A stretch of DNA of 64,000 bases, from IMG/VR virus record IMGVR_UViG_3300009130_000012, positions 36,845-100,844 of that record. One strand, 5' to 3'. A program made the translations under genes and the position numbers. The notes below the pieces were generated by a model. That model was given only the letters and a program-made list of their open reading frames with translations. It was not told the DNA's origin and ran no database searches. Below are positions 1 to 64,000 of the stretch, one piece after another; within the stretch, counting starts at the first letter, position 1; each line of letters begins with the position of its first letter. This stretch comes from a virus.

Positions 1-96
1 CTTTTCTTCATTAGGTAATTCATATTTAGAATAAACTTCAGCAAATCTACCAGTAAAGTTTCTAATTACATCATTTATTTCTACACCAATAATCAT
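1..96 (-). CDS. Partial ORF running off the window start; HAD-like 5'(3')-deoxyribonucleotidase-like N-terminus with a degenerate motif I
   Basis: Hand translation from ATG at 96: MIIGVEINDVIRNFTGRFAEVYSKYELPNEEK. It resembles the IGIDIDGVLRD start of NT5C-type HAD proteins. Confidence 0.5.
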   Translation of the reverse strand, partial: MIIGVEINDVIRNFTGRFAEVYSKYELPNEEK

Positions 97-137
97 AAAA
101 AAAGTCTTATATTTAATATAATAAACATAAGACTTTT
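97..137 (-). terminator. Hairpin terminator after phoH
   Basis: Minus strand AAAAGTCTTATGTTTA-ttatat-TAAATATAAGACTTTT, a 16-bp stem with one G-U pair, running into a T tract. Confidence 0.6.
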
Positions 138-159
138 AATTTTAAATAATATTATAGTA

Positions 160-882
160 TTATTTGTATCTTTTTAAAATTTCAGTGATTATTGGGTTTC
201 TAACTATATCAGCTTCAGTAAATTTATGAATAGCTACTTTATCTAAATTTGTTAATCTGTGAATCATATCGAACAATCCACTATCCTCAACGTTTTTATA
301 TTTATCTGATTGGTCAATATCCCCAGTAATTATAAATTTACTATATTCACCAATTCTAGTTAATAGAGTTTTCATTTCTAAAGGTGTAGCATTTTGAGAT
401 TCGTCCATAATTAATATTGCGTTATCTATCGTTTTACCTCTAATAAACGATAGTGGTTGAAACTCTATTATTTCTTTCTCCATCAATTCAATTCTCTTCT
501 CTTTACCGACAATCTTATCAATGTTGTCTAATAAAGGTAACATATAAGGCATTAATTTTTCTTGTAACGTACCAGGTATGAAACCTAATGATTTACCAGT
601 TTCTACCGCTGGTCTACTAATCCATATCTTTTCGTATTTAGTGGTTTTTTGTTTAACTAATTTAAGTGCTTGACCTACAGCTAAATATGTCTTACCACAC
701 CCTGCGGCACCAGAACATATAGTAATTTCATTATCTTTAATTTTTTGTATGAAATCTATTTGACTATCATTCTTAGCTTTAATACTTATATTAGATGTCA
801 TAATATTACTAATTAAGTCTTTTGGACTAAAAAAATCTTCATAACTTAAATCTTTTTTACTGACATTTCTTCTTTTACTCAT
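160..882 (-). CDS. phoH: PhoH-family ATPase
   Basis: GAAGCGKTYLA Walker A, SRPAVE, LGFIPG, IRGKT, DESQN, LLTRIG, TGDIDQSD and DIVRNP motifs. Confidence 0.95.
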   Translation of the reverse strand: MSKRRNVSKKDLSYEDFFSPKDLISNIMTSNISIKAKNDSQIDFIQKIKDNEITICSGAAGCGKTYLAVGQALKLVKQKTTKYEKIWISRPAVETGKSLGFIPGTLQEKLMPYMLPLLDNIDKIVGKEKRIELMEKEIIEFQPLSFIRGKTIDNAILIMDESQNATPLEMKTLLTRIGEYSKFIITGDIDQSDKYKNVEDSGLFDMIHRLTNLDKVAIHKFTEADIVRNPIITEILKRYK

Positions 883-1763
883 GTTTTTGCTTCTTTATTT
901 TCATAACGCTTATCCAAGTCATGGTCAATGAACGATTCAATAACATTCCTACCGTCTATAATAGGTTTCGCTAAAAACTTAACTACGTAATGTGATTTAT
1001 AATCTACTATAGAGTGAAAACGGGATATTTCATAAGTATACTCCAATAAATCTGAAACACCTTTGTCCTCGTTAGTAATAAAACTTATATTCTCGATATC
1101 TAGCATATCCACCATTCTTGGTCTAGACTTAGCTTTTTCAATCTCTTTAATTAAAAACTTTGTCCTTTTGTCATAAATATCTTCGTAACGACTAATATAT
1201 AACTCCAGAAGAACATTTTTTTCCTCATTTTCTCTAACTACCAGAAACTCAGTATAGTCTTCTATCCTAAATTTAGGTAAAAATTGTCCTCGACTAACAC
1301 CAATACGTCTATTCGATTTAGACATCTGATTAACTTCAGTTAAAGTATATTCTTCTTTAGTTAAATCCATATCATTAAACCCTAACTCAATGCGTTCATT
1401 ATTAATCCACATTTTAAGTGGAAATAATTCATTATCAGTCATATCAATATCTAGACCACTTAATTCACGAATTAAAGTAGTATTAGTAGTTTCTAAAATA
1501 GGGTAACCTTCATCATCGTAGCCAATGATTTTACTATTTTTAAGTTTAGTATGGTATAAAATTTTATACATTCTCCAACGTAACTCTTTTACTTGTTGGG
1601 TTACTTCACCTCGCATCAAATCGTCAGCTAATTTACCTTCATTAATGTTTAAAGTTAATGATATTCCATCACCAAAATCTTCGTTAGGTGTTAACACTTT
1701 TTTTTCGGTCAAATATAATGAGACCATTAATCCAGTTATAAATTTTCTTAATTTACTTAACAT
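879..1763 (-). CDS. Hypothetical phage protein
   Basis: 294-aa ORF overlapping both neighbours; no motif recognised. Confidence 0.7.
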   Translation of the reverse strand: MLSKLRKFITGLMVSLYLTEKKVLTPNEDFGDGISLTLNINEGKLADDLMRGEVTQQVKELRWRMYKILYHTKLKNSKIIGYDDEGYPILETTNTTLIRELSGLDIDMTDNELFPLKMWINNERIELGFNDMDLTKEEYTLTEVNQMSKSNRRIGVSRGQFLPKFRIEDYTEFLVVRENEEKNVLLELYISRYEDIYDKRTKFLIKEIEKAKSRPRMVDMLDIENISFITNEDKGVSDLLEYTYEISRFHSIVDYKSHYVVKFLAKPIIDGRNVIESFIDHDLDKRYENKEAKT

Positions 1764-2478
1764 GTAATTTCATTTGTTTATATTTAGCAGTACATTTACC
1801 CATCCACCATTGCATTTCTGAAAAACTACTCAGTCCAGTACCATATATTTTTTTAGCCATACCACCTAATATTAAATCTATCAAAATATCTTGCATACCA
1901 ACTACCGATTGGAAGTCACCAAACTTAGTTCTTTTAGGTGTTGTTATTACTTTATCACCATACCTACCCTTTATTAAGTGCAACGTATCAGTATCATCGC
2001 AAGTCAATAAAAAAGAACTGTCAATAGTATCTAACTCAGTGAAAAGTAAATTAATGTCAAAATACTGCCCCCAAGACTTATATTCCTGTGGGAAAGACTT
2101 AAAAGTCCTAACGCTGACAGTGGTATAATCTGAGGGTAATTCATTATGTAATCTTTTCACCTCATCTTGGACGTACTGTACTGGGTTTAGGTCATTTATA
2201 ATGTCGATATACTTTTTTTGCATCTCAACATCTACATCCTCCTTATTATTGTCAGTCGGATTATGCGTATTCATATAGTCATGTATGAATTTACAATCGC
2301 TAATAGTGCGATTAGATGTGCTATTAAATGTATTAGTAAATAGGTCACTAAATTGACACCTAACACCACCTCCGCTATTAGGTACGTCCCATCTAAGTGT
2401 AATATCACCATATTCTGCAATAGCTGATATAATACACTTTAATCTATTAGATATTCCTCCGAATGGTATTACTATCAT
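1753..2478 (-). CDS. Fucosyltransferase-like GT-B glycosyltransferase (GT11/NodZ/O-FucT-like)
   Basis: N-terminal GGISNRL, central VSVR, LLTCDD and C-terminal GTGLSSFSE match fucosyltransferase-type nucleotide-sugar binding motifs. Confidence 0.65.
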   Translation of the reverse strand: MIVIPFGGISNRLKCIISAIAEYGDITLRWDVPNSGGGVRCQFSDLFTNTFNSTSNRTISDCKFIHDYMNTHNPTDNNKEDVDVEMQKKYIDIINDLNPVQYVQDEVKRLHNELPSDYTTVSVRTFKSFPQEYKSWGQYFDINLLFTELDTIDSSFLLTCDDTDTLHLIKGRYGDKVITTPKRTKFGDFQSVVGMQDILIDLILGGMAKKIYGTGLSSFSEMQWWMGKCTAKYKQMKLHVK

Positions 2479-3152
2479 AGTTCAATCTTTTTATATTCTC
2501 TATGGTAACTTCTAATATTATTACCTATAAATGGGTCCCATATTGAGCCGAAGTCAATCATCCAACACTTATTGCCAATCACGTCATATAATTCATCTAC
2601 TATCGCATTAGTCATCATAGATGCTGATAACCCAAAAACTACATTATCGTATTTTTCAGTCATCGCAATCATATCATTTTTAATCCTATCTTTTTCTAAG
2701 TAACAATTTACTTTAGGTATCTCAATAAAATCGATATACTTAATCGGTAAATCTCGCTTACTAGCTTCAGAAACAATTACAAAATTCATATTCCCTAATG
2801 TGTCGGTAAGTTCATTAATATCTTCTCTAATAACTAAATCTTCCCAAACTATAGCATTCACCCAATTAACGTCAATTTCGTTAGTTTTAAGGTAGTTTTG
2901 TATCAATGGTAGATTTCTTTGTATCTGACCATGAGTTGTGGGCCATACGGCTTTATAATAACCTTTATTATTTTTAAGGGCTTTTTGTAAATCACTGGAC
3001 ATTTCTGGGAAATATCTATGACCGTCACAATTCTGACCGTTAACTCCTACTGTACAAAACCATTCACCATCACCCCATCTGGTAAATGAAAAATATTCAC
3101 CATTTTTTAGTTTATTTATATAAAACTGAGCGTTATTATCTTCTTTAATCAT
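2475..3152 (-). CDS. GT-D fold glycosyltransferase (DUF1792-like)
   Basis: FSFTRWGDGE near the N-terminus and IDFGSIWD near the C-terminus. Confidence 0.75.
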   Translation of the reverse strand: MIKEDNNAQFYINKLKNGEYFSFTRWGDGEWFCTVGVNGQNCDGHRYFPEMSSDLQKALKNNKGYYKAVWPTTHGQIQRNLPLIQNYLKTNEIDVNWVNAIVWEDLVIREDINELTDTLGNMNFVIVSEASKRDLPIKYIDFIEIPKVNCYLEKDRIKNDMIAMTEKYDNVVFGLSASMMTNAIVDELYDVIGNKCWMIDFGSIWDPFIGNNIRSYHREYKKIEL

Positions 3153-3589
3153 AAGTCTAATTTCATTTTAATAGAATTAGTGTTATTATATAATTCAGAA
3201 CTAACTTCTACAAACCCTAATTTATTATAGATATGTTTAGCTCTAATATTAGTCTCTAAGACTTCCAAATATACTCTTCTTACATTAAATTCAACCATTA
3301 ATTTATTAAAAAGTTTAGGGTAGAATTTTTGACTATATCCATTATCCCTAAATTCGGTTGCTATGTCCATACCAACATATGGTTCATTAGATTCCCAATT
3401 AGAAGTTCTAATATACCCTATCCTTTCATCGTCAACTAACATTATAAAAAAAGGGTCATTTAAAGTATTAAACCATTTGATGTTATCTTCAAGTGTATAC
3501 TTAGTGTTATCATGTAGAAAATCCACACTTTCATTGCGTACCCTATTAAAGAATTTTATGTCATTAATATTCATTAATCTTATTTCCAT
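3149..3589 (-). CDS. GNAT N-acetyltransferase (PseH/RimJ-like, probably for an amino sugar)
   Basis: EFRDNGYS acetyl-CoA loop and LEVLETNIRAKHIYNKLGF motif; lies in an operon with a sugar aminotransferase. Confidence 0.85.
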   Translation of the reverse strand: MEIRLMNINDIKFFNRVRNESVDFLHDNTKYTLEDNIKWFNTLNDPFFIMLVDDERIGYIRTSNWESNEPYVGMDIATEFRDNGYSQKFYPKLFNKLMVEFNVRRVYLEVLETNIRAKHIYNKLGFVEVSSELYNNTNSIKMKLDL

Positions 3590-4377
3590 AATTCAATCGA
3601 TTTATCTATTAATTGATTATAATCGTTAAACCCATAAATATTAGCCCCCGATAATAGTTTTAACCAAGAACCTGTTTTCCATACACCTCTATTAGTCGAA
3701 TTACAGTTAGGATGATTGTATATTAATAAATCACCACCAAAATATGCTGGTATTACACAATCACCCGCTGGTGATATATGATGTTCTGAATTAGCCAGTA
3801 TTTTAAATTGTAATTCGTTATAAGATTTATAATCACCTTTATTGAATAATTCCTCAATAGTAAGTACTTCTTTATGTTTATCCAATATCCTATTGTCTCC
3901 AATATCCACAGTTTTCTGTAATGTATCTTTAGTCATATTACTATTTTCATAGAACGGTTTAATATAAATTATCTGATAATCAGTTTTAAACATATCGATT
4001 AATTTATCTAACGTATCTGCATCAAAATAGTTAAATAATCCTCTCTGCCATTCTATCGAGTTTTTATTATGGATGGTTAATATAGGTTTATCAAAAAGTA
4101 ACTCATCATTCTTAAAATATTCTTTAAGTTTAGGAGGAGTCCACATCTCATTAGTAAACCTAGGATTATTAAATGAATAACAATTAAGTTGCTCAGAAAA
4201 TAAAGTACCATCATGTTTATCCGTCTCAGTATGGTTAGGTGAGAAATAAAATAAAGGTTCTGTACCTAACCTACTCTCAGTGCTACTTAATAAACCCTTT
4301 TCAAATAAAGCATAAGCTTTAGGTAAATAATACATTAATATAAATCCAAATTCTTTATGAGTGTTTAGATTATACAT
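3580..4377 (-). CDS. Putative glycosyltransferase-like protein
   Basis: Position inside the glycan cluster; EFG start and a GT-B-like C-terminal pattern. The call is mainly contextual. Confidence 0.4.
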   Translation of the reverse strand: MYNLNTHKEFGFILMYYLPKAYALFEKGLLSSTESRLGTEPLFYFSPNHTETDKHDGTLFSEQLNCYSFNNPRFTNEMWTPPKLKEYFKNDELLFDKPILTIHNKNSIEWQRGLFNYFDADTLDKLIDMFKTDYQIIYIKPFYENSNMTKDTLQKTVDIGDNRILDKHKEVLTIEELFNKGDYKSYNELQFKILANSEHHISPAGDCVIPAYFGGDLLIYNHPNCNSTNRGVWKTGSWLKLLSGANIYGFNDYNQLIDKSIELWK

Positions 4378-4378
4378 A

Positions 4379-5059
4379 TTACTTAATAGGTTTAATTAAA
4401 GTAATACCGTTTTTATTACCGTAAACCAAATCACGTCTAACCTCTAAAAAAATAGTGTTATATTTATCAGTAATGTCGTTAAATTTAGGTTCAATTAACT
4501 TTAAAAATGTAACTTGACACGACCCGAACCCCGCATAACACTTATCTTTTTGTAACTGGAATAATCTACCGTGTTTGTTAATAGTGTTTTCAACAATAGA
4601 ATTATTTAATAATCCGTTAGAAATACTAGCATGACCATTATTAAAATATGATGCGGTATAATTAGCATCTTCTGAGTTCATTTTATTTAAAAATGGGGTA
4701 ATGATATCATCAATATTAGGAATATAATCGTCCTCAATCAAAAAACTATGTGTATAGTCTTTATATGTATCGGTGATAGCTTGTTCCCATGCACCATAAG
4801 AACCATGAATATTCTCCCTAACAATTAACTTCACAGGTATTTTACTTACTTTCTTGAAGTCATTTATTTCAGACGCTAACTGATTATCCATAGCCGAATT
4901 ACCCTTATTTATAATAAATGTACATCCTGTTATATTTTTAGCTGTGGTTAGATAATCTATATGTTCTTTTAAATAAGAAAGAGCAGGTACCCCATTAGGG
5001 TATGACCTCCTCTTACCAGTGTAAAATGCTACTACGTAATTAATACTAGTCATTACCAA
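4379..5059 (-). CDS. Putative GT-A (GT2-like) glycosyltransferase
   Basis: RENIHGSYGAW followed by FLIEDDY (DxD-like). Confidence 0.65.
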   Translation of the reverse strand: MVMTSINYVVAFYTGKRRSYPNGVPALSYLKEHIDYLTTAKNITGCTFIINKGNSAMDNQLASEINDFKKVSKIPVKLIVRENIHGSYGAWEQAITDTYKDYTHSFLIEDDYIPNIDDIITPFLNKMNSEDANYTASYFNNGHASISNGLLNNSIVENTINKHGRLFQLQKDKCYAGFGSCQVTFLKLIEPKFNDITDKYNTIFLEVRRDLVYGNKNGITLIKPIK

Positions 5060-6240
5060 CCCTTTTTAATTACATCTACAATATATTGTCTATCCTCTTC
5101 GGATACCCACCATCCAACGGGAATTGCAGTCAATCTTCCTTTAATTGAATCTAGACTAGGTAAATCACTCCTAAAATCAACTAAACAACTATGAATATCA
5201 TTTCTCTCGTGAACCTGTGACGTGGCAATACCATGTTTCTTCATGTGTTCCGTGAATTTATCTTTATCATCAACCAATAATGAGTAAATCCAGTAAGCCG
5301 ATTCCATCCTATCATCACGTTTTAATAACGTAACACCATGTACGTCTTTAAGTGCTTCGTCATAGAATTTACCATTAGATTTGTGTTTATTTATGACATT
5401 TTCTTCCACCTCAGCTAAATTAGCCATACCAATGGATGCGTTAACGTCATTCATATGAAATTTAAAACCCCATTCTGGAATATCAGCTTCACATCTGAAA
5501 TCTTTTCTATCGGACTCCCTATCAATACCATACCATCTTAATAATTTAGCACGTCTATATAGTTCGGCGTGTGGTAACACTAACGCACCTCCATCTACAG
5601 AAGTAAGGTGTTTAATCGCTTGGAAACTAAAAGTACAAATATTACCGTGAGTCCCAATTTTTTTACCATTAAATTTACTACCCAACGCATGTGCACAATC
5701 TTCGATAATCGCTGGTTTAAATCCGAAATTTCTATAAGCTTTATTCTGAATCTCTTTTAGTCTATCTAAATCTAACGGATAACCACCCCAGTGCACTACA
5801 AAAATAACTTTAGTTTTAGGGGTGATTTTTCTAGCTAAATCATCTAAATCCATGTTAAGTGTATTTGGGTCAATATCCACCCACTTAATTTTTAGATTGT
5901 TAGCTAAAATAGGAAAATTAGTGGCTGTGCAAGTTAATGGCGTAGCTAACACTTCATCACCATCTACTAACCCATCCCAATTAGATTGGATACTACCTAA
6001 CCCATCGAAAGTTCTTCGATTAGTTGCTGGGGTTTTTAACATATGTAATGCTAAATGTTCTGCAGATGTGGCGGCATTAGTTGTTGCAACATAATCATTA
6101 CCAAAAAAATCCTTTAATTTATCCTCGAATTGGTCTACTATTGTTCCTTGACCAATAAACCCAGATTCTAATACCTTTGCAGACACTTCTGTAGCTTTGT
6201 CTGACATATAAACCTTAAAAAGTGGTATGTTCTTTTTCAT
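5053..6240 (-). CDS. DegT/DnrJ/EryC1/StrS PLP-dependent sugar aminotransferase
   Basis: IPLFK, GDEV, VHWGG, IIEDCAHA, FSFQAIKHLTSVDGG (PLP lysine) and LRWYG motifs. Confidence 0.95.
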   Translation of the reverse strand: MKKNIPLFKVYMSDKATEVSAKVLESGFIGQGTIVDQFEDKLKDFFGNDYVATTNAATSAEHLALHMLKTPATNRRTFDGLGSIQSNWDGLVDGDEVLATPLTCTATNFPILANNLKIKWVDIDPNTLNMDLDDLARKITPKTKVIFVVHWGGYPLDLDRLKEIQNKAYRNFGFKPAIIEDCAHALGSKFNGKKIGTHGNICTFSFQAIKHLTSVDGGALVLPHAELYRRAKLLRWYGIDRESDRKDFRCEADIPEWGFKFHMNDVNASIGMANLAEVEENVINKHKSNGKFYDEALKDVHGVTLLKRDDRMESAYWIYSLLVDDKDKFTEHMKKHGIATSQVHERNDIHSCLVDFRSDLPSLDSIKGRLTAIPVGWWVSEEDRQYIVDVIKKGW

Positions 6241-6246
6241 ATCTAT

Positions 6247-7902
6247 TTATTTATTATAAGTTTTAATATAAAGTTCTTTGTATTTTAATACATTTTTATT
6301 ATTATCGAAGATACTCATATCTTTAGGTACTTCCATAGTTTCTTTAGATAACATCTTACCTTCTTTATCTACTTGATAGATAATACCAGGTCTACCACAT
6401 AAGAACCCTTCTATTGTAGTTCTACCTAATAGTATACCCGCAGTTTTATCACATTTATAATAGAATTCTTCTATATTTTCCGTAGGTGGAAAATATCTAA
6501 CATTATCATAAGTATTTGAGAATTCAATACCATACCCCAATGTATCTTTACCTAATAACCAAATCTCTTGTTCATCCGAATTACTAGTATTTATTAAATC
6601 TAATATACTTTCTTTTCTTAAATAATCCATAGTACCAGCGAATAAAATAACTTCCTTATCGGTACCTTTATCTAAGCTCTTATTGGTAAATCTACCCTTA
6701 TCGAAAAAGTTGTAAATAGTTTCCACGTTATTTTCAGACACATTAAAGTTATCAACAATATAATCCTTAATTGATGGTCTAATCGCAACATATTGTTTAA
6801 TATTATTGTGAATTACAGGATTTTCTAAATCAATCACTTCAGAACGTACAATATTTAAAATAGGTGTCTTAGGATATAATTGAAGTAATCTCTGAGTAAT
6901 TGGAGTATGATTAGCATGTATTACGTCAAAATTCACATTACTTACTTGGTATAACATTCCTTGTTTAGAAACTTCCACTTTACCTCCTCTATTAATAGTC
7001 CATTTACCATCACCTAATTTAAACCCAGGTGGTTCATTAATACTACAGGTTTTAATACCATAACGCTTCGCAATTGTTGCGAATTTAGACCCTACGTTAG
7101 ATACTACCGTAACCTCACAATTATTTTTGCTTAATTCTTTAGCTAGTTCCATAGTAGATATCTCAGAACCAGTCAGTCCATTAAAATTTAAGCAGCCAAT
7201 TAACAGCTTTAATTTCTTGTTAGAGAAGTCTTCTGATATTTTTCTAGGTAACACATTACTATATCTATTAACAAAATCCTTTCTATTTTCATCCCACTGT
7301 TCATTAGTGGCACCTATAGACATATGATTAATTTTAACGTCGGTACATACACCTACCTTAACACCAGCTAAATGATTGGAAAAGCTAAAGTCTACATCGT
7401 AAAAGTGAAACCCTTTTACATCTTCGTTAAACTTCTTCTTAATTCTACCAGTGTGTACTGAAAAAAACACTCCGTCAACTAATGTAACCTCTTCTAAGTT
7501 AGACCCTAAATCTTCACTATATTCAGACAACCAAGTCTTTCCGTTTTGTGTATGATAAACTCTACCGTACATTTTAGATGGTGTTTCCCACCATTTACCA
7601 GATTCGGGCATTTCCTTACTACCAGCCACTCCGATAACACCATAATCTGGATTACGTTTAAAATGTTTAATTAATTTATTAACCCAGTTATTTTTTTTAA
7701 ACTCAATATCGTCATGCATAAAAATGACTATCTCATTTTCAGCCTCACTTAATGCTTTGTTGTATAACTCAGTTAACCCATATTTACCTTTATTTTCATA
7801 ATGTAAAAACTGAATTTTATTTTCGGGTAGTCCACCAGACCTAATTACGTAATTTTTAAAATTACTATCTGGATTTATTGATGAGCAAACTATTGTTATC
7901 AT
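6247..7902 (-). CDS. Two-domain glycosyltransferase (GT-A/GT2-like plus GT-B/GT4-like)
   Basis: N-terminal FMHDD, GVAG, VDGVF and FHFYDVD; C-terminal LTGSE, HANH and GRTTIEG. Confidence 0.85.
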   Translation of the reverse strand: MITIVCSSINPDSNFKNYVIRSGGLPENKIQFLHYENKGKYGLTELYNKALSEAENEIVIFMHDDIEFKKNNWVNKLIKHFKRNPDYGVIGVAGSKEMPESGKWWETPSKMYGRVYHTQNGKTWLSEYSEDLGSNLEEVTLVDGVFFSVHTGRIKKKFNEDVKGFHFYDVDFSFSNHLAGVKVGVCTDVKINHMSIGATNEQWDENRKDFVNRYSNVLPRKISEDFSNKKLKLLIGCLNFNGLTGSEISTMELAKELSKNNCEVTVVSNVGSKFATIAKRYGIKTCSINEPPGFKLGDGKWTINRGGKVEVSKQGMLYQVSNVNFDVIHANHTPITQRLLQLYPKTPILNIVRSEVIDLENPVIHNNIKQYVAIRPSIKDYIVDNFNVSENNVETIYNFFDKGRFTNKSLDKGTDKEVILFAGTMDYLRKESILDLINTSNSDEQEIWLLGKDTLGYGIEFSNTYDNVRYFPPTENIEEFYYKCDKTAGILLGRTTIEGFLCGRPGIIYQVDKEGKMLSKETMEVPKDMSIFDNNKNVLKYKELYIKTYNK

Positions 7903-7938
7903 AATTATAATATATTAATAACGAAAAAGTTTATAAAT

Positions 7939-7958
7939 AAAAAACCCACCGAAGTGGG
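7939..7958 (-). terminator. Intrinsic terminator with a UUCG loop
   Basis: Minus strand CCCAC-TTCG-GTGGG-TTTTTT, downstream of dUTPase. Confidence 0.8.
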
Positions 7959-7980
7959 CCAAAAAAAGAATAAATATAAA

Positions 7981-8535
7981 TTAACTTACACCAGTTGAAC
8001 CAAATCCACCAGAACCTCTATCTGTGTCTAGACTAATCTCATCCACCTTCTTTAATATTAATACATTGTCGTTAGTTACTGGTGATAATACAGCTTGTGC
8101 AATCCTATCTCCATGATTAACGGTAAATTCATCTTTACTTAAATTAACTAAGATAACTTTTAATTCTCCTCGGTAAAGATTATCTACAGTTCCTGGAGTA
8201 TTTAATACTGTAACACCGTTCTTAGCAGCTAATCCACTACGAGGTCTAACTTGTAATTCGAAATTAGGAGGTAACTCAAAATATAATCCAGTTGGTACTA
8301 AAGCTCTTTCTAATGAGCCTAATGTGATTGATTCACTTAAATTAGCTCTTAAATCAAATCCAGAATCACCTTCTTTAGCATATTTAGGGTCTTCATTATC
8401 AGATTCGTTTTTAAACTTAACATCTAATTTAAATGCTCCTGCATTACCTAAGTTTAACGAATCCATTTCTTTAACCACATCATCTACAGACATTTCTCCA
8501 GAGATGATTTTTTCTGCAATTTCATTATTTTTCAT
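7981..8535 (-). CDS. dut: Trimeric dUTPase; likely start is the ATG at 8535 (MKNNE), not 8574
   Basis: SGFDL, RPRSGL, NTPGTVD..YRGE, GDRIAQ and RGSGGFGSTG motifs. Confidence 0.95.
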   Translation of the reverse strand: MKNNEIAEKIISGEMSVDDVVKEMDSLNLGNAGAFKLDVKFKNESDNEDPKYAKEGDSGFDLRANLSESITLGSLERALVPTGLYFELPPNFELQVRPRSGLAAKNGVTVLNTPGTVDNLYRGELKVILVNLSKDEFTVNHGDRIAQAVLSPVTNDNVLILKKVDEISLDTDRGSGGFGSTGVS

Positions 8536-9067
8536 ACTCAAACATAGTTCTTTTAATAGCATCTCTAATTGCAATAGTTAATGCACTATCATAATGTTTC
8601 TCAGCATCATCCAACGATACTAATGTAGAGAATTCTTCATCTGTTAACGAAATACCGTTATCTATAACAAATTTAGCTGATTTACTACCCATACCCATAG
8701 ATACATCTGATTTAGCATACTTAAATAACTGTCCTTTCTGAATCAACCAGTCTTGTGTTTCTGGTTCATACATCATATGCTTACTAATCTGATAAATCAA
8801 ACTTACTTTGGCTAAAGTGTTTTTATTTATTTTGGCTGGATGACCGTCATCAATAGCTTCGTTTAGCTTAATCGCCATCGTAGTGAACTTAGTAATAAAT
8901 TGCACTAACCCACCTTCGTAGCAACCAAATTTAATACTAGCTGGAGACTTAACGAGTTTATCACCCATTTTTATGATAATATCATCATTAATAGCTCCGT
9001 AAGACATAGCTAATTTAACAAAGGTTCTAGCCGACTTACTTATTTGTTCTTTAGTTAATACTTCCAT
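8525..9067 (-). CDS. Degenerate HD-domain-like protein
   Basis: SPAS...YEGGLVQF and LIYQISK align with the APAS...YxGGLxxH and LLHDxGK motifs, but the metal ligands are lost. Confidence 0.55.
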   Translation of the reverse strand: MEVLTKEQISKSARTFVKLAMSYGAINDDIIIKMGDKLVKSPASIKFGCYEGGLVQFITKFTTMAIKLNEAIDDGHPAKINKNTLAKVSLIYQISKHMMYEPETQDWLIQKGQLFKYAKSDVSMGMGSKSAKFVIDNGISLTDEEFSTLVSLDDAEKHYDSALTIAIRDAIKRTMFEYEK

Positions 9068-9084
9068 ATTTATATCGTTTATTA

Positions 9085-9115
9085 CAAATATACTATCTTA
9101 AACAATATGGAACAA
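9085..9115 (-). promoter_or_regulatory. Bacteroidota-type sigma promoter
   Basis: TTG (9115-9113), N20, TATATTTG (9092-9085), upstream of the ATG at 9067. Confidence 0.65.
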
Positions 9116-10330
9116 CTATTTTTTTAATGATTTGTAAAATTCTGCTCTATCGGTAGTAACTTTACTCAACTCATACTTATCTTTAACAGTATTATGTAAG
9201 TTTTCACTCAACATTGTCACTAATTCTGGGTTTTCAATTAACTTCTTAGCGTATTTAGCCCATAATTTATTATCTTTACCATTGGGTATCAAAAATGCAT
9301 TACCTTTTTCATTAATAGTACCACCTCTTTCATAAGCGTTAACTAAATCAATTTTATATGGTCCTACTTCTGAAGCGATTAATGCTTTTTTATGGAATCC
9401 AGACTCAACAACTTTTAATTGAGACTTCATGCAGTTAAATTTATTATTAAATAAGGGAGCTAAAGATACGTCGAATAAATTATAGTTTGTTGCGTATGAA
9501 TTAACTGGTTTTGTCCAGACTCTCCTGTATGGCATATCACCAGCGTTAGGATAATCCTGTTGATTAAAGGATAATAAGTATTGCCTATAAGCTGGGTCAA
9601 CTGTTTTGTATTTATCTGTAAAAATAGTTTCGTACTCAAACCATACTGTTTCTTGTGGCATTAGGTTTCTTTGGGTTTTCTCTCCTGTTTCTGGATTTAT
9701 ATTAGTAACTCTACCTCTTGTGTCGAAACCACATAATACCATTTTCATTTTGTCACTACAATCAGATTTTAGTTTATTAACCATACCGTCTAATAACTTA
9801 ATATCATACTTGTGAGACGACCCACCTAACCAACCAAATCTAAGTTTATCACTATCGGTTGGGTTTGGTACATATTGTGGTTCGTTAATATCAATAGCGT
9901 TAGGTAAGACCACAACGTTTTTATTATATTTTTTAATTTCTTGAGCGAATACCTCGGTTGTTGTAGTCACGTAATCAGCTTTCTTCAAATTATTAACTAT
10001 TTTGTTACCTAATTTACTTTCTTTAATTAGATGATATGCTGGATGTTTCATATCTGGTGACCAATAGTCGTCAACATCCATAATAGTAATAACACCAGAT
10101 TTATTAAGTTTATCAAAAATATCATCCATTAATGGGTAGTCAACAATTGTTTTATGAAAATGAACGATATCGTAGTTAACTAATTCATTTACATCAATAC
10201 CTTCATTAGTAAACTTTATATCAACAAAAAATTCTTTTGGGAATAATTCTTGTAATTTGGTGTGTGGTTTAATTGTTCTAAACCATCCTACACCAGCTCT
10301 ATCACTAGCAATTGCTAAAATTTTAATCAT
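9116..10330 (-). CDS. GT-B (GT4-like) glycosyltransferase
   Basis: GVGWFR, DVDD, VLPNAID, GWLGGSSH, LAPL...FNCMKSQLKVVE and IASEVGPY motifs. Confidence 0.85.
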   Translation of the reverse strand: MIKILAIASDRAGVGWFRTIKPHTKLQELFPKEFFVDIKFTNEGIDVNELVNYDIVHFHKTIVDYPLMDDIFDKLNKSGVITIMDVDDYWSPDMKHPAYHLIKESKLGNKIVNNLKKADYVTTTTEVFAQEIKKYNKNVVVLPNAIDINEPQYVPNPTDSDKLRFGWLGGSSHKYDIKLLDGMVNKLKSDCSDKMKMVLCGFDTRGRVTNINPETGEKTQRNLMPQETVWFEYETIFTDKYKTVDPAYRQYLLSFNQQDYPNAGDMPYRRVWTKPVNSYATNYNLFDVSLAPLFNNKFNCMKSQLKVVESGFHKKALIASEVGPYKIDLVNAYERGGTINEKGNAFLIPNGKDNKLWAKYAKKLIENPELVTMLSENLHNTVKDKYELSKVTTDRAEFYKSLKK

Positions 10331-10381
10331 AATAAAAACTTTTATACTTATATTATACTCTATGTTAAAACTTTTTTAAAT

Positions 10382-10412
10382 AAAAAACCCCATAAAAATA
10401 TGGGGTTAAAAA
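10382..10412. terminator. Hairpin terminator
   Basis: AACCCCATA-aaaa-TATGGGGTT with an A tract on the left, i.e. a U tail on the minus strand. Confidence 0.7.
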
Positions 10413-10437
10413 ACAAACTATGAAAAAATAGATTTAC

Positions 10438-10929
10438 CTATTTACGCTTTACTTTTTTTACTACTTGTTCAGCAACATTTTTTATTACTTGTCCAGAAAA
10501 TAATTTTAACATTTCTTCTCTAACAATTTCTCTAATTTTTTCTTCTGAAACACCTACCAAACCACTTTCATTGATAACTTGTTGTGGCGCTTGTTGAGTA
10601 GATTCTGATGTAACACCAGCTTGTTTAGCTATTTCTGCCGCAACAGCATCGTCATTAGCTACACCACCATTTTGGTTAACTATAATTTGTTTATTTAAAA
10701 ATGATTCCATAATTTCAGCTGGTAATCCAGATTTTTTAATAGCTTCTTCTTTAAATTTTTGTGTACCCATAACTGACTTAGATTGGTACATACTTTTAGG
10801 TATTTCTTTATCCGAGCTAGAAGCTACATTACCTCTAGTCTTTGGGTTTACGGTACCTTCTTTAGCCATGATTTTCATAGCACCACCTAACGCCCCTGTT
10901 AATTTACTTAAATCTACTGGTCCTTCCAT
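10438..10929 (-). CDS. Hypothetical protein (possible head/scaffold-associated)
   Basis: 163-aa ORF with an IREIVREE helical C-terminus, in a unit behind the late-type motif. Confidence 0.6.
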   Translation of the reverse strand: MEGPVDLSKLTGALGGAMKIMAKEGTVNPKTRGNVASSSDKEIPKSMYQSKSVMGTQKFKEEAIKKSGLPAEIMESFLNKQIIVNQNGGVANDDAVAAEIAKQAGVTSESTQQAPQQVINESGLVGVSEEKIREIVREEMLKLFSGQVIKNVAEQVVKKVKRK

Positions 10930-10930
10930 A

Positions 10931-11410
10931 TTAATTTTGTTCTAATTCTTCTTCGTCTTCAACATCACGTTTAAGTAATGATTGATTTTTTTTAATAATA
11001 TCATCAAAGTTTATAATTTTGTAAACAGTGCTCATACTTTTATCACCGTTTTCATTCCATTTTGGAAAGTCTTGACTTAAGTCAGAAATTGGACTATATA
11101 TTTTAAAGTTAGTCGGTTCCATCTTAATAATCTTATCTAAAATAAAGAATTTCCAAGCTGGTTTTTTAGTTTTAGTATCACCAAAAGGTTGGAATGCTCT
11201 AATGACACGGTTATCAGCTTTTGTTAAACCATACGCATAAATATCTATGGTTCGTTTACCAGTATTCTGACCATCACCAGAATCATACCATATATTAATC
11301 CTTTGTCGGTTATTCATTATGTCGATAACCTTATTAGGAGTCATAACACCTTCGGTGATAAGCTCACTTTCACTTATAATATTATTTAATATTTTTTCTA
11401 GTTTAATCAT
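10931..11410 (-). CDS. WYL-domain protein
   Basis: INIWY...GKRTIDIYAYG...IRAFQ...WKFFILDKI pattern of WYL domains; no HTH. Confidence 0.7.
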   Translation of the reverse strand: MIKLEKILNNIISESELITEGVMTPNKVIDIMNNRQRINIWYDSGDGQNTGKRTIDIYAYGLTKADNRVIRAFQPFGDTKTKKPAWKFFILDKIIKMEPTNFKIYSPISDLSQDFPKWNENGDKSMSTVYKIINFDDIIKKNQSLLKRDVEDEEELEQN

Positions 11411-11706
11411 TAAAATGTAACTTCACCAATATTAGCACTTGTATCTGGAGCTTCATATCCTTTATCGCTATTATATTGGTTTCTAGCTTTTAATGTAATT
11501 CTTTCAATCTCATCAGTTTCAGTACCCCCATTATAAGTGTCTAAATAAGCTTCAGTACCCCTACCTTTATTATCACCATCACTTTTAGCGTTAGGGTGAT
11601 TAGCACTATAACCGTTAGAATCATCTGAACTGTTATATTCGTTTCTAGCTATTAATTGTCGTCTAGCTAAAATTGCTGCTTCTTCTAATTTACTTTGTGT
11701 TGCCAT
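11410..11706 (-). CDS. Hypothetical protein with an internal ARN[EQ]YNS repeat
   Basis: 98-aa ORF containing ARNEYNSSD and ARNQYNSDK. Confidence 0.65.
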   Translation of the reverse strand: MATQSKLEEAAILARRQLIARNEYNSSDDSNGYSANHPNAKSDGDNKGRGTEAYLDTYNGGTETDEIERITLKARNQYNSDKGYEAPDTSANIGEVTF

Positions 11707-11717
11707 ATTTTTAAAGT

Positions 11718-12212
11718 TTATTTTTTATCTAGTTTTTCTATTAGGTTAACAATACGCTTTCTAGTTTGTTCGTATGTAACCTCATCATTATAAATATCCC
11801 TTCCTTTTGAAGATTTGTGTACTTTTGGTATTCTAACTTTAGTTGGGTTAACGTTTTGGTCTTTTGTATGAGTCTTAATATAAGCGTTTTCCATACCAGC
11901 ATCTTTCTTAGCTCGTTTAACGTTATTTATTGCCTCTCTAGCGACTTTAAGTGCATTATCGACCCATTTTTGCATTCTATCACCACCATTTAATTTATAC
12001 TCATCATCTGATTTATCACCGTCATAATCGTCAAAGTAATTTTTGATGCGTTTCATTTGTTGGTACGATACTTTGTCACCATCTAATAAATCAGACAAAC
12101 GTTTATACCCTGCAGTGTCTATACTACCATCAAACTTTTCTTTAATTCCTTTTAAATCATTGTAAAGTCCTTCTGGTATTTTAAATTTTCTATCTTTTAA
12201 ATCTTTATTCAT
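11718..12212 (-). CDS. Hypothetical phage protein
   Basis: 164-aa ORF, translationally coupled to the upstream gene. Confidence 0.7.
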   Translation of the reverse strand: MNKDLKDRKFKIPEGLYNDLKGIKEKFDGSIDTAGYKRLSDLLDGDKVSYQQMKRIKNYFDDYDGDKSDDEYKLNGGDRMQKWVDNALKVAREAINNVKRAKKDAGMENAYIKTHTKDQNVNPTKVRIPKVHKSSKGRDIYNDEVTYEQTRKRIVNLIEKLDKK

Positions 12213-12634
12213 TACGATTCTTTAATTTTTTTAATTAATTCATCAATAATCGCATCCGCACCCATCTTTTCAATTTCGGTACTAAGAGATTTAACAATTT
12301 TATTTATTTTACTACTAATATCATCTTTATCTAAAATATCAGAATTTTTAGCTCGGTCTCTTAATACATTTTCGATAGTATCTTTAAGGCTTTCACCAAC
12401 TCTAACTAAACCTCTAGAATAACCAGTTCCACCATAACCATACATATCTCTATGTTGTGACGTTTCTTTTTCAAATTCATCAGTTGTTTGAGTTGTCATG
12501 GTAGTAATTTCACTATCATTGGATAGGTTTTTATCATCACCATCAATCATATTACCTTCAGCATCAACTAACTCTTCAATTTCTTCTTTATGGTTATATT
12601 TTAATAAGTCTTTTTTCTTAATTACCTTTTTCAT
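12212..12634 (-). CDS. Hypothetical phage protein
   Basis: 140-aa ORF preceded by a TATTTAT motif on the minus strand (12653-12659). Confidence 0.7.
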   Translation of the reverse strand: MKKVIKKKDLLKYNHKEEIEELVDAEGNMIDGDDKNLSNDSEITTMTTQTTDEFEKETSQHRDMYGYGGTGYSRGLVRVGESLKDTIENVLRDRAKNSDILDKDDISSKINKIVKSLSTEIEKMGADAIIDELIKKIKES

Positions 12635-12652
12635 GATAAAAGTACTTTATTA

Positions 12653-12684
12653 ATAAATATAATAATAAGTAACAATATATTTAT
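12653..12684. promoter_or_regulatory. Divergent pair of putative late promoters (TATTTAT motif)
   Basis: TATTTAT on minus (12659-12653) and plus (12678-12684), each followed by an A-rich tract and an ATG 15-18 nt later. Confidence 0.6.
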
Positions 12685-12699
12685 ATTAAAAGAAATAAG

Positions 12700-14664
12700 A
12701 TGGGATTCATCACTAAATTAGATTATTCAGACAATAGACAGATACGTCAAAGGGTAGAAACTCAAACTCAACTTTCTGGTGGTACTACATTCGGAGTTCC
12801 TTATACTGAGTTAGTTAGAGGTGTTGATGATTCTACTACTGGGGTGACATCTACTAGTAGTGGTGTGACATCTACTTTTTCTGGTAACACTGGTACTACT
12901 ATATTCTTTTTTGGTGATACTAGAATGGAATTAGCTGGTGCTGATTTAGAACCCATAACACCTAGTAATAGTGGGGACACTCAAAATGCTGGTGTCACAT
13001 ATACTGGTGATACCACGACTATAGTGAATAATAATCAAGTGTTTTTGACGTATACTGGAATTGGTTACAATTTAATAGTAACTAATTTTGAAGAGGTTTC
13101 TGCTGGGAATTATACTGGGGAAACAACAAGTGATTTAACTTTTTATAGTGGTAATACTGCAGATTACACTGGTAGTACTGTATGGTTAACTTCTGAAGAT
13201 TCAGCAAGAGTAAAAGGTGTGTTATATGCTAACGTATTAAGTGCCACTACTATAGTAGGGACAACAATTAGTGGAGTTACTGATAATTTTACTACTGGTT
13301 CAACACTTGTTGGTTCTACTGCGTATTTTAATAGAACTGATAGTCTTAGTGCTTACACTCTTGATTTGTCGTCATTAGTTGTAAATGATAATTTTACTAC
13401 TGGTTCAACACTTGTTGGTAATACGTTGTATTTTAATAGAACTGATAGTCTTTCAGCGTATACTGCTGATTTATCATCACTGGGTGGAGTTTCGTATGGT
13501 GTGTGTGCTGTATATAACTCTGGTGGTACACCAACTTATTATTCTGATTTAAGTGCAGCTATAACTGCTGCTAGTGCTGGAGATACTGTACAAATTTATT
13601 CAGACATTACAGAAACAGGAGCAGTTACTATAACTTGTAAAAACGGTGTTAACATTAACTTCAACGGATTTACTTATACGTTAAACAACGCAGGTACAGA
13701 TAACGCTTTTTCAGTACCTGCTGGTGTGTCAATGGAAATGTTTAACGGTAAGGTTTTAAGGTCAGGTGGAACAGGTTCGGTTTCTAACAGTTTAGCAATT
13801 CACACAACAGGAGCGGGAACATTCAAGGCTAATAACATGGTCTTTGAAAGTGATTTTGGAACTGCTGGACATGTTGGAAATTCTGCGAGAAGTTTTTACG
13901 GTGGAGTTTTTTACAGTTCGGATAGAGGTTTTTATTTAAGTAACGGAAACCTTTATAACGCAATTTGCAACGGTGGAACTAATGCAGGCTTGCAAATACA
14001 AAATAATGGAAAGGCTTATAGTTGTGAAGGTTACTCAAGTAGTAGTTATGGTATTTTCAATAATACTAGTAATGCTTATTTTTGCGTAGGTCGCTCAGAT
14101 GGAAATTACGGTTTTTGGGGTGCTGGTGGAAATTCTCACGATTGTAAAGGTTACTCAACTGCTAACATAGGTACTTACATATCTGCTAGCGGCTCTTTTT
14201 CCAATATTTACGGTTTTTCTTCATCTTCTTATGGTGTGAGAATATTGGGTAATGGCGTAGGGGTTATAGGTTATTCAACGGCTTCTCAAGGGGTTTACTA
14301 TTCTAACGGAGGTGGAAGTAGCCATGTAATCCAAGATGTAAAAGCTTCTTCAACAGCTGCTGCTGGTATGTATATTTTATTAAATGCTGGTAAGGTTGAG
14401 TTTTCTAATTTAGATGTAGGTTCAAGATGGAATGATGTTTCGGGACATGGAATAATAGTTAGTGGTTCTGATAATGATATAATTTTAAATGGAGGTAGTA
14501 TAAGGGTTGAAAATGCTTCAGCTAATTGTTTGTATAATAATGTAGCTAAAAGTTGTTATTTTAATAACCTTAGTTTTGTAAATTCAACAACGGCAGTTAA
14601 TGCTAATATTACAAACTTACAAACTAATACATCTGATGATTACGGTAATATTTTAGTAGGATAA
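12700..14664 (+). CDS. Tail fibre/spike-like protein with a C-terminal beta-helix-like domain
   Basis: T/G/S-rich N-terminus, tandem 35-aa repeat, YYSDLSAAI...GDTV entry into ~21-aa beta-solenoid repeats, and a SDDYGNILVG end. Confidence 0.7.
   Translation: MGFITKLDYSDNRQIRQRVETQTQLSGGTTFGVPYTELVRGVDDSTTGVTSTSSGVTSTFSGNTGTTIFFFGDTRMELAGADLEPITPSNSGDTQNAGVTYTGDTTTIVNNNQVFLTYTGIGYNLIVTNFEEVSAGNYTGETTSDLTFYSGNTADYTGSTVWLTSEDSARVKGVLYANVLSATTIVGTTISGVTDNFTTGSTLVGSTAYFNRTDSLSAYTLDLSSLVVNDNFTTGSTLVGNTLYFNRTDSLSAYTADLSSLGGVSYGVCAVYNSGGTPTYYSDLSAAITAASAGDTVQIYSDITETGAVTITCKNGVNINFNGFTYTLNNAGTDNAFSVPAGVSMEMFNGKVLRSGGTGSVSNSLAIHTTGAGTFKANNMVFESDFGTAGHVGNSARSFYGGVFYSSDRGFYLSNGNLYNAICNGGTNAGLQIQNNGKAYSCEGYSSSSYGIFNNTSNAYFCVGRSDGNYGFWGAGGNSHDCKGYSTANIGTYISASGSFSNIYGFSSSSYGVRILGNGVGVIGYSTASQGVYYSNGGGSSHVIQDVKASSTAAAGMYILLNAGKVEFSNLDVGSRWNDVSGHGIIVSGSDNDIILNGGSIRVENASANCLYNNVAKSCYFNNLSFVNSTTAVNANITNLQTNTSDDYGNILVG
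13281..13482 (+). repeat. Tandem 105-bp (35-aa) repeat, module A; further copies near 39279 and 41043
   Basis: TGATAATTTTACTACTGGTTCAACACTTGTTGGT is identical at 13281 and 13386; it encodes DNFTTGSTLVG..YFNRTDSLSAYT.DLSSL. Confidence 0.9.
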
Positions 14665-14683
14665 TAAATAAAAAATAAATAAA

Positions 14684-14872
14684 ATGACAAAAATATTAAA
14701 TCAAATAGTAGTACAAAATAATGTAGAAGGTATTGAAAAACGTATTATTATTCAATACACTAATGATGTTACAGAAGAAAGTTCACAAGTTATAGTTGAT
14801 TACAACTCATTAACAGCAGAAGAAAAAGCTACTTACGATGCTTTCATTATATTAAATAATTCTAAAATATAA
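14684..14872 (+). CDS. Small fibre-associated protein
   Basis: 62-aa ORF between fibre genes with an A-rich leader. Confidence 0.6.
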   Translation: MTKILNQIVVQNNVEGIEKRIIIQYTNDVTEESSQVIVDYNSLTAEEKATYDAFIILNNSKI

Positions 14873-14878
14873 TAGAAT

Positions 14879-15460
14879 ATGGCAATAACAACAGTAAATA
14901 GTGGAGTTAACCAAAAAAAAGGTATTACATATACTCATATAACAGATTCGTCAGTTGACTGGACTGGTGTTACTAATGATACCTATTTCTATGATAAAGC
15001 TACTGATTTACCATATTATAAGAATTCTGGTGGTACAGTAATATCAGTATTTGAAGGTGGTGCTCCTTCTTTAAATAACGGAGAAGTATTTGTGGGTAAT
15101 GCATCTAATGAAGCTACTTCTGTAGCGATGAGTGGAGATGTTGCCATTACTAACGCTGGTGTTACCACAATACAGTCTGACGCTGTTACTTATGATAAGA
15201 TGCAAGATACTACTCAAGCAGCTTTATTAGGTAACGATAACCCAGCTGGAGGTACAGTTAATGAAATTCCAATAGTTGACCAATATTTAGCAACTGGTAC
15301 AGTAACAGCTTTATTAGAAAATACTTCTAACTGGGATGTAAACGGAAATTACACAGGAGCATCAATAACAGCAACATACCAAGGTCAATCACACTATGAT
15401 GGTAACTATTGGTTTACTGCAGTAGCTGATAACGTTTGGATAAGATTAATTAGAGGATAA
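14879..15460 (+). CDS. Short fibre-related protein with N-terminal module B
   Basis: DSSVDWTGVTNDTYFYDKATDLPYYKNS module; GNASNEATSVAMSGDVAITNAGVTTI fibre repeat. Confidence 0.65.
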   Translation: MAITTVNSGVNQKKGITYTHITDSSVDWTGVTNDTYFYDKATDLPYYKNSGGTVISVFEGGAPSLNNGEVFVGNASNEATSVAMSGDVAITNAGVTTIQSDAVTYDKMQDTTQAALLGNDNPAGGTVNEIPIVDQYLATGTVTALLENTSNWDVNGNYTGASITATYQGQSHYDGNYWFTAVADNVWIRLIRG

Positions 15461-15464
15461 AATT

Positions 15465-17087
15465 ATGGCAGTATTATTAAGAAATAGTGGAGGTCAAGTT
15501 GTTACAAGTTCAGTAGAAAGGGAGAAGTATGTTAGAAATCCCGAATATTTAGATTTACCTACTTTAGTTAATGGGGATGAAAAAATATACTTGTTAGCAA
15601 AAATTTATGAAAATGCTAATTACTTTAGTTTATATGCTACAGGTAATTTTCAAATTGATTGGGGTGATGGACAAGGTGTTCAAACATATACATCAGGTAC
15701 TTATGCTGATTACGAAATAGATTGGAATAACATATCTTCAAGTACTGTAACGACTTATGGATACAGACAAGCCATTATAACAATAGAGCCACAAGCAGGT
15801 GCGAGTTTAACAACTTTTAAATGTGGTATTGGAGCTAATACTAATGACCCTTCTAATTATAACCCTCATATAGTTGATTGTAAAATGGCAGGGCAGAACT
15901 TTACAAGTTTTTATCAGACATTTAGCACTAATTATGGATTAGAACAATTTGAATTTGTTGGAACAGCTCCTAATTTAACTAATGTGCGTCTTATGTTTAA
16001 ATCAAACCCATTTTTGAAAAAGATAGTAAGTTTAGACACTTCAAATGTTACAAATTTTGATGACTTTTTATCATCTTGTGGTGAATTAATAGAAGTACCA
16101 AAATTTGATTTATCAAGTGCTACTAATGTTAATAATATGTTTGAAAACAATAGTAAAATCACATACCTTGAACCTTATGATTTAGATAATGATGCACCTA
16201 ACTTAACGAGTATAATTAATATGTTTGATGGGTTACCACTTGTAAATGTTCCAATAACAAGTGCAAGTAATATCACAAGTTTTTATAGTGCATTTAATGG
16301 AAATAAATTTAAAACATTCAATGTGCCTTGCCCTGCGGCTACTAATACATCTTATATGTTTTATCTAAATAGTGAATTGGAATCAGTTGGAACATCTTTT
16401 CCAAATACAATTACAAGCTCAAATTTTATGTTTGCTAATTGTTCAAAATTAAAAAATATAACACCTTTTGATACTTCAAATATTACAAATTGTTCTTATA
16501 TGTTTTATGGTACAAATTCATTAAAAGATGTGTCTTGGGCAAACTTTACTTCAGCTACAAATACTACTGAGTTATATCAAGCATCAAGAATTGAAAAGAT
16601 AGGTACAATTAATACTTCAGTTACTGTAACAAGTAGTGAAATGTTTTACAATAACAAATATATTATAAACCCCTCATCAATGGATAATGTAAGAGTAAGT
16701 AGGTTGTATAGAATGTTTAGAAGTTGTGTGAATTTAGAGAGAGTTCCATTAATGGATGTTAGTGCTGTAACTGATATCAGGCAATCATTTGGAGCTTGTT
16801 ATAAAATAACTTCATTTCCAGCTTTTGATTTTAGTGGTGTAACTTTATCTGACACTAATACTTTTAGTAATTGTTATAGTTTAAGAGAAAGTAATATTTA
16901 TGGATTAACCAAAACACATAGTTATAATGGGTGTCAATTAGATAGAGATGCTATTGTGAATATCTTTAATAACTTAGGAACAGCAGTATCACAAACTATT
17001 TATGTTCAAAGTAATCCTGGTTCAGCTAATTTAACTGCAGGTGATATAGCAATAGCAACGGGTAAAGGTTGGACAGTAGTAAATTAA
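15465..17087 (+). CDS. BspA/DUF285-like leucine-rich-repeat surface protein
   Basis: IDWGDG, repeated DTSNVTN/DLSSATN..MF..C units and an IATGKGWTV end. Confidence 0.8.
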   Translation: MAVLLRNSGGQVVTSSVEREKYVRNPEYLDLPTLVNGDEKIYLLAKIYENANYFSLYATGNFQIDWGDGQGVQTYTSGTYADYEIDWNNISSSTVTTYGYRQAIITIEPQAGASLTTFKCGIGANTNDPSNYNPHIVDCKMAGQNFTSFYQTFSTNYGLEQFEFVGTAPNLTNVRLMFKSNPFLKKIVSLDTSNVTNFDDFLSSCGELIEVPKFDLSSATNVNNMFENNSKITYLEPYDLDNDAPNLTSIINMFDGLPLVNVPITSASNITSFYSAFNGNKFKTFNVPCPAATNTSYMFYLNSELESVGTSFPNTITSSNFMFANCSKLKNITPFDTSNITNCSYMFYGTNSLKDVSWANFTSATNTTELYQASRIEKIGTINTSVTVTSSEMFYNNKYIINPSSMDNVRVSRLYRMFRSCVNLERVPLMDVSAVTDIRQSFGACYKITSFPAFDFSGVTLSDTNTFSNCYSLRESNIYGLTKTHSYNGCQLDRDAIVNIFNNLGTAVSQTIYVQSNPGSANLTAGDIAIATGKGWTVVN

Positions 17088-17097
17088 ATAAAAGATT

Positions 17098-17271
17098 ATG
17101 TTTTATAAATACATACAAGAAGAAGATATATGGGCTACAGGAAGTAAAATAAGTTTTCCTGACGGTGTGGTTTTATCTTCTGATAACAGAGTAGAAAAGA
17201 ACGGTTGGAAGTGGTATGATACACCTCCAGCTGAATATAATAAATGGTTAGAACAACAACAAAATATTTAA
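17098..17271 (+). CDS. Small 57-aa protein missed by the ORF track
   Basis: Hand translation MFYKYIQEEDIWATGSKISFPDGVVLSSDNRVEKNGWKWYDTPPAEYNKWLEQQQNI*; it fills the gap between two genes almost exactly. Confidence 0.75.
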   Translation: MFYKYIQEEDIWATGSKISFPDGVVLSSDNRVEKNGWKWYDTPPAEYNKWLEQQQNI

Positions 17272-17274
17272 GAT

Positions 17275-17784
17275 ATGAGTGCAACACCAAATGTAAATCT
17301 GTTAAAGATAAAAGGAAATAAATTTGATGCTACCGCCGCACCTACAGCTACTGATGATAGCGCATCTGGGTATTATGTAGGTTCGATTTGGGTTGATGTC
17401 ACAAATGATAGAGTTTATGTATGTGTTGATAACACAGCTACAAGTGCTATTTGGAAACTTATTAGTAAATTGTCAGTACAAGAAACCACCTCTACAGCTA
17501 CATTTACAATAGATGCAGACAAACAAAGTGAGGGAGTATTAACAGCAATGGCAGTAGCCACAACTATAGCGGCTCCAACGGGTAGCCCGTCTCAAGGTCA
17601 AAATTTAATTTTTAGATTTAAAGATGATGGAACATCAAGAACATTGACTTGGAATGCTATATTTAGAGTGATAGGAGTAACTCTACCAACTGCAACAACA
17701 GCAAGTAAAACACTTTACGTTGGTTGTAAGTATAATTCAACAGATACTAAATGGGATGTTGTTGCGGTAAAAGAAGAAGTGTAA
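17275..17784 (+). CDS. Fibre-related protein; C-terminal module F shared with 48860
   Basis: APTATDDSASGYYVGSIW fibre motif; AAPTG.P..G..L.FR.KD.GT.RT...NAIFR...GCKY...TKWD. Confidence 0.7.
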   Translation: MSATPNVNLLKIKGNKFDATAAPTATDDSASGYYVGSIWVDVTNDRVYVCVDNTATSAIWKLISKLSVQETTSTATFTIDADKQSEGVLTAMAVATTIAAPTGSPSQGQNLIFRFKDDGTSRTLTWNAIFRVIGVTLPTATTASKTLYVGCKYNSTDTKWDVVAVKEEV

Positions 17785-17799
17785 AATAATAAAATAAAA

Positions 17800-18081
17800 A
17801 TGATTACGATTATAAGTAAAATTGAATTAGAAGGTACGAATAACCTAAAATATACAGATGTTGGTTATACATCTGATGAAATTATAATTACTCAGATTAA
17901 TGAAAATTATGATAGTACATTAGGTAAGTTTCTGGGTGAAAACAGAACTAAGTTAGAAATAGGAGGGGTATCAATTAGTACATTTTTTGTGTCTAATACC
18001 TACGTAAATGAAGCGAGAGCAACGTTAGAAGATACATCTGAATTAAGTCTAATTGAGATAACAGATATAAATCAATTATAA
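17800..18081 (+). CDS. Hypothetical protein
   Basis: 93-aa ORF within the fibre operon. Confidence 0.65.
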   Translation: MITIISKIELEGTNNLKYTDVGYTSDEIIITQINENYDSTLGKFLGENRTKLEIGGVSISTFFVSNTYVNEARATLEDTSELSLIEITDINQL

Positions 18082-18082
18082 T

Positions 18083-18751
18083 ATGGCAGCACCTGTAAGT
18101 GTAAATAGTTTTAATGCAAACCCAACTCCTGGTAATAATTTTTATCAGTTTAGTTATAACGTTGCGGCTGGTAGTGATAGATTGTTAATCATTCAATTAA
18201 CAATGGCTAACACCGTTAATTATGCGGGTTGTACGTATGATGGAGTCGCAATGACACAATTATATAATAATAATAGAAGTGGATTGAGTCAGCGTATGGC
18301 TTTCTTTTATATTCTTAACCCTAATACGGGAAACAACACTTTAAGAATTAATTTTAGTGCTAACCAATGGAACCCTATTTCTATTCACGTAAGAAATTTC
18401 ACAGGAAGTGGAGGAATTGGAAACAATGGTAGAACAGGGGGGGTAACAACGCCAAATACTCAAACTTTAACGGTGTCTCAAGATAGTAGAGTTATGGGAA
18501 CGGCGTGTTCTTCTAATGTAATAAGTACTATTCAGTTACCGCAAGGGGATAACAGAAGTTTTGCCACTCATAATACCAATAGGCAAGTAGGCACAGGTGC
18601 TATTTCTGCTTCTTCTGGTTTGGCTGCTGGAACATATAATATTAGAACTACGGCTACTTTTGGAAGTATAACTAATGATAGGGTAGAAATATTAGGCTTA
18701 GGTGCTACACCCCCTAGCAGTGATAATGGTGATTTCTTTTTAGTGATGTAA
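18083..18751 (+). CDS. Beta-rich virion surface/adhesin-like protein
   Basis: AGSDRLLII..TYDGVAMTQ pattern; N/T/G-rich. Confidence 0.55.
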   Translation: MAAPVSVNSFNANPTPGNNFYQFSYNVAAGSDRLLIIQLTMANTVNYAGCTYDGVAMTQLYNNNRSGLSQRMAFFYILNPNTGNNTLRINFSANQWNPISIHVRNFTGSGGIGNNGRTGGVTTPNTQTLTVSQDSRVMGTACSSNVISTIQLPQGDNRSFATHNTNRQVGTGAISASSGLAAGTYNIRTTATFGSITNDRVEILGLGATPPSSDNGDFFLVM

Positions 18752-18824
18752 AAACGAATTTAGATTAAAAAATCACATAAATTTTTATAAAAAATAAACT
18801 ATTTATATAAAAACATTTTTAAAA

Positions 18825-19322
18825 ATGAGTAAAGTTCAATTAAAAGCCGAAGATTTAAAACCAGAGTCGTTAAGTGCAACTGGTAGACAAATGTATGGAT
18901 TAGATGAATATGTTTATATTAAATCATTTAAATATGATGACAATAATAACATCCAAGTAAATTTCTATGTATTAGTTAAAATAGATGAAGATAATTTTGA
19001 TTTAATCGCAAATGTTTCTACACCAGATTACAAATATTCTATTGCTGACGGTAAATCATTTACTGATGTTTATGGTTATAACGTTTACGCTGTTGATGGT
19101 AGTGGTAATACCATTTATGAGGATGTTGAGGTGATGTCGGTAGACGAATCTGGTAATACAATAACAAATATTGTTAGTCAACCAAAGAAGAGAACTAATG
19201 ATTTTACTAGAAACTTTACCGCATTTTCAACTTTAATTATTCCATTAATTTTTGCCGATATAAAAAACTATTTAGGATACCATGCTAATGAAAATGGTGT
19301 ACTAGACCAAATCCCAGAATAA
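18825..19322 (+). CDS. Acidic hypothetical protein (possible fibre chaperone)
   Basis: Has its own TATTTAT motif at 18800-18806. Confidence 0.6.
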   Translation: MSKVQLKAEDLKPESLSATGRQMYGLDEYVYIKSFKYDDNNNIQVNFYVLVKIDEDNFDLIANVSTPDYKYSIADGKSFTDVYGYNVYAVDGSGNTIYEDVEVMSVDESGNTITNIVSQPKKRTNDFTRNFTAFSTLIIPLIFADIKNYLGYHANENGVLDQIPE

Positions 19323-19347
19323 TAATAGAATATAATGTCTATACTTA

Positions 19348-21066
19348 GTGAGCAATATAAAAGAACATAGATTTAATAATTTAGACTCTAGGTTATCTAA
19401 CTTAGATTACTGGGATTTTCATATCTCTTATGATTTAAGGACTGATTGTTGCTCAGAAGCTATAGATTCATTAAAAACACCATTATCTATCGATTTTAAT
19501 GTCAGCAGTATTTACTCTGGTAATACTATTACTAGTTTAAACTCTTGGACGGGAGCGACTAATAGTGGTGTTACGTTATTTGATATTGGACTAACTGGTG
19601 TAGATAATGGTCTAATATTAATTAATAAAATTAGCGGAGACACTTCTAACAGTCAAACAGTAAATGCTCTTACTGGTTCTACTTTAACATTATCTTCTGG
19701 TGATACTAAAATGTTTTTCACACAAGTTAGTGGAAATACAGGTTCTTATGTATACCCCATAGATATTATTACTCCAGATACTGCAACCACATTTAATGGT
19801 GTATATAGTAGATTATGCGGCGGATTTTATCAAGGATTTTATAAACTACAAGAATATGATTATGAAGTGTTACCGACTAGGATGGAAAAGGGTTGGACTT
19901 CAGAATTTTGGTTACGTAGAGGTGATAATTGTAGCGGTACTACTAGTGGTACAACACTAAATGATACTTACCCAGAAAATAAAGGATTATTCTTCTATAT
20001 GGGTACTAGAGCAGAAGATAAATTCTGGAACTGTTTTGAAGGATTAAACACAGGGGTTACCTCTGGATGTACAAGTGGAGCTACTAGTGGATGTACTATT
20101 ATTAAAGAGTCAGACGTTACTACATCGTCTGGAGTTCCTTTATGTCCTTCTGGTAATACCATTGATGTTACTACAGATAATGGATTTTTAATATATGATA
20201 GAACTGAAGGTGGGTATTTAGCTTGCAATTTTACTGGTGATAGTATTACAATTTCTGAACCAATAGAGATAAAAGTAGATGATAGAAATCCGTTCTTAAT
20301 ATATCATAGAGCGGATTGTAATGATAGTTGTGGTAGTTGTAGTGGTACTGGATGTACAACTGGAACTTTAGCTTGTGACGACGATAACATATCTATTATA
20401 CAACAAGAATTGAATCCTATGGTTAGTGTAATCGACAACGCTATTGGATTTAGAATTAAAGACGATGGTAGTATAGGTGTTAGGCTTTTAACCTCTACTG
20501 GTTCGTGTATTGATGATATTTATGTAACTGGAACAACGATTAATGAAGCTTACTCTAATGTTGGGTTAATTAATGACGAATGGAATCATGTAGTTATTAA
20601 ATATATTGCCAACACTAGGTTAGATGATTGTGAATTACAAGTTGCTGATGCTAGAACGGGTAGATTATATTTTTATGTAAATGGATACCTTAAATTCACT
20701 ATTAATGATTTCCCAGAATTTATACCTAAACCAATCCAAAATTATAAAGAAAAGGTTCAAGGGGTTGGTTATAATATGAGTATTGGTGGTGGTACACAGG
20801 GATTGATTGAAAGTGTTACTTTTGACGGTCCTGACCCGTTAGATTCTGGTAGTGTAATTGAGAAAAATTTCGCTGGAACATTTATTGGTGACATATCTCA
20901 ATTTAAATTTCATACGACACCATTAAACTTATGTCAAATTAGGTCTCAGTTTGATTCGGATTCGTCTAGATATGACGTTAAGAAAAACGATACTTATTTA
21001 ATTTTGCAAGAAAACGATGGTTACATCTTTCAAGAGAATGGTATTGAAATTGAATGGCCCATTTAA
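19348..21066 (+). CDS. Cys-rich virion protein with a ConA/LamG-like domain
   Basis: WTSEFWL, WNHVVIKY, LYFYVNG, IGGG and FIGDISQF LamG-type motifs; 17 Cys. Confidence 0.65.
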   Translation: MSNIKEHRFNNLDSRLSNLDYWDFHISYDLRTDCCSEAIDSLKTPLSIDFNVSSIYSGNTITSLNSWTGATNSGVTLFDIGLTGVDNGLILINKISGDTSNSQTVNALTGSTLTLSSGDTKMFFTQVSGNTGSYVYPIDIITPDTATTFNGVYSRLCGGFYQGFYKLQEYDYEVLPTRMEKGWTSEFWLRRGDNCSGTTSGTTLNDTYPENKGLFFYMGTRAEDKFWNCFEGLNTGVTSGCTSGATSGCTIIKESDVTTSSGVPLCPSGNTIDVTTDNGFLIYDRTEGGYLACNFTGDSITISEPIEIKVDDRNPFLIYHRADCNDSCGSCSGTGCTTGTLACDDDNISIIQQELNPMVSVIDNAIGFRIKDDGSIGVRLLTSTGSCIDDIYVTGTTINEAYSNVGLINDEWNHVVIKYIANTRLDDCELQVADARTGRLYFYVNGYLKFTINDFPEFIPKPIQNYKEKVQGVGYNMSIGGGTQGLIESVTFDGPDPLDSGSVIEKNFAGTFIGDISQFKFHTTPLNLCQIRSQFDSDSSRYDVKKNDTYLILQENDGYIFQENGIEIEWPI

Positions 21067-21111
21067 GAATTCTTTTTAATAGTTAAAACTATTTATTATA
21101 AAAAGAATTTC

Positions 21112-23157
21112 ATGTCTGTAAATAATAACAATAGAAAGATTACACAATTACCTAAAATTACGACATCGGGAATGACTGATGACGATATTTTTGTGTTTGT
21201 TAATAGCGGTGCCACTAGTCAAGGTACATTGGGGGATATAGCTAGTTATTTTGCCACCAATACTGATACATTTTCAACTGGAGGTACTTATAATCAAACT
21301 GGCTCTACTATTACAATCGATAATAATCAAGGCGGTAGTTTCGATATTACTGGTATAACTACAAGTATTAATGGTGATAACGGTATTACAATACAAGATG
21401 GTGATACGGTAGAGTTGGGTGGTAGATTAAAGTCTGGTCTTACCACAATACAAGGTTTTAGTGGAGGTACATCTATATTACAGTTAGGAGACTCTTCAAA
21501 TAGAATAGGTACTTTATTTGGATTCGGAAACTTTATTAGCTTTACCGCTGGAGATGTAGCTGATGATACTGCTACACTTACTTTACTTACAGCTCAAGCT
21601 GGGATAATAACTGGTAAAAATGGTTACGTTGAAATAGGTACTAATGATGCTACTTTAGGTCAAAGTACTAGATTTAAGGTTGACCACGGTATCACGACAT
21701 TTACTGACACTATACCTAATTCTGCTGGAATACAATATGGTGCCGATTACTCTAATAACTATACTGATTTATCACTTATTACTAAAGGTGATGTTAAAAC
21801 TGGTAATATACTTTATGTAGATAATGTTAATGGTAACGATAGTACTGGGGAAAAGGGTAGTTTAGTTAATAAATATGCTACCATTTCCGCTGCTGAAAGC
21901 GGTGCGACAAGTGGTGATACCATTGTAGTAATGACGATGCAAAATGAAGAAGCTAATCTAGGTAAGAACCAGATTACTTATCATTTTTTACCTGGTACTG
22001 GTATAAAAAACACAACAACAACTGGTAGAATATTCAACGATAATGGAAAAACTGATAGTGGAGCAAACCCACTTTTCTTTAAAATAACTGGTTGGGCTGA
22101 TTTTACTTCAAGAACGGACCAATCAGCATTATGGGGGGGTACTCTGTATCTTTACGAAGGGTCTTCCGCTGAGTTTGAATTTAATAGTTCAACTATTTTA
22201 AACTTAGATGGTTCAAAGGCAGATTCTGGATATCATTTTTGGGCGCAAGCGGAATATATAAACGGTGCTGGGGCGGGTAAGTTAGCCACACTTAAAGGTA
22301 GGGTGTCTAGAGATGTGATAGGCGGTCATTATTTCTTGGGTGCTCATTCGGCAATTGCTAATATAGACGTTGGGGGTAATGTAGATGTATCCGCTATTTT
22401 TGTTAGTGCACAAGGTTGTGAATTAGTTGACGTTAATGTAGACCAAAAAGTAACATTAGGTTATTCTACAACACACAGTTTTAAATTTTTTCTAAACGTT
22501 GATGGGGTTCCCTTTTTCACTGGTAATATTGATACTATAGAAGGTACTAATATGATTAATGTTAGTGCTAAAATGGTTGAGTGGCAAAATGACGGGACTA
22601 ACCAAAATGGTATATGGGGTATTTTTAAAATATATGAGTATTATGATAACACAAACACACATATACGTAATAATGTTAATATTAATATTGATGAAATTTT
22701 AGTTAAAGATGGAACACAGACAGTTCAAAGACCATTTATAGTTTCAAGTAATATGGGTAACGATACTGAAACTGTAGTTAAATTTAATAACTGTAAAATA
22801 ACTATTGAAGATGGGTTTCCATTTACTGGTATTGCTTCTAGTTCACAAAAAGATAAATATAATATAATGTTTCAAGATTGTTCGATTGATTATCAAAGTA
22901 CTGGATTTACTTCTGGTTACACAATATTTGATACGTCATATGCTATGCCTCATTTTGATAATACTAGATTTAAAGTTTCTGACACATCTTATGAAATAGT
23001 TGGTAGTACTGTTGATAAAGAAATCGCAGTTTATGGTGGAGGTTTGTTTACTAATGGTGTCGTACCAGATGATATAGTAAATATTAATACTGAATTAGCT
23101 ATGTCTGCTGATACAACTAACGTATTTAGTGGATTAAATAATATAAAAATAATATAA
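21112..23157 (+). CDS. Fibre/spike protein with a beta-helix-like domain
   Basis: RKITQLP N-terminus; ILYVDNVNGNDSTG...YATISAA...SGDTIVV entry motif; shares ELGG and YTD.SLITK segments with 37572. Confidence 0.7.
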   Translation: MSVNNNNRKITQLPKITTSGMTDDDIFVFVNSGATSQGTLGDIASYFATNTDTFSTGGTYNQTGSTITIDNNQGGSFDITGITTSINGDNGITIQDGDTVELGGRLKSGLTTIQGFSGGTSILQLGDSSNRIGTLFGFGNFISFTAGDVADDTATLTLLTAQAGIITGKNGYVEIGTNDATLGQSTRFKVDHGITTFTDTIPNSAGIQYGADYSNNYTDLSLITKGDVKTGNILYVDNVNGNDSTGEKGSLVNKYATISAAESGATSGDTIVVMTMQNEEANLGKNQITYHFLPGTGIKNTTTTGRIFNDNGKTDSGANPLFFKITGWADFTSRTDQSALWGGTLYLYEGSSAEFEFNSSTILNLDGSKADSGYHFWAQAEYINGAGAGKLATLKGRVSRDVIGGHYFLGAHSAIANIDVGGNVDVSAIFVSAQGCELVDVNVDQKVTLGYSTTHSFKFFLNVDGVPFFTGNIDTIEGTNMINVSAKMVEWQNDGTNQNGIWGIFKIYEYYDNTNTHIRNNVNINIDEILVKDGTQTVQRPFIVSSNMGNDTETVVKFNNCKITIEDGFPFTGIASSSQKDKYNIMFQDCSIDYQSTGFTSGYTIFDTSYAMPHFDNTRFKVSDTSYEIVGSTVDKEIAVYGGGLFTNGVVPDDIVNINTELAMSADTTNVFSGLNNIKII

Positions 23158-23178
23158 TAACATAGTAAAAACAATAAA

Positions 23179-23688
23179 ATGACAAAACCAGATTTAACAT
23201 TAGTTGATATATCACACATTGATATGTCTAAATTTATTATCAAAGACCAATATTTTGGATATATTTATCCATTTTTAACAGAGCAAACAATATTAGAATC
23301 ATTATTAGCTGAAATAGTTTATTACAGGTTAAATGATTGTTTTTTTAATTTATTTGTTGAGGCTTGGAATTCTAGATTTTGGGTTCAGCGTGGATATGAC
23401 GGTGCAACATTTTTAAAAAACAAAAAACATACCGCAGTTGGTAACTTTCTACATGATTACGGTTATAGAATGGGTATGGGGGGCTACGAAATAGATAAAA
23501 TATATAAATATATATTAACTGTAACTGGTTATAATAATATTGACCCTATTATTAGATATATTGGTGTTAGAAGTGCATGGACTTTTTTCTTTAAATGGAA
23601 GCATATACATAACAATAATGTTTTCCCAATAACAGAAAATATGGAAATTTGTTTAGATTATTCCGAAAATTATTTAAAAAATAAGTGA
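23179..23688 (+). CDS. DUF1353-like protein
   Basis: YDGAT...FLHDYGY...D...Y.GVR pattern. Confidence 0.6.
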   Translation: MTKPDLTLVDISHIDMSKFIIKDQYFGYIYPFLTEQTILESLLAEIVYYRLNDCFFNLFVEAWNSRFWVQRGYDGATFLKNKKHTAVGNFLHDYGYRMGMGGYEIDKIYKYILTVTGYNNIDPIIRYIGVRSAWTFFFKWKHIHNNNVFPITENMEICLDYSENYLKNK

Positions 23689-23725
23689 TGATAAGTATAT
23701 TATTATTATATAAAAAATAACACTT

Positions 23726-23917
23726 ATGGAAATGAATCAACAACAAGCATTAGAAATATTAGTTAATGCGGTAAAAGTAGCTCAGAAAAGGGGGGCTTTT
23801 GAATTGGAAGAGGCACCTATTATTGCACAAGCAGTTGGTGTGTTTATGCCTCCTCAGCAACCACAAACGGAAGGTGAAGGTGAGGTTACTGAAGCTAAAG
23901 AAGAAGATGTAAAATAA
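23726..23917 (+). CDS. Small helical phage protein
   Basis: 63-aa ORF followed by a terminator. Confidence 0.65.
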   Translation: MEMNQQQALEILVNAVKVAQKRGAFELEEAPIIAQAVGVFMPPQQPQTEGEGEVTEAKEEDVK

Positions 23918-23943
23918 AAAGAGGGTACTAACCCTCTTTTTTT
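23916..23943. terminator. Bidirectional-type hairpin terminator
   Basis: AAAAAGAGGGT-acta-ACCCTCTTTTTTT. Confidence 0.85.
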
Positions 23944-23978
23944 CTTTTAGCCATTATATTTATTAATAAAGAATATTC

Positions 23979-25997
23979 ATGGCTAATAAGTTAATATTAA
24001 GAAAACAAAAAAGCCCATATACTGGTGATTTTGCAGATACTACTAAATCTAAAACATTATCTATTTCTGAATTAGATAATAATCAGATATATCTTAAGGG
24101 GTTAAATATAATTACTGGTTCCACATCTGGAACTGATATAATACTAGATAAACTTAATGGTGACCAAATAACTATCGACCTATCGGCATTTTCTGGTGGG
24201 ACAAGTGGTGGCACAGTAGATGTAGATTACGGTAATATTATTTTCGTATCTGAAGTTGGCGATACTGGTAGCACTAGGTCAGAAATAATTGGTAATATAA
24301 ACAAACCTGTTGACCTTAATTGGGCTAGTGTAATTGCACAGAGTGGTGACACAATACATGTTAAGGCTGGGGTGTATAATTATGACCCATCAATAGCCAC
24401 TGGAAACACCCTTAGCGTTACTGGCGTAAATCATTACTTCGAGGCAGGGGCTAAGGTATATAATAATACAAACAGGGCGTTATTTGTTAAAGACCCAAGT
24501 ATTAACTATGGTGCAGCTACTGAGGGTAATGTATACGGAAGTGGGTCTTTTTACACCACAAACAATTATACGTATTCTCATATATTCTACGATGGTTCAT
24601 TTGATACAGATTTTTCTACCATGTCTGTTTTTGAATTTGACGAATGTACTTCTGTATCTACAGGAGATATGTTTTATGTTGGCGTTAGTGGAGCACCAAG
24701 AGGTATTATAATTAAGGGTAAAAATAGGATTGTTAGTTATAGTGGAAGCTGTATGTATTTTAATACTACTTCAGCTACGAAAATTACAGTGGATTGTCCT
24801 CAAATTATTAGTGAAGCACCTGGTAAAAGAACTATAATAACTGGAACGGGTGGTGGAAGTGCTGGTGATTTAATAATCAATAGTAATATTATTAGTTCAT
24901 ATGGGACTGGTGGAGTCGAATCATCAATAAGTATTGTTGGTAGTGCTGGTAGAGTAATATGTAACGCCTCTTATATTAAAAGTATTAGTGCTTTTGGGGT
25001 ACCGACTAGGGTTTTGGATGTAACCGCTGGTAGAATAGACAGTGCGATGATTCAAGCTAATTTAATTAATTTAAACGCACATGTTGGTGATTTAAAATTA
25101 TACGCCCATTCAATAGCTAACGTTACCCTATGTGATAGATTTCTTATAGCGGGTATAATTGATGAAAGCTCGGTAGCTAACATATGTATGAGTAATATAT
25201 TATATGATACTACTGGAACTACCAGTACTAATACAAGTTATGGTACATTAAATTTAAGTACGGTTGATGTTGATGTTTATGGAACGGAGATTCCTAACAC
25301 CTACACAAGTTACACGTCTGGTTCTAAAGAGTATTTAATTAGTGGAATTAAGGGTAAAACTAACTTAATTGGTAATTGGGATAATGGAGATACTATAACG
25401 ACTAATAATACTAATATTTTAAATGTGAATAATAACGCACACATTAAAAATACAACAATTAATGTACATGGTGGTACATTAGAAGTATTAGGTAAAACAG
25501 ATGACACTCAAATTAACTATACTGGTGGAACAGTTATGATGAATGGAGCTACAATGGTTGTTAGTGACCAAAATAAACAAATTATCACTACCCCTAATTC
25601 GGGTACAACAATTAAAGTTTATAGTGGAGGTCTTAATACGAATAAATTTGGTCCATTTTCTGGTTCTACTGAACGTGTAAAAGTTGATGTATCTGGTACT
25701 GGTGCAGTAGTTACGGTTAATAGTGAAACATTTACTAGTACAACAGGAACAACTTCATCTGAATCAGCTGCAGAATTATTAGCTTTAATAAATGCTAGTG
25801 GCACTGTTAACGCAACCGCATCACAAGATACACTTGGTACTGACACATACATTTATATAGAGTCTGATATAATTGGTACTGCTTTGGTTTTAAGTTACGG
25901 AACAAACACTGCCTTTAATTCAACAATAAAACTTAACTCTAACCCGACTACTGAAATAGTGGGAGGTATGGTTATAATTGATTCACAAATAACTTAA
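23979..25997 (+). CDS. Fibre/spike protein with a beta-helix-like domain
   Basis: LSISELDNN N-terminal fibre motif; GNIIFVS...SGDTIHVKAGVY; T/G/S-rich. Confidence 0.7.
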   Translation: MANKLILRKQKSPYTGDFADTTKSKTLSISELDNNQIYLKGLNIITGSTSGTDIILDKLNGDQITIDLSAFSGGTSGGTVDVDYGNIIFVSEVGDTGSTRSEIIGNINKPVDLNWASVIAQSGDTIHVKAGVYNYDPSIATGNTLSVTGVNHYFEAGAKVYNNTNRALFVKDPSINYGAATEGNVYGSGSFYTTNNYTYSHIFYDGSFDTDFSTMSVFEFDECTSVSTGDMFYVGVSGAPRGIIIKGKNRIVSYSGSCMYFNTTSATKITVDCPQIISEAPGKRTIITGTGGGSAGDLIINSNIISSYGTGGVESSISIVGSAGRVICNASYIKSISAFGVPTRVLDVTAGRIDSAMIQANLINLNAHVGDLKLYAHSIANVTLCDRFLIAGIIDESSVANICMSNILYDTTGTTSTNTSYGTLNLSTVDVDVYGTEIPNTYTSYTSGSKEYLISGIKGKTNLIGNWDNGDTITTNNTNILNVNNNAHIKNTTINVHGGTLEVLGKTDDTQINYTGGTVMMNGATMVVSDQNKQIITTPNSGTTIKVYSGGLNTNKFGPFSGSTERVKVDVSGTGAVVTVNSETFTSTTGTTSSESAAELLALINASGTVNATASQDTLGTDTYIYIESDIIGTALVLSYGTNTAFNSTIKLNSNPTTEIVGGMVIIDSQIT

Positions 25998-26036
25998 AAA
26001 CAATTAACACATGAAATTAAAATATAACTAATTATT

Positions 26037-27938
26037 ATGGCGATATACGATAAAAAAATAAAAGGGGGTAATGGTGTAAATTACACTAAAGAGGTTGATA
26101 ACTCTAGTGATTACTCTGGATTAACCAATGACACTTATTTTAAAAATTTAAGTGATGGATTAATTTATTATAAAAATACTTCGGGTGATGTTATAACACC
26201 TTTTGATGGACTTAATTTGGGTAATAGTGATTTAACATTAACAAATAATAGAACGGTTAATTTAACTGGTAGTTCGTTGACGTATAGTGACTCAGTTGGT
26301 AATACTAGTGTTGAGTCGTCATTGAGTTTAGGTACTGGTGATACATTGACATTTTCATCTCCACTTGGTGGTGCGGTATATTCTAAAGATGATGAAAATA
26401 TTAGTTATACTGGTGGTGGTGTTGGTGGAACATTCATATTTAATGTGGGTAGAGGTACTGCTCAAATGGATGTAACTCCATCAACAGGTTCAGTAGGTGG
26501 ATTCACATTAGGGGATGATAAAATAGGGACAAAAGGGTACGTGACTTATCAAACCAAAGGTGTAGTAGATGATAGTAGACTATCTGAAAATAATTTATAT
26601 TATTTTTATGTTGATTCTGGAGAGCTTAAAGGACGGTATAAGGATAACTTAGGTGTTGTAACCGATTTGACTATTGGTGCAAATATTGATTATAAGTTCG
26701 TTGTTAGAAGTAATGGTACTAATACATACTATGATGATTTTTATGTTGCTTTTAATAATTCAATATCTGGTGATATTATAGATGTGTATACTGACCAAAC
26801 AGTTGACTGTGGTTTAGGTACTGGTGCTTGGTCTTGGAATAAAGACATTACTGTAAACTTAAATGGGCATCATATTACTATAACAAATTTAGGTTATATC
26901 AGAGTTGAATCTAATGTTAATATTAAAATGACTAACGGCACTTTTGAAACTGAGAATAATTCAACAAACTTTTCAGCGTTTAACTTTTTTGGAACAACAG
27001 GTACAAGTACGTTTGAAGGTGATGGTGCTGTTAATGTTTTTTGTTATGTAGGTGGTTCTAATAGAGGTTCTTTTTATCAAAGAAGTACTGGTATAGTTAA
27101 AATATCAGGTGTTATAATGAAAGGTAACTATAGACTATGTGTTATAGGTGGTAGTGGTTGGGGTAGAATGTATCTTGATAAATGTATATTATACACTGAT
27201 GAAGCAACTAATAATGATGCTGTTTATGGTGATAATATAGAAGTTAGTAATTCTATTATATACGGAAAAGCATTTGCTGTTAGTGGTAGTTATGGTATAC
27301 CTTCAAGAGAAACTGTTAGAACGTTTATTAACTGTAATATAGTGTCTGATGGTGAATCAGCAATAGGTTCAAGGTCAGCAATATTTAGTAATTGCACTAT
27401 TACAACTAAAGATGATGAAGTTAGAATTGGGATTGGTGGAGAACAAGAATATTATAATTGTAAAATAGAAAGAACTGGTACTGTTGGTACCGCTTTTAAT
27501 ATAACTAATACGTCTAACGTAAGAATGTATAACACAGAAATCATATCTACTGGTGGTGGAGTTGTTACTAATTTACCTTTGGAGTTTTATCAATGTTATA
27601 TTAAAGCAAATAATGGTGATGGAATTCGACACACATCTACAATAAATGATTTAAACTTAATAGTTGAAAACTCTTATATAGAAGCTACGGGTGGTAACTG
27701 TATGTTTTTTGACAGAATAAGTGAAGGATTAACTTCAACAGTCACTAATAGCACCTTAATATGTAACACAACAAGCACTTATTGTCTTAATGCTAGAACG
27801 GGTTCTTATTATAAATTTTCAGGTAATTCATTTAAGAATACTGCTAACAGTGCTGACGTTTATAGTAGAGCAGGACTTATAACTGAAAATACACAAACAA
27901 CAACAACTGATACATTTGGAAATATAATTTTAGATTAA
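26037..27938 (+). CDS. Fibre/spike protein (divergent module B plus beta-helix-like domain)
   Basis: DYSGLTNDTYF...YYKNTSG; ISGDIIDV...ITVNLNGH; ends TTDTFGNIILD. Confidence 0.7.
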   Translation: MAIYDKKIKGGNGVNYTKEVDNSSDYSGLTNDTYFKNLSDGLIYYKNTSGDVITPFDGLNLGNSDLTLTNNRTVNLTGSSLTYSDSVGNTSVESSLSLGTGDTLTFSSPLGGAVYSKDDENISYTGGGVGGTFIFNVGRGTAQMDVTPSTGSVGGFTLGDDKIGTKGYVTYQTKGVVDDSRLSENNLYYFYVDSGELKGRYKDNLGVVTDLTIGANIDYKFVVRSNGTNTYYDDFYVAFNNSISGDIIDVYTDQTVDCGLGTGAWSWNKDITVNLNGHHITITNLGYIRVESNVNIKMTNGTFETENNSTNFSAFNFFGTTGTSTFEGDGAVNVFCYVGGSNRGSFYQRSTGIVKISGVIMKGNYRLCVIGGSGWGRMYLDKCILYTDEATNNDAVYGDNIEVSNSIIYGKAFAVSGSYGIPSRETVRTFINCNIVSDGESAIGSRSAIFSNCTITTKDDEVRIGIGGEQEYYNCKIERTGTVGTAFNITNTSNVRMYNTEIISTGGGVVTNLPLEFYQCYIKANNGDGIRHTSTINDLNLIVENSYIEATGGNCMFFDRISEGLTSTVTNSTLICNTTSTYCLNARTGSYYKFSGNSFKNTANSADVYSRAGLITENTQTTTTDTFGNIILD

Positions 27939-28052
27939 ATGAACGCAAATGTAACTATAACAGCTTCAGCAGATGAAGGAAACGGAAATAGAAGTATATA
28001 ATGAGCGTTAAAAGTGAAATACGAAAGATAATTATAAGGATAGTTAGGTTGA

Positions 28053-28088
28053 ATAAAAAAAAAACAGGGTTAACCCTGTTTTTTTATT
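28053..28088. terminator. Bidirectional terminator between convergent transcription units
   Basis: A tract-CAGGG-ttaa-CCCTG-T tract. Confidence 0.85.
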
Positions 28089-31000
28089 TTAATTACTTAA
28101 ATTAGAAATATGTCTTTCTAATGCTGATGATTTATATTTTAAAATCTGTTCCATAGATAACATATTATATTTATCTGGTATAATACCAGTTTTCTCTATT
28201 TCTACAATTTCTAAGTATGATAATTCTTCCTCATTAATTGAATTAACTACGTCCATTGCATTTAACAAACCTATATCATTTGGTTTATTCATAGCCATTG
28301 GTGGTATCACCTCTTCAATTGGGATTACTTGCTCAGTTGGTGTATGTAATGTTGGGTTATTATCCACTTCCACATTTTGTGGTACACCATCATCTACAAT
28401 TAAAACCTCATCTTCGAACTCATTATAGTCTGGCACTAAATCTAAATACTTAGCTTTTTCTTCAGCCCATTGTTTAGCAGTTGTACTGTTTGGTAACTTA
28501 TTTACGGATGTCCAGAATTTAAGTTCTTTATCTTCCATAGTCATAAGTGCTTCATAGGTGTCTTGGTCACCTTCATCTAATGGTTCTCCAGCAACTAGCT
28601 TACACTGTTCTTCACTAAAGAATTCCCTTTCTTCTAGCATATATTCTTTAGTTTTTCTATCTTTTTTAACATCAATAATAATTCTATCCCTAATCTCCTT
28701 AGAGAAACATACTAATAGACCACTAATACGTTTATTGAATGCGGAAATATATCTAGGTAAGTTATAATCTTCAACTAATAAATCTGGATTCTTTTCTAAA
28801 TCTTCTTCTGAAATCATTTTACAATTTAATTGTATTGATTTTTCACCCGTTTTTTTATCAGTAACCGTTTTTAAGTCACCATGAGATTTAGATGTACCAG
28901 TATTATAATAGTAAATAACATCTCCAAGACCAGGTGTTAAATTGTTAACTAATATTAACTCCATATGTGCTTGTCTAGGCATAGGATTACCCGCTTTATT
29001 AACTTTTTTACAGTCCTCTATGTATTGACTGTTTGTTTTCTTAACCTTACTTTTAGATGCTAACTTAGCGATAGGAATTTTATAATTATATAACTTATCA
29101 ATATATTCGTAGTATAGTTCAATAAACTCATAACCGTTACCATCTAATAATAATCTAATACCTTTATCCATAAATTCTTCTAGATATGTTGGTAATGATT
29201 TAGATTTAACTGTATTACCTACAATCTTTAATTTAATTTTAGGGTCATTATTATCGTCATAACCTTTTAATATGTTGTTAGCATAGTTCTTACGCTTAAA
29301 GTTGATGGTTGATGTACAGATATCATCAATATCTAATCCCATACGACCAATCATATACTTTTCGTTAAAGTCGGCAACTACGGCATCGACACCAGTTAAT
29401 GTTTCACCAGCTTTCTTCATAGTTAACCTATGATTACCTTTAACTAAGTATTTAATTTCATTTACTGTTTCTGGAATTGCAAAGTTAGCTCCATCAGTGT
29501 CAAGTACTAATACTCTAAACCCGTAATTTTCGGTAAAATGTTTTACCATCAAACGTAAGTATTGTCTACCTCTACAAGTGGTTTCTTCAGCGCAAGCGAT
29601 ATCACCCCATGGAAATATATATGGTGCACCAAAAGAACCAAAGAATGAGTTAGCGAGTATCTTTAATGGTAATTGTTGTGTGTCGTAGAAATTAGACATA
29701 GCTTTATCACCTTTAGCCCCGTATTCATTTTTTAATGCTTTGTATTTATCCCTAGTTTCCGCAATATATAATAACATACCTTTCATTACACCAGAAATAT
29801 CTAAATCTGGGAATATGTCGTGAGTAAGTTCAATATTTGGGTATAGTGCAGCGTAATCTAATTTAACTACATCTTTAGCATATCCAGTTTCTAATAATCT
29901 AGATAAACCACCAGTAAATTCTCTTTTAGTTTCGTAATTAGGTATTGCTAAATTATTTTCATACGACCAAGCTAACATAATCGTTTTCCATAGTGCTGCA
30001 GTACCCATAGTTGTACTTCTCATATATGATGCTGGTACTAACTTAGCTAATAGGAAAGCTGCTTGATTAAATTCGAAATCTACTTTCTCTGTTTCCCAAA
30101 GGTCATCAATAAGGTAGCGCTCTACTATGAACGCTCCAGTTTTTTCCTCATATCCATCTTCAAGTCCTCTGTCTTTATTAATTTTATAGTAATCACCATT
30201 AGTTTCATTGAACGCATATTTATTTTCATCATCATGCCAAGTTGTGAAAATCTTATCACCAGGTACATATACACGATTTGGTTTGTTAGCACCTTGAAAC
30301 TTAGTAATGTATTTAAGAGACCAAGATTTAATCTCTGAGTTTATAGCTTGAGCTTTTCTAACTGAGTGAGCAATATCGATAATACTATACCCCCACATAT
30401 TAGTTTGTTGGTAATGTTCAGTATCAGCACCGAATTTTACTGTAGAATCACGTCTAGTTAATTTTTTGTCTTTATTTAATGTTTTAGCAATTTCTTTAAT
30501 ATCTAAACCTAATATTTCTGCTCTTTGTAAAATGAAATCCCAGTCAAAAAACTCGGAGTTATAACCAGCAATTATATCTGGTTTAAAATAGTCAATTATT
30601 TGAAAAAAATTAGTGATGACTTTTCTCTCCAACATCCTTTCCTCTTTTTTAGTATCTCCTTTTACTTCTAAGACCTTTTCAAAACCTTTATTAGTCTTTA
30701 TACCAATTTGGAATATTCTGTCTCTCTTAGGGTCTAATCCAGAGGTTTCAATATCGAAATGCATTCTATGTAAATCATCATAACTATCAAACCCTTTAAA
30801 TAACCGTTTACCAGATTGTACCATATATTGTTCAACTGGTGATAATGTCATGAATAATTTAGAGTCTATTTCTGGTGGTAAAGCATTTTTAAGTGGAATC
30901 CCCATAATCTTTTTAATGGAATCAGCACATTTAAAAACATCTAATCCACCTTCTTTAAAAAATGATAATAGTTTTTGGTACGGATTATTAGTGTAGAACA

Positions 31001-31328
31001 TATAAGTAAACCCGTTAGTTAACCTATCTGGTTCGAATCCATTAGCGTCGGTAGTTATAAGTTTTTTCCATTTAACACCAAATTCACGCATTGCACGTTT
31101 AAAATTTAGTCTATTACCTCCGTAAAGATATTTAAACGCTTCTGGTTTACAATAAATAAATGGTTTAAGACTTTTAGTCTCGATATGTTTTTTACCCCTA
31201 TTTGGGTCATTAATGATTAGTTTAATGTCGGTTGTGAAATATTCACCTTCTACACCCACGATATACTTTTGTGGGTCACGACCTTCGATGAAACGTGATA
31301 TTACATCACTAGGTACAAATTCTGTCAT
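28089..31328 (-). CDS. Family B DNA polymerase with a 3'-5' exonuclease
   Basis: DIETSG, GYNSEFFDW and YLIDD exonuclease motifs; LDYAALYPN, KILANSFFG and LDTDG polymerase motifs. Confidence 0.95.
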   Translation of the reverse strand: MTEFVPSDVISRFIEGRDPQKYIVGVEGEYFTTDIKLIINDPNRGKKHIETKSLKPFIYCKPEAFKYLYGGNRLNFKRAMREFGVKWKKLITTDANGFEPDRLTNGFTYMFYTNNPYQKLLSFFKEGGLDVFKCADSIKKIMGIPLKNALPPEIDSKLFMTLSPVEQYMVQSGKRLFKGFDSYDDLHRMHFDIETSGLDPKRDRIFQIGIKTNKGFEKVLEVKGDTKKEERMLERKVITNFFQIIDYFKPDIIAGYNSEFFDWDFILQRAEILGLDIKEIAKTLNKDKKLTRRDSTVKFGADTEHYQQTNMWGYSIIDIAHSVRKAQAINSEIKSWSLKYITKFQGANKPNRVYVPGDKIFTTWHDDENKYAFNETNGDYYKINKDRGLEDGYEEKTGAFIVERYLIDDLWETEKVDFEFNQAAFLLAKLVPASYMRSTTMGTAALWKTIMLAWSYENNLAIPNYETKREFTGGLSRLLETGYAKDVVKLDYAALYPNIELTHDIFPDLDISGVMKGMLLYIAETRDKYKALKNEYGAKGDKAMSNFYDTQQLPLKILANSFFGSFGAPYIFPWGDIACAEETTCRGRQYLRLMVKHFTENYGFRVLVLDTDGANFAIPETVNEIKYLVKGNHRLTMKKAGETLTGVDAVVADFNEKYMIGRMGLDIDDICTSTINFKRKNYANNILKGYDDNNDPKIKLKIVGNTVKSKSLPTYLEEFMDKGIRLLLDGNGYEFIELYYEYIDKLYNYKIPIAKLASKSKVKKTNSQYIEDCKKVNKAGNPMPRQAHMELILVNNLTPGLGDVIYYYNTGTSKSHGDLKTVTDKKTGEKSIQLNCKMISEEDLEKNPDLLVEDYNLPRYISAFNKRISGLLVCFSKEIRDRIIIDVKKDRKTKEYMLEEREFFSEEQCKLVAGEPLDEGDQDTYEALMTMEDKELKFWTSVNKLPNSTTAKQWAEEKAKYLDLVPDYNEFEDEVLIVDDGVPQNVEVDNNPTLHTPTEQVIPIEEVIPPMAMNKPNDIGLLNAMDVVNSINEEELSYLEIVEIEKTGIIPDKYNMLSMEQILKYKSSALERHISNLSN

Positions 31329-31343
31329 AGAGTACGTTTAATT

Positions 31344-31401
31344 TTGTTACTAAAATCTTGTTACTAAAAACAAAACTACTACAAATTCAAACTCAACCCA
31401 A
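31344..31401 (-). promoter_or_regulatory. Bacteroidota-type promoter of the polymerase gene plus a tandem 12-bp repeat in the leader
   Basis: TTG (31401-31399), N20, TAGTTTTG (31378-31371); TTGTTACTAAAA at 31344 and 31358. Confidence 0.6.
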
Positions 31402-31773
31402 CTATTTTTTTATGTAACCGTCTTTTATATGAATATATAATTCGTCCCTAATAGGTGTTTTAAGTATCGTACCGTCATTAAATTTAATTACGAATTCACC
31501 TATAAAAGTACCAGATTTTTTAGTGTCTTTTTCATCCCATTCATAAGTAATAAAGTACTCTTCATAATCAGTATCACAATTACTTTCCTTTAACTTACAT
31601 GTTGCTGGTTTCATTGATATCCTCTTAGTACCATTTTCAGCGTCATACATATTAAAAAATATATCAGCATCTTGAATCATATCATGGAACTTACGATAAT
31701 CGTTTCTACCATCCTTTATCAATTCCATGATAAGGTGAGGTCTTGTACTTTTAGTTTTTATGAAAAAATCCAT
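31402..31773 (-). CDS. BppU-like Ig-fold virion protein
   Basis: FIK..STRP.L...YEW...DT...G.F.GEF.I.F pattern. Confidence 0.55.
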   Translation of the reverse strand: MDFFIKTKSTRPHLIMELIKDGRNDYRKFHDMIQDADIFFNMYDAENGTKRISMKPATCKLKESNCDTDYEEYFITYEWDEKDTKKSGTFIGEFVIKFNDGTILKTPIRDELYIHIKDGYIKK

Positions 31774-31789
31774 CTATATTACTTTTTAA

Positions 31790-32944
31790 TTATATCGCTT
31801 GCCAATCTAATGGTTGGAACCCTAAACCTTTATTTAAATTTTCAGCTTCATTAGCTTTTCTTTCTAAGTGTGTATCACTAGATAATTTTACTAAGTATTC
31901 AGAATACTCTTCAAATACTTTATCCTTTTCTTCTTTACCTTCAGACAATAAATTATCATAATCCATTGTTAAGTCAGAATTAGGTATGTTTAATGAACCA
32001 CTAAATTTACCTCTAACTCTACCCAACGCACTTTTAGATTCTGCAATTAATAATCTTCTAATATATACTTTAGATGGTTCATTAAAATCGGAGAAACTTA
32101 ATCTAGTTAATGGAACTTCACTAGGTATTTTAATAATATCTTTATTTTCTAATCTACAGTCATCAACATTTTCTGGATTAACATCATAATAGTGATACCA
32201 AACTTTACACCCGACTAAATTAATTGAGTTTGACGCTCCGCCAATACCTTGTCCAAATGACATTTTAGAACCAGGTGTGCTCATTAAATGTAATAATCTA
32301 GTTCCGTTAGGTCCAGCAGTTACTTTATAGATTAAATCACTTCTTAACATTCTGTTCTTTAAGTCCATATCGGTTTGACTTAATAAAACGTCAAATGCTG
32401 GTGCAATATAATAACCTCCGAAACCACCACTACTATTAATTCCAGCGGCACCACCTATTCCAGAACCTATACTTCCGTTACCACCAGCTAATCCAAAATC
32501 AAATCCACCATAGTTGGCTCTAAGTGCGTGGTCGATGGTTGGAGGTGTCATCCATAAGACCTCATTAACTTCTCTACCAGCTGGGATTGTATAAACCTGT
32601 TTTCCAGATTCTATATCAATATAATCCTTTTTAAGCTCCCAAGGACCTCTAGCTTGTAACCCAACTTGTTTAGAATAAGCATATGTGAATTGGTCTTGAA
32701 AATCTAACGAACGTGTTGATAATGCAAATGCAATATCAGATTTAGTAACGTCTTTACCGATAAGCGAACTCCATTGATTTTCAATCAACCAATTTTGTAA
32801 AAATGATGCGATATGTTCTATACTAATTTCTAAGTATGTACATAACATCTCATCTTCAAGTTCAACTTTTCTTAAAGGTGCACCTAAAGTATGTCTAACT
32901 TGTCTAAATAAACGTTCCTTATCTTCTTCGTTGATATTACACAT
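31790..32944 (-). CDS. Neck/head-tail adaptor protein (T4 gp13-like)
   Basis: LGAPLRKVEL N-terminus and LGRVRGKF...MDYDNLLSEGKEEK C-terminus. Confidence 0.75.
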   Translation of the reverse strand: MCNINEEDKERLFRQVRHTLGAPLRKVELEDEMLCTYLEISIEHIASFLQNWLIENQWSSLIGKDVTKSDIAFALSTRSLDFQDQFTYAYSKQVGLQARGPWELKKDYIDIESGKQVYTIPAGREVNEVLWMTPPTIDHALRANYGGFDFGLAGGNGSIGSGIGGAAGINSSGGFGGYYIAPAFDVLLSQTDMDLKNRMLRSDLIYKVTAGPNGTRLLHLMSTPGSKMSFGQGIGGASNSINLVGCKVWYHYYDVNPENVDDCRLENKDIIKIPSEVPLTRLSFSDFNEPSKVYIRRLLIAESKSALGRVRGKFSGSLNIPNSDLTMDYDNLLSEGKEEKDKVFEEYSEYLVKLSSDTHLERKANEAENLNKGLGFQPLDWQAI

Positions 32945-32971
32945 AATACACTTTTTTATATAAATAGTTTG

Positions 32972-33229
32972 TTATGCGTCTTTGATTAGGTTAATTAAAT
33001 CATCTATTGTTTTATACGATTTATCTGGAGCATATAAATTATTCTTATATTTAACTACTGGTATATTATCCGAACCAGTTATATTAATTATTTGAGTTAG
33101 AAACTCTTCATTTTTATGTTTAGATAAGTCAACCCAGTCATAGTCATAACCTATAGTTATTAATGCCTTTTTGAGTTCGATACACCAGTCGCAATTAGGT
33201 ATTCCGTATATAACTAATAATTCTTTCAT
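32972..33229 (-). CDS. Glutaredoxin-like protein
   Basis: YGIPNCDWC (CxxC) and the NIPVV cis-Pro motif. Confidence 0.85.
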   Translation of the reverse strand: MKELLVIYGIPNCDWCIELKKALITIGYDYDWVDLSKHKNEEFLTQIINITGSDNIPVVKYKNNLYAPDKSYKTIDDLINLIKDA

Positions 33230-34080
33230 TTAATAGGTAAATAGTGTTTAGATATTAATATAGGTTCTTCACTTAATTTAGGTATAATTTTATAGTATAT
33301 GGATTTAGTGTCTAAAGGTGTTATACTTCTTATTTTTCTAACCATTTTAAACGGGTCTGATTTATATCTATTAACTTTATCATTCTTTTTAAATGGATTT
33401 ATAGGTAATATAAATTTACACGTATATCTAAATCTAGCACCAGCATTTTCAATATACATTGCCATACCGCCTAGAGAATTAATAACTTCTTTAAACTGTA
33501 ATATAATTATTGGGTCTGATGATGAATATGTTGTATATGAACTACCACCCATTAAATTACCTCTAGTATCCATCATACCTCTGATTAATTCTTCCCTACT
33601 TCTATAATCAGATATTAAATATTTTTCTGGAATTCTACCATCACCATTCAATTCTTTAAGTAATTTATAACTTTTATTACTAATTTCTGATTGTGAAATT
33701 AAACAACCTAATAAATAGGGGTCAGTTGGTAACTCATCTTTAACATACTTAGCTACTCCATTATTAAGCACTTGATACTGATGAATATTATTGTTATCTA
33801 TATAAACACCTTTTTTATAAAGTTCTTCTATATTAAAATCGGTAATAATACGATTCCTTTTAATGTTCATTGTGTTGAAGCCAGTGATTAAATCCCTACC
33901 ATGGTATTTTGTGAATGAATCGTCAGTAAAATTGACTTGGTATTCATAGTCATCTCCATCTACAATGATTTCTTTAATAGGTGTTAAATCCCCACGTTTA
34001 TCAAATATGAAGTTATCAGTATTAATTTCACTAACTGGTAACCAACCATAACCACTGGCTATTAAAACATCACCTACCAT
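33226..34080 (-). CDS. Free-standing degenerate intein (Hint plus LAGLIDADG-like), probably non-splicing
   Basis: Hint N-terminal pattern (VLIASGYGW..VSEI...IFDKRG..T.I...YQVNFTDD), DPYLLG, IPEKYL...REELIRGMMDTRG, INSLG and Hint C-terminal RKIRSI. No exteins, no terminal HN. Confidence 0.75.
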   Translation of the reverse strand: MVGDVLIASGYGWLPVSEINTDNFIFDKRGDLTPIKEIIVDGDDYEYQVNFTDDSFTKYHGRDLITGFNTMNIKRNRIITDFNIEELYKKGVYIDNNNIHQYQVLNNGVAKYVKDELPTDPYLLGCLISQSEISNKSYKLLKELNGDGRIPEKYLISDYRSREELIRGMMDTRGNLMGGSSYTTYSSSDPIIILQFKEVINSLGGMAMYIENAGARFRYTCKFILPINPFKKNDKVNRYKSDPFKMVRKIRSITPLDTKSIYYKIIPKLSEEPILISKHYLPIK

Positions 34081-35933
34081 TATTTACAATCAAGAATATC
34101 ATTAATTTTATTTACCTCATCATCATTTAATTGATTTTGAGTAAAAATATTATCATCTTGCTTATCACCAATAGCTTGAGCTATAATATCTGATTTAGAG
34201 AATAGCGAATCCCAAACACGCTCATCAACAGTGTTTTTAAAAATGTTGAAGTATATAAACACTTTTTGGTCTTGTCCTATCCTGTAACATCTATATATTG
34301 CTTGCATAACATTACCAGGAACCCAATCTAGTGAATTAAATATACATACAGTACCTTTAGTTAATGTGATACCAGCACCAGCCGAAATGATATTACCAAT
34401 AAACACCTTAATTTTATCATCATTCTGAAATCTATCCACAGATGCTTGTTTAGCGGTAGCCGACATATTACCGTTATGTATAACACATTCCTTACCGAAA
34501 TGTTGTTGTAATTGTAATAATTCTTCAGTAAAATTACAAAATATAACAACCTTTCTACCTTCAGAAATAGCGTTAGTAGCTGTTTCTATCGTGTTAGATA
34601 TATTTTCTAATGCCATATGTTGTCTAAGGATACCTAACTCAATCAAGTCTTTCTCTAAGTTAGCAGTTCGTTTACCTTCAACTTTACGCTTATTTATATA
34701 ATCATCCCATAAATTATGGTATTTATCCCAAGCAGTATCACTCATTTGGTGAAATACTGGGGTAATTAATTTATCTGGCATATCTAAAACATCCTCAGTT
34801 AATCTTCTAAGCATGTTATTTTTAGTTCGCTTATATAGTTCGTCTAAATTGGATGCGCCATCGGTTAGCCATATTTGTTTAGTTCTACCACTTTTTAATT
34901 TCTTAAAAAACTTTTTACCTTCACAGTACCTTTTAGCATAATGTACCCAATTATCTGCTAATGGTGATTTAACTAGCTTTAATAAATTAAAGAAGTCCAT
35001 AGGTCTGTTAGCAATTGGTGTTCCTGTTAATAACCAAGTTCTTTCCACACCATATTTATTACAAATTTCATTCATGATTTTACCACGAATACTATCTGGG
35101 TTTTTTAAGAAGTGCGCCTCATCACAAATAACCAAATCAAATTTAGAATCCACAAAATTACTACTAAATTCAAATTCCTCATTTTTACCTTTTGGTTTTA
35201 GAGTGTGGAAATTTTTAAGAATATCGTAGTTAATAATTGTAAATTTAGCTAACTTCCATTTCTTACCTTCGATAACGGTCACATCGTCTGTAAAACATTC
35301 AATTTCTCTTTTCCAGTTGTATTTAAGCGATGCTGGGCAAACAATTAATATTCTTTCAGCACCAGTTTCTAACGCCGATATAATGGCTTGAATCGTTTTT
35401 CCTAACCCCATAAGGTCCCCTAAAATAGCGCCTTTTCTACTAACTAAGAATTTAATACCTTCTTTTTGATGGTCATATGGTGTTCTATCTAACTTGTCTA
35501 GTTTGACGTATTTGTCAAAATCAACCTCAACATTAGGCTCTTCATAGTATGGGTCATCCAATAATTGTGTTTTGGGTAACCAATACATTTTAGATTTTTC
35601 TTGATTACGTTTAATTTTACCGTAAACATGCACAGCTTTTTCGGTTTCAGCTAAAATGTATTCAATCATGATTTTTTGAGGTACGAAAGATACGTCTTCA
35701 CTCTTCTTTAATTCCTCACCCAAATATTCTGTAATTTCTATAATTTTATCAACCTTAATTGGGTCTCTTTGATGATTATTTATAATGTAATCTACTTGAG
35801 TTGTTGTAAAACTAGTTGACCTATTTTTTTCCCTAGCTAATTTTAATCTATATATGTATGGATTCTTACCTACGTAATTATCCAAAATAGTATATACTTT
35901 TAAGTCTTGTAATTCATTTAAATTAAAACTCAT
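34080..35933 (-). CDS. SNF2-family (HARP-like) helicase/ATPase
   Basis: DLMGLGKT, IVCPASL, DEAH, LTGTP and GAGITL motifs; QAIYRCYRIGQ motif VI. Confidence 0.92.
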   Translation of the reverse strand: MSFNLNELQDLKVYTILDNYVGKNPYIYRLKLAREKNRSTSFTTTQVDYIINNHQRDPIKVDKIIEITEYLGEELKKSEDVSFVPQKIMIEYILAETEKAVHVYGKIKRNQEKSKMYWLPKTQLLDDPYYEEPNVEVDFDKYVKLDKLDRTPYDHQKEGIKFLVSRKGAILGDLMGLGKTIQAIISALETGAERILIVCPASLKYNWKREIECFTDDVTVIEGKKWKLAKFTIINYDILKNFHTLKPKGKNEEFEFSSNFVDSKFDLVICDEAHFLKNPDSIRGKIMNEICNKYGVERTWLLTGTPIANRPMDFFNLLKLVKSPLADNWVHYAKRYCEGKKFFKKLKSGRTKQIWLTDGASNLDELYKRTKNNMLRRLTEDVLDMPDKLITPVFHQMSDTAWDKYHNLWDDYINKRKVEGKRTANLEKDLIELGILRQHMALENISNTIETATNAISEGRKVVIFCNFTEELLQLQQHFGKECVIHNGNMSATAKQASVDRFQNDDKIKVFIGNIISAGAGITLTKGTVCIFNSLDWVPGNVMQAIYRCYRIGQDQKVFIYFNIFKNTVDERVWDSLFSKSDIIAQAIGDKQDDNIFTQNQLNDDEVNKINDILDCK

Positions 35934-36013
35934 TGGTTAGGGCTTTATATAAATAATATAGTAAAAAACTCAAAATTTTCAAGACTCAGACCCTATTTAT
36001 ATAATAAAATTTA

Positions 36014-36529
36014 ATGAGTACTCACAAAATTCCTATAAACCGTAATAACAAATTCTTTTCAGAAGAAGACTTCCAATTGGAACAGGATTTTGGTATGGAA
36101 TATATGAGTGATATCAATCAGACGGTTATATTATTTCGTGTTGACAAACAAAGGTCATTGAATGATGATTTATATGGGGAGGCTAAGAAAGATGAAATTA
36201 AATTTTTTCCACCAGTAGAAATACAAGGTGTTGTTGAGATTGAAGACCCAGAGAATGGTAGTTATAACAATAATGGTTCTAGTAGATTACTAGAGTCTGG
36301 TAATTTGAATTTAAGCGTTTATCAAAAACATTTAGATGAAATGGATGTTGATATTAACTATGGTGATTATTTGGGTTATGCAATTAATGAGACTACTGTT
36401 AGATATTTTTCAGTATCTAATGACGGTAAAGTTAATTACAATAATGCTAATATGATTGGTGGATATAAATCGGCTTATAGAGTAATTAGTGCAGTAATTG
36501 TTGATGATAATGAATTTAGAGGCTTTTAA
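36014..36529 (+). CDS. Neck/head-completion protein (T4 gp14-like)
   Basis: DDLYGEA..KF.PPVEI pattern; late-type motif at 35994; position before the tail terminator. Confidence 0.6.
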   Translation: MSTHKIPINRNNKFFSEEDFQLEQDFGMEYMSDINQTVILFRVDKQRSLNDDLYGEAKKDEIKFFPPVEIQGVVEIEDPENGSYNNNGSSRLLESGNLNLSVYQKHLDEMDVDINYGDYLGYAINETTVRYFSVSNDGKVNYNNANMIGGYKSAYRVISAVIVDDNEFRGF

Positions 36530-36531
36530 TT

Positions 36532-37575
36532 ATGGCTACACCTAAAGGATATAGAAAAAAATTAAATCTTAATAACCCTAAAATTGGTAGGGAGCGTCGC
36601 AAGGAAATCCTTGATGAGGCAACAGTTAATACTACAAATTTACCAAAGGGGGTTATGATTGAGGATATGGATTCTGAATTTATAGAATTCGCTAATAGTG
36701 ATATGTCTATAACTATAGACGGTCAAAAGGTTCCAGTAATATTTTTATCCTTACAGAGATGGACGGAATTTGCTAAGAGTTGGCAAACTATGGATGAATT
36801 TAATAACCTTAAATTACCATTCATAACGATAGTTAGAAATCCAGATATACAACAAGGTGAAAATCAAAGCGGTTATTTTAATATACCTGGTCGTCAGAAT
36901 TTTACATACTTAAGAGTCCCTAATAACAAATATGGTAAGGATGGTTCTCAAGGTATTGATATTTACAAAATACCTCAACCAGTCGCTGTAGATGTTACTT
37001 ATGAGGTTAGGTTTTTCTCTAATAAAATGAGAGATTTAAATGAAACTCATAGAATTATACAGAAGTTATTTCAATCTAGACAACATTATATCACACCTAA
37101 TGGTCATTATATGCCATTACACTTAGAAAATGTGTCTGATGAAAGTGAAATAAATGACATAAACTCTAGGCGTTATTATGTGCAAATGTTTGAAATGAAA
37201 CTATTGGGTTACATTTTAGACGAGAATGATTTTGAAGTTAGTCCAGCTATCACTAGAATATTACTTATGAATGAGATAGCGACTAAACAACAACCTAGAT
37301 TTAGGGTTAAAACGAATAAATTAGATAAAACTATTAATATTACAATTGTATCCAAACCTAACTCTACCGATGAAGTAGAATTCACTTCTCAGTATGATTC
37401 TAGATATGACGAAATACAATTAATTTCTAATGTTAATGATGTCACAATGTTTGTTAACGAAATTCAAGTAACTTCATTTCCAATCATGGTAAAACAAGGT
37501 GATAGAATAAGATTAGTGATAGATAAAAATCCAGCATTAACTGGTAGATTTATATTAAAAGGAGTAATAATATGA
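36532..37575 (+). CDS. Tail terminator/sheath stabiliser (T4 gp15-like)
   Basis: KVPVIF...RW, LPFITIVR and PQPVAVDVTYEV patterns. Confidence 0.65.
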   Translation: MATPKGYRKKLNLNNPKIGRERRKEILDEATVNTTNLPKGVMIEDMDSEFIEFANSDMSITIDGQKVPVIFLSLQRWTEFAKSWQTMDEFNNLKLPFITIVRNPDIQQGENQSGYFNIPGRQNFTYLRVPNNKYGKDGSQGIDIYKIPQPVAVDVTYEVRFFSNKMRDLNETHRIIQKLFQSRQHYITPNGHYMPLHLENVSDESEINDINSRRYYVQMFEMKLLGYILDENDFEVSPAITRILLMNEIATKQQPRFRVKTNKLDKTINITIVSKPNSTDEVEFTSQYDSRYDEIQLISNVNDVTMFVNEIQVTSFPIMVKQGDRIRLVIDKNPALTGRFILKGVII

Positions 37576-40500
37576 GCAGTTACGGTAAGTCAAGTGCAAA
37601 TGTAAATAAAACAATAGTATTAGAAACTATAGAATCTGGTTTTGATGGTACTTTAACTGGCTGTACTTCTATTGTTACTAATTTAGTACAAAGTTGTACT
37701 GGTAATACTTCTATTACTATGGGTACTGACTTAATTAGTACTAATGACCCAATACAATTAGGTTCATTAAGTGCAAGTACTATCTTTAGTGGCGGTACTA
37801 ATCTTATCGATTTAATAGATAATAGAGACACGTATTTAAGTGGTTCTACATTATCTGGAAGCACTTTAATTCTTACTAGAAATGACGGATTTAATGTAAT
37901 TCAAGATTTATCATCAGTTAATAGTGGTGATACATTTGTAACTGGTGCTACCTATTTAGCATCAAATGATACTATTACATTAAGTAGGAATGATGATGTA
38001 GATATAGATATAACTGGTGTTACAGATACCTTTGTTACTGGTGGTACACTGACTGGTAGTGCTATTTTAGTATTAGACAGGAACGATAGTTTATCTGCTA
38101 TTACAGTAGATTTAAATCCGTTATTAGATGATACTAATTCATTTGTTACTGGTAGTACATTTAGTGATGATACGTTAAGTCTAACACTTAATAATGGTGA
38201 TACTGTAGAAACTGTAATTAATGAATTTAATAATTTAACAGTTTCTGGAGATGCTTCAGTTGGTGGTACATTAACTGCAAGTACTGTAAACGCTAATACT
38301 TACTTAAGTGGTGGTACTAATATTTTAGATATAGTAAATGCTAATGATACGTTTGTTACTGGTGGTACACTTGTAGATAAAACATTGGTATTAGATAGAA
38401 ATGATTCACTTTCTGCAGTAACAGTAGATTTAAGTGGGTTAACTACTAACGCAGACAACGGTCTTACACTTACGACTGGTGGAACTATAGAATTAGGCGG
38501 TACTATTAAAAATAATAGCACTAAATTCTTAAATGAGAATCCTTTGAATTTTAAGTTAATTAGATGGGGGGATGCCGATGGTTCTGGTAGTAGATTTAAT
38601 GCTATGGGTAGAGTTGATACCCTTACTAATGCTGGTAGAATGTACTTGGATGCAGTAATGCCAACACAAAGTGCTCTTTTTGAATACAAAAGTAGAAGTT
38701 TTAGTAATCGTTTATATGCGAAAAAAGCTGGTAATGTCGATATGGATTTTAATCCTAGTTCAACATTTAGTGGTATTACACATACACAAAGTGAAACGGC
38801 TAGTTCTTACTTTAGAAAAATATATTTAACTGATGACGATGGTACTGGTCATACTGAATATAATCAAACTACTTCACTACATCAATTAGATGCTGCTGAT
38901 GCTAATAATTATACTGGTCGTTTAACCGTTACTCCTGGGTTAACAAGTATATTTTCACAAGATGCTAGTGGTCTTGCTGGTTATTTCTTTTCACCATCAT
39001 TATTATTTTTAACAAATAAAGATTCTGCTGGACTTTTAGCGTCTGGTAATAATGTTCAATTACAAAGTGATTCAAATAATTACATTTGGTTGAATGAGTT
39101 AATCACTAATGATAATATACTTAAAGATGCTACCACAAATAAAAGAGGTCTTAGATATACAAACTTTGGTGAAATTGATGTTAGTGGTACAAGTGCGAAT
39201 TATTCTACACTTGTTGGTACATCGTTAGTACCTAAGAAATATGTTGATGATGAAATCTCGTCTATAGTAGATAATAACGATTTTACTACTGGTTCAACAT
39301 TAGTTGGTAATATAGCGTACTTTGATAGGACAGATAACCTTTCTGCTTATACATTAGATTTAACTAGTCTATCGGCTTCACTTTCTGCTGATACATATAC
39401 TGATAGTGGTTCCGTTAGTTATGTAAATGAAGATGGTACACTTACATTAACGCTTAATGATACTAGTACTGTTGTTATTACTGGATTTACTGATGTACAA
39501 ACAACTGGTAGTACCCTTGTTGGTTCTACAGCTACATTTACTAAAAATGACGGTAGTACATTTGATTTAGATTTATCAGCATTAGATGTTAACGATACCT
39601 TTATTACTGGTATTACATTTAATCCAAGTAATTATCAAATTACAGCTACTCGTAATGATGGATTTAGTACGTCTCCAATTGATTTAAGCATACTCTCAGC
39701 TGATGTAACAATCACTGGTGGTACATATGATATAGATAGTGGTGTAGTTACCTTTACTAATAACTCTGGTGGGACGTTTGATGTTTCTGGGTTTACTTCT
39801 GGAATGACGGATAGTTATACTACTTCTGCTAATATTAGTGGTAATAGTATTACATTTGATAATAATATCAATGGTTCTAATTTCTATAATGTAGATTTAA
39901 CACCAGTATTAAGCGGTATTACACTTAGTGGTGGTAATGGTATTACAATAGGAACTGGTAATACAATTGATTTAGGTGGTTTATTGACCGAATCGGTTAC
40001 AATCTTATCTGGTGACACTACTAATTCATTAGATATCGGTGGTAATACAGCTGGTGCTAACTTAATTCAAACTAGAATCAATGCACAGTCGTTCCAAGCC
40101 AATATGCAAACCACTTATGCTGGTGGTGGTGTTGGTACCTATGTTAACTCTAATCCAGGTTATTGGTCGGTGACTAATAATATTGCTGGAACTAGCACAT
40201 CAATACATTCAGTAGGTCCAGGTGCTTTATTGTCAACATTTAATGATGCTGGTAATAATAGAACTAGACAAATATCAGTTGGTAATACTGAGATTAAAAT
40301 AAATGCTCAGAACAGTACTACAAATGATGCTAACGTAATGGACATGGATGAAACTGAAATCAGTATTTATTCAGTTAGTGGTGGTACTAATGAACTATTT
40401 AGACTTAAGTTTGACCTTACAGGTGAGACAGCACAATTTATTGATAATAGAGCTAATACTAGGGGTATTGAGTATGATAGAGATATCTCAAGTGGTTATA

Positions 40501-40841
40501 CTGATAACTCATTAATTACTAAGAGAGACCTTGATAATAGAACAAATAGGTATACTCAAACTGGTATTACAGGTACAAGTGTAGTTGATTCAATTAGTAC
40601 AGGTACTACTGAAGCAGCTACATGGCATTATAGTGTTAATGATGGTTCTAATTTAAGAGCAGGTACTGTTGTGGCTGGTTGGTTAGGTAGTAATGTAGTT
40701 TACACTGAAACATCTACAACTGACATAGGTGATACTAGTTCGGTAACATTTGATGTAAATGAAAGTGGTGGATATATTAGACTTGTAGCTACAGCTACTA
40801 GTGGAACATGGATAGTTAAAGTTAACAGATTATTGATTTAA
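37572..40841 (+). CDS. Long repetitive tail fibre-like protein
   Basis: Many DTFVTGGT...L.RND repeats (module A family), two ELGG/DLGG units and a C-terminal YTETSTTDIGDTS domain. Confidence 0.75.
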   Translation: MSSYGKSSANVNKTIVLETIESGFDGTLTGCTSIVTNLVQSCTGNTSITMGTDLISTNDPIQLGSLSASTIFSGGTNLIDLIDNRDTYLSGSTLSGSTLILTRNDGFNVIQDLSSVNSGDTFVTGATYLASNDTITLSRNDDVDIDITGVTDTFVTGGTLTGSAILVLDRNDSLSAITVDLNPLLDDTNSFVTGSTFSDDTLSLTLNNGDTVETVINEFNNLTVSGDASVGGTLTASTVNANTYLSGGTNILDIVNANDTFVTGGTLVDKTLVLDRNDSLSAVTVDLSGLTTNADNGLTLTTGGTIELGGTIKNNSTKFLNENPLNFKLIRWGDADGSGSRFNAMGRVDTLTNAGRMYLDAVMPTQSALFEYKSRSFSNRLYAKKAGNVDMDFNPSSTFSGITHTQSETASSYFRKIYLTDDDGTGHTEYNQTTSLHQLDAADANNYTGRLTVTPGLTSIFSQDASGLAGYFFSPSLLFLTNKDSAGLLASGNNVQLQSDSNNYIWLNELITNDNILKDATTNKRGLRYTNFGEIDVSGTSANYSTLVGTSLVPKKYVDDEISSIVDNNDFTTGSTLVGNIAYFDRTDNLSAYTLDLTSLSASLSADTYTDSGSVSYVNEDGTLTLTLNDTSTVVITGFTDVQTTGSTLVGSTATFTKNDGSTFDLDLSALDVNDTFITGITFNPSNYQITATRNDGFSTSPIDLSILSADVTITGGTYDIDSGVVTFTNNSGGTFDVSGFTSGMTDSYTTSANISGNSITFDNNINGSNFYNVDLTPVLSGITLSGGNGITIGTGNTIDLGGLLTESVTILSGDTTNSLDIGGNTAGANLIQTRINAQSFQANMQTTYAGGGVGTYVNSNPGYWSVTNNIAGTSTSIHSVGPGALLSTFNDAGNNRTRQISVGNTEIKINAQNSTTNDANVMDMDETEISIYSVSGGTNELFRLKFDLTGETAQFIDNRANTRGIEYDRDISSGYTDNSLITKRDLDNRTNRYTQTGITGTSVVDSISTGTTEAATWHYSVNDGSNLRAGTVVAGWLGSNVVYTETSTTDIGDTSSVTFDVNESGGYIRLVATATSGTWIVKVNRLLI

Positions 40842-40904
40842 TCTGAAAACTATAATATTTATAAATAAACATATTGGAGGACATACTCTGGAAAGTGAAA
40901 GATT

Positions 40905-43739
40905 ATGGCAAACGAATTTAAGGTAAAAAATGGGATTATTGTTAATGGTGCGTATAGTGGTGGTACATTAACTGCTGACACTATCAATTCAAATGGTATT
41001 ATCACATCTGGTGGTACCGATTTATTGGATATTTTTACTAATGATTATACAACTGGTACTACTATCGTTGGAAATACTCTTTACTTTGATAGGACGGATT
41101 CTCTTTCAGCATATACTGCTGATTTATCATCACTTGGTGGTGCTACTGAATTAAATGATTTAACTGACGTAACAACAGCATTACCTAGTACTCCTACTGA
41201 GGCTGATGATGGTAAAATACTGTTTTATGACCACGATATTAGTCAATGGACTACAGATGATGCCGTAACTCATGGAACTGTGGTTATAAATGCTAAAAAA
41301 GATAGTGCTGGTACAATCGCAAAAGGATTACCAGTTTACTTAGTAGGATTTGATTCTGATTTACATACAGTAGAATTGGCAAACGCAAATAGTGGTTCTA
41401 CAATGCCAGTAATAGGGTTTGCTTCGGAACAGTTAGATAATAGTAATTCTAAACATGTAACCACTTTTGGAAAACTTACTGGTATAGATACATCATCTAC
41501 TGTTAGTACATTGAATCCTAATGGAGAAACATGGGCTGTTAATGATGCCTTATATATATCTACAACTACAGGAGGGTTAACAAAAGTTAGACCTACAGGT
41601 GGTAGTTCATTAATTCAGCGTATAGCTAAAGTTTTAAAAGTAAGTGCTACTGGTGGGCAAATATTTGTTTTTAATACCGCAAGAACGTCAGGGTTGCCTA
41701 ATCTTACTACTGATAATGTTTGGGTAGGAGATGTTAATGGTATTCCTCAAGAAGTAAATAAAAGTACTTTAGGTGGTAATACGCTGTATTCTGCTGATGA
41801 TTCATTAACTGGTAATAGACTTTTTAATTTAGATAGTAAGTCATTAACTATAACTGGAGGTACTACTAATAATGCTACTCCGATTAATTTTGAATTTGGG
41901 GGATTTTGGCAAGGATATACACGTTGGGGTGATGAAGGTGATTTACAAATCAAATCAAATAATAATAAACACCCGTTAAAAGTATTTAAGAAAACAGATA
42001 CTACGAATCCAACTTTACAAGTTAATTCTAGTGGGGGTGGTTTATTAACCGAATTATGGTCGTATCAAGATATAGGTGGTAGTACAACTAAAATTGACAT
42101 TAATAACACGTCTATTAGACATTATTTTGGGGGTGGTGAATATCACAGAATACAATTAGGTGGTGCTGGTTCGGGAGTATACTATTGGCAAAGTGGATTT
42201 GGTTCATTAGGTGGATTTGTAGTTGGTGGAAATTCTGTTATAGGTACAGAAAATATTTCTTTACAAGGTTCAACTCTTGTTAGTGATAAGTTTGAGATTC
42301 AAACTACAACAGATGGATTCTTGATGCCACGTTTGACAACGGCTCAAATGAATGCCATCTCATCTCCAGATACACACTTGGTTATATTCAATACAGACCT
42401 TAATGCTTTATATAGGTACAATGGTTCTGCATGGGTGGCTATGGCTGCTGGTTACGGTTTGGTGGGGGTAGTAAGAGATTCTGACAATGGAAATCCTACT
42501 TTCTATTCTGATTTACAATCGGCTTTAGATACATGTAAGGCATCTGGAAGTTATAATACTGTAACCTTGTATGGTAACCATACCACCACTACTGGAATTG
42601 TTATAGATAATACTTTTGACTATAAGTATTTAACGATAAACTTTAATGGTTTTAAGCTAGAAAACACACAATCAGATGCTACTCATACTCTTGAGGTTAA
42701 AAATCTAGTTCTAGGAGCCACTACAGTTTTATTAAATGGAAGCTTAATAAGAGAAAATGGAACAACAGGAAAATGTTTAAATCATAGTAGTACTACAAGA
42801 CATGTTCAAATGTCTAAAATGTATCTATATAATGAAAATTATCTAACACTAAATTTTGGGTCAAGTGTAGATACTGCATTTGACTTTGGTGGAAGCATTT
42901 TTGAAAGTGGTCCAAGTGCTACAATAGAGCCTTTAAGATTATCGTATTCTAATTTTAGAAACTTTACTGTTATAAGCAATTCTTCTCAATCTGCTTTATT
43001 TATGACTAATAGTGCCAATGTTACAGATTTTACTGCAATAAATACAAGTACTGGCGGTGGTGTAGTTACTCAAACTAGTTGTGTCGCATCAAACTTTTAC
43101 GTTGAAACTGTTAGCGGAAATGCTGTAGGTGGTGGTATTTTTAGTAATTTTGTTGCTAAGAGCGTAAGCGGAATAGCAGTAAATAGTCCAACCGAAGCAC
43201 ATGATTTTGTAGCAACAACTGGAGATAATAGAGCAGTTAATATTAGTGCTGGAGAGAATTTTTCAAATTTTAGAGCAGAAAATAACTCTTCTACGAATGC
43301 TTGTGTTTATTTGACTAATACAAATGAATGTGTTCAAGCTTATGCTAAAAATAAAGGAAGTGGTGTAGCTTTTCAAGTTTTTAGAAATCAAGCAAATAGG
43401 GCTTTTTCTTACAACAAAATAACAGCGATAAGTGAAGGTGGAATAGGTGCTTCAGTATCATCTAATCCAGGATTTAAAATATTATTTTCAGATTGTGAGT
43501 TTGTATCAAAGTGGGACAATGTTGGAGGTCATTCTGTTCAAATAGGTGGAAATGATACGGTTTTAACAAACTGCTCCCTTAGAGTTAGGAATGCTGGAGC
43601 TAATAATATTACAGCATCATCATCAATATCTGCTAAAGTAGTTAACTCTACATTTGATGGTGCGACTACACCAATAAACTCAAACGTAACTTTATCAAAT
43701 ACGTTTACTAGTGACCCATATGGAAATATAACTATATAG
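40905..43739 (+). CDS. Mosaic fibre/spike protein (modules A, E, G, C plus beta-helix-like domain)
   Basis: MANEFKVKNG start, LNDLTDV, GFLMPRLTTAQ, YSDLQSAL and a SDPYGNITI end. Confidence 0.75.
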   Translation: MANEFKVKNGIIVNGAYSGGTLTADTINSNGIITSGGTDLLDIFTNDYTTGTTIVGNTLYFDRTDSLSAYTADLSSLGGATELNDLTDVTTALPSTPTEADDGKILFYDHDISQWTTDDAVTHGTVVINAKKDSAGTIAKGLPVYLVGFDSDLHTVELANANSGSTMPVIGFASEQLDNSNSKHVTTFGKLTGIDTSSTVSTLNPNGETWAVNDALYISTTTGGLTKVRPTGGSSLIQRIAKVLKVSATGGQIFVFNTARTSGLPNLTTDNVWVGDVNGIPQEVNKSTLGGNTLYSADDSLTGNRLFNLDSKSLTITGGTTNNATPINFEFGGFWQGYTRWGDEGDLQIKSNNNKHPLKVFKKTDTTNPTLQVNSSGGGLLTELWSYQDIGGSTTKIDINNTSIRHYFGGGEYHRIQLGGAGSGVYYWQSGFGSLGGFVVGGNSVIGTENISLQGSTLVSDKFEIQTTTDGFLMPRLTTAQMNAISSPDTHLVIFNTDLNALYRYNGSAWVAMAAGYGLVGVVRDSDNGNPTFYSDLQSALDTCKASGSYNTVTLYGNHTTTTGIVIDNTFDYKYLTINFNGFKLENTQSDATHTLEVKNLVLGATTVLLNGSLIRENGTTGKCLNHSSTTRHVQMSKMYLYNENYLTLNFGSSVDTAFDFGGSIFESGPSATIEPLRLSYSNFRNFTVISNSSQSALFMTNSANVTDFTAINTSTGGGVVTQTSCVASNFYVETVSGNAVGGGIFSNFVAKSVSGIAVNSPTEAHDFVATTGDNRAVNISAGENFSNFRAENNSSTNACVYLTNTNECVQAYAKNKGSGVAFQVFRNQANRAFSYNKITAISEGGIGASVSSNPGFKILFSDCEFVSKWDNVGGHSVQIGGNDTVLTNCSLRVRNAGANNITASSSISAKVVNSTFDGATTPINSNVTLSNTFTSDPYGNITI

Positions 43740-43756
43740 AATAAAAAAGAATAATA

Positions 43757-46063
43757 ATGGCAATACAAAATATAAATTTTAACCCAAAACCTGAAAAGGG
43801 TGTTAGTTATTCAGCTATTACTGATAGCAGTGTCGATTGGACTGGTATCACTAATAATACTTATTTCTATGATAAGGCTACAGATTTACCATATTATAAG
43901 AATTCTAGTGGTACGGTTATATCTTTGTTTGAATCTGGTGGTGGTGGTGGTGGAAACACACTTTATTCAGCAGACGGAACATTAACGGGGGATAGAATAG
44001 TTGATTTAGGAAGTAATAACTTAACTTTCAGTGGAACGGGTTTAACAAAAATAATTAACGGTTCAAAGGAAGTTGGTATTAGTTCTTGGAATACCCACGC
44101 ATATTGGGCTATCAATAACGGTAATACTGCTTGGAGTTTAATTAGTGCAAATGCTTCTACTACTTTTAATGCTAACGAATTTGGAATTGCAAACGGTTCA
44201 ATAGTACCTGTTAGAATTTACAACGGTTCGAGCGTTGCCTTGGGTAACGTCAATAAAGCCAGTTTAAACACCGCTTACTCAGTACAAACCAACGGCGACA
44301 CTTTAATAGGCGGCGACTTACACGCTACAAACGGGGGTAACATTTTACAATTTGATTTTAACAACTACCCAAAAGTTAAAATTGGCACAGCGGCTCAAGA
44401 GTGGTGGCTAATTGAGGGCGACGGTACGGGTTCTGTATTTGACAATGGCGACCTATATTTTTATGATTCTACAAATAGTGATAGAAGAATTACTTTTAAA
44501 CAAAATAACGGAGGAACTATTATAGGTAATAATAAAACTTTAATAGGTACTGAGGACATTTCCTTACAAGGCGAAACACTTATATCAGAAAAATTAGAAC
44601 TATCAACAACAACGGATGGTTTATTAATGCCTCGTTTGACAACTGCTCAAATGAACGCTATTTCTTCACCAGATACACATCTATTAATATTTAATACTGA
44701 TTTAAACGCTCTGTATAGATATAATGGAACTGCATGGGTTGCAATTTCTGCGGGTTATGGAGTTATTGAAGTTATAACGGATTCGGACGCTGGGGTTCCA
44801 ACTTATTTCGCTGATTTACAATCGGCTTTAGAAACTTGTAAAACAAGCGGAAGTAATAACGTTATTAAATTACATTCTGACATTTCTCTGTCGGCTCAAA
44901 TTGATATTAATACCGCAGGAAGTGGAACGGGTAATGCTTATCAGTTTAAAAGTTTATTGATTGATGGAAATGGATTTGAAATAACTTTTGATGATGTTGG
45001 AACTACAAATGCTTTTGACATTAATTTAACGTCTGCATCTGAATTAATTTTTAATAATTTAAAAGTAAATAGAACTAGCGGAACGGGTACTCACTACGCT
45101 TTAAAAATAGATGGTAATAGTAACCAAAAGTTATCTATGAGTAATTGTTATTTTTACTCTAATAATGGTGGTGCTGCATATATTCAAGACATAACTGGTG
45201 AAATGTTTTCATTAGGTGGTTCAAGGTTTGAAAGTGATGGAAGTATTGATACTTTAACTTTTAGAAGTTTTAATATGTTCTTTAGAGATTTTATAACCAT
45301 TTCTAACGGTACTGGGGATGCTGTGTTAAATTGGAGTAATGGTAACATTACTGATTTTTATTGTGAAAATACAAGTACGGGAAAAGCTTACGACTCAAAT
45401 GCGAATGCTGTTGCTACTTTCTTTGTTGCAAAAAGTAATAGCGGTTTATGTGTTGATGCAGCTGTTTCTTCTTGTGTTGTTTCAAACTTTTACGCCGTTT
45501 CTGCAAGTGGTGTAGGTTTTCAAGGTTTTAACGCTACAAATTTTTACATTAAAACGGGCGACAATATAGGTTTATTAGCTGGTGCTTATGCTAATTTAAA
45601 AAATGGTTATGTTGAAAATAACTCGACTAGTGCAGCAATGGACACAAATACTATTGAGTATTGCCATAATATTACATTTTTGAATTTGGGTTCTGGTTAT
45701 GGTGCTGATATAACAAACACAATTAATTATAACAACAAAATAACAAATTGTACTTTTATTTCTGAAGGTGGTATCGGTGGATTTTTAGATACGATTGCAA
45801 CAAATATTTATAACTCGACATTTATATCAAGGTACAATAACGCTGCTGGACACGCTTGCGAAGTTGATATGAATGATAATATTTTAATGGGTTGTACTTT
45901 TATTGTTGAGAATAGTTCTGCTAATGGTCTTTATTCAAATACGGCTGTTACTGCAAAAGTTGCTAACTGTAATTTTGACGGAGCTACAACTGCAATAAAT
46001 TCAAATGTAACTTTATCAAATGCAAATACTTCTGATGCGTTTGGAAACATACTAATCGGATAA
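43757..46063 (+). CDS. Mosaic fibre/spike protein (modules B, G, C plus beta-helix-like domain)
   Basis: Module B start, GLLMPRLTTAQ and a SDAFGNILIG end. Confidence 0.75.
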   Translation: MAIQNINFNPKPEKGVSYSAITDSSVDWTGITNNTYFYDKATDLPYYKNSSGTVISLFESGGGGGGNTLYSADGTLTGDRIVDLGSNNLTFSGTGLTKIINGSKEVGISSWNTHAYWAINNGNTAWSLISANASTTFNANEFGIANGSIVPVRIYNGSSVALGNVNKASLNTAYSVQTNGDTLIGGDLHATNGGNILQFDFNNYPKVKIGTAAQEWWLIEGDGTGSVFDNGDLYFYDSTNSDRRITFKQNNGGTIIGNNKTLIGTEDISLQGETLISEKLELSTTTDGLLMPRLTTAQMNAISSPDTHLLIFNTDLNALYRYNGTAWVAISAGYGVIEVITDSDAGVPTYFADLQSALETCKTSGSNNVIKLHSDISLSAQIDINTAGSGTGNAYQFKSLLIDGNGFEITFDDVGTTNAFDINLTSASELIFNNLKVNRTSGTGTHYALKIDGNSNQKLSMSNCYFYSNNGGAAYIQDITGEMFSLGGSRFESDGSIDTLTFRSFNMFFRDFITISNGTGDAVLNWSNGNITDFYCENTSTGKAYDSNANAVATFFVAKSNSGLCVDAAVSSCVVSNFYAVSASGVGFQGFNATNFYIKTGDNIGLLAGAYANLKNGYVENNSTSAAMDTNTIEYCHNITFLNLGSGYGADITNTINYNNKITNCTFISEGGIGGFLDTIATNIYNSTFISRYNNAAGHACEVDMNDNILMGCTFIVENSSANGLYSNTAVTAKVANCNFDGATTAINSNVTLSNANTSDAFGNILIG

Positions 46064-46073
46064 TAATTAAACT

Positions 46074-46172
46074 ATGGTAGTTAATAATTTAAATACAGGA
46101 ATATAAAAAACTTTAGGTGTTGATTTATGGGCAGCTACAATAGATACTCAAGGTAATTTAGTACAATTGTAA
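46074..46172 (+). pseudogene. Collapsed relic of a fibre gene (start fused to end)
   Basis: In frame MVVNNLNTGI*KTLGVDLWAATIDTQGNLVQL*, matching the module B start (NSGINQEKGV) and the family C-terminus (TxDxxGNI). Confidence 0.6.
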
Positions 46173-46214
46173 TATTTATATAATAAAATAATAACTATAA
46201 TAAATTAAATTAAA

Positions 46215-46631
46215 ATGAACGCAAACATTTATGAGTGGGGTACAGACCCTAAAACTGGTCTTAAAAGAAGGTTAATTAGGGATACCTCATTAGTGCAAGA
46301 GGAAATGGATACTAATCCAAAGCCAAAAGTAGTAGTGCATTTAAGGCTACAAACATATGTTGAAAGTGACGGGATTATTACTGTTGTTACTGATGAAACA
46401 GCAGGTTATGAAGTTATAAAAGGAGAAATTTCAACTGACGTTAATGGGCTTGTTTTACCTAAACGTATTATTGACCCAAGTACTGGAGAGATAACTACAC
46501 CAATTGACCCAGAAACTGATGAGCCATATCCAAGAGATAATGGTTATGATAATATTATCATATTATCGTCATTACCAATTTCTTTTGATGAAGTTTTAGA
46601 TAAAGGAATTAAAGAATATTACAATATATAA
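46215..46631 (+). CDS. Acidic hypothetical protein (possible fibre chaperone)
   Basis: 138-aa ORF with a TATTTAT motif at 46173. Confidence 0.65.
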   Translation: MNANIYEWGTDPKTGLKRRLIRDTSLVQEEMDTNPKPKVVVHLRLQTYVESDGIITVVTDETAGYEVIKGEISTDVNGLVLPKRIIDPSTGEITTPIDPETDEPYPRDNGYDNIIILSSLPISFDEVLDKGIKEYYNI

Positions 46632-46643
46632 TTTTTACAAACA

Positions 46644-48839
46644 ATGGCAGTAACTGTTTTAAATTCGGGGATAAATCAAGAAAAAGGTGTTACTTATACA
46701 GTAACAACTGACAGTAGCGTTGACTGGACAGGTGTTACTAATGACACTTATTTCTATGATTTAGGTGATGGTCTTGTACATTACAAAGATTCTACTGGAA
46801 CCGTTTTAAATATGTTTGTCTCTGGTGGTGGCGGTGGTTCTTCAATATATACTTCTGACGATACAATAGGTACAGGAAGGGTTGTAACCTTAACAGATAC
46901 CTTAACATTTGTAGGGGCTACAAATCAAGATGGATTACATGTTGATTATGGCTCTAGTTCAACATCATCCTATTCTAAAAAAGGTTTAAAGTTGACTTCT
47001 ACTGACGGCTACGAGTCAAGCTGGAACGCCCGCACAGGGTCATGGACATTTAGGGGAAATAATCCATTAACAGTACAAGGTAATAGCACAACAAATGATG
47101 TTTTCCAAGTAGCTTGGAATGGTGGAGGACTTTGGAAAGGAGGTACAATTACTTTAGGGCAAAACACTTATGGAAAAACTGAAATTTTAGAGGGCGGTGT
47201 AATTAGAATAACCGATATAACAGGCGTTGGAGTGCAACACTATATTTCGAGAGGGGCAAACAATCAACTTTCATATTTTTACGGACAAGGATTTCCAGGT
47301 TCTGCTGGAATGTTATTTGGTGGAACTTCAAAGGTTGGAACTGAAGACATTTCTTTACAGGGAGATACTCTTGTGTCTAAAAAATTAGAGTTATCCACTA
47401 CAGATGATGGTTTCTTAATGCCTCGTTTGACAACCGCTCAGAAAAATGCAATAAGTTCACCAGACACAAACTTAATGGTGTTTGATACGGACTTAAGTAG
47501 TTTGCAAAGATATAATGGTTCAGCATGGGTAGCTGTAGCGGCTGGTACTGGTATTGTTCAACTTAATCAAGAAGGTAGTAGTGGTGACCCAGTATTTTAC
47601 ACTGATGTTCAATCAGCTTTAAATGCAGCTAATACATCTGGTGGTGATATTACTATTACTTTACATGATAATATAACAACAACTACTGCTATTTCTACAA
47701 ATGCAACAGCAAATATTGATAATATAACTTTTGATTTAAATGGTTTTACTATAACGAATACTGCTAATGATTCAAGTGCTGTAATATTTAATAAATTACA
47801 AAATAATATAATTACAATAATAAATGGCTCTATAATAAAAACTACTGGTACTGGACATGCTTTACATTTTTCAAGTGGTATTGGGGATTTGTATATGTCT
47901 AATTGTTATGTGTATAGTGAAGCAGGTTCAGCTTTAAGGATAGATGCGTCAATAACACCAATTAATATATGGGAGTTAGGAAATTCTACCTTTAAAACTA
48001 ATACTGGCTATGGTGTTTACTTATCTGATGCGTTAGGGGGTATTTCATTAACAAACTTTATTTCTATTAGTACAGGTTCTGGAATGGCGTGTTTTTTAAA
48101 TGCTGGTGGAGATGTTACTAATTTTAAAGCTATAGCAGAAGGAACAGGAGCAGCTTTAAGAGTTAGGGCTAATGTAACATCAGCAACTAATTTTTATGCT
48201 GAATCTAATAGTGGGAATTGTATTTTATTAGAATCACTTAATCCAATGGTTAAAGATTTTACGGCTATAAGTGTATCTGGTTATGCTGTATTTTCTTCTG
48301 CTTCTGCATATAAAATAGAAAACTTTTATTGTAAAACTACTAGTGGAACAAGAACTATACAAGCCCTAGCTAATTCAATATTAATTAATGGTGATGTTTT
48401 CAGTGATAGCACTGATTGTGCCTTTATTGCTGATGCTGAAAGAGTTGAAAATGTAAACTTTACTACTAACTCAGGAAATTATGCTGTACTATCAAGATTT
48501 ACTACTAATTGGATTAATTGTACATTTAGGAATAAAGATGGTGTAGCTTTTTATAATTATAATTCTTCTACTAGTAAATTAAAAAAATGTACGTTTATAA
48601 GTGAAAAAACTTCTGGAGGTTCAGCGCATGCTGCCAATATTGTTGATGGAGCATCTGTAATTACTTTTGTTAATTGTGATTTTGAAGTTGCGGATTCAAC
48701 GGTTAATTGCATAAAGGCTGATGCAGCTATGGATATGAAAGTGGCTAATTGTTCTTTTGATGGTTCAGCAACACCTCTTAGTTCAAATATAACTTTAAAT
48801 CATTTAGAAAGTGACGCTTTTGGTAACGTTACCACATAA
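46644..48839 (+). CDS. Mosaic fibre/spike protein (modules B, G, C plus beta-helix-like domain)
   Basis: Module B start, GFLMPRLTTAQ, YTDVQSAL and a SDAFGNVTT end. Confidence 0.75.
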   Translation: MAVTVLNSGINQEKGVTYTVTTDSSVDWTGVTNDTYFYDLGDGLVHYKDSTGTVLNMFVSGGGGGSSIYTSDDTIGTGRVVTLTDTLTFVGATNQDGLHVDYGSSSTSSYSKKGLKLTSTDGYESSWNARTGSWTFRGNNPLTVQGNSTTNDVFQVAWNGGGLWKGGTITLGQNTYGKTEILEGGVIRITDITGVGVQHYISRGANNQLSYFYGQGFPGSAGMLFGGTSKVGTEDISLQGDTLVSKKLELSTTDDGFLMPRLTTAQKNAISSPDTNLMVFDTDLSSLQRYNGSAWVAVAAGTGIVQLNQEGSSGDPVFYTDVQSALNAANTSGGDITITLHDNITTTTAISTNATANIDNITFDLNGFTITNTANDSSAVIFNKLQNNIITIINGSIIKTTGTGHALHFSSGIGDLYMSNCYVYSEAGSALRIDASITPINIWELGNSTFKTNTGYGVYLSDALGGISLTNFISISTGSGMACFLNAGGDVTNFKAIAEGTGAALRVRANVTSATNFYAESNSGNCILLESLNPMVKDFTAISVSGYAVFSSASAYKIENFYCKTTSGTRTIQALANSILINGDVFSDSTDCAFIADAERVENVNFTTNSGNYAVLSRFTTNWINCTFRNKDGVAFYNYNSSTSKLKKCTFISEKTSGGSAHAANIVDGASVITFVNCDFEVADSTVNCIKADAAMDMKVANCSFDGSATPLSSNITLNHLESDAFGNVTT

Positions 48840-48859
48840 TTATAATAATAAAATAAACT

Positions 48860-50839
48860 ATGGCAATAACTACAACTAAATTACCAAATACTGCAATAGG
48901 TATAACGTACTCAGTAATAACTGACTCATCTTCTGATTGGGCCTCGGTAAGTAATGACGTATACTTTTTTGATAAAGATACGGATTTACCATATTATAAG
49001 AATTCTAGTGGTACAGTTGTATCTGTATTTGAAGAAGGTGGTGGTAGTAGTGATGTTGTTGAGTTATCGGTTCAAAAAGATTCTTCTGGAACAATAAATA
49101 AAGGTCAAGTTGTTATATTATCAGATTACGATGTTGGTGCTGATGTTACTACTGTTGAGTTGGCTGATAATAGTTCTGGTACAACAATGCCTGCAATAGG
49201 TATTGCAACTAGTAGTATTGGTATAGCTAGTACTGGTACGGTGGTTGTGTTTGGTAAAGCTACTGGATTAGATACTTCTTTATTATCATTAGGTGATGTT
49301 TATGTAAGTACCTCTGGAAACTTAACTAATACAAAACCTACTGGAACATCAATAGTTCAAAGAATAGGTAAGGTAACTAGAGTTAGTTCTACTGTTGGTG
49401 AGATAATAGTATTTGGTAGTGGTATGGATAATGTTAATTCTAGTACTGCTGATTATATAAGAACTTCTATAGTTGGTGGTGGAGTTTCAGCTTCATATGC
49501 TACTGCTGACCAAGTGGTACCAATGACAGTTCAATCAGAAAATAGTAACACTGATAAGTTTACTATGACTAGTAATGGTATTAGGGTTAATCAAGCTGGT
49601 AGATATAGAGTTAATTGTGGTACTACTATCGCTAGTACAAGTACTCAAAGAGCTAACCCTATTATGAAGATAACGGTTAATAATAATATAGCTCAAGATG
49701 CCAATGGTCAAGATTATCAGAGTTCTGAACACTACGCTAGAAACGCAGGTAGTGCAAATACCTCTACATCCTCTTTGGATATAGTACTTGATTTAGCCGT
49801 TAATGATATTGTTAGAATAATACTAGCAGAAGGTAGTGTTGCTGGAGATACAGGTGTTAACATTAATTCTACTGGTACATTTCTTGAGCTTAGTGAAATG
49901 GTAGCTGGTGTTGTTACACCAGTAACTGGAACTACTAAAGTTCTTGTTAAAGGTGGAATTAGTGCTAATCAAACAGTGGGTAATACAACACCAATAGTAG
50001 AATTTGTTACAACAGGAACTACTTCGGGTGTAGAAATTGATGTAAATGGTGAATGGGATAATACTAATCATAAATTCACTGTGGGGCCAAGTGGTGCTGG
50101 TACTTATTTTGTGCAAGGTCAAGTATTTTTAAACAATTCGAGTTCTTGGTCAACAATGTTTTTATATAAAAATGGTTCACTTTATGCGCCATTTGCAGGT
50201 TTTGGGACAGCAAATTCGTGGGACAATTTAGATGGTACTATCCCTATTGATTTAGTTGTTGGGGATTATATAGATATTAGAGTATTTTCATCAGCAAATG
50301 GTACTATTGATTTTAATAGTTGGGGTGATAGGCAATCATTTACTATAACTAAAGTTAGTGGTTTTCCACCACCAGGTGGTACAGATATTAATGCGGTACA
50401 TACTAATGTTAGTGGTGAGATTATTGCGTTAACTGAAAAAACATCGGTAGCTAATACTGATGAAGTTATTATAGAAGAGTCGGATGGTACTAAGAAGAGT
50501 ATGAAGCGTAGAAACTTTGTTGCTCCTATTACAACGTCTGTAGCTTCTACCGCAACATTAACTGTTGATGCTGATGCGACAGATATGGCTATTATTACAG
50601 CGCAAGCGGCTACATTAACAATAGCGGCACCAACTGGTACTCCTGGCGAAGGTTGGCAATTATTTTTTAGAATTAAAGATAACGGTACGGCTAGAACTAT
50701 TAACTTAAATGCTATATTTAGAGATTTCACTGGTAATTTTCCTAGTTCTACTACGGCAAGTAAAGAATTGTATTTTGGGTGTAAGTATGATGCTGTTTCG
50801 ACTAAGTGGGATATATTAGCTTGGAGGGTATTACCATAA
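48860..50839 (+). CDS. Mosaic fibre protein (modules B, E, two C1q/BclA-like domains, F)
   Basis: NQAGRYRV and GAGTYFV...LYKNG...LVVGDYIDIR C1q-like patterns; module F end shared with 17275. Confidence 0.7.
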   Translation: MAITTTKLPNTAIGITYSVITDSSSDWASVSNDVYFFDKDTDLPYYKNSSGTVVSVFEEGGGSSDVVELSVQKDSSGTINKGQVVILSDYDVGADVTTVELADNSSGTTMPAIGIATSSIGIASTGTVVVFGKATGLDTSLLSLGDVYVSTSGNLTNTKPTGTSIVQRIGKVTRVSSTVGEIIVFGSGMDNVNSSTADYIRTSIVGGGVSASYATADQVVPMTVQSENSNTDKFTMTSNGIRVNQAGRYRVNCGTTIASTSTQRANPIMKITVNNNIAQDANGQDYQSSEHYARNAGSANTSTSSLDIVLDLAVNDIVRIILAEGSVAGDTGVNINSTGTFLELSEMVAGVVTPVTGTTKVLVKGGISANQTVGNTTPIVEFVTTGTTSGVEIDVNGEWDNTNHKFTVGPSGAGTYFVQGQVFLNNSSSWSTMFLYKNGSLYAPFAGFGTANSWDNLDGTIPIDLVVGDYIDIRVFSSANGTIDFNSWGDRQSFTITKVSGFPPPGGTDINAVHTNVSGEIIALTEKTSVANTDEVIIEESDGTKKSMKRRNFVAPITTSVASTATLTVDADATDMAIITAQAATLTIAAPTGTPGEGWQLFFRIKDNGTARTINLNAIFRDFTGNFPSSTTASKELYFGCKYDAVSTKWDILAWRVLP

Positions 50840-51029
50840 ATAATTTATAACCTGTTATACTTATTGTAAAAATAAACGGTTATATTATTTATTAATTTAG
50901 AAGAATAATTGTAGTTTCTTAAATATTAAATATTTAATCCCTAATAAATATCATCTTAATTGATTTTTGGTGATTTACAATCATATTTATTATAAAAAGA
51001 ATATAATAATTTTTTAACTATAATAGATT

Positions 51030-53816
51030 ATGGCATCAAACAAACAAGTATTTGTAAGCCCTGGTGTTTATACAAGTGAATTAGATTTAACATTTGTAAG
51101 CAGACAGGTAGGTGTTACTACAGCTGGTATTGTAGGGGAGACGGTAAAGGGTCCTGCTTTCCAACCAATCTTTGTAAGTAACTATGACGAATTTAAGGCT
51201 TTCTTCGGAAGTCAAAACCCAGAAAAATTTGCTGGTAACGGTATGCCTAAGTATGAAGCACCGTATATCGCAAAATCTTATTTAAGTGAAACTAATCAGT
51301 TGTTTGTAACTAGAGTTTTAGGATTTACTGGTTATGAAGCTGGACAATCTTGGGCTATTACATTAGACGCAGCATTAGATAGTTCTACTGTAGGTGCAAC
51401 TGGTGGTGGTACCACTGACGCATCTTTAATTTCATTTACTGCCGATACTGATGGTAATATAACTAGTTTAACTAGTACTGACCCATTAGTACAAGCATTA
51501 TATGATGATGGTTCTTTAGTGACTGATTTAGCGTTTTTAGGAAGTGCTAGTACTGGAGATACGGCTACAATTGGTAATACTTTCCTAAAAACTTCAGAAA
51601 CTGGAACTAACTTTAGTGGTACATCTTTAGATTTAGTTGTAACTACAGAGGTTCCTACTACTGGTGGTACTGGTGTTGCGAGTGGAGTTACAGTACATTA
51701 CTCTGGTACTTCATACTCAGAAGTTGAGGATAAAGTTGTTGCAGTATTACGTTCTAGAGGTCAGTACGATGGTAATGAGCAAGTAATTTTCGAATTCAGT
51801 GGTTCTAACGAAGTTAATATTTCCACTAGCAATGTGGCTGCACAAACAAATCCTTTAGCGGCATTTACACTATCTGGTACATCTAACGTACAAGGATTAG
51901 TTTCTTATGACGTATCTTTAGATAAGGGTAAGAAAAATTACATCACTAGAGTATTAGGTGTTAGTGAAAAAGATAGTAATTCAGCATTATTTGTTGAAGA
52001 ATTGTATCAAGCTATGTTTGATAAATACAATGGTGAAGGTAAGGTTAGAGGTATTAACTTAGAATTAGTTGAGTATGATTTATCATTTGATGATTATACT
52101 TCAGAGTATACTAATGCAATTACTCCATATATTGTTTCTGAATTAAGAGGTTCTGAAGTTCTTAAACTTTTCAGATTACACACTATTTCTGACGGTAATT
52201 ATGCTAATAGAGAATTTAAAATATCTATTGCTAATATTCAACCAGATGATAAAGAATTTGATGTTGTTGTTAGAGCATTTAGTGATACTGATGCAAACCC
52301 AGTTATCTTAGAAAGATTTTCAAGATGTACTATGGACCCAACATCAAATAACTACATTGCTAGAAGAATTGGTACTGTTGATGGTGATTATCCAGCAATT
52401 TCTAACTATATTTTAGTAGAATTAGATACTGATAATGATACTTCAGATGCGTTCCCAGCTGGTTTCACTGGATATCCAGTAAGAGACTACGATGCTAATA
52501 GTAATACTGGTGTACAAGCACCATCAATCATTTATAAAACTTCATACGCTTCAACGGAGAAGAAAAGAAAGTTCTTCTTAGGTCTATCTAACACTGAAGG
52601 TATTGACCAAGATTTATTTGATTATAAAGGTGTTGACTCTTCTGGTGATGCGTTTACTGGATTAACTAAAGGATTCCATATGGATTCTGGTGCAACTTCA
52701 GTAACTATTGGAAGTGAGACTTTCGATTTCGAGGTTGGTAGTGCAGAATTTAGAACTGATTTAGGAGTTGAGGGTACTGATTACGATAAGACAAACTCAC
52801 GTAAATTTACTTTCGCACCATATGGTGGATTTGACGGATGGGATATTTACAGAGACCAAAGAACTAATGAAGATACTTATGCTATTAGTGGAACTAAAGG
52901 TGCGTTATCTTTTGGTAAGTTCGACGCTAGAGCATTGAGTAATGGTGAAGAAGGAAACAATTCTGATTATTATGCTTATTTAGAAGCAATTAGAACTTTC
53001 TCTAACCCAGAATCAGTTAATATAAACGTATTAACAACTCCAGGTATTAACACATTAGACAACTCTAACTTAGTTGAGGAGACTATTGACATGATTGAAA
53101 CTGAAAGAGCAGATGCACTTTATATTGTAACTACTCCAGATTCAGAAAATGGTCAAGTTCTTGATATTGATGATTTAGTAGATAGATTAGATGGACAGTA
53201 TGATTCAAACTATACTGCTACTTACTTCCCATGGGTTCAGTACAACGATACTGAAAACAACCAATACATTTGGTTACCACCAACAAAAGATGTTTTAAGA
53301 AACATTGCGTTAACTGATAACATCGCATTCCCTTGGTATGCTATTGCTGGTGTGAATAGAGGTCAAGTAGACGCTGTTAAACCTAGAATAAACTTAACTT
53401 TACCACAAAGAGAAGATTTATATTCTGGTAGAATTAACCCTATCGCTAACTTCTCAACTGAAGGTACGGTTATTTGGGGTAACAAAACGTTACAAGAGAA
53501 AGAAAGTGCTCTTGATAGAATCAACGTTAGAAGACTATTATTAAGAACTAGAAAATTAATTTCTGCAGTTTCTATCAGATTATTATTCGAACAGAATGAT
53601 GATATTGTAAGAAACGAGTTCTTAAGTCTTGTTAACCCAATTCTTGAGAGTATCAGACAAGAAAGAGGTATTACTGAGTTCAAAGTTAGACTTAATGAGA
53701 ACGCTGATAGAAATACACTTTCTGGAACTATATTCTTAGTACCAACTGATGCATTAGAAAGAATCGAAATTGAGTTCACAGTTACAAATGCTGGTGCCTC
53801 TTTTGATAACATTTAA
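51030..53816 (+). CDS. Contractile tail sheath protein
   Basis: FVSPGVY, GET.KGP, ATYFPW, PWYAIAG..RG, IWGNKTL, LDRINVRRLL and LFEQND motifs. Confidence 0.95.
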   Translation: MASNKQVFVSPGVYTSELDLTFVSRQVGVTTAGIVGETVKGPAFQPIFVSNYDEFKAFFGSQNPEKFAGNGMPKYEAPYIAKSYLSETNQLFVTRVLGFTGYEAGQSWAITLDAALDSSTVGATGGGTTDASLISFTADTDGNITSLTSTDPLVQALYDDGSLVTDLAFLGSASTGDTATIGNTFLKTSETGTNFSGTSLDLVVTTEVPTTGGTGVASGVTVHYSGTSYSEVEDKVVAVLRSRGQYDGNEQVIFEFSGSNEVNISTSNVAAQTNPLAAFTLSGTSNVQGLVSYDVSLDKGKKNYITRVLGVSEKDSNSALFVEELYQAMFDKYNGEGKVRGINLELVEYDLSFDDYTSEYTNAITPYIVSELRGSEVLKLFRLHTISDGNYANREFKISIANIQPDDKEFDVVVRAFSDTDANPVILERFSRCTMDPTSNNYIARRIGTVDGDYPAISNYILVELDTDNDTSDAFPAGFTGYPVRDYDANSNTGVQAPSIIYKTSYASTEKKRKFFLGLSNTEGIDQDLFDYKGVDSSGDAFTGLTKGFHMDSGATSVTIGSETFDFEVGSAEFRTDLGVEGTDYDKTNSRKFTFAPYGGFDGWDIYRDQRTNEDTYAISGTKGALSFGKFDARALSNGEEGNNSDYYAYLEAIRTFSNPESVNINVLTTPGINTLDNSNLVEETIDMIETERADALYIVTTPDSENGQVLDIDDLVDRLDGQYDSNYTATYFPWVQYNDTENNQYIWLPPTKDVLRNIALTDNIAFPWYAIAGVNRGQVDAVKPRINLTLPQREDLYSGRINPIANFSTEGTVIWGNKTLQEKESALDRINVRRLLLRTRKLISAVSIRLLFEQNDDIVRNEFLSLVNPILESIRQERGITEFKVRLNENADRNTLSGTIFLVPTDALERIEIEFTVTNAGASFDNI

Positions 53817-53848
53817 TAAGGCTATAACCTTATAATATGTAAAAATAA

Positions 53849-53877
53849 GCCCTCAGACTAATAATCTGAGGGTTTTT
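53849..53877 (+). terminator. Terminator after the sheath gene
   Basis: GCCCTCAGA-ctaataa-TCTGAGGGT-TTTT. Confidence 0.8.
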
Positions 53878-53879
53878 AT

Positions 53880-54368
53880 TTATGCATCAAAATCTTCTAT
53901 GATTTGTTTTACTTTAAAGAATCTACTATACTTATCTCTAGGTATTAAATAACCTTTAGTGTTACTTCCGATATCTCCAGAAAAAGAAGTTTCTCTAAAA
54001 TTATTATACCTTATCAAATTTTTTAGTTCAGATATTTTAATGAACCAAGTTTGTTTTAAATATGGGTAATATGTTACAAACCAATCAGCTTTACTAGCCA
54101 TAATACCAGATGGTTTACCTCTACATTCATATTCTATAAACATATTTCCAGTATCATTATTTGGTTTACAATAAACATCAGTTTTAATTTCGTAAGTATT
54201 AACCGTACCAGTTTGGTTAAAAAGTACTACTAAGTCGAAGTTAATGTCTTTATTTTCAAATAATACCTTACCACCTATACTTTCTAAGTAACGTTTAATT
54301 ACTTCTTCTCCACGCTCACCTACTGTAATGTCAGTATTAAAATTATAATCAGATTTTTCTTTCTGCAT
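53880..54368 (-). CDS. PD-(D/E)XK-like nuclease
   Basis: GE..E helix, FD, EIKTD and TGNMFIE..GKPSGI..SKADW. Confidence 0.7.
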   Translation of the reverse strand: MQKEKSDYNFNTDITVGERGEEVIKRYLESIGGKVLFENKDINFDLVVLFNQTGTVNTYEIKTDVYCKPNNDTGNMFIEYECRGKPSGIMASKADWFVTYYPYLKQTWFIKISELKNLIRYNNFRETSFSGDIGSNTKGYLIPRDKYSRFFKVKQIIEDFDA

Positions 54369-54403
54369 ATCATAAAGTTACTATAATATGCATGTTAAAA
54401 CAA

Positions 54404-54751
54404 TTATAATAAAGTATACTCTTTTGTTATATATTTAACACCCTCTGGTGGATAAGTTAAAATTATATATTTGTCGGTAAATAATGCTGTTTTAATATGT
54501 AATGGATTATCTAAAAATTCTACATAGTTATTACTAACTATGGTTTTATATGTAATAGTGGTAAATATTCCATTAATACTAATCATGAATGTACTGTCTA
54601 ATTTGTTAATAATTATATGGTCTGTATGATTACCATTTTTATATTTAAAAAACATAGTGTGTTCACTTAACTCATTGTTACTTAATGATGTTAAAGATAT
54701 TAGTAACATCAATAATAAGATTTTACCAGTTTTACAGAATAGATTGTTCAT
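54404..54751 (-). CDS. Small exported/membrane-anchored protein
   Basis: N-terminal KILLLMLLISLTSLS hydrophobic signal-like segment. Confidence 0.55.
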   Translation of the reverse strand: MNNLFCKTGKILLLMLLISLTSLSNNELSEHTMFFKYKNGNHTDHIIINKLDSTFMISINGIFTTITYKTIVSNNYVEFLDNPLHIKTALFTDKYIILTYPPEGVKYITKEYTLL

Positions 54752-55022
54752 TTAACAGATTATTTTGTAATATTATATTTTTTTTACATTACAACTAGAT
54801 ATTTATTAATTATAATGAGTAAAATAATATTACATATTACTAAATTAGGATTAGATATTACTATCATACTAGTTTCTAGCGTATTTTACATTACATCTGC
54901 AATATACGCAATTTTATAATAACCACAAAATATTTTAAAATTTATTTAGAAAGTAGATTTTTTTAATACATCTTCATATTTATATATAAAGATAGAATAA
55001 ATATTTTTAATTAATAATAGAT

Positions 55023-55508
55023 ATGTCATTACTACAGAAAATGCCATTGGTTGCGGAACCAAAAAAGAAGAATAGATGGTTATTTAGATTCCCTTCGGAT
55101 TTAGGTATCCAAGAATGGTGGTTATCTAGCGCATCTAGACCTTCATTAACTCAAAACGAAGTTGAGATTCCTTTCTTAAATACTTCTACTTATGTATTAG
55201 GTAGATTTAACTGGGAACCAATTGATGTAACGTTTAGAGACCCAATTGGTCCTTCAGCTACTCAGTCATTAATGGAGTGGGTACGTTTGCATTCAGAATC
55301 AGTTACTGGTAGACAAGGTTATGCTCAAGGGTACAAAAGAAACATTGAAATTGAAATGTTAGACCCAACTGGTGTTGTTGTTGAAAAGTGGGTGTTAGAA
55401 GCTACAATGTTAACTAACGTAGTATTTGGAGACCTTTCTTTTGATGATGACGGTATTGCTGAAATTACAGCAACGTTAAGATTCGATAGAGCAATTAACA
55501 TATTCTAA
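55023..55508 (+). CDS. Tail tube protein (T4 gp19-like)
   Basis: EPKKKNRW, RP.L, G...W.PI.VTFRDPI, QSLMEW, YKR, LDPTG..VEKW and L.FD.A motifs. Confidence 0.9.
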   Translation: MSLLQKMPLVAEPKKKNRWLFRFPSDLGIQEWWLSSASRPSLTQNEVEIPFLNTSTYVLGRFNWEPIDVTFRDPIGPSATQSLMEWVRLHSESVTGRQGYAQGYKRNIEIEMLDPTGVVVEKWVLEATMLTNVVFGDLSFDDDGIAEITATLRFDRAINIF

Positions 55509-55533
55509 AAAAACTTGCGATTTTCAATCATAC

Positions 55534-55569
55534 AAAAATCCCTATACTCTAATCGGTATAGGGATTTTT
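55534..55569. terminator. Bidirectional terminator
   Basis: AAAAATCCCTATAC-tctaatcg-GTATAGGGATTTTT. Confidence 0.85.
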
Positions 55570-55574
55570 AATTT

Positions 55575-55841
55575 CTATTGTGAACTATTCTGTCCAGACT
55601 TGGAAAATGATTTAGCTTTATTACCGCTAATTTTACCTTTAGCTTTTTCTTGAGCTTGTTCTATAGCTTCTTTTTCTTCCTCTATTTCATTGTGTTTATA
55701 GATTAAGAAATTACGTCTTCTATGAACTGCCATATCCATGACTACATTATAGTCTAAACCTAAATGTACTGTACACATATAAATTTCTCGTTCTAAGTGA
55801 GCCTTATAATTAAAGTTCAGCCCAAAAAAATGTTGGTCCAA
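55575..55841 (-). CDS. Small baseplate/tail assembly chaperone segment (gp51/GT-like); possibly a frameshift extension of 55810-56817
   Basis: YK..L.REIY...H....Y..VMDMAVHRRRNFL pattern; TTG start inside the upstream gene. Confidence 0.55.
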   Translation of the reverse strand: MDQHFFGLNFNYKAHLEREIYMCTVHLGLDYNVVMDMAVHRRRNFLIYKHNEIEEEKEAIEQAQEKAKGKISGNKAKSFSKSGQNSSQ

Positions 55842-56817
55842 GCGGAAGAAACGTGGCTAGGGAGCCTCCCCCTGGTCTCGGAACTTCTATTGACAAATCA
55901 ACATCACAATTGTTATCATCGTAGAATTTTCTAAATTCTCTTGATTCAAACATTGGCATGGTATCAATCATATCACTAAGTTGTCTTTTATCAGTAACAC
56001 CATCGATTGATACAATTTGTCTTTTTAACTGAGAAGTCACAGCTTTATCAATCATTATTCCTTTTTTCTTATTTTCTTCAGATTCTTCAGCTAATTCATC
56101 AACATCCTTAACCGTAAGTAATCTATACTTGAATATTCTACCTTTTTTACTTTTAAATGTAAAAACACCATTTTCGTCTGGTTCAATATTTAAATATTCA
56201 ATTTTAAGTGACGCTAAGTCAACAGTGTGTTCAAATTGTTCACCAGTATCTGGGTCTATGAAATATGCTAAATAATCATGACCATATCCAGTACCACGTA
56301 ACCATATTAATAATGCATTTCTATCACCAACACATAAATCTTCGTAACTTATTCTATTATCTAATATTTTTCTATTAAATAAGTAAGATAAAAACTCTCC
56401 AGACTCTAACATACCAGGTGAAGTTAAAATATCCTCATCCTTAGTGGTCATATAAGCCATTTTAAGCATGCCGTTATCAATTCCGTATAGTTTACCATTA
56501 GAAGGTAATTTAACCATCTCAAACGGTGCGTTATAATCCTTCTCAACTTCATTGGATGGTCGAGTTTTATTCAACGTCACGATATTACTTTGTGTATCTT
56601 GAGATTCCTCAGATACCATGGGTTCATTACTAGATGGTGCAGTATCTTTGTTACCATACTTAGCATTTCTTTCCTCTAGTTGTTTTTGTGTACGTTCACG
56701 CATTTCTTCAAGAGCTTTTCTATGTTCTTCATTAACTGCATTATCTATACCATAATCATAATTCGCATCGGAATTTAGATTATTTTTAAAAACATCTGGT
56801 TTTTTTTGTTCTTCCAT
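55810..56817 (-). CDS. Baseplate hub assembly/tail chaperone (T4 gp26-like)
   Basis: VKLPSNGKLY, YMTTKDEDILT, GDRNALLIWLR..GYG, VDL..L and an FFW end. Confidence 0.75.
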   Translation of the reverse strand: MEEQKKPDVFKNNLNSDANYDYGIDNAVNEEHRKALEEMRERTQKQLEERNAKYGNKDTAPSSNEPMVSEESQDTQSNIVTLNKTRPSNEVEKDYNAPFEMVKLPSNGKLYGIDNGMLKMAYMTTKDEDILTSPGMLESGEFLSYLFNRKILDNRISYEDLCVGDRNALLIWLRGTGYGHDYLAYFIDPDTGEQFEHTVDLASLKIEYLNIEPDENGVFTFKSKKGRIFKYRLLTVKDVDELAEESEENKKKGIMIDKAVTSQLKRQIVSIDGVTDKRQLSDMIDTMPMFESREFRKFYDDNNCDVDLSIEVPRPGGGSLATFLPLGPTFFWAEL

Positions 56818-56917
56818 TATAATGTGTTTATATATTTAATATACTAAATAACTAGAATAATTCAATATTTTTTATTAAATTAATTGGTAAGCTATTTATA
56901 ATAAAAGATTGATTCTA

Positions 56918-58498
56918 ATGAAAATCAAAAAGAAATTTTTAACACTTAATGAAGCTATTGGTTCGCCAGATAAATTGGTGGTTGATGATAAGATAAAAAT
57001 CACTTTAGAAGATGGTAGAAACTTAGTATTAGTGATTACTAACATCAAAGGTGATGAATTAACATTAACAGATGGTAAAAGTCGTGTATATAAATTAAAT
57101 AAGAATCAATTAGTTAATGATAATACCACTATAGAATACTCAGTATATAGAAGTGGTAAAAAATCAATGAAAACTAAAACTCTTAAAAATAAAATTAGTT
57201 CCGTTACTTCAGATAATGATGAGGCTAATGTTGCTAAGGAAGATGAATTGTCTAAAGCTGAAAAAGAGACTGATAAAGAAGAGTTAACTAAAGAACAAGA
57301 AAGAGCTATTTTAAGTTTTTTTGGTGCAGCTAGTAGTCTTAGAAAAGGCGAAACTATCGTATTAAAAAATGGTAGTACTGAATTAGAATTATTATTAGAT
57401 ACTAAATTGCATGGTAATGCGGTGTCTATGGATTATGTGGCACACAGCGGTAATTTAGGTGAACATGAAAATGATATAGTTAATGCTATGGATATTATAT
57501 TTTACCCAAAAAGTACTAAATATAAGGATAATAAATATGAATTCATAGTTAATATAGAATTTAGTGATAAACCAAGTAAAAAAATAGGTTTAGGACCAAT
57601 AGAAGATTATCATATTGAAACAGGTGCTAAATTACAAAGTGAAGATAAATTTATTGATGATTTATTTAATATCGGCATCGGTAATAACTTTGTATTATAT
57701 GGTGAACCAGATGATTCTAGTTTTAAGAAAACCTCAGAATTATATTTTAATGTAATTACCAAAGATTTAAAAAATGGTAGGATAGAGGTTAAATATTTTA
57801 GAGGTACTAATGTTAAACCAGAAGATGGTAAAACGTTAGATAAAATTGCCAATAAAAGTTCATATTTAACTAGAAACTCATTTGAATTGATTGGAGATAA
57901 ATTTGGTGAACTAACTTTTTTTACTAAAGATGATAATATAAATATTAATGTTACAACTGATATTGATAAAATCAATAAATCTAAAAATGAGATTTCCGAT
58001 ACTTCATTCTATAAATTATCACCAGATAAACAAAAAGAAATATTCTTTAATAATTTACAAGTAAGACAATCTTATTTGAGAAGACCTACTTTATTAGGTA
58101 GAATATTTGGTAGAAAAGCAGTTGGGTTAATTCCAGCTATGCAAAAAGCGGATAGAGATAAGTTTGGTGATGGAGCTAAAAAATTTAAATCTAATAGAAA
58201 AGTTGCATTTAGTTTCGTGGGTGATATTGAAGACCCTTTTTATGATAATAGATTTATTGGTAAATATGAAAGTGGTGGTGAATTTGGTGGTGGTGTAATT
58301 AAACACCAACATAAAGATAGAAACAAAAATAAAATAAATTATCGTTCAACTTTACATATTAAAGATGTTGAGGATAACGAAGAGGATACCTATAACGTAT
58401 TAGTTATCACTGAGAAGGTTAATGAAACTCGTGGTACTAGTACTCAATACAAAAGATATATGTCCGTAATTAAAATAGAAAACTTTAATATTTCTTAA
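56918..58498 (+). CDS. Lys-rich hypothetical protein, possible internal virion protein; ATG at 56918 preferred
   Basis: Late-type motif at 56893; MKIKKKFLTLNE leader. Confidence 0.6.
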   Translation: MKIKKKFLTLNEAIGSPDKLVVDDKIKITLEDGRNLVLVITNIKGDELTLTDGKSRVYKLNKNQLVNDNTTIEYSVYRSGKKSMKTKTLKNKISSVTSDNDEANVAKEDELSKAEKETDKEELTKEQERAILSFFGAASSLRKGETIVLKNGSTELELLLDTKLHGNAVSMDYVAHSGNLGEHENDIVNAMDIIFYPKSTKYKDNKYEFIVNIEFSDKPSKKIGLGPIEDYHIETGAKLQSEDKFIDDLFNIGIGNNFVLYGEPDDSSFKKTSELYFNVITKDLKNGRIEVKYFRGTNVKPEDGKTLDKIANKSSYLTRNSFELIGDKFGELTFFTKDDNININVTTDIDKINKSKNEISDTSFYKLSPDKQKEIFFNNLQVRQSYLRRPTLLGRIFGRKAVGLIPAMQKADRDKFGDGAKKFKSNRKVAFSFVGDIEDPFYDNRFIGKYESGGEFGGGVIKHQHKDRNKNKINYRSTLHIKDVEDNEEDTYNVLVITEKVNETRGTSTQYKRYMSVIKIENFNIS

Positions 58499-58502
58499 TT
58501 AG

Positions 58503-60998
58503 ATGGCTAAAGGATTTACAAAAAAAGAATTAGAAGCGATGTTATCTTCTCAACTACAGGTTGAGAAGAGTTTACGTAATGTTAATGAATTGCTTAAAGA
58601 ACAAGCTGAACTAACTCGTCAGATTAATCACTTTAATAAAGTAAATGAAAGTCTTACTGAAGAAATATCTAAAAACGAAAAAGAAATTAATGACCTTAAA
58701 AGTAAGGTATCTTTAACTGCTGAAGAAGAAGACCGTTTAGCATTAGTAAAAGAAAATAAAAAGGTTAATGAAGACCAATTAAAGACTAATAAAGATATGC
58801 TTAAGTCTTTAAAATCTCAAAAAAATATTAACCAACAAATATTAACTACCGATACACTTAGACGTGCGGTAACTAATGATATACTTAAAGGTACTGTTAA
58901 TTTAGGTAAGTCATTATGGAAAAATAGGGGCTATTATGATGAGCAATTAAAAGCACTTAAAAAAACTGAGCTTAGTGTTGGTATCATAGGTAAACAAACT
59001 AAAGAGTTTAGAAATACTTTAACTACTGCAGCTATGACTACTAACATGATGGGTGCTAATGTTAGTGATTTAGCTGAATTACAAGCTGGATTTAGTGAAG
59101 GTATTGGTAGAGCAACTAGATTAACTGAAGATGGTGCTATCGCTATGGCGGCATTATCTGAAGGTACAGTATTAGGTAAGGAAGGGGCGATAGAACTTAC
59201 TACCCAAATGGATAAGTTTAATATTAGTGCTGAAGCTACTAAAGACTTCATGGATGAAACATTAAACGCCGCTCTTAGAATGGGTGTTAATTCAGCAAAA
59301 GCCACTAAAAACTTAACTAAGTCATTAAGATTAGCTCAAACATATCGTTTTAGAAACGGTGTTAAAGACGCTACCGAAATGGCGGTACAAGCAGCTAAAT
59401 TTAATTTTGAGCTAGAAGGTGCTGCTAAAATGGCTGAAGGGTTACTTAATCCAGAAGGTGCTGTTGATATGGCTGCTAAATTACAAGTATTAGGTGGTGC
59501 ATGGGCTAATTTAGCTGACCCGTTCCAATTAATGTTCCAAGCTAGAAATGATATGAAAGGTTTACAAGATAGTATCATTAATGCAACTAAAGGGATAGCA
59601 ACATTTAATAGAGAAACTGGTGAGATTGAAATGTCAGCATTAGAAATGCATAGATTAAGAGAAATTGCTAATGCTACAGGTATGGAGTTCGAAAATCTTA
59701 ATAACACTGCTAGACAGATGGCTAAATCTTTAGAGATTGAAGGTAGAATTAATGCAAATGTTGATGATGACTTAATGGATTTTATTAGTACTACAGCTCA
59801 ATTCGATAAAGATAAGGGCGAATTCTATATTAATATTGCTGGTCAAAAGAAATTTGTAAATCAACTTACTAAAGAAAATAACAAAAGTATTAAAGCGATG
59901 AAAGAACAGAAGACTACGGCTGAAGAAAATGCTAAAGCTTCTAAAACTTTCGACGAAACTTGGAATAATTTAAAGAATACATTTAAAACCGCATTATTAC
60001 CAGCATTTAGTGCTTTAGATACAGAATTAAATAAAGGTATGCAAGAATTTATTGGTTATCTTAAAAAAGAGGATTTCTTAAAAAAGATGGTTGATATTGG
60101 TAAATTCTTAGGTGGTGCAGTAACAGAAATAGGGGAATTCATAAGTAAAGACCCAGTTGGAGCGATTACTAAAGCTTTAGGTGCTTTCGGATTATTTAAA
60201 TTTGCACAGTGGTTTACTAATGGTTTATGGTTAGCTAAAGGTTTTAAAGCTGGAGCTGGTGGTTCTGGAGGTGGTGGAGGTATGTTCGACTCACTATTAG
60301 GTAGTAGTAGGGGTAGTAAAACATCTAAAATGTCTAAAGCTAGATATGCTAGAAGATTTGGTGAAAAAGCTGCAGCTAAAAACTTCGGGGCTTTTGGAAA
60401 GTTCGGTAAATTCTCTAAGATTGGTAAATTTGCTAAAGGTGGTGGTGCATTAGCAGCATTAGGTGCTGGAATGGATTTAATTGGTAACCTTGGTGATGAC
60501 CAATTAAGTTTAGGTGATTCACTACTAAAAACTTTAGACCAGAATAAAGGTATGGCTATGGGTGCTGCAATTGGTAGTATTATACCTGGCGTTGGTACAG
60601 CTATTGGTGCTGGAATAGGTGGATTAGCCGACTTATTTATGGGTGAAATCGGAGATTATGGTCCAGTAGGTGGTGTAGGTCAAGTACATCAAGACTTTGT
60701 TATGCGTCCTGGTCAACCAGCTACACCGTTTACATCTAAAGATACTTTAATAGGATTAAAAGATGGAGGACCTATAGAAAAATCTTTTGGTAAAGTAAAT
60801 GGTGGTGGAGTCGCTTCAGAAACAAAAGTTAAAGTTGACCCAATTAAGATTGAAGGTACTATTAAACTAGAAGGTTCTGGTGGTACTTCAGCCGAAATAG
60901 ATTTAAATAATACTAAACTAATGAATGAGGTTTCTAGAATGGTTCAAGAAACTATAGCTAAGAATATAAATGGTGGTAGATTAAGTCCTAATGTTTAG
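58503..60998 (+). CDS. Tape measure protein
   Basis: Coiled-coil Ala/Met/Leu-rich body, Gly-rich hydrophobic GAAIGSIIPGVGTAIGAGIGG segment and a DFV.RPG...D...G.K C-terminus; sits downstream of the tube gene. Confidence 0.8.
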   Translation: MAKGFTKKELEAMLSSQLQVEKSLRNVNELLKEQAELTRQINHFNKVNESLTEEISKNEKEINDLKSKVSLTAEEEDRLALVKENKKVNEDQLKTNKDMLKSLKSQKNINQQILTTDTLRRAVTNDILKGTVNLGKSLWKNRGYYDEQLKALKKTELSVGIIGKQTKEFRNTLTTAAMTTNMMGANVSDLAELQAGFSEGIGRATRLTEDGAIAMAALSEGTVLGKEGAIELTTQMDKFNISAEATKDFMDETLNAALRMGVNSAKATKNLTKSLRLAQTYRFRNGVKDATEMAVQAAKFNFELEGAAKMAEGLLNPEGAVDMAAKLQVLGGAWANLADPFQLMFQARNDMKGLQDSIINATKGIATFNRETGEIEMSALEMHRLREIANATGMEFENLNNTARQMAKSLEIEGRINANVDDDLMDFISTTAQFDKDKGEFYINIAGQKKFVNQLTKENNKSIKAMKEQKTTAEENAKASKTFDETWNNLKNTFKTALLPAFSALDTELNKGMQEFIGYLKKEDFLKKMVDIGKFLGGAVTEIGEFISKDPVGAITKALGAFGLFKFAQWFTNGLWLAKGFKAGAGGSGGGGGMFDSLLGSSRGSKTSKMSKARYARRFGEKAAAKNFGAFGKFGKFSKIGKFAKGGGALAALGAGMDLIGNLGDDQLSLGDSLLKTLDQNKGMAMGAAIGSIIPGVGTAIGAGIGGLADLFMGEIGDYGPVGGVGQVHQDFVMRPGQPATPFTSKDTLIGLKDGGPIEKSFGKVNGGGVASETKVKVDPIKIEGTIKLEGSGGTSAEIDLNNTKLMNEVSRMVQETIAKNINGGRLSPNV

Positions 60999-61543
60999 TA
61001 ATCGTCGATTATTGAGTAGTTTCCAGATTCAAATTCTACTTCAATTTCATTAATAGCATAATCGGATAACTTATTATTATCAAGTAACGAGATATACTTT
61101 TCTATAGCGTTTACTTTTTCTTCATAGAATATATTATCCGTATCATTTTCAATATTGGTTCTGAACATACTTTCGTAAGTCGATTTTAGTCTATCGGTTA
61201 AATTAACCGAGTATATCTGAACTTCTCCGTTAAATAAGAATGATTCTAAATTTGAAAGATTTACTTCGACAATTCTTGATGTACCGTTAAAACTTTTGTT
61301 CTCGATATTATAAATCGAATTAAATTCAATGTTGATAAGTCCTTTATCTTTTAAAGATGACATTAATCTTTGTAATTTTCTAGTATCGAATGATAATGCC
61401 TTACAGATTGTGTCATTTCTTTGAATAAACTTCTGATTATTTAATGTGAATGACTTTAGGTAAGATAGTAATAATTTCTCTCCGTCTTTAAGTTTATCAG
61501 TTGATAGAATCCTAGTATCGATTCTAATAAATTGTTTATTCAT
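60995..61543 (-). CDS. Winged-HTH protein resembling phage/plasmid replication-initiator N-termini (HTH_36-like); ATG at 61543 preferred
   Basis: FIRID..IL....L..GEKLLLSYL......F...NDTICKAL......LQRLMSSLKDKGLI pattern. Confidence 0.7.
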   Translation of the reverse strand: MNKQFIRIDTRILSTDKLKDGEKLLLSYLKSFTLNNQKFIQRNDTICKALSFDTRKLQRLMSSLKDKGLINIEFNSIYNIENKSFNGTSRIVEVNLSNLESFLFNGEVQIYSVNLTDRLKSTYESMFRTNIENDTDNIFYEEKVNAIEKYISLLDNNKLSDYAINEIEVEFESGNYSIIDDY

Positions 61544-61556
61544 AAAATTTAGTTTG

Positions 61557-61582
61557 AAAAAGAGGTGGTATAAAACCACCCC
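61557..61582 (-). terminator. Terminator-like hairpin in the leader of the wHTH gene
   Basis: Minus strand GGGGTGGT-tttat-ACCACCTC-TTTTT. Confidence 0.55.
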
Positions 61583-61611
61583 TAATTAGTAACACAATAA
61601 AACGATTTACA

Positions 61612-61642
61612 CAAATTTACTTCATTTAATATACCAAACCAA
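61612..61642 (-). promoter_or_regulatory. Bacteroidota-type promoter of the wHTH gene
   Basis: TTG (61642-61640), N20, TAAATTTG (61619-61612). Confidence 0.65.
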
Positions 61643-61672
61643 CTTTTTTTAACTTTTTTACACTTTATAGAT

Positions 61673-61843
61673 ACGACAAATATATCATAGCCAGGTCATG
61701 ACAAAAATGACGTCAACTAACGACAAAAATGTCATGTCCAGGTCATGACAAATATGTCATGAGTATATTAGATATTTATTAGAATAATAATTAGAATAAT
61801 ATTATATATAATAATTAATATTATAATTATATTAATAATATAA
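61673..61843. repeat. Four 16-bp palindromic repeats plus an AT-only tract (origin-like)
   Basis: ACGACAAATATATCAT (61673), ATGACAAAAATGACGT (61698), ACGACAAAAATGTCAT (61720), ATGACAAATATGTCAT (61745); 49 bp with no G or C at 61795-61843. Confidence 0.85.
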
Positions 61844-61893
61844 GGGATTTTTGAAAATTGAATTCTTAGATATTTATTAATAAACAATTTAGT

Positions 61894-64000
61894 ATGCCTA
61901 ACGATATTAATAGTCTTTCACCAGATATTAGAGATGTAATTTTAAATAGAAATTTACGTCTACCAGAATATATTGAAGGATATAATTATGATAATTATGC
62001 TAGTGGTGTAAATGGTCAAGGTATTGGAGAACCTGCTGATGTAGGCAATGTATTAGCTGTTAAAGAGTTAGTTGACGCTACTAATATAGGTGTATATTAC
62101 AGGACTTTACAAACTGTAGGTAATCAGTATCAACCTTTAGAAAATGAAGAGGTTAATATTATAGTAAACACTAGTTCAAGTAGTAGTGATGGTGAATACG
62201 GTATATCTAATAGTACTGATTTTGGTAATGAAAATAATGAATTATCAAATGGATATAGATTTGATAATCTAAGAGCTAATTTCTATTCAATAGAAAATTT
62301 ACAAAGAGTATCTATAAATCAAAATCCATTGGTTAGAACTCGTAGAGTTGGTAGTTATTTAGATGAATATGGAAATATCAACCTAGGAGGTTATTCGGTT
62401 GAACCTATCAACGTACTTGGTAGTTTAGCTGGAGGTGGTTTATTATCTGATGGTCAAGGCGGAGTAGATACTTCATTTGATATTAGGTCAAGTATACTAG
62501 GTAGGACTTTAACTGCGGTAGGTGCATTAGATGATACACCTTTAGGGGTAATCGGAGGACAAGCATTAGCTAGTCAATTTTTCAATAATGTTGCTAACAA
62601 CGCACAACAGGAAGTATTAGGTAAAATTAACGACCCTTTAAGTATCCTTAAGGGTGATTTATTTGTTGAAGAATATAGAATTACTTCAACAAATACATTT
62701 TTAGATATCGGTACAGATTTATTAGGATTTAATATCCCAATTTCAACTTTACCTAAAGATATATTTTTTGGTGATAATAACGTACTTGGTGGAAATATAG
62801 CTAGAGCTAATTCAATTATTGAAAGAACTGGTTCTGGACAAAATAAACAACGTAATAGACAATTAAACGAAAATAGATTTAGAGCGGGGTTTACAGATAT
62901 TAATTCAGATATTAGTTCTTGGTATGTTTACATGACTGATGAGGGTGATATAACCACATTAGAGGAGAGAATTTTAGATTCATTTAGTCCAAACAACGTA
63001 TTATTACCAATTGCCGAGAATTTCGGGGTTAATGGTGGTTTAGGTTCAAGTCCTAAAACTTTTGATAATATCAAGGAAAATTTCGATAATCTTTACAGAA
63101 CGAATTCAAATTCCGATGGTTATGGACTATCTTGGGATGAACCAAATGATGAAGGTAGATTAGATACTGATGCATTATTACAATCTAATTCTATCGGTTT
63201 AGCACCCAACCCTAATTCATTACTATTAAAAACTAAAGCACTTTTTGATACTGGATTCATAAAAACTTTAGATGCAAAAAAATTTAAACTTGATTCAATT
63301 AGTGAAGTTCAAACTGCTGGTTTTAAAGAAGGTTCTACTTTGTTCATATCCAAAGGTAGTGCTGTGCGTAATCCAGATACTGGAGAATTCTGTAGAGTTT
63401 GGACTAAAAAAGATGGGTACGATACAGTATCTGATTTACAGAAGAATAGTGGGCTATTAAATAGATATGAAAATAGTAGCCCTGCATTATCGGTATTACA
63501 AGATAATGGGTTTGTTAAAATATCACCTCAAATAGGTGATAAAAAGGAAGATATAAAAAAATATATGTTTTCTATTGAAAATCTAGCTTGGAGTGGTTCT
63601 AATTTATTAAAAAGTTTACCAGACTGTGAAGTAGGTCCAGGTGACCCAGTAACCAAAACTAACGGTAGAATTATGTGGTTCCCACCATATGAATTGTCAT
63701 TCAATGATAATACTTCAGTTAAATGGGAAAGTCACGATTTTATAGGTAGAGGTGAGCCAGTTTACACTTATACCAATTCTGAAAGAAGCGGTAACTTATC
63801 ATTTAAAATGATTGTTGACACTCCAGATAATGTTAATGCTTTAGCTAAAACTTCATTAAATGATGAGGTTAGACAGCAATTAGTCGCTATGTTCTCTGGC
63901 TGTATTGATGATATCCCATTGAATATCCAACAAATGATGAGTGAGGATGAAAAACGAGCTAAAATGGTTAGTGACGCTAAAAAACCAACTACTAAAAATG
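61894..64000 (+). CDS. Large baseplate/tube-initiator-like protein, partial (runs off the window)
   Basis: MPNDINSLSP start after a TATTTAT motif (61871); in-frame YMFSIENLAW, RIMWFPPY and W..HDFIGRGEPVYTY.NSERSG.LSFK. Frame spot-checked, not read codon by codon. Confidence 0.7.
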   Translation, partial: MPNDINSLSPDIRDVILNRNLRLPEYIEGYNYDNYASGVNGQGIGEPADVGNVLAVKELVDATNIGVYYRTLQTVGNQYQPLENEEVNIIVNTSSSSSDGEYGISNSTDFGNENNELSNGYRFDNLRANFYSIENLQRVSINQNPLVRTRRVGSYLDEYGNINLGGYSVEPINVLGSLAGGGLLSDGQGGVDTSFDIRSSILGRTLTAVGALDDTPLGVIGGQALASQFFNNVANNAQQEVLGKINDPLSILKGDLFVEEYRITSTNTFLDIGTDLLGFNIPISTLPKDIFFGDNNVLGGNIARANSIIERTGSGQNKQRNRQLNENRFRAGFTDINSDISSWYVYMTDEGDITTLEERILDSFSPNNVLLPIAENFGVNGGLGSSPKTFDNIKENFDNLYRTNSNSDGYGLSWDEPNDEGRLDTDALLQSNSIGLAPNPNSLLLKTKALFDTGFIKTLDAKKFKLDSISEVQTAGFKEGSTLFISKGSAVRNPDTGEFCRVWTKKDGYDTVSDLQKNSGLLNRYENSSPALSVLQDNGFVKISPQIGDKKEDIKKYMFSIENLAWSGSNLLKSLPDCEVGPGDPVTKTNGRIMWFPPYELSFNDNTSVKWESHDFIGRGEPVYTYTNSERSGNLSFKMIVDTPDNVNALAKTSLNDEVRQQLVAMFSGCIDDIPLNIQQMMSEDEKRAKMVSDAKKPTTKN

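Follow-up and report, generated by a model that had tools for sequence, protein, structure and literature searches.

Tail-fibre and baseplate-side proteins of a large, uncultured marine phage carry many copies of the short motif [Ser/Thr]-Gly-x-Thr, and the same stretch of DNA encodes glycosyltransferases (GTs). Is this motif an acceptor site at which the phage glycosylates its own virion, as a sequence-only reading of the DNA had proposed, or does it belong to the fold of the proteins that carry it? The window analyzed here comprises 64,000 nucleotides, namely the final 64 kb of one phage contig, which has a length of 100,844 bp and a GC content of ~31%. The completeness of this contig was estimated by CheckV to be ~30%. 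Relatives harboring the same genes have a size of 345–368 kb with direct terminal repeats, and the contig is therefore a fragment of a jumbo myovirus genome of ~350 kb.

The closest match of the tail sheath is found in the Microcystis phage Mel-JY01 (33% identity), and none of the cultured phages searched encodes a relative of the protein 19348 (proteins are named here by the first coordinate of their gene in the window). The lineage is similar to the "moraphages" (PMC12619734), which are large phages of aquatic habitats, have predicted hosts among the Flavobacteriia and possess four core orthogroups of GTs.

Occurrence of the motif in virion proteins

The counts made by hand in the sequence-only reading were all reproduced by the recount. 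The protein 12700 contains 14 copies within residues 1–277 and one in its C-terminal 377 aa, 19348 contains 16 (among them TGVTSGCTSGATSGCT), 37572 contains 32, 21112 and 23979 contain 11 each, the tail sheath five and the small acidic protein 18825 two, while one copy each is present in the helicase and the 58503 protein and none in the polymerase. Significance was evaluated by 2000–5000 composition-preserving shuffles per protein. This resulted in p ≤ 0.0005 for 12700 (15 observed vs. 2.5 expected), 19348 (16 vs. 1.1), 21112 (11 vs. 2.0), 23979 (11 vs. 2.3) and 37572 (32 vs. 4.3), and in p = 0.0025 for 18825 (2 vs. 0.07). For the tail sheath the excess is weak (5 vs. 1.3, p about 0.01). The shuffle test, which the same reading had named as a check, thus shows that composition does not account for the counts. 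If Ala is allowed next to Gly, [Ser/Thr]-[Gly/Ala]-x-Thr reaches 6–12x chance in the tail-fibre and baseplate-side proteins. Furthermore, when the gapped residue pairs of the motif-rich proteins were all scanned without bias, G.T came out on top (z = 9.5), followed by SG; both pairs are unremarkable in the other large structural proteins and in the rest of the genome.

The proteins and modules concerned, all encoded on the + strand, are the following:

12700..13530, +, N-terminal 277 aa of the fibre protein 12700, 14 copies vs. 1.8 expected
13276..13482, +, 34-aa repeat, two copies in 12700 (HMM, E about 1e-18)
18825..19322, +, small acidic protein 18825 with two SGNTI 16 residues apart, 2 vs. 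0.07
19348..20547, +, N-terminal and central 400 aa of 19348, 16 copies vs. 1.2 expected, 13 family-conserved sites
20548..21066, +, C-terminal ConA/LamG-like lectin jelly-roll of 19348 (structure model), 0 copies
21112..22011, +, N-terminal 300 aa of the fibre-like protein 21112, 9 vs. 1.5, remainder at chance
23979..24458, +, N-terminal 160 aa of the fibre-like protein 23979, 6 copies vs. 0.35 expected
37572..40841, +, repeat-rich fibre protein 37572 of 1089 aa, 32 copies vs. 4.3 expected
40905..41144, +, first 80 aa of 40905, harboring a single unit of the 34-aa repeat, 3 vs. 0.43
51030..53816, +, tail sheath, 5 vs. 1.3, 3/5 sites kept in the ortholog of the relative G004

Outside of these modules the motif is present at chance level. 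This holds for the C-terminal 377 aa of 12700 (1 observed vs. 0.75 expected), for the remaining 864 aa of 40905 (2 vs. 2.5) and, at 1.2x, for the G/S/T-rich fibre paralogs 26037, 40905 beyond residue 80, 43757, 46644 and 48860. The major capsid protein contains one copy (0.5 expected), portal and terminase contain none, and all other ORFs together lie at 0.8x the expected count. In G004, a complete relative of 353 kb, the excess is limited to two blocks, that of fibre and sheath and an unannotated one at 98–110 kb. An avoidance of the motif in non-virion or cytoplasmic proteins was not seen (about 30 vs. 25 expected in G004, 9 vs. 11 in G000).

Hence, the proposed enrichment in external virion proteins holds for N-terminal modules of some fibre and baseplate-side proteins and fails for five fibre paralogs, the major capsid protein and the portal. 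The glycan shield over the whole virion, which had been derived from it, is not supported: capsid, portal and distal fibre domains are unmarked, and the sheath carries only 5 copies vs. 1.3 expected.

Some of the copies lie in the 34-aa repeat, which follows the pattern D-x-F-x-TGxT-L-x-G-...-R-x-D-x-LSAxT-x-DLS with the motif at a fixed position in each unit. This repeat is common to 12700, 37572 (eight units, window positions 37827–38441 and 39270–39695) and 40905 and is present in about 2000 cluster representatives; a search for bacterial relatives of the repeat region gave none. Could the signal then be spurious, caused by protein composition, by paralogous repeats or by the DNA itself? 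The proteins are G/S/T-rich, part of the copies sits in a duplicated repeat and the codons at position 0 of the motif show an NNT bias, which all would fit such an origin. However, composition is ruled out by the shuffles, and paralogs equally rich in G/S/T stay at chance. Paralogous repeats are ruled out by the HMM, which covers only ~11 units vs. ~97 motif copies. A DNA-level signal is ruled out as well, since the NNT bias at position 0 reflects a genome-wide avoidance of junctions between an NCA codon and a following GGN codon. An artefact is thus considered to be extremely improbable.

Residue preferences and conservation

To determine the specificity of the motif, two independent sets of sequences were used, one made up of 149 cluster representatives with a relationship to 37572 and the other of 119 homologs of 19348. 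The enrichments are as follows:

[ST]G.T: 5.9x in the 37572 relatives, 11.5x in the 19348 family
[ST]A.T: 4.3x in the 37572 relatives, 8.4x in the 19348 family
[ST]G.S: 1.2x in the 37572 relatives, 1.6x in the 19348 family
[ST]G.[VI]: 1.0x in the 37572 relatives, 1.3x in the 19348 family
[DN]G.T: 0.8x in the 37572 relatives, 0.5x in the 19348 family
AG.T: 0.5x in the 37572 relatives, 0.4x in the 19348 family

A hydrophobic residue at position i+4 is strongly coupled ([ST]G.T[ILVFM], 9.6–15x), and together with the pattern enrichments this defines the motif as [ST]-[GA]-x-T-hydrophobic. At position i, Ser and Thr are about equally frequent (46/43%). The spacings between copies are 4, 7, 8, 11, 17, 34 and so on, with no period of three. 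The codons of the motif Gly and of the Thr at i+3 correspond to background usage which, given the genome-wide nature of the NNT bias, indicates that selection acts on the protein.

More than 1300 full-length homologs of 19348 were found. In 120 of these the mean number of copies is 13.6 vs. 1.2 expected, and 10–13 sites keep their position even in sequences with as little as 30% identity (13 among the 120 homologs); homologs at 30–36% identity still contain 11.2 copies on average. The motif Gly is conserved to 85% overall and in up to 120/120 sequences at single sites, and at decaying sites it is the residue most often retained (DGAV, EGYL, KGLE). The copy number varies from 2 to 20 among the orthologs, and at the non-conserved positions of the family copies occur at 5.9x chance, distributed over 62 rare columns that lie almost all within residues 50–350. 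Judged from these alignments, copies are apparently gained anew at variable positions.

In 12700, residues 1–178 form a conserved anchor domain, which in 47/80 loci is found immediately upstream of the ortholog of 19348 and contains conserved copies of its own (LSGxT, SNSGxTQ, TGRTIW, VSGITRT). The C-termini behind this anchor domain range from 225 to 1639 aa. A profile homology between 19348 and the N-domain of 12700 was not detected (hhalign probability 0.3%). The claim that the motif is shared across unrelated folds is therefore borne out for this pair and has to be restricted for the others, since 12700, 21112, 23979, 37572 and 40905 have mosaic modules in common.

Three other phages served as controls. 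In T4, 23 structural proteins contain 17 copies vs. 12.9 expected; a T4-like Flavobacterium phage shows a diffuse 1.7x without any individually significant protein; and Mel-JY01 contains 40 vs. 39.6 expected. These results rule out a generic idiom of phage fibres. Both the Flavobacterium phage and Mel-JY01 encode GT2 genes, so the idiom is specific for the clade and the possession of a GT alone does not predict it. Taken together, the excess of the motif is real, is selected at the level of the protein, is conserved and is limited to proximal modules and to one clade.

A possible structural role in turns and strand starts

The AlphaFold model of 19348 (pLDDT 78.8) places the sites between residues 57 and 131, modeled at pLDDT >90, in coil directly before beta-strands, and according to the DSSP context the conserved Gly of these sites is found at strand-turn-strand junctions. 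The C-terminal half of the model displays the ConA/LamG-like jelly-roll. In the model of the 12700 N-domain, residues 41–155 (pLDDT >90) form very long beta-strands, with the motif copies at strand ends and inside strands. No solved fold matched the N-modules of the two proteins, and a search of the motif-rich proteins against Pfam (E ≤ 10), PHROGs and PDB (sequence and profile) as well as with Foldseek and VIA-align identified only the lectin-like jelly-roll of 19348.

In both models the sites lie in turns, at strand starts or in strands in which the Thr at i+3 is opposite the hydrophobic residue at i+4; exposure of the sites is therefore more probable than burial, which the sequence-only reading had named as a refutation. 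The alternation of polar and hydrophobic residues downstream of the motif likewise suggests that the motif Thr would face the solvent.

The most likely of the readings, to which we give an even chance, is that the motif is primarily structural, a clade-specific idiom of strand starts and turns in the N-modules of fibre and baseplate-side proteins. Here, a hydroxyl residue together with a small residue would complete a tight turn or initiate a beta-strand, the motif Thr would be located on the polar face and the following residue would point into the core. The idiom would belong to the virion-proximal, beta-rich N-terminal modules and would have spread by module shuffling among the fibre genes, with a separate origin in the 19348 family. 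The motif hydroxyls could additionally be modified, and a structural and an acceptor role are not mutually exclusive; both can hold.

Several observations favor the structural role. In the predicted structures, the motif stands directly before strands (19348) or at the ends of and inside long strands (12700), and the coupling to a hydrophobic residue at i+4 is followed by the alternating polar/hydrophobic pattern. Furthermore, site positions persist to 30% identity with a Gly that can be invariant and outlasts the rest of the motif, and the motif has fixed positions in the 34-aa repeat. In addition, the most exposed surfaces, capsid and distal tips, are unmarked, and orthologs of 19348 with 2–6 copies keep the GTs.

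On the other hand, a generic turn idiom would be expected in the fibres of other phages as well, and the controls T4, Mel-JY01 and the Flavobacterium phage show no comparable excess. The residue rules are also stricter than turn statistics (Asp/Asn at i, 0.5–0.8x; Val/Ile/Ser at i+3, 1.0–1.6x; Ala in place of Gly, 4.3–8.4x), the same rules apply in two families without detectable homology, and copies are gained at 5.9x chance. The N-modules match neither a solved structure nor a Pfam family, and the proposed structural role has been deduced from models of the monomers.

Among known idioms, the tight beta-turn or ST-turn at a strand start consists of a hydroxyl residue, Gly, a polar residue and Thr at a strand-turn-strand junction, with Gly as the best conserved residue. 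Compared with a tight beta-turn of type I'/II' with an ST/Asx cap, the motif differs in that Asp/Asn do not take the place of Ser/Thr at i, that Gly is exchanged for Ala, and that neither Val nor Ser replaces Thr. The replacement of Gly by Ala argues against a glycine with positive phi. A second likeness is the Pfam tail-fibre repeat Phage_fiber_2, which reads "SGGTMTGxL." Here, a Ser-Gly-x-Thr start is likewise followed by Gly and hydrophobic residues, for example in TGGTLTGSAILVL of 37572; a match to Phage_fiber_2 or any other Pfam family at E ≤ 10 was not obtained for six motif-rich proteins. The collagen-like GXT repeats of BclA-type glycoproteins, in which Thr is the glycosylated residue, share with the present proteins the pair G-x-T as dominant signal; unlike in these repeats, a Gly periodicity of three residues is absent here.

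The restriction to proximal modules, which need to attach to the baseplate or to one another, would also fit a motif that acts as another recognition or binding element, such as a docking site for an assembly chaperone or for an adjacent protein of the baseplate, a site of another Ser/Thr modification, or a ladder for ligands or ions on a flat beta-sheet face. The strict residue identity and the recurrence in unrelated families point in the same direction. Nevertheless, no candidate partner was found, and 2–20 copies across the 19348 orthologs would be unusual for a stoichiometric docking site, so that we regard such a function as quite improbable.

Thousands of proteins from aquatic phages contain these modules, for which no match in Pfam, PHROG or PDB was obtained. 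Should the motif be structural, it would provide a compact signature for this uncharacterized family of fibre and baseplate modules.

Candidate glycosyltransferases and a possible acceptor role

Two genes on the opposite strand of the window encode the candidate writers of a glycan:

6247..7902, −, w6247, fusion of GT2 (Glyco_tranf_2_5) and GT4 by Pfam, clade-conserved and syntenic
9116..10330, −, w9116, GT4-like (GT-B), clade-core, about 52–57% identity in thousands of relatives

Both, as well as a dUTPase, are clade-core genes syntenic with 12700 and 19348, and in most loci their orthologs are located within 10 kb of the 19348 ortholog. GT2 genes are present in 27/30 long and in 5/5 complete relatives. 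The window also encodes a DegT aminotransferase (Pfam match) and a GNAT protein; the DegT gene and the remaining genes of the cluster are not conserved among the relatives.

In the acceptor role originally proposed, here limited to fibre shafts and baseplate-side proteins instead of the whole virion, the motif would be an O-glycosylation site that is read in the cytoplasm by w6247 and/or w9116, while elaboration of the glycan would be left to strain-variable GTs and to the amino-sugar genes for DegT and GNAT. We hold this to be a tentative possibility and, on balance, somewhat unlikely. It would be in line with the presence of GT2 genes throughout the relatives and the proximity of w9116 and w6247 to the 19348 ortholog, and with residue rules that are identical in two unrelated families, namely a strict hydroxyl at i, a small residue at i+1 and a specific Thr at i+3. 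The lineage-specific gain of copies at 5.9x chance, the limitation to virion proteins and to one clade, and the probable solvent exposure of the sites in the models are further points in its favor.

However, the motif does not mark the major capsid protein, the portal, the distal domains of the fibres or five of the fibre paralogs, the Gly is better conserved than the hydroxyls, and non-virion proteins show no depletion of the motif. Orthologs of 19348 with only 2–6 copies still adjoin GTs, which are clade-core, and the control phages encode GT2 enzymes and yet show no such excess. Furthermore, the known protein-targeting cytoplasmic families are absent: GT9/BAHT and GT41 enzymes gave no match over the cut-off in G000 or four complete relatives.

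Precedents for a modification of this kind exist. In mycobacteriophages, the subunits of capsid and tail tube bear glycans at their C-termini, which have been detected by mass spectrometry, according to the account of Freeman et al. (2023) given in PMC12619734. As far as this account goes, the phage studied here is similar in that GTs are phage-encoded and virion proteins are the proposed acceptors. It differs in that its capsid is unmarked and in that the candidate sites, known from sequence, are internal and lie in N-modules of fibre and baseplate-side proteins.

A second analogy is provided by the autotransporters TibA and AIDA-I, where cytoplasmic BAHT heptosyltransferases (TibC) modify many Ser residues in short loops (PMC4358343). 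As in this system, the phage proteins are repetitive, beta-rich surface proteins in which structural repeat and candidate site coincide. In contrast to it, a GT9/BAHT homolog is missing, the proteins are phage fibres instead of beta-helical passengers, and the motif-poor C-terminal domains, which are beta-helix-like, represent the unmarked parts.

If the motif is indeed a sequon, with which a very large lineage of aquatic jumbo phages marks the shafts and anchors of its many tail fibres as well as baseplate-side proteins, it would represent the first such site to be defined for protein glycosylation in phages, and this modification would become predictable from sequence in a globally abundant lineage. 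The clade-core GTs would gain a function, and the strain-variable GTs would diversify the glycan.

A further point against an acceptor role is that phage GT2/GT4 enzymes and sugar genes also serve other purposes, namely DNA hypermodification or the conversion of host glycans (PMC13326640, PMC12619734), and similar phage clusters glycosylate DNA (PMC13326640). A DNA-hypermodification cluster of the T4/RB69 type is not indicated here: it needs a dCMP-specific ThyA, with Asp at the specificity position, together with a dCTPase, whereas the ThyA homolog displays PYNIASY (Asn) and PCH and is of the dUMP type, and w7981 scores as a true dUTPase. The GTs may instead take part in a 5-hmdU-based route of DNA modification.

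A second fibre anchor and small fibre-related genes

Besides the N-terminal modules rich in the motif [ST]-[GA]-x-T-hydrophobic, a further shared N-terminus is present in five proteins, named here by gene start.

N-termini of 14879-15460, 26037, 43757, 46644 and 48860: common adaptor, ~75-140 aa

The adaptor is 36-57% identical across the 193-aa protein 14879-15460 and the four large fibre paralogs 26037, 43757, 46644 and 48860. None of these five proteins is enriched in the motif, and the adaptor is a second anchor type, separate from the motif-rich one. Residues 73-164 of a 169-aa protein (window 17275-17784) share 55% identity with the C-terminal 92 residues of fibre protein 48860-50839 (659 aa), and this small gene is therefore a duplicate of a fibre tip.

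Proteins in and around the motif-rich genes

The following features lie at or near the motif-rich proteins 12700 and 19348.

9116-10330, minus strand: GT4-like protein, clade-core enzyme
15465-17087: 540-aa protein with DUF285 repeats (Pfam, E=8e-17)
19348-21066, residues ~230-350: Cys-rich central region of 19348

The GT4-like protein gave a weak Pfam match, and a search for PDB sequence matches returned none. Its conservation (52-57% identity, at least 7687 database matches) exceeds that of the adjoining structural proteins. The genes 12700 and 19348 adjoin each other in most relatives; here, the DUF285-repeat protein sits as an insertion separating them.

Within 19348, the Cys-rich region includes an internally duplicated segment, with the family consensus NPFLIYGRA...C..C.....G.G..T.C occurring twice, and CTSGCT-type motif runs are present there as well. 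The structure model is of low confidence here; the region may hold a metal or disulfide cluster.

In 12700 (residue ~290), 21112 (~265) and 23979 (~122), a segment A/S-G-D-T-[IV] is followed by Gly-rich repeats. This arrangement is reminiscent of the N-cap seen in depolymerase domains of the right-handed beta-helix type, a likeness for which Pfam gave no support in these three proteins.

Genome context and codon usage

The relatives sharing the gene order of the 100.8-kb contig measure 345-368 kb and carry direct terminal repeats; the contig is probably ~30% of its genome. In G004, the complete 353-kb relative, a second motif-rich block falls past the end of the contig.

G004 (L087-L088), 98-110 kb: block of six unannotated motif-excess proteins

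Two of the six contain 11 motifs vs 1.2 expected and 7 vs 0.8 expected, and all six are presumably baseplate proteins.

Throughout the whole contig, window included, the codons TCA, ACA, GCA and CCA as well as GGA are strongly avoided immediately 5' of Gly codons. NTA codons preceding Gly did not show this effect. What is avoided at the junction of two codons is in effect the tetranucleotide CAGG. For Ser, NNA codons account for 38% elsewhere vs 6% preceding Gly.
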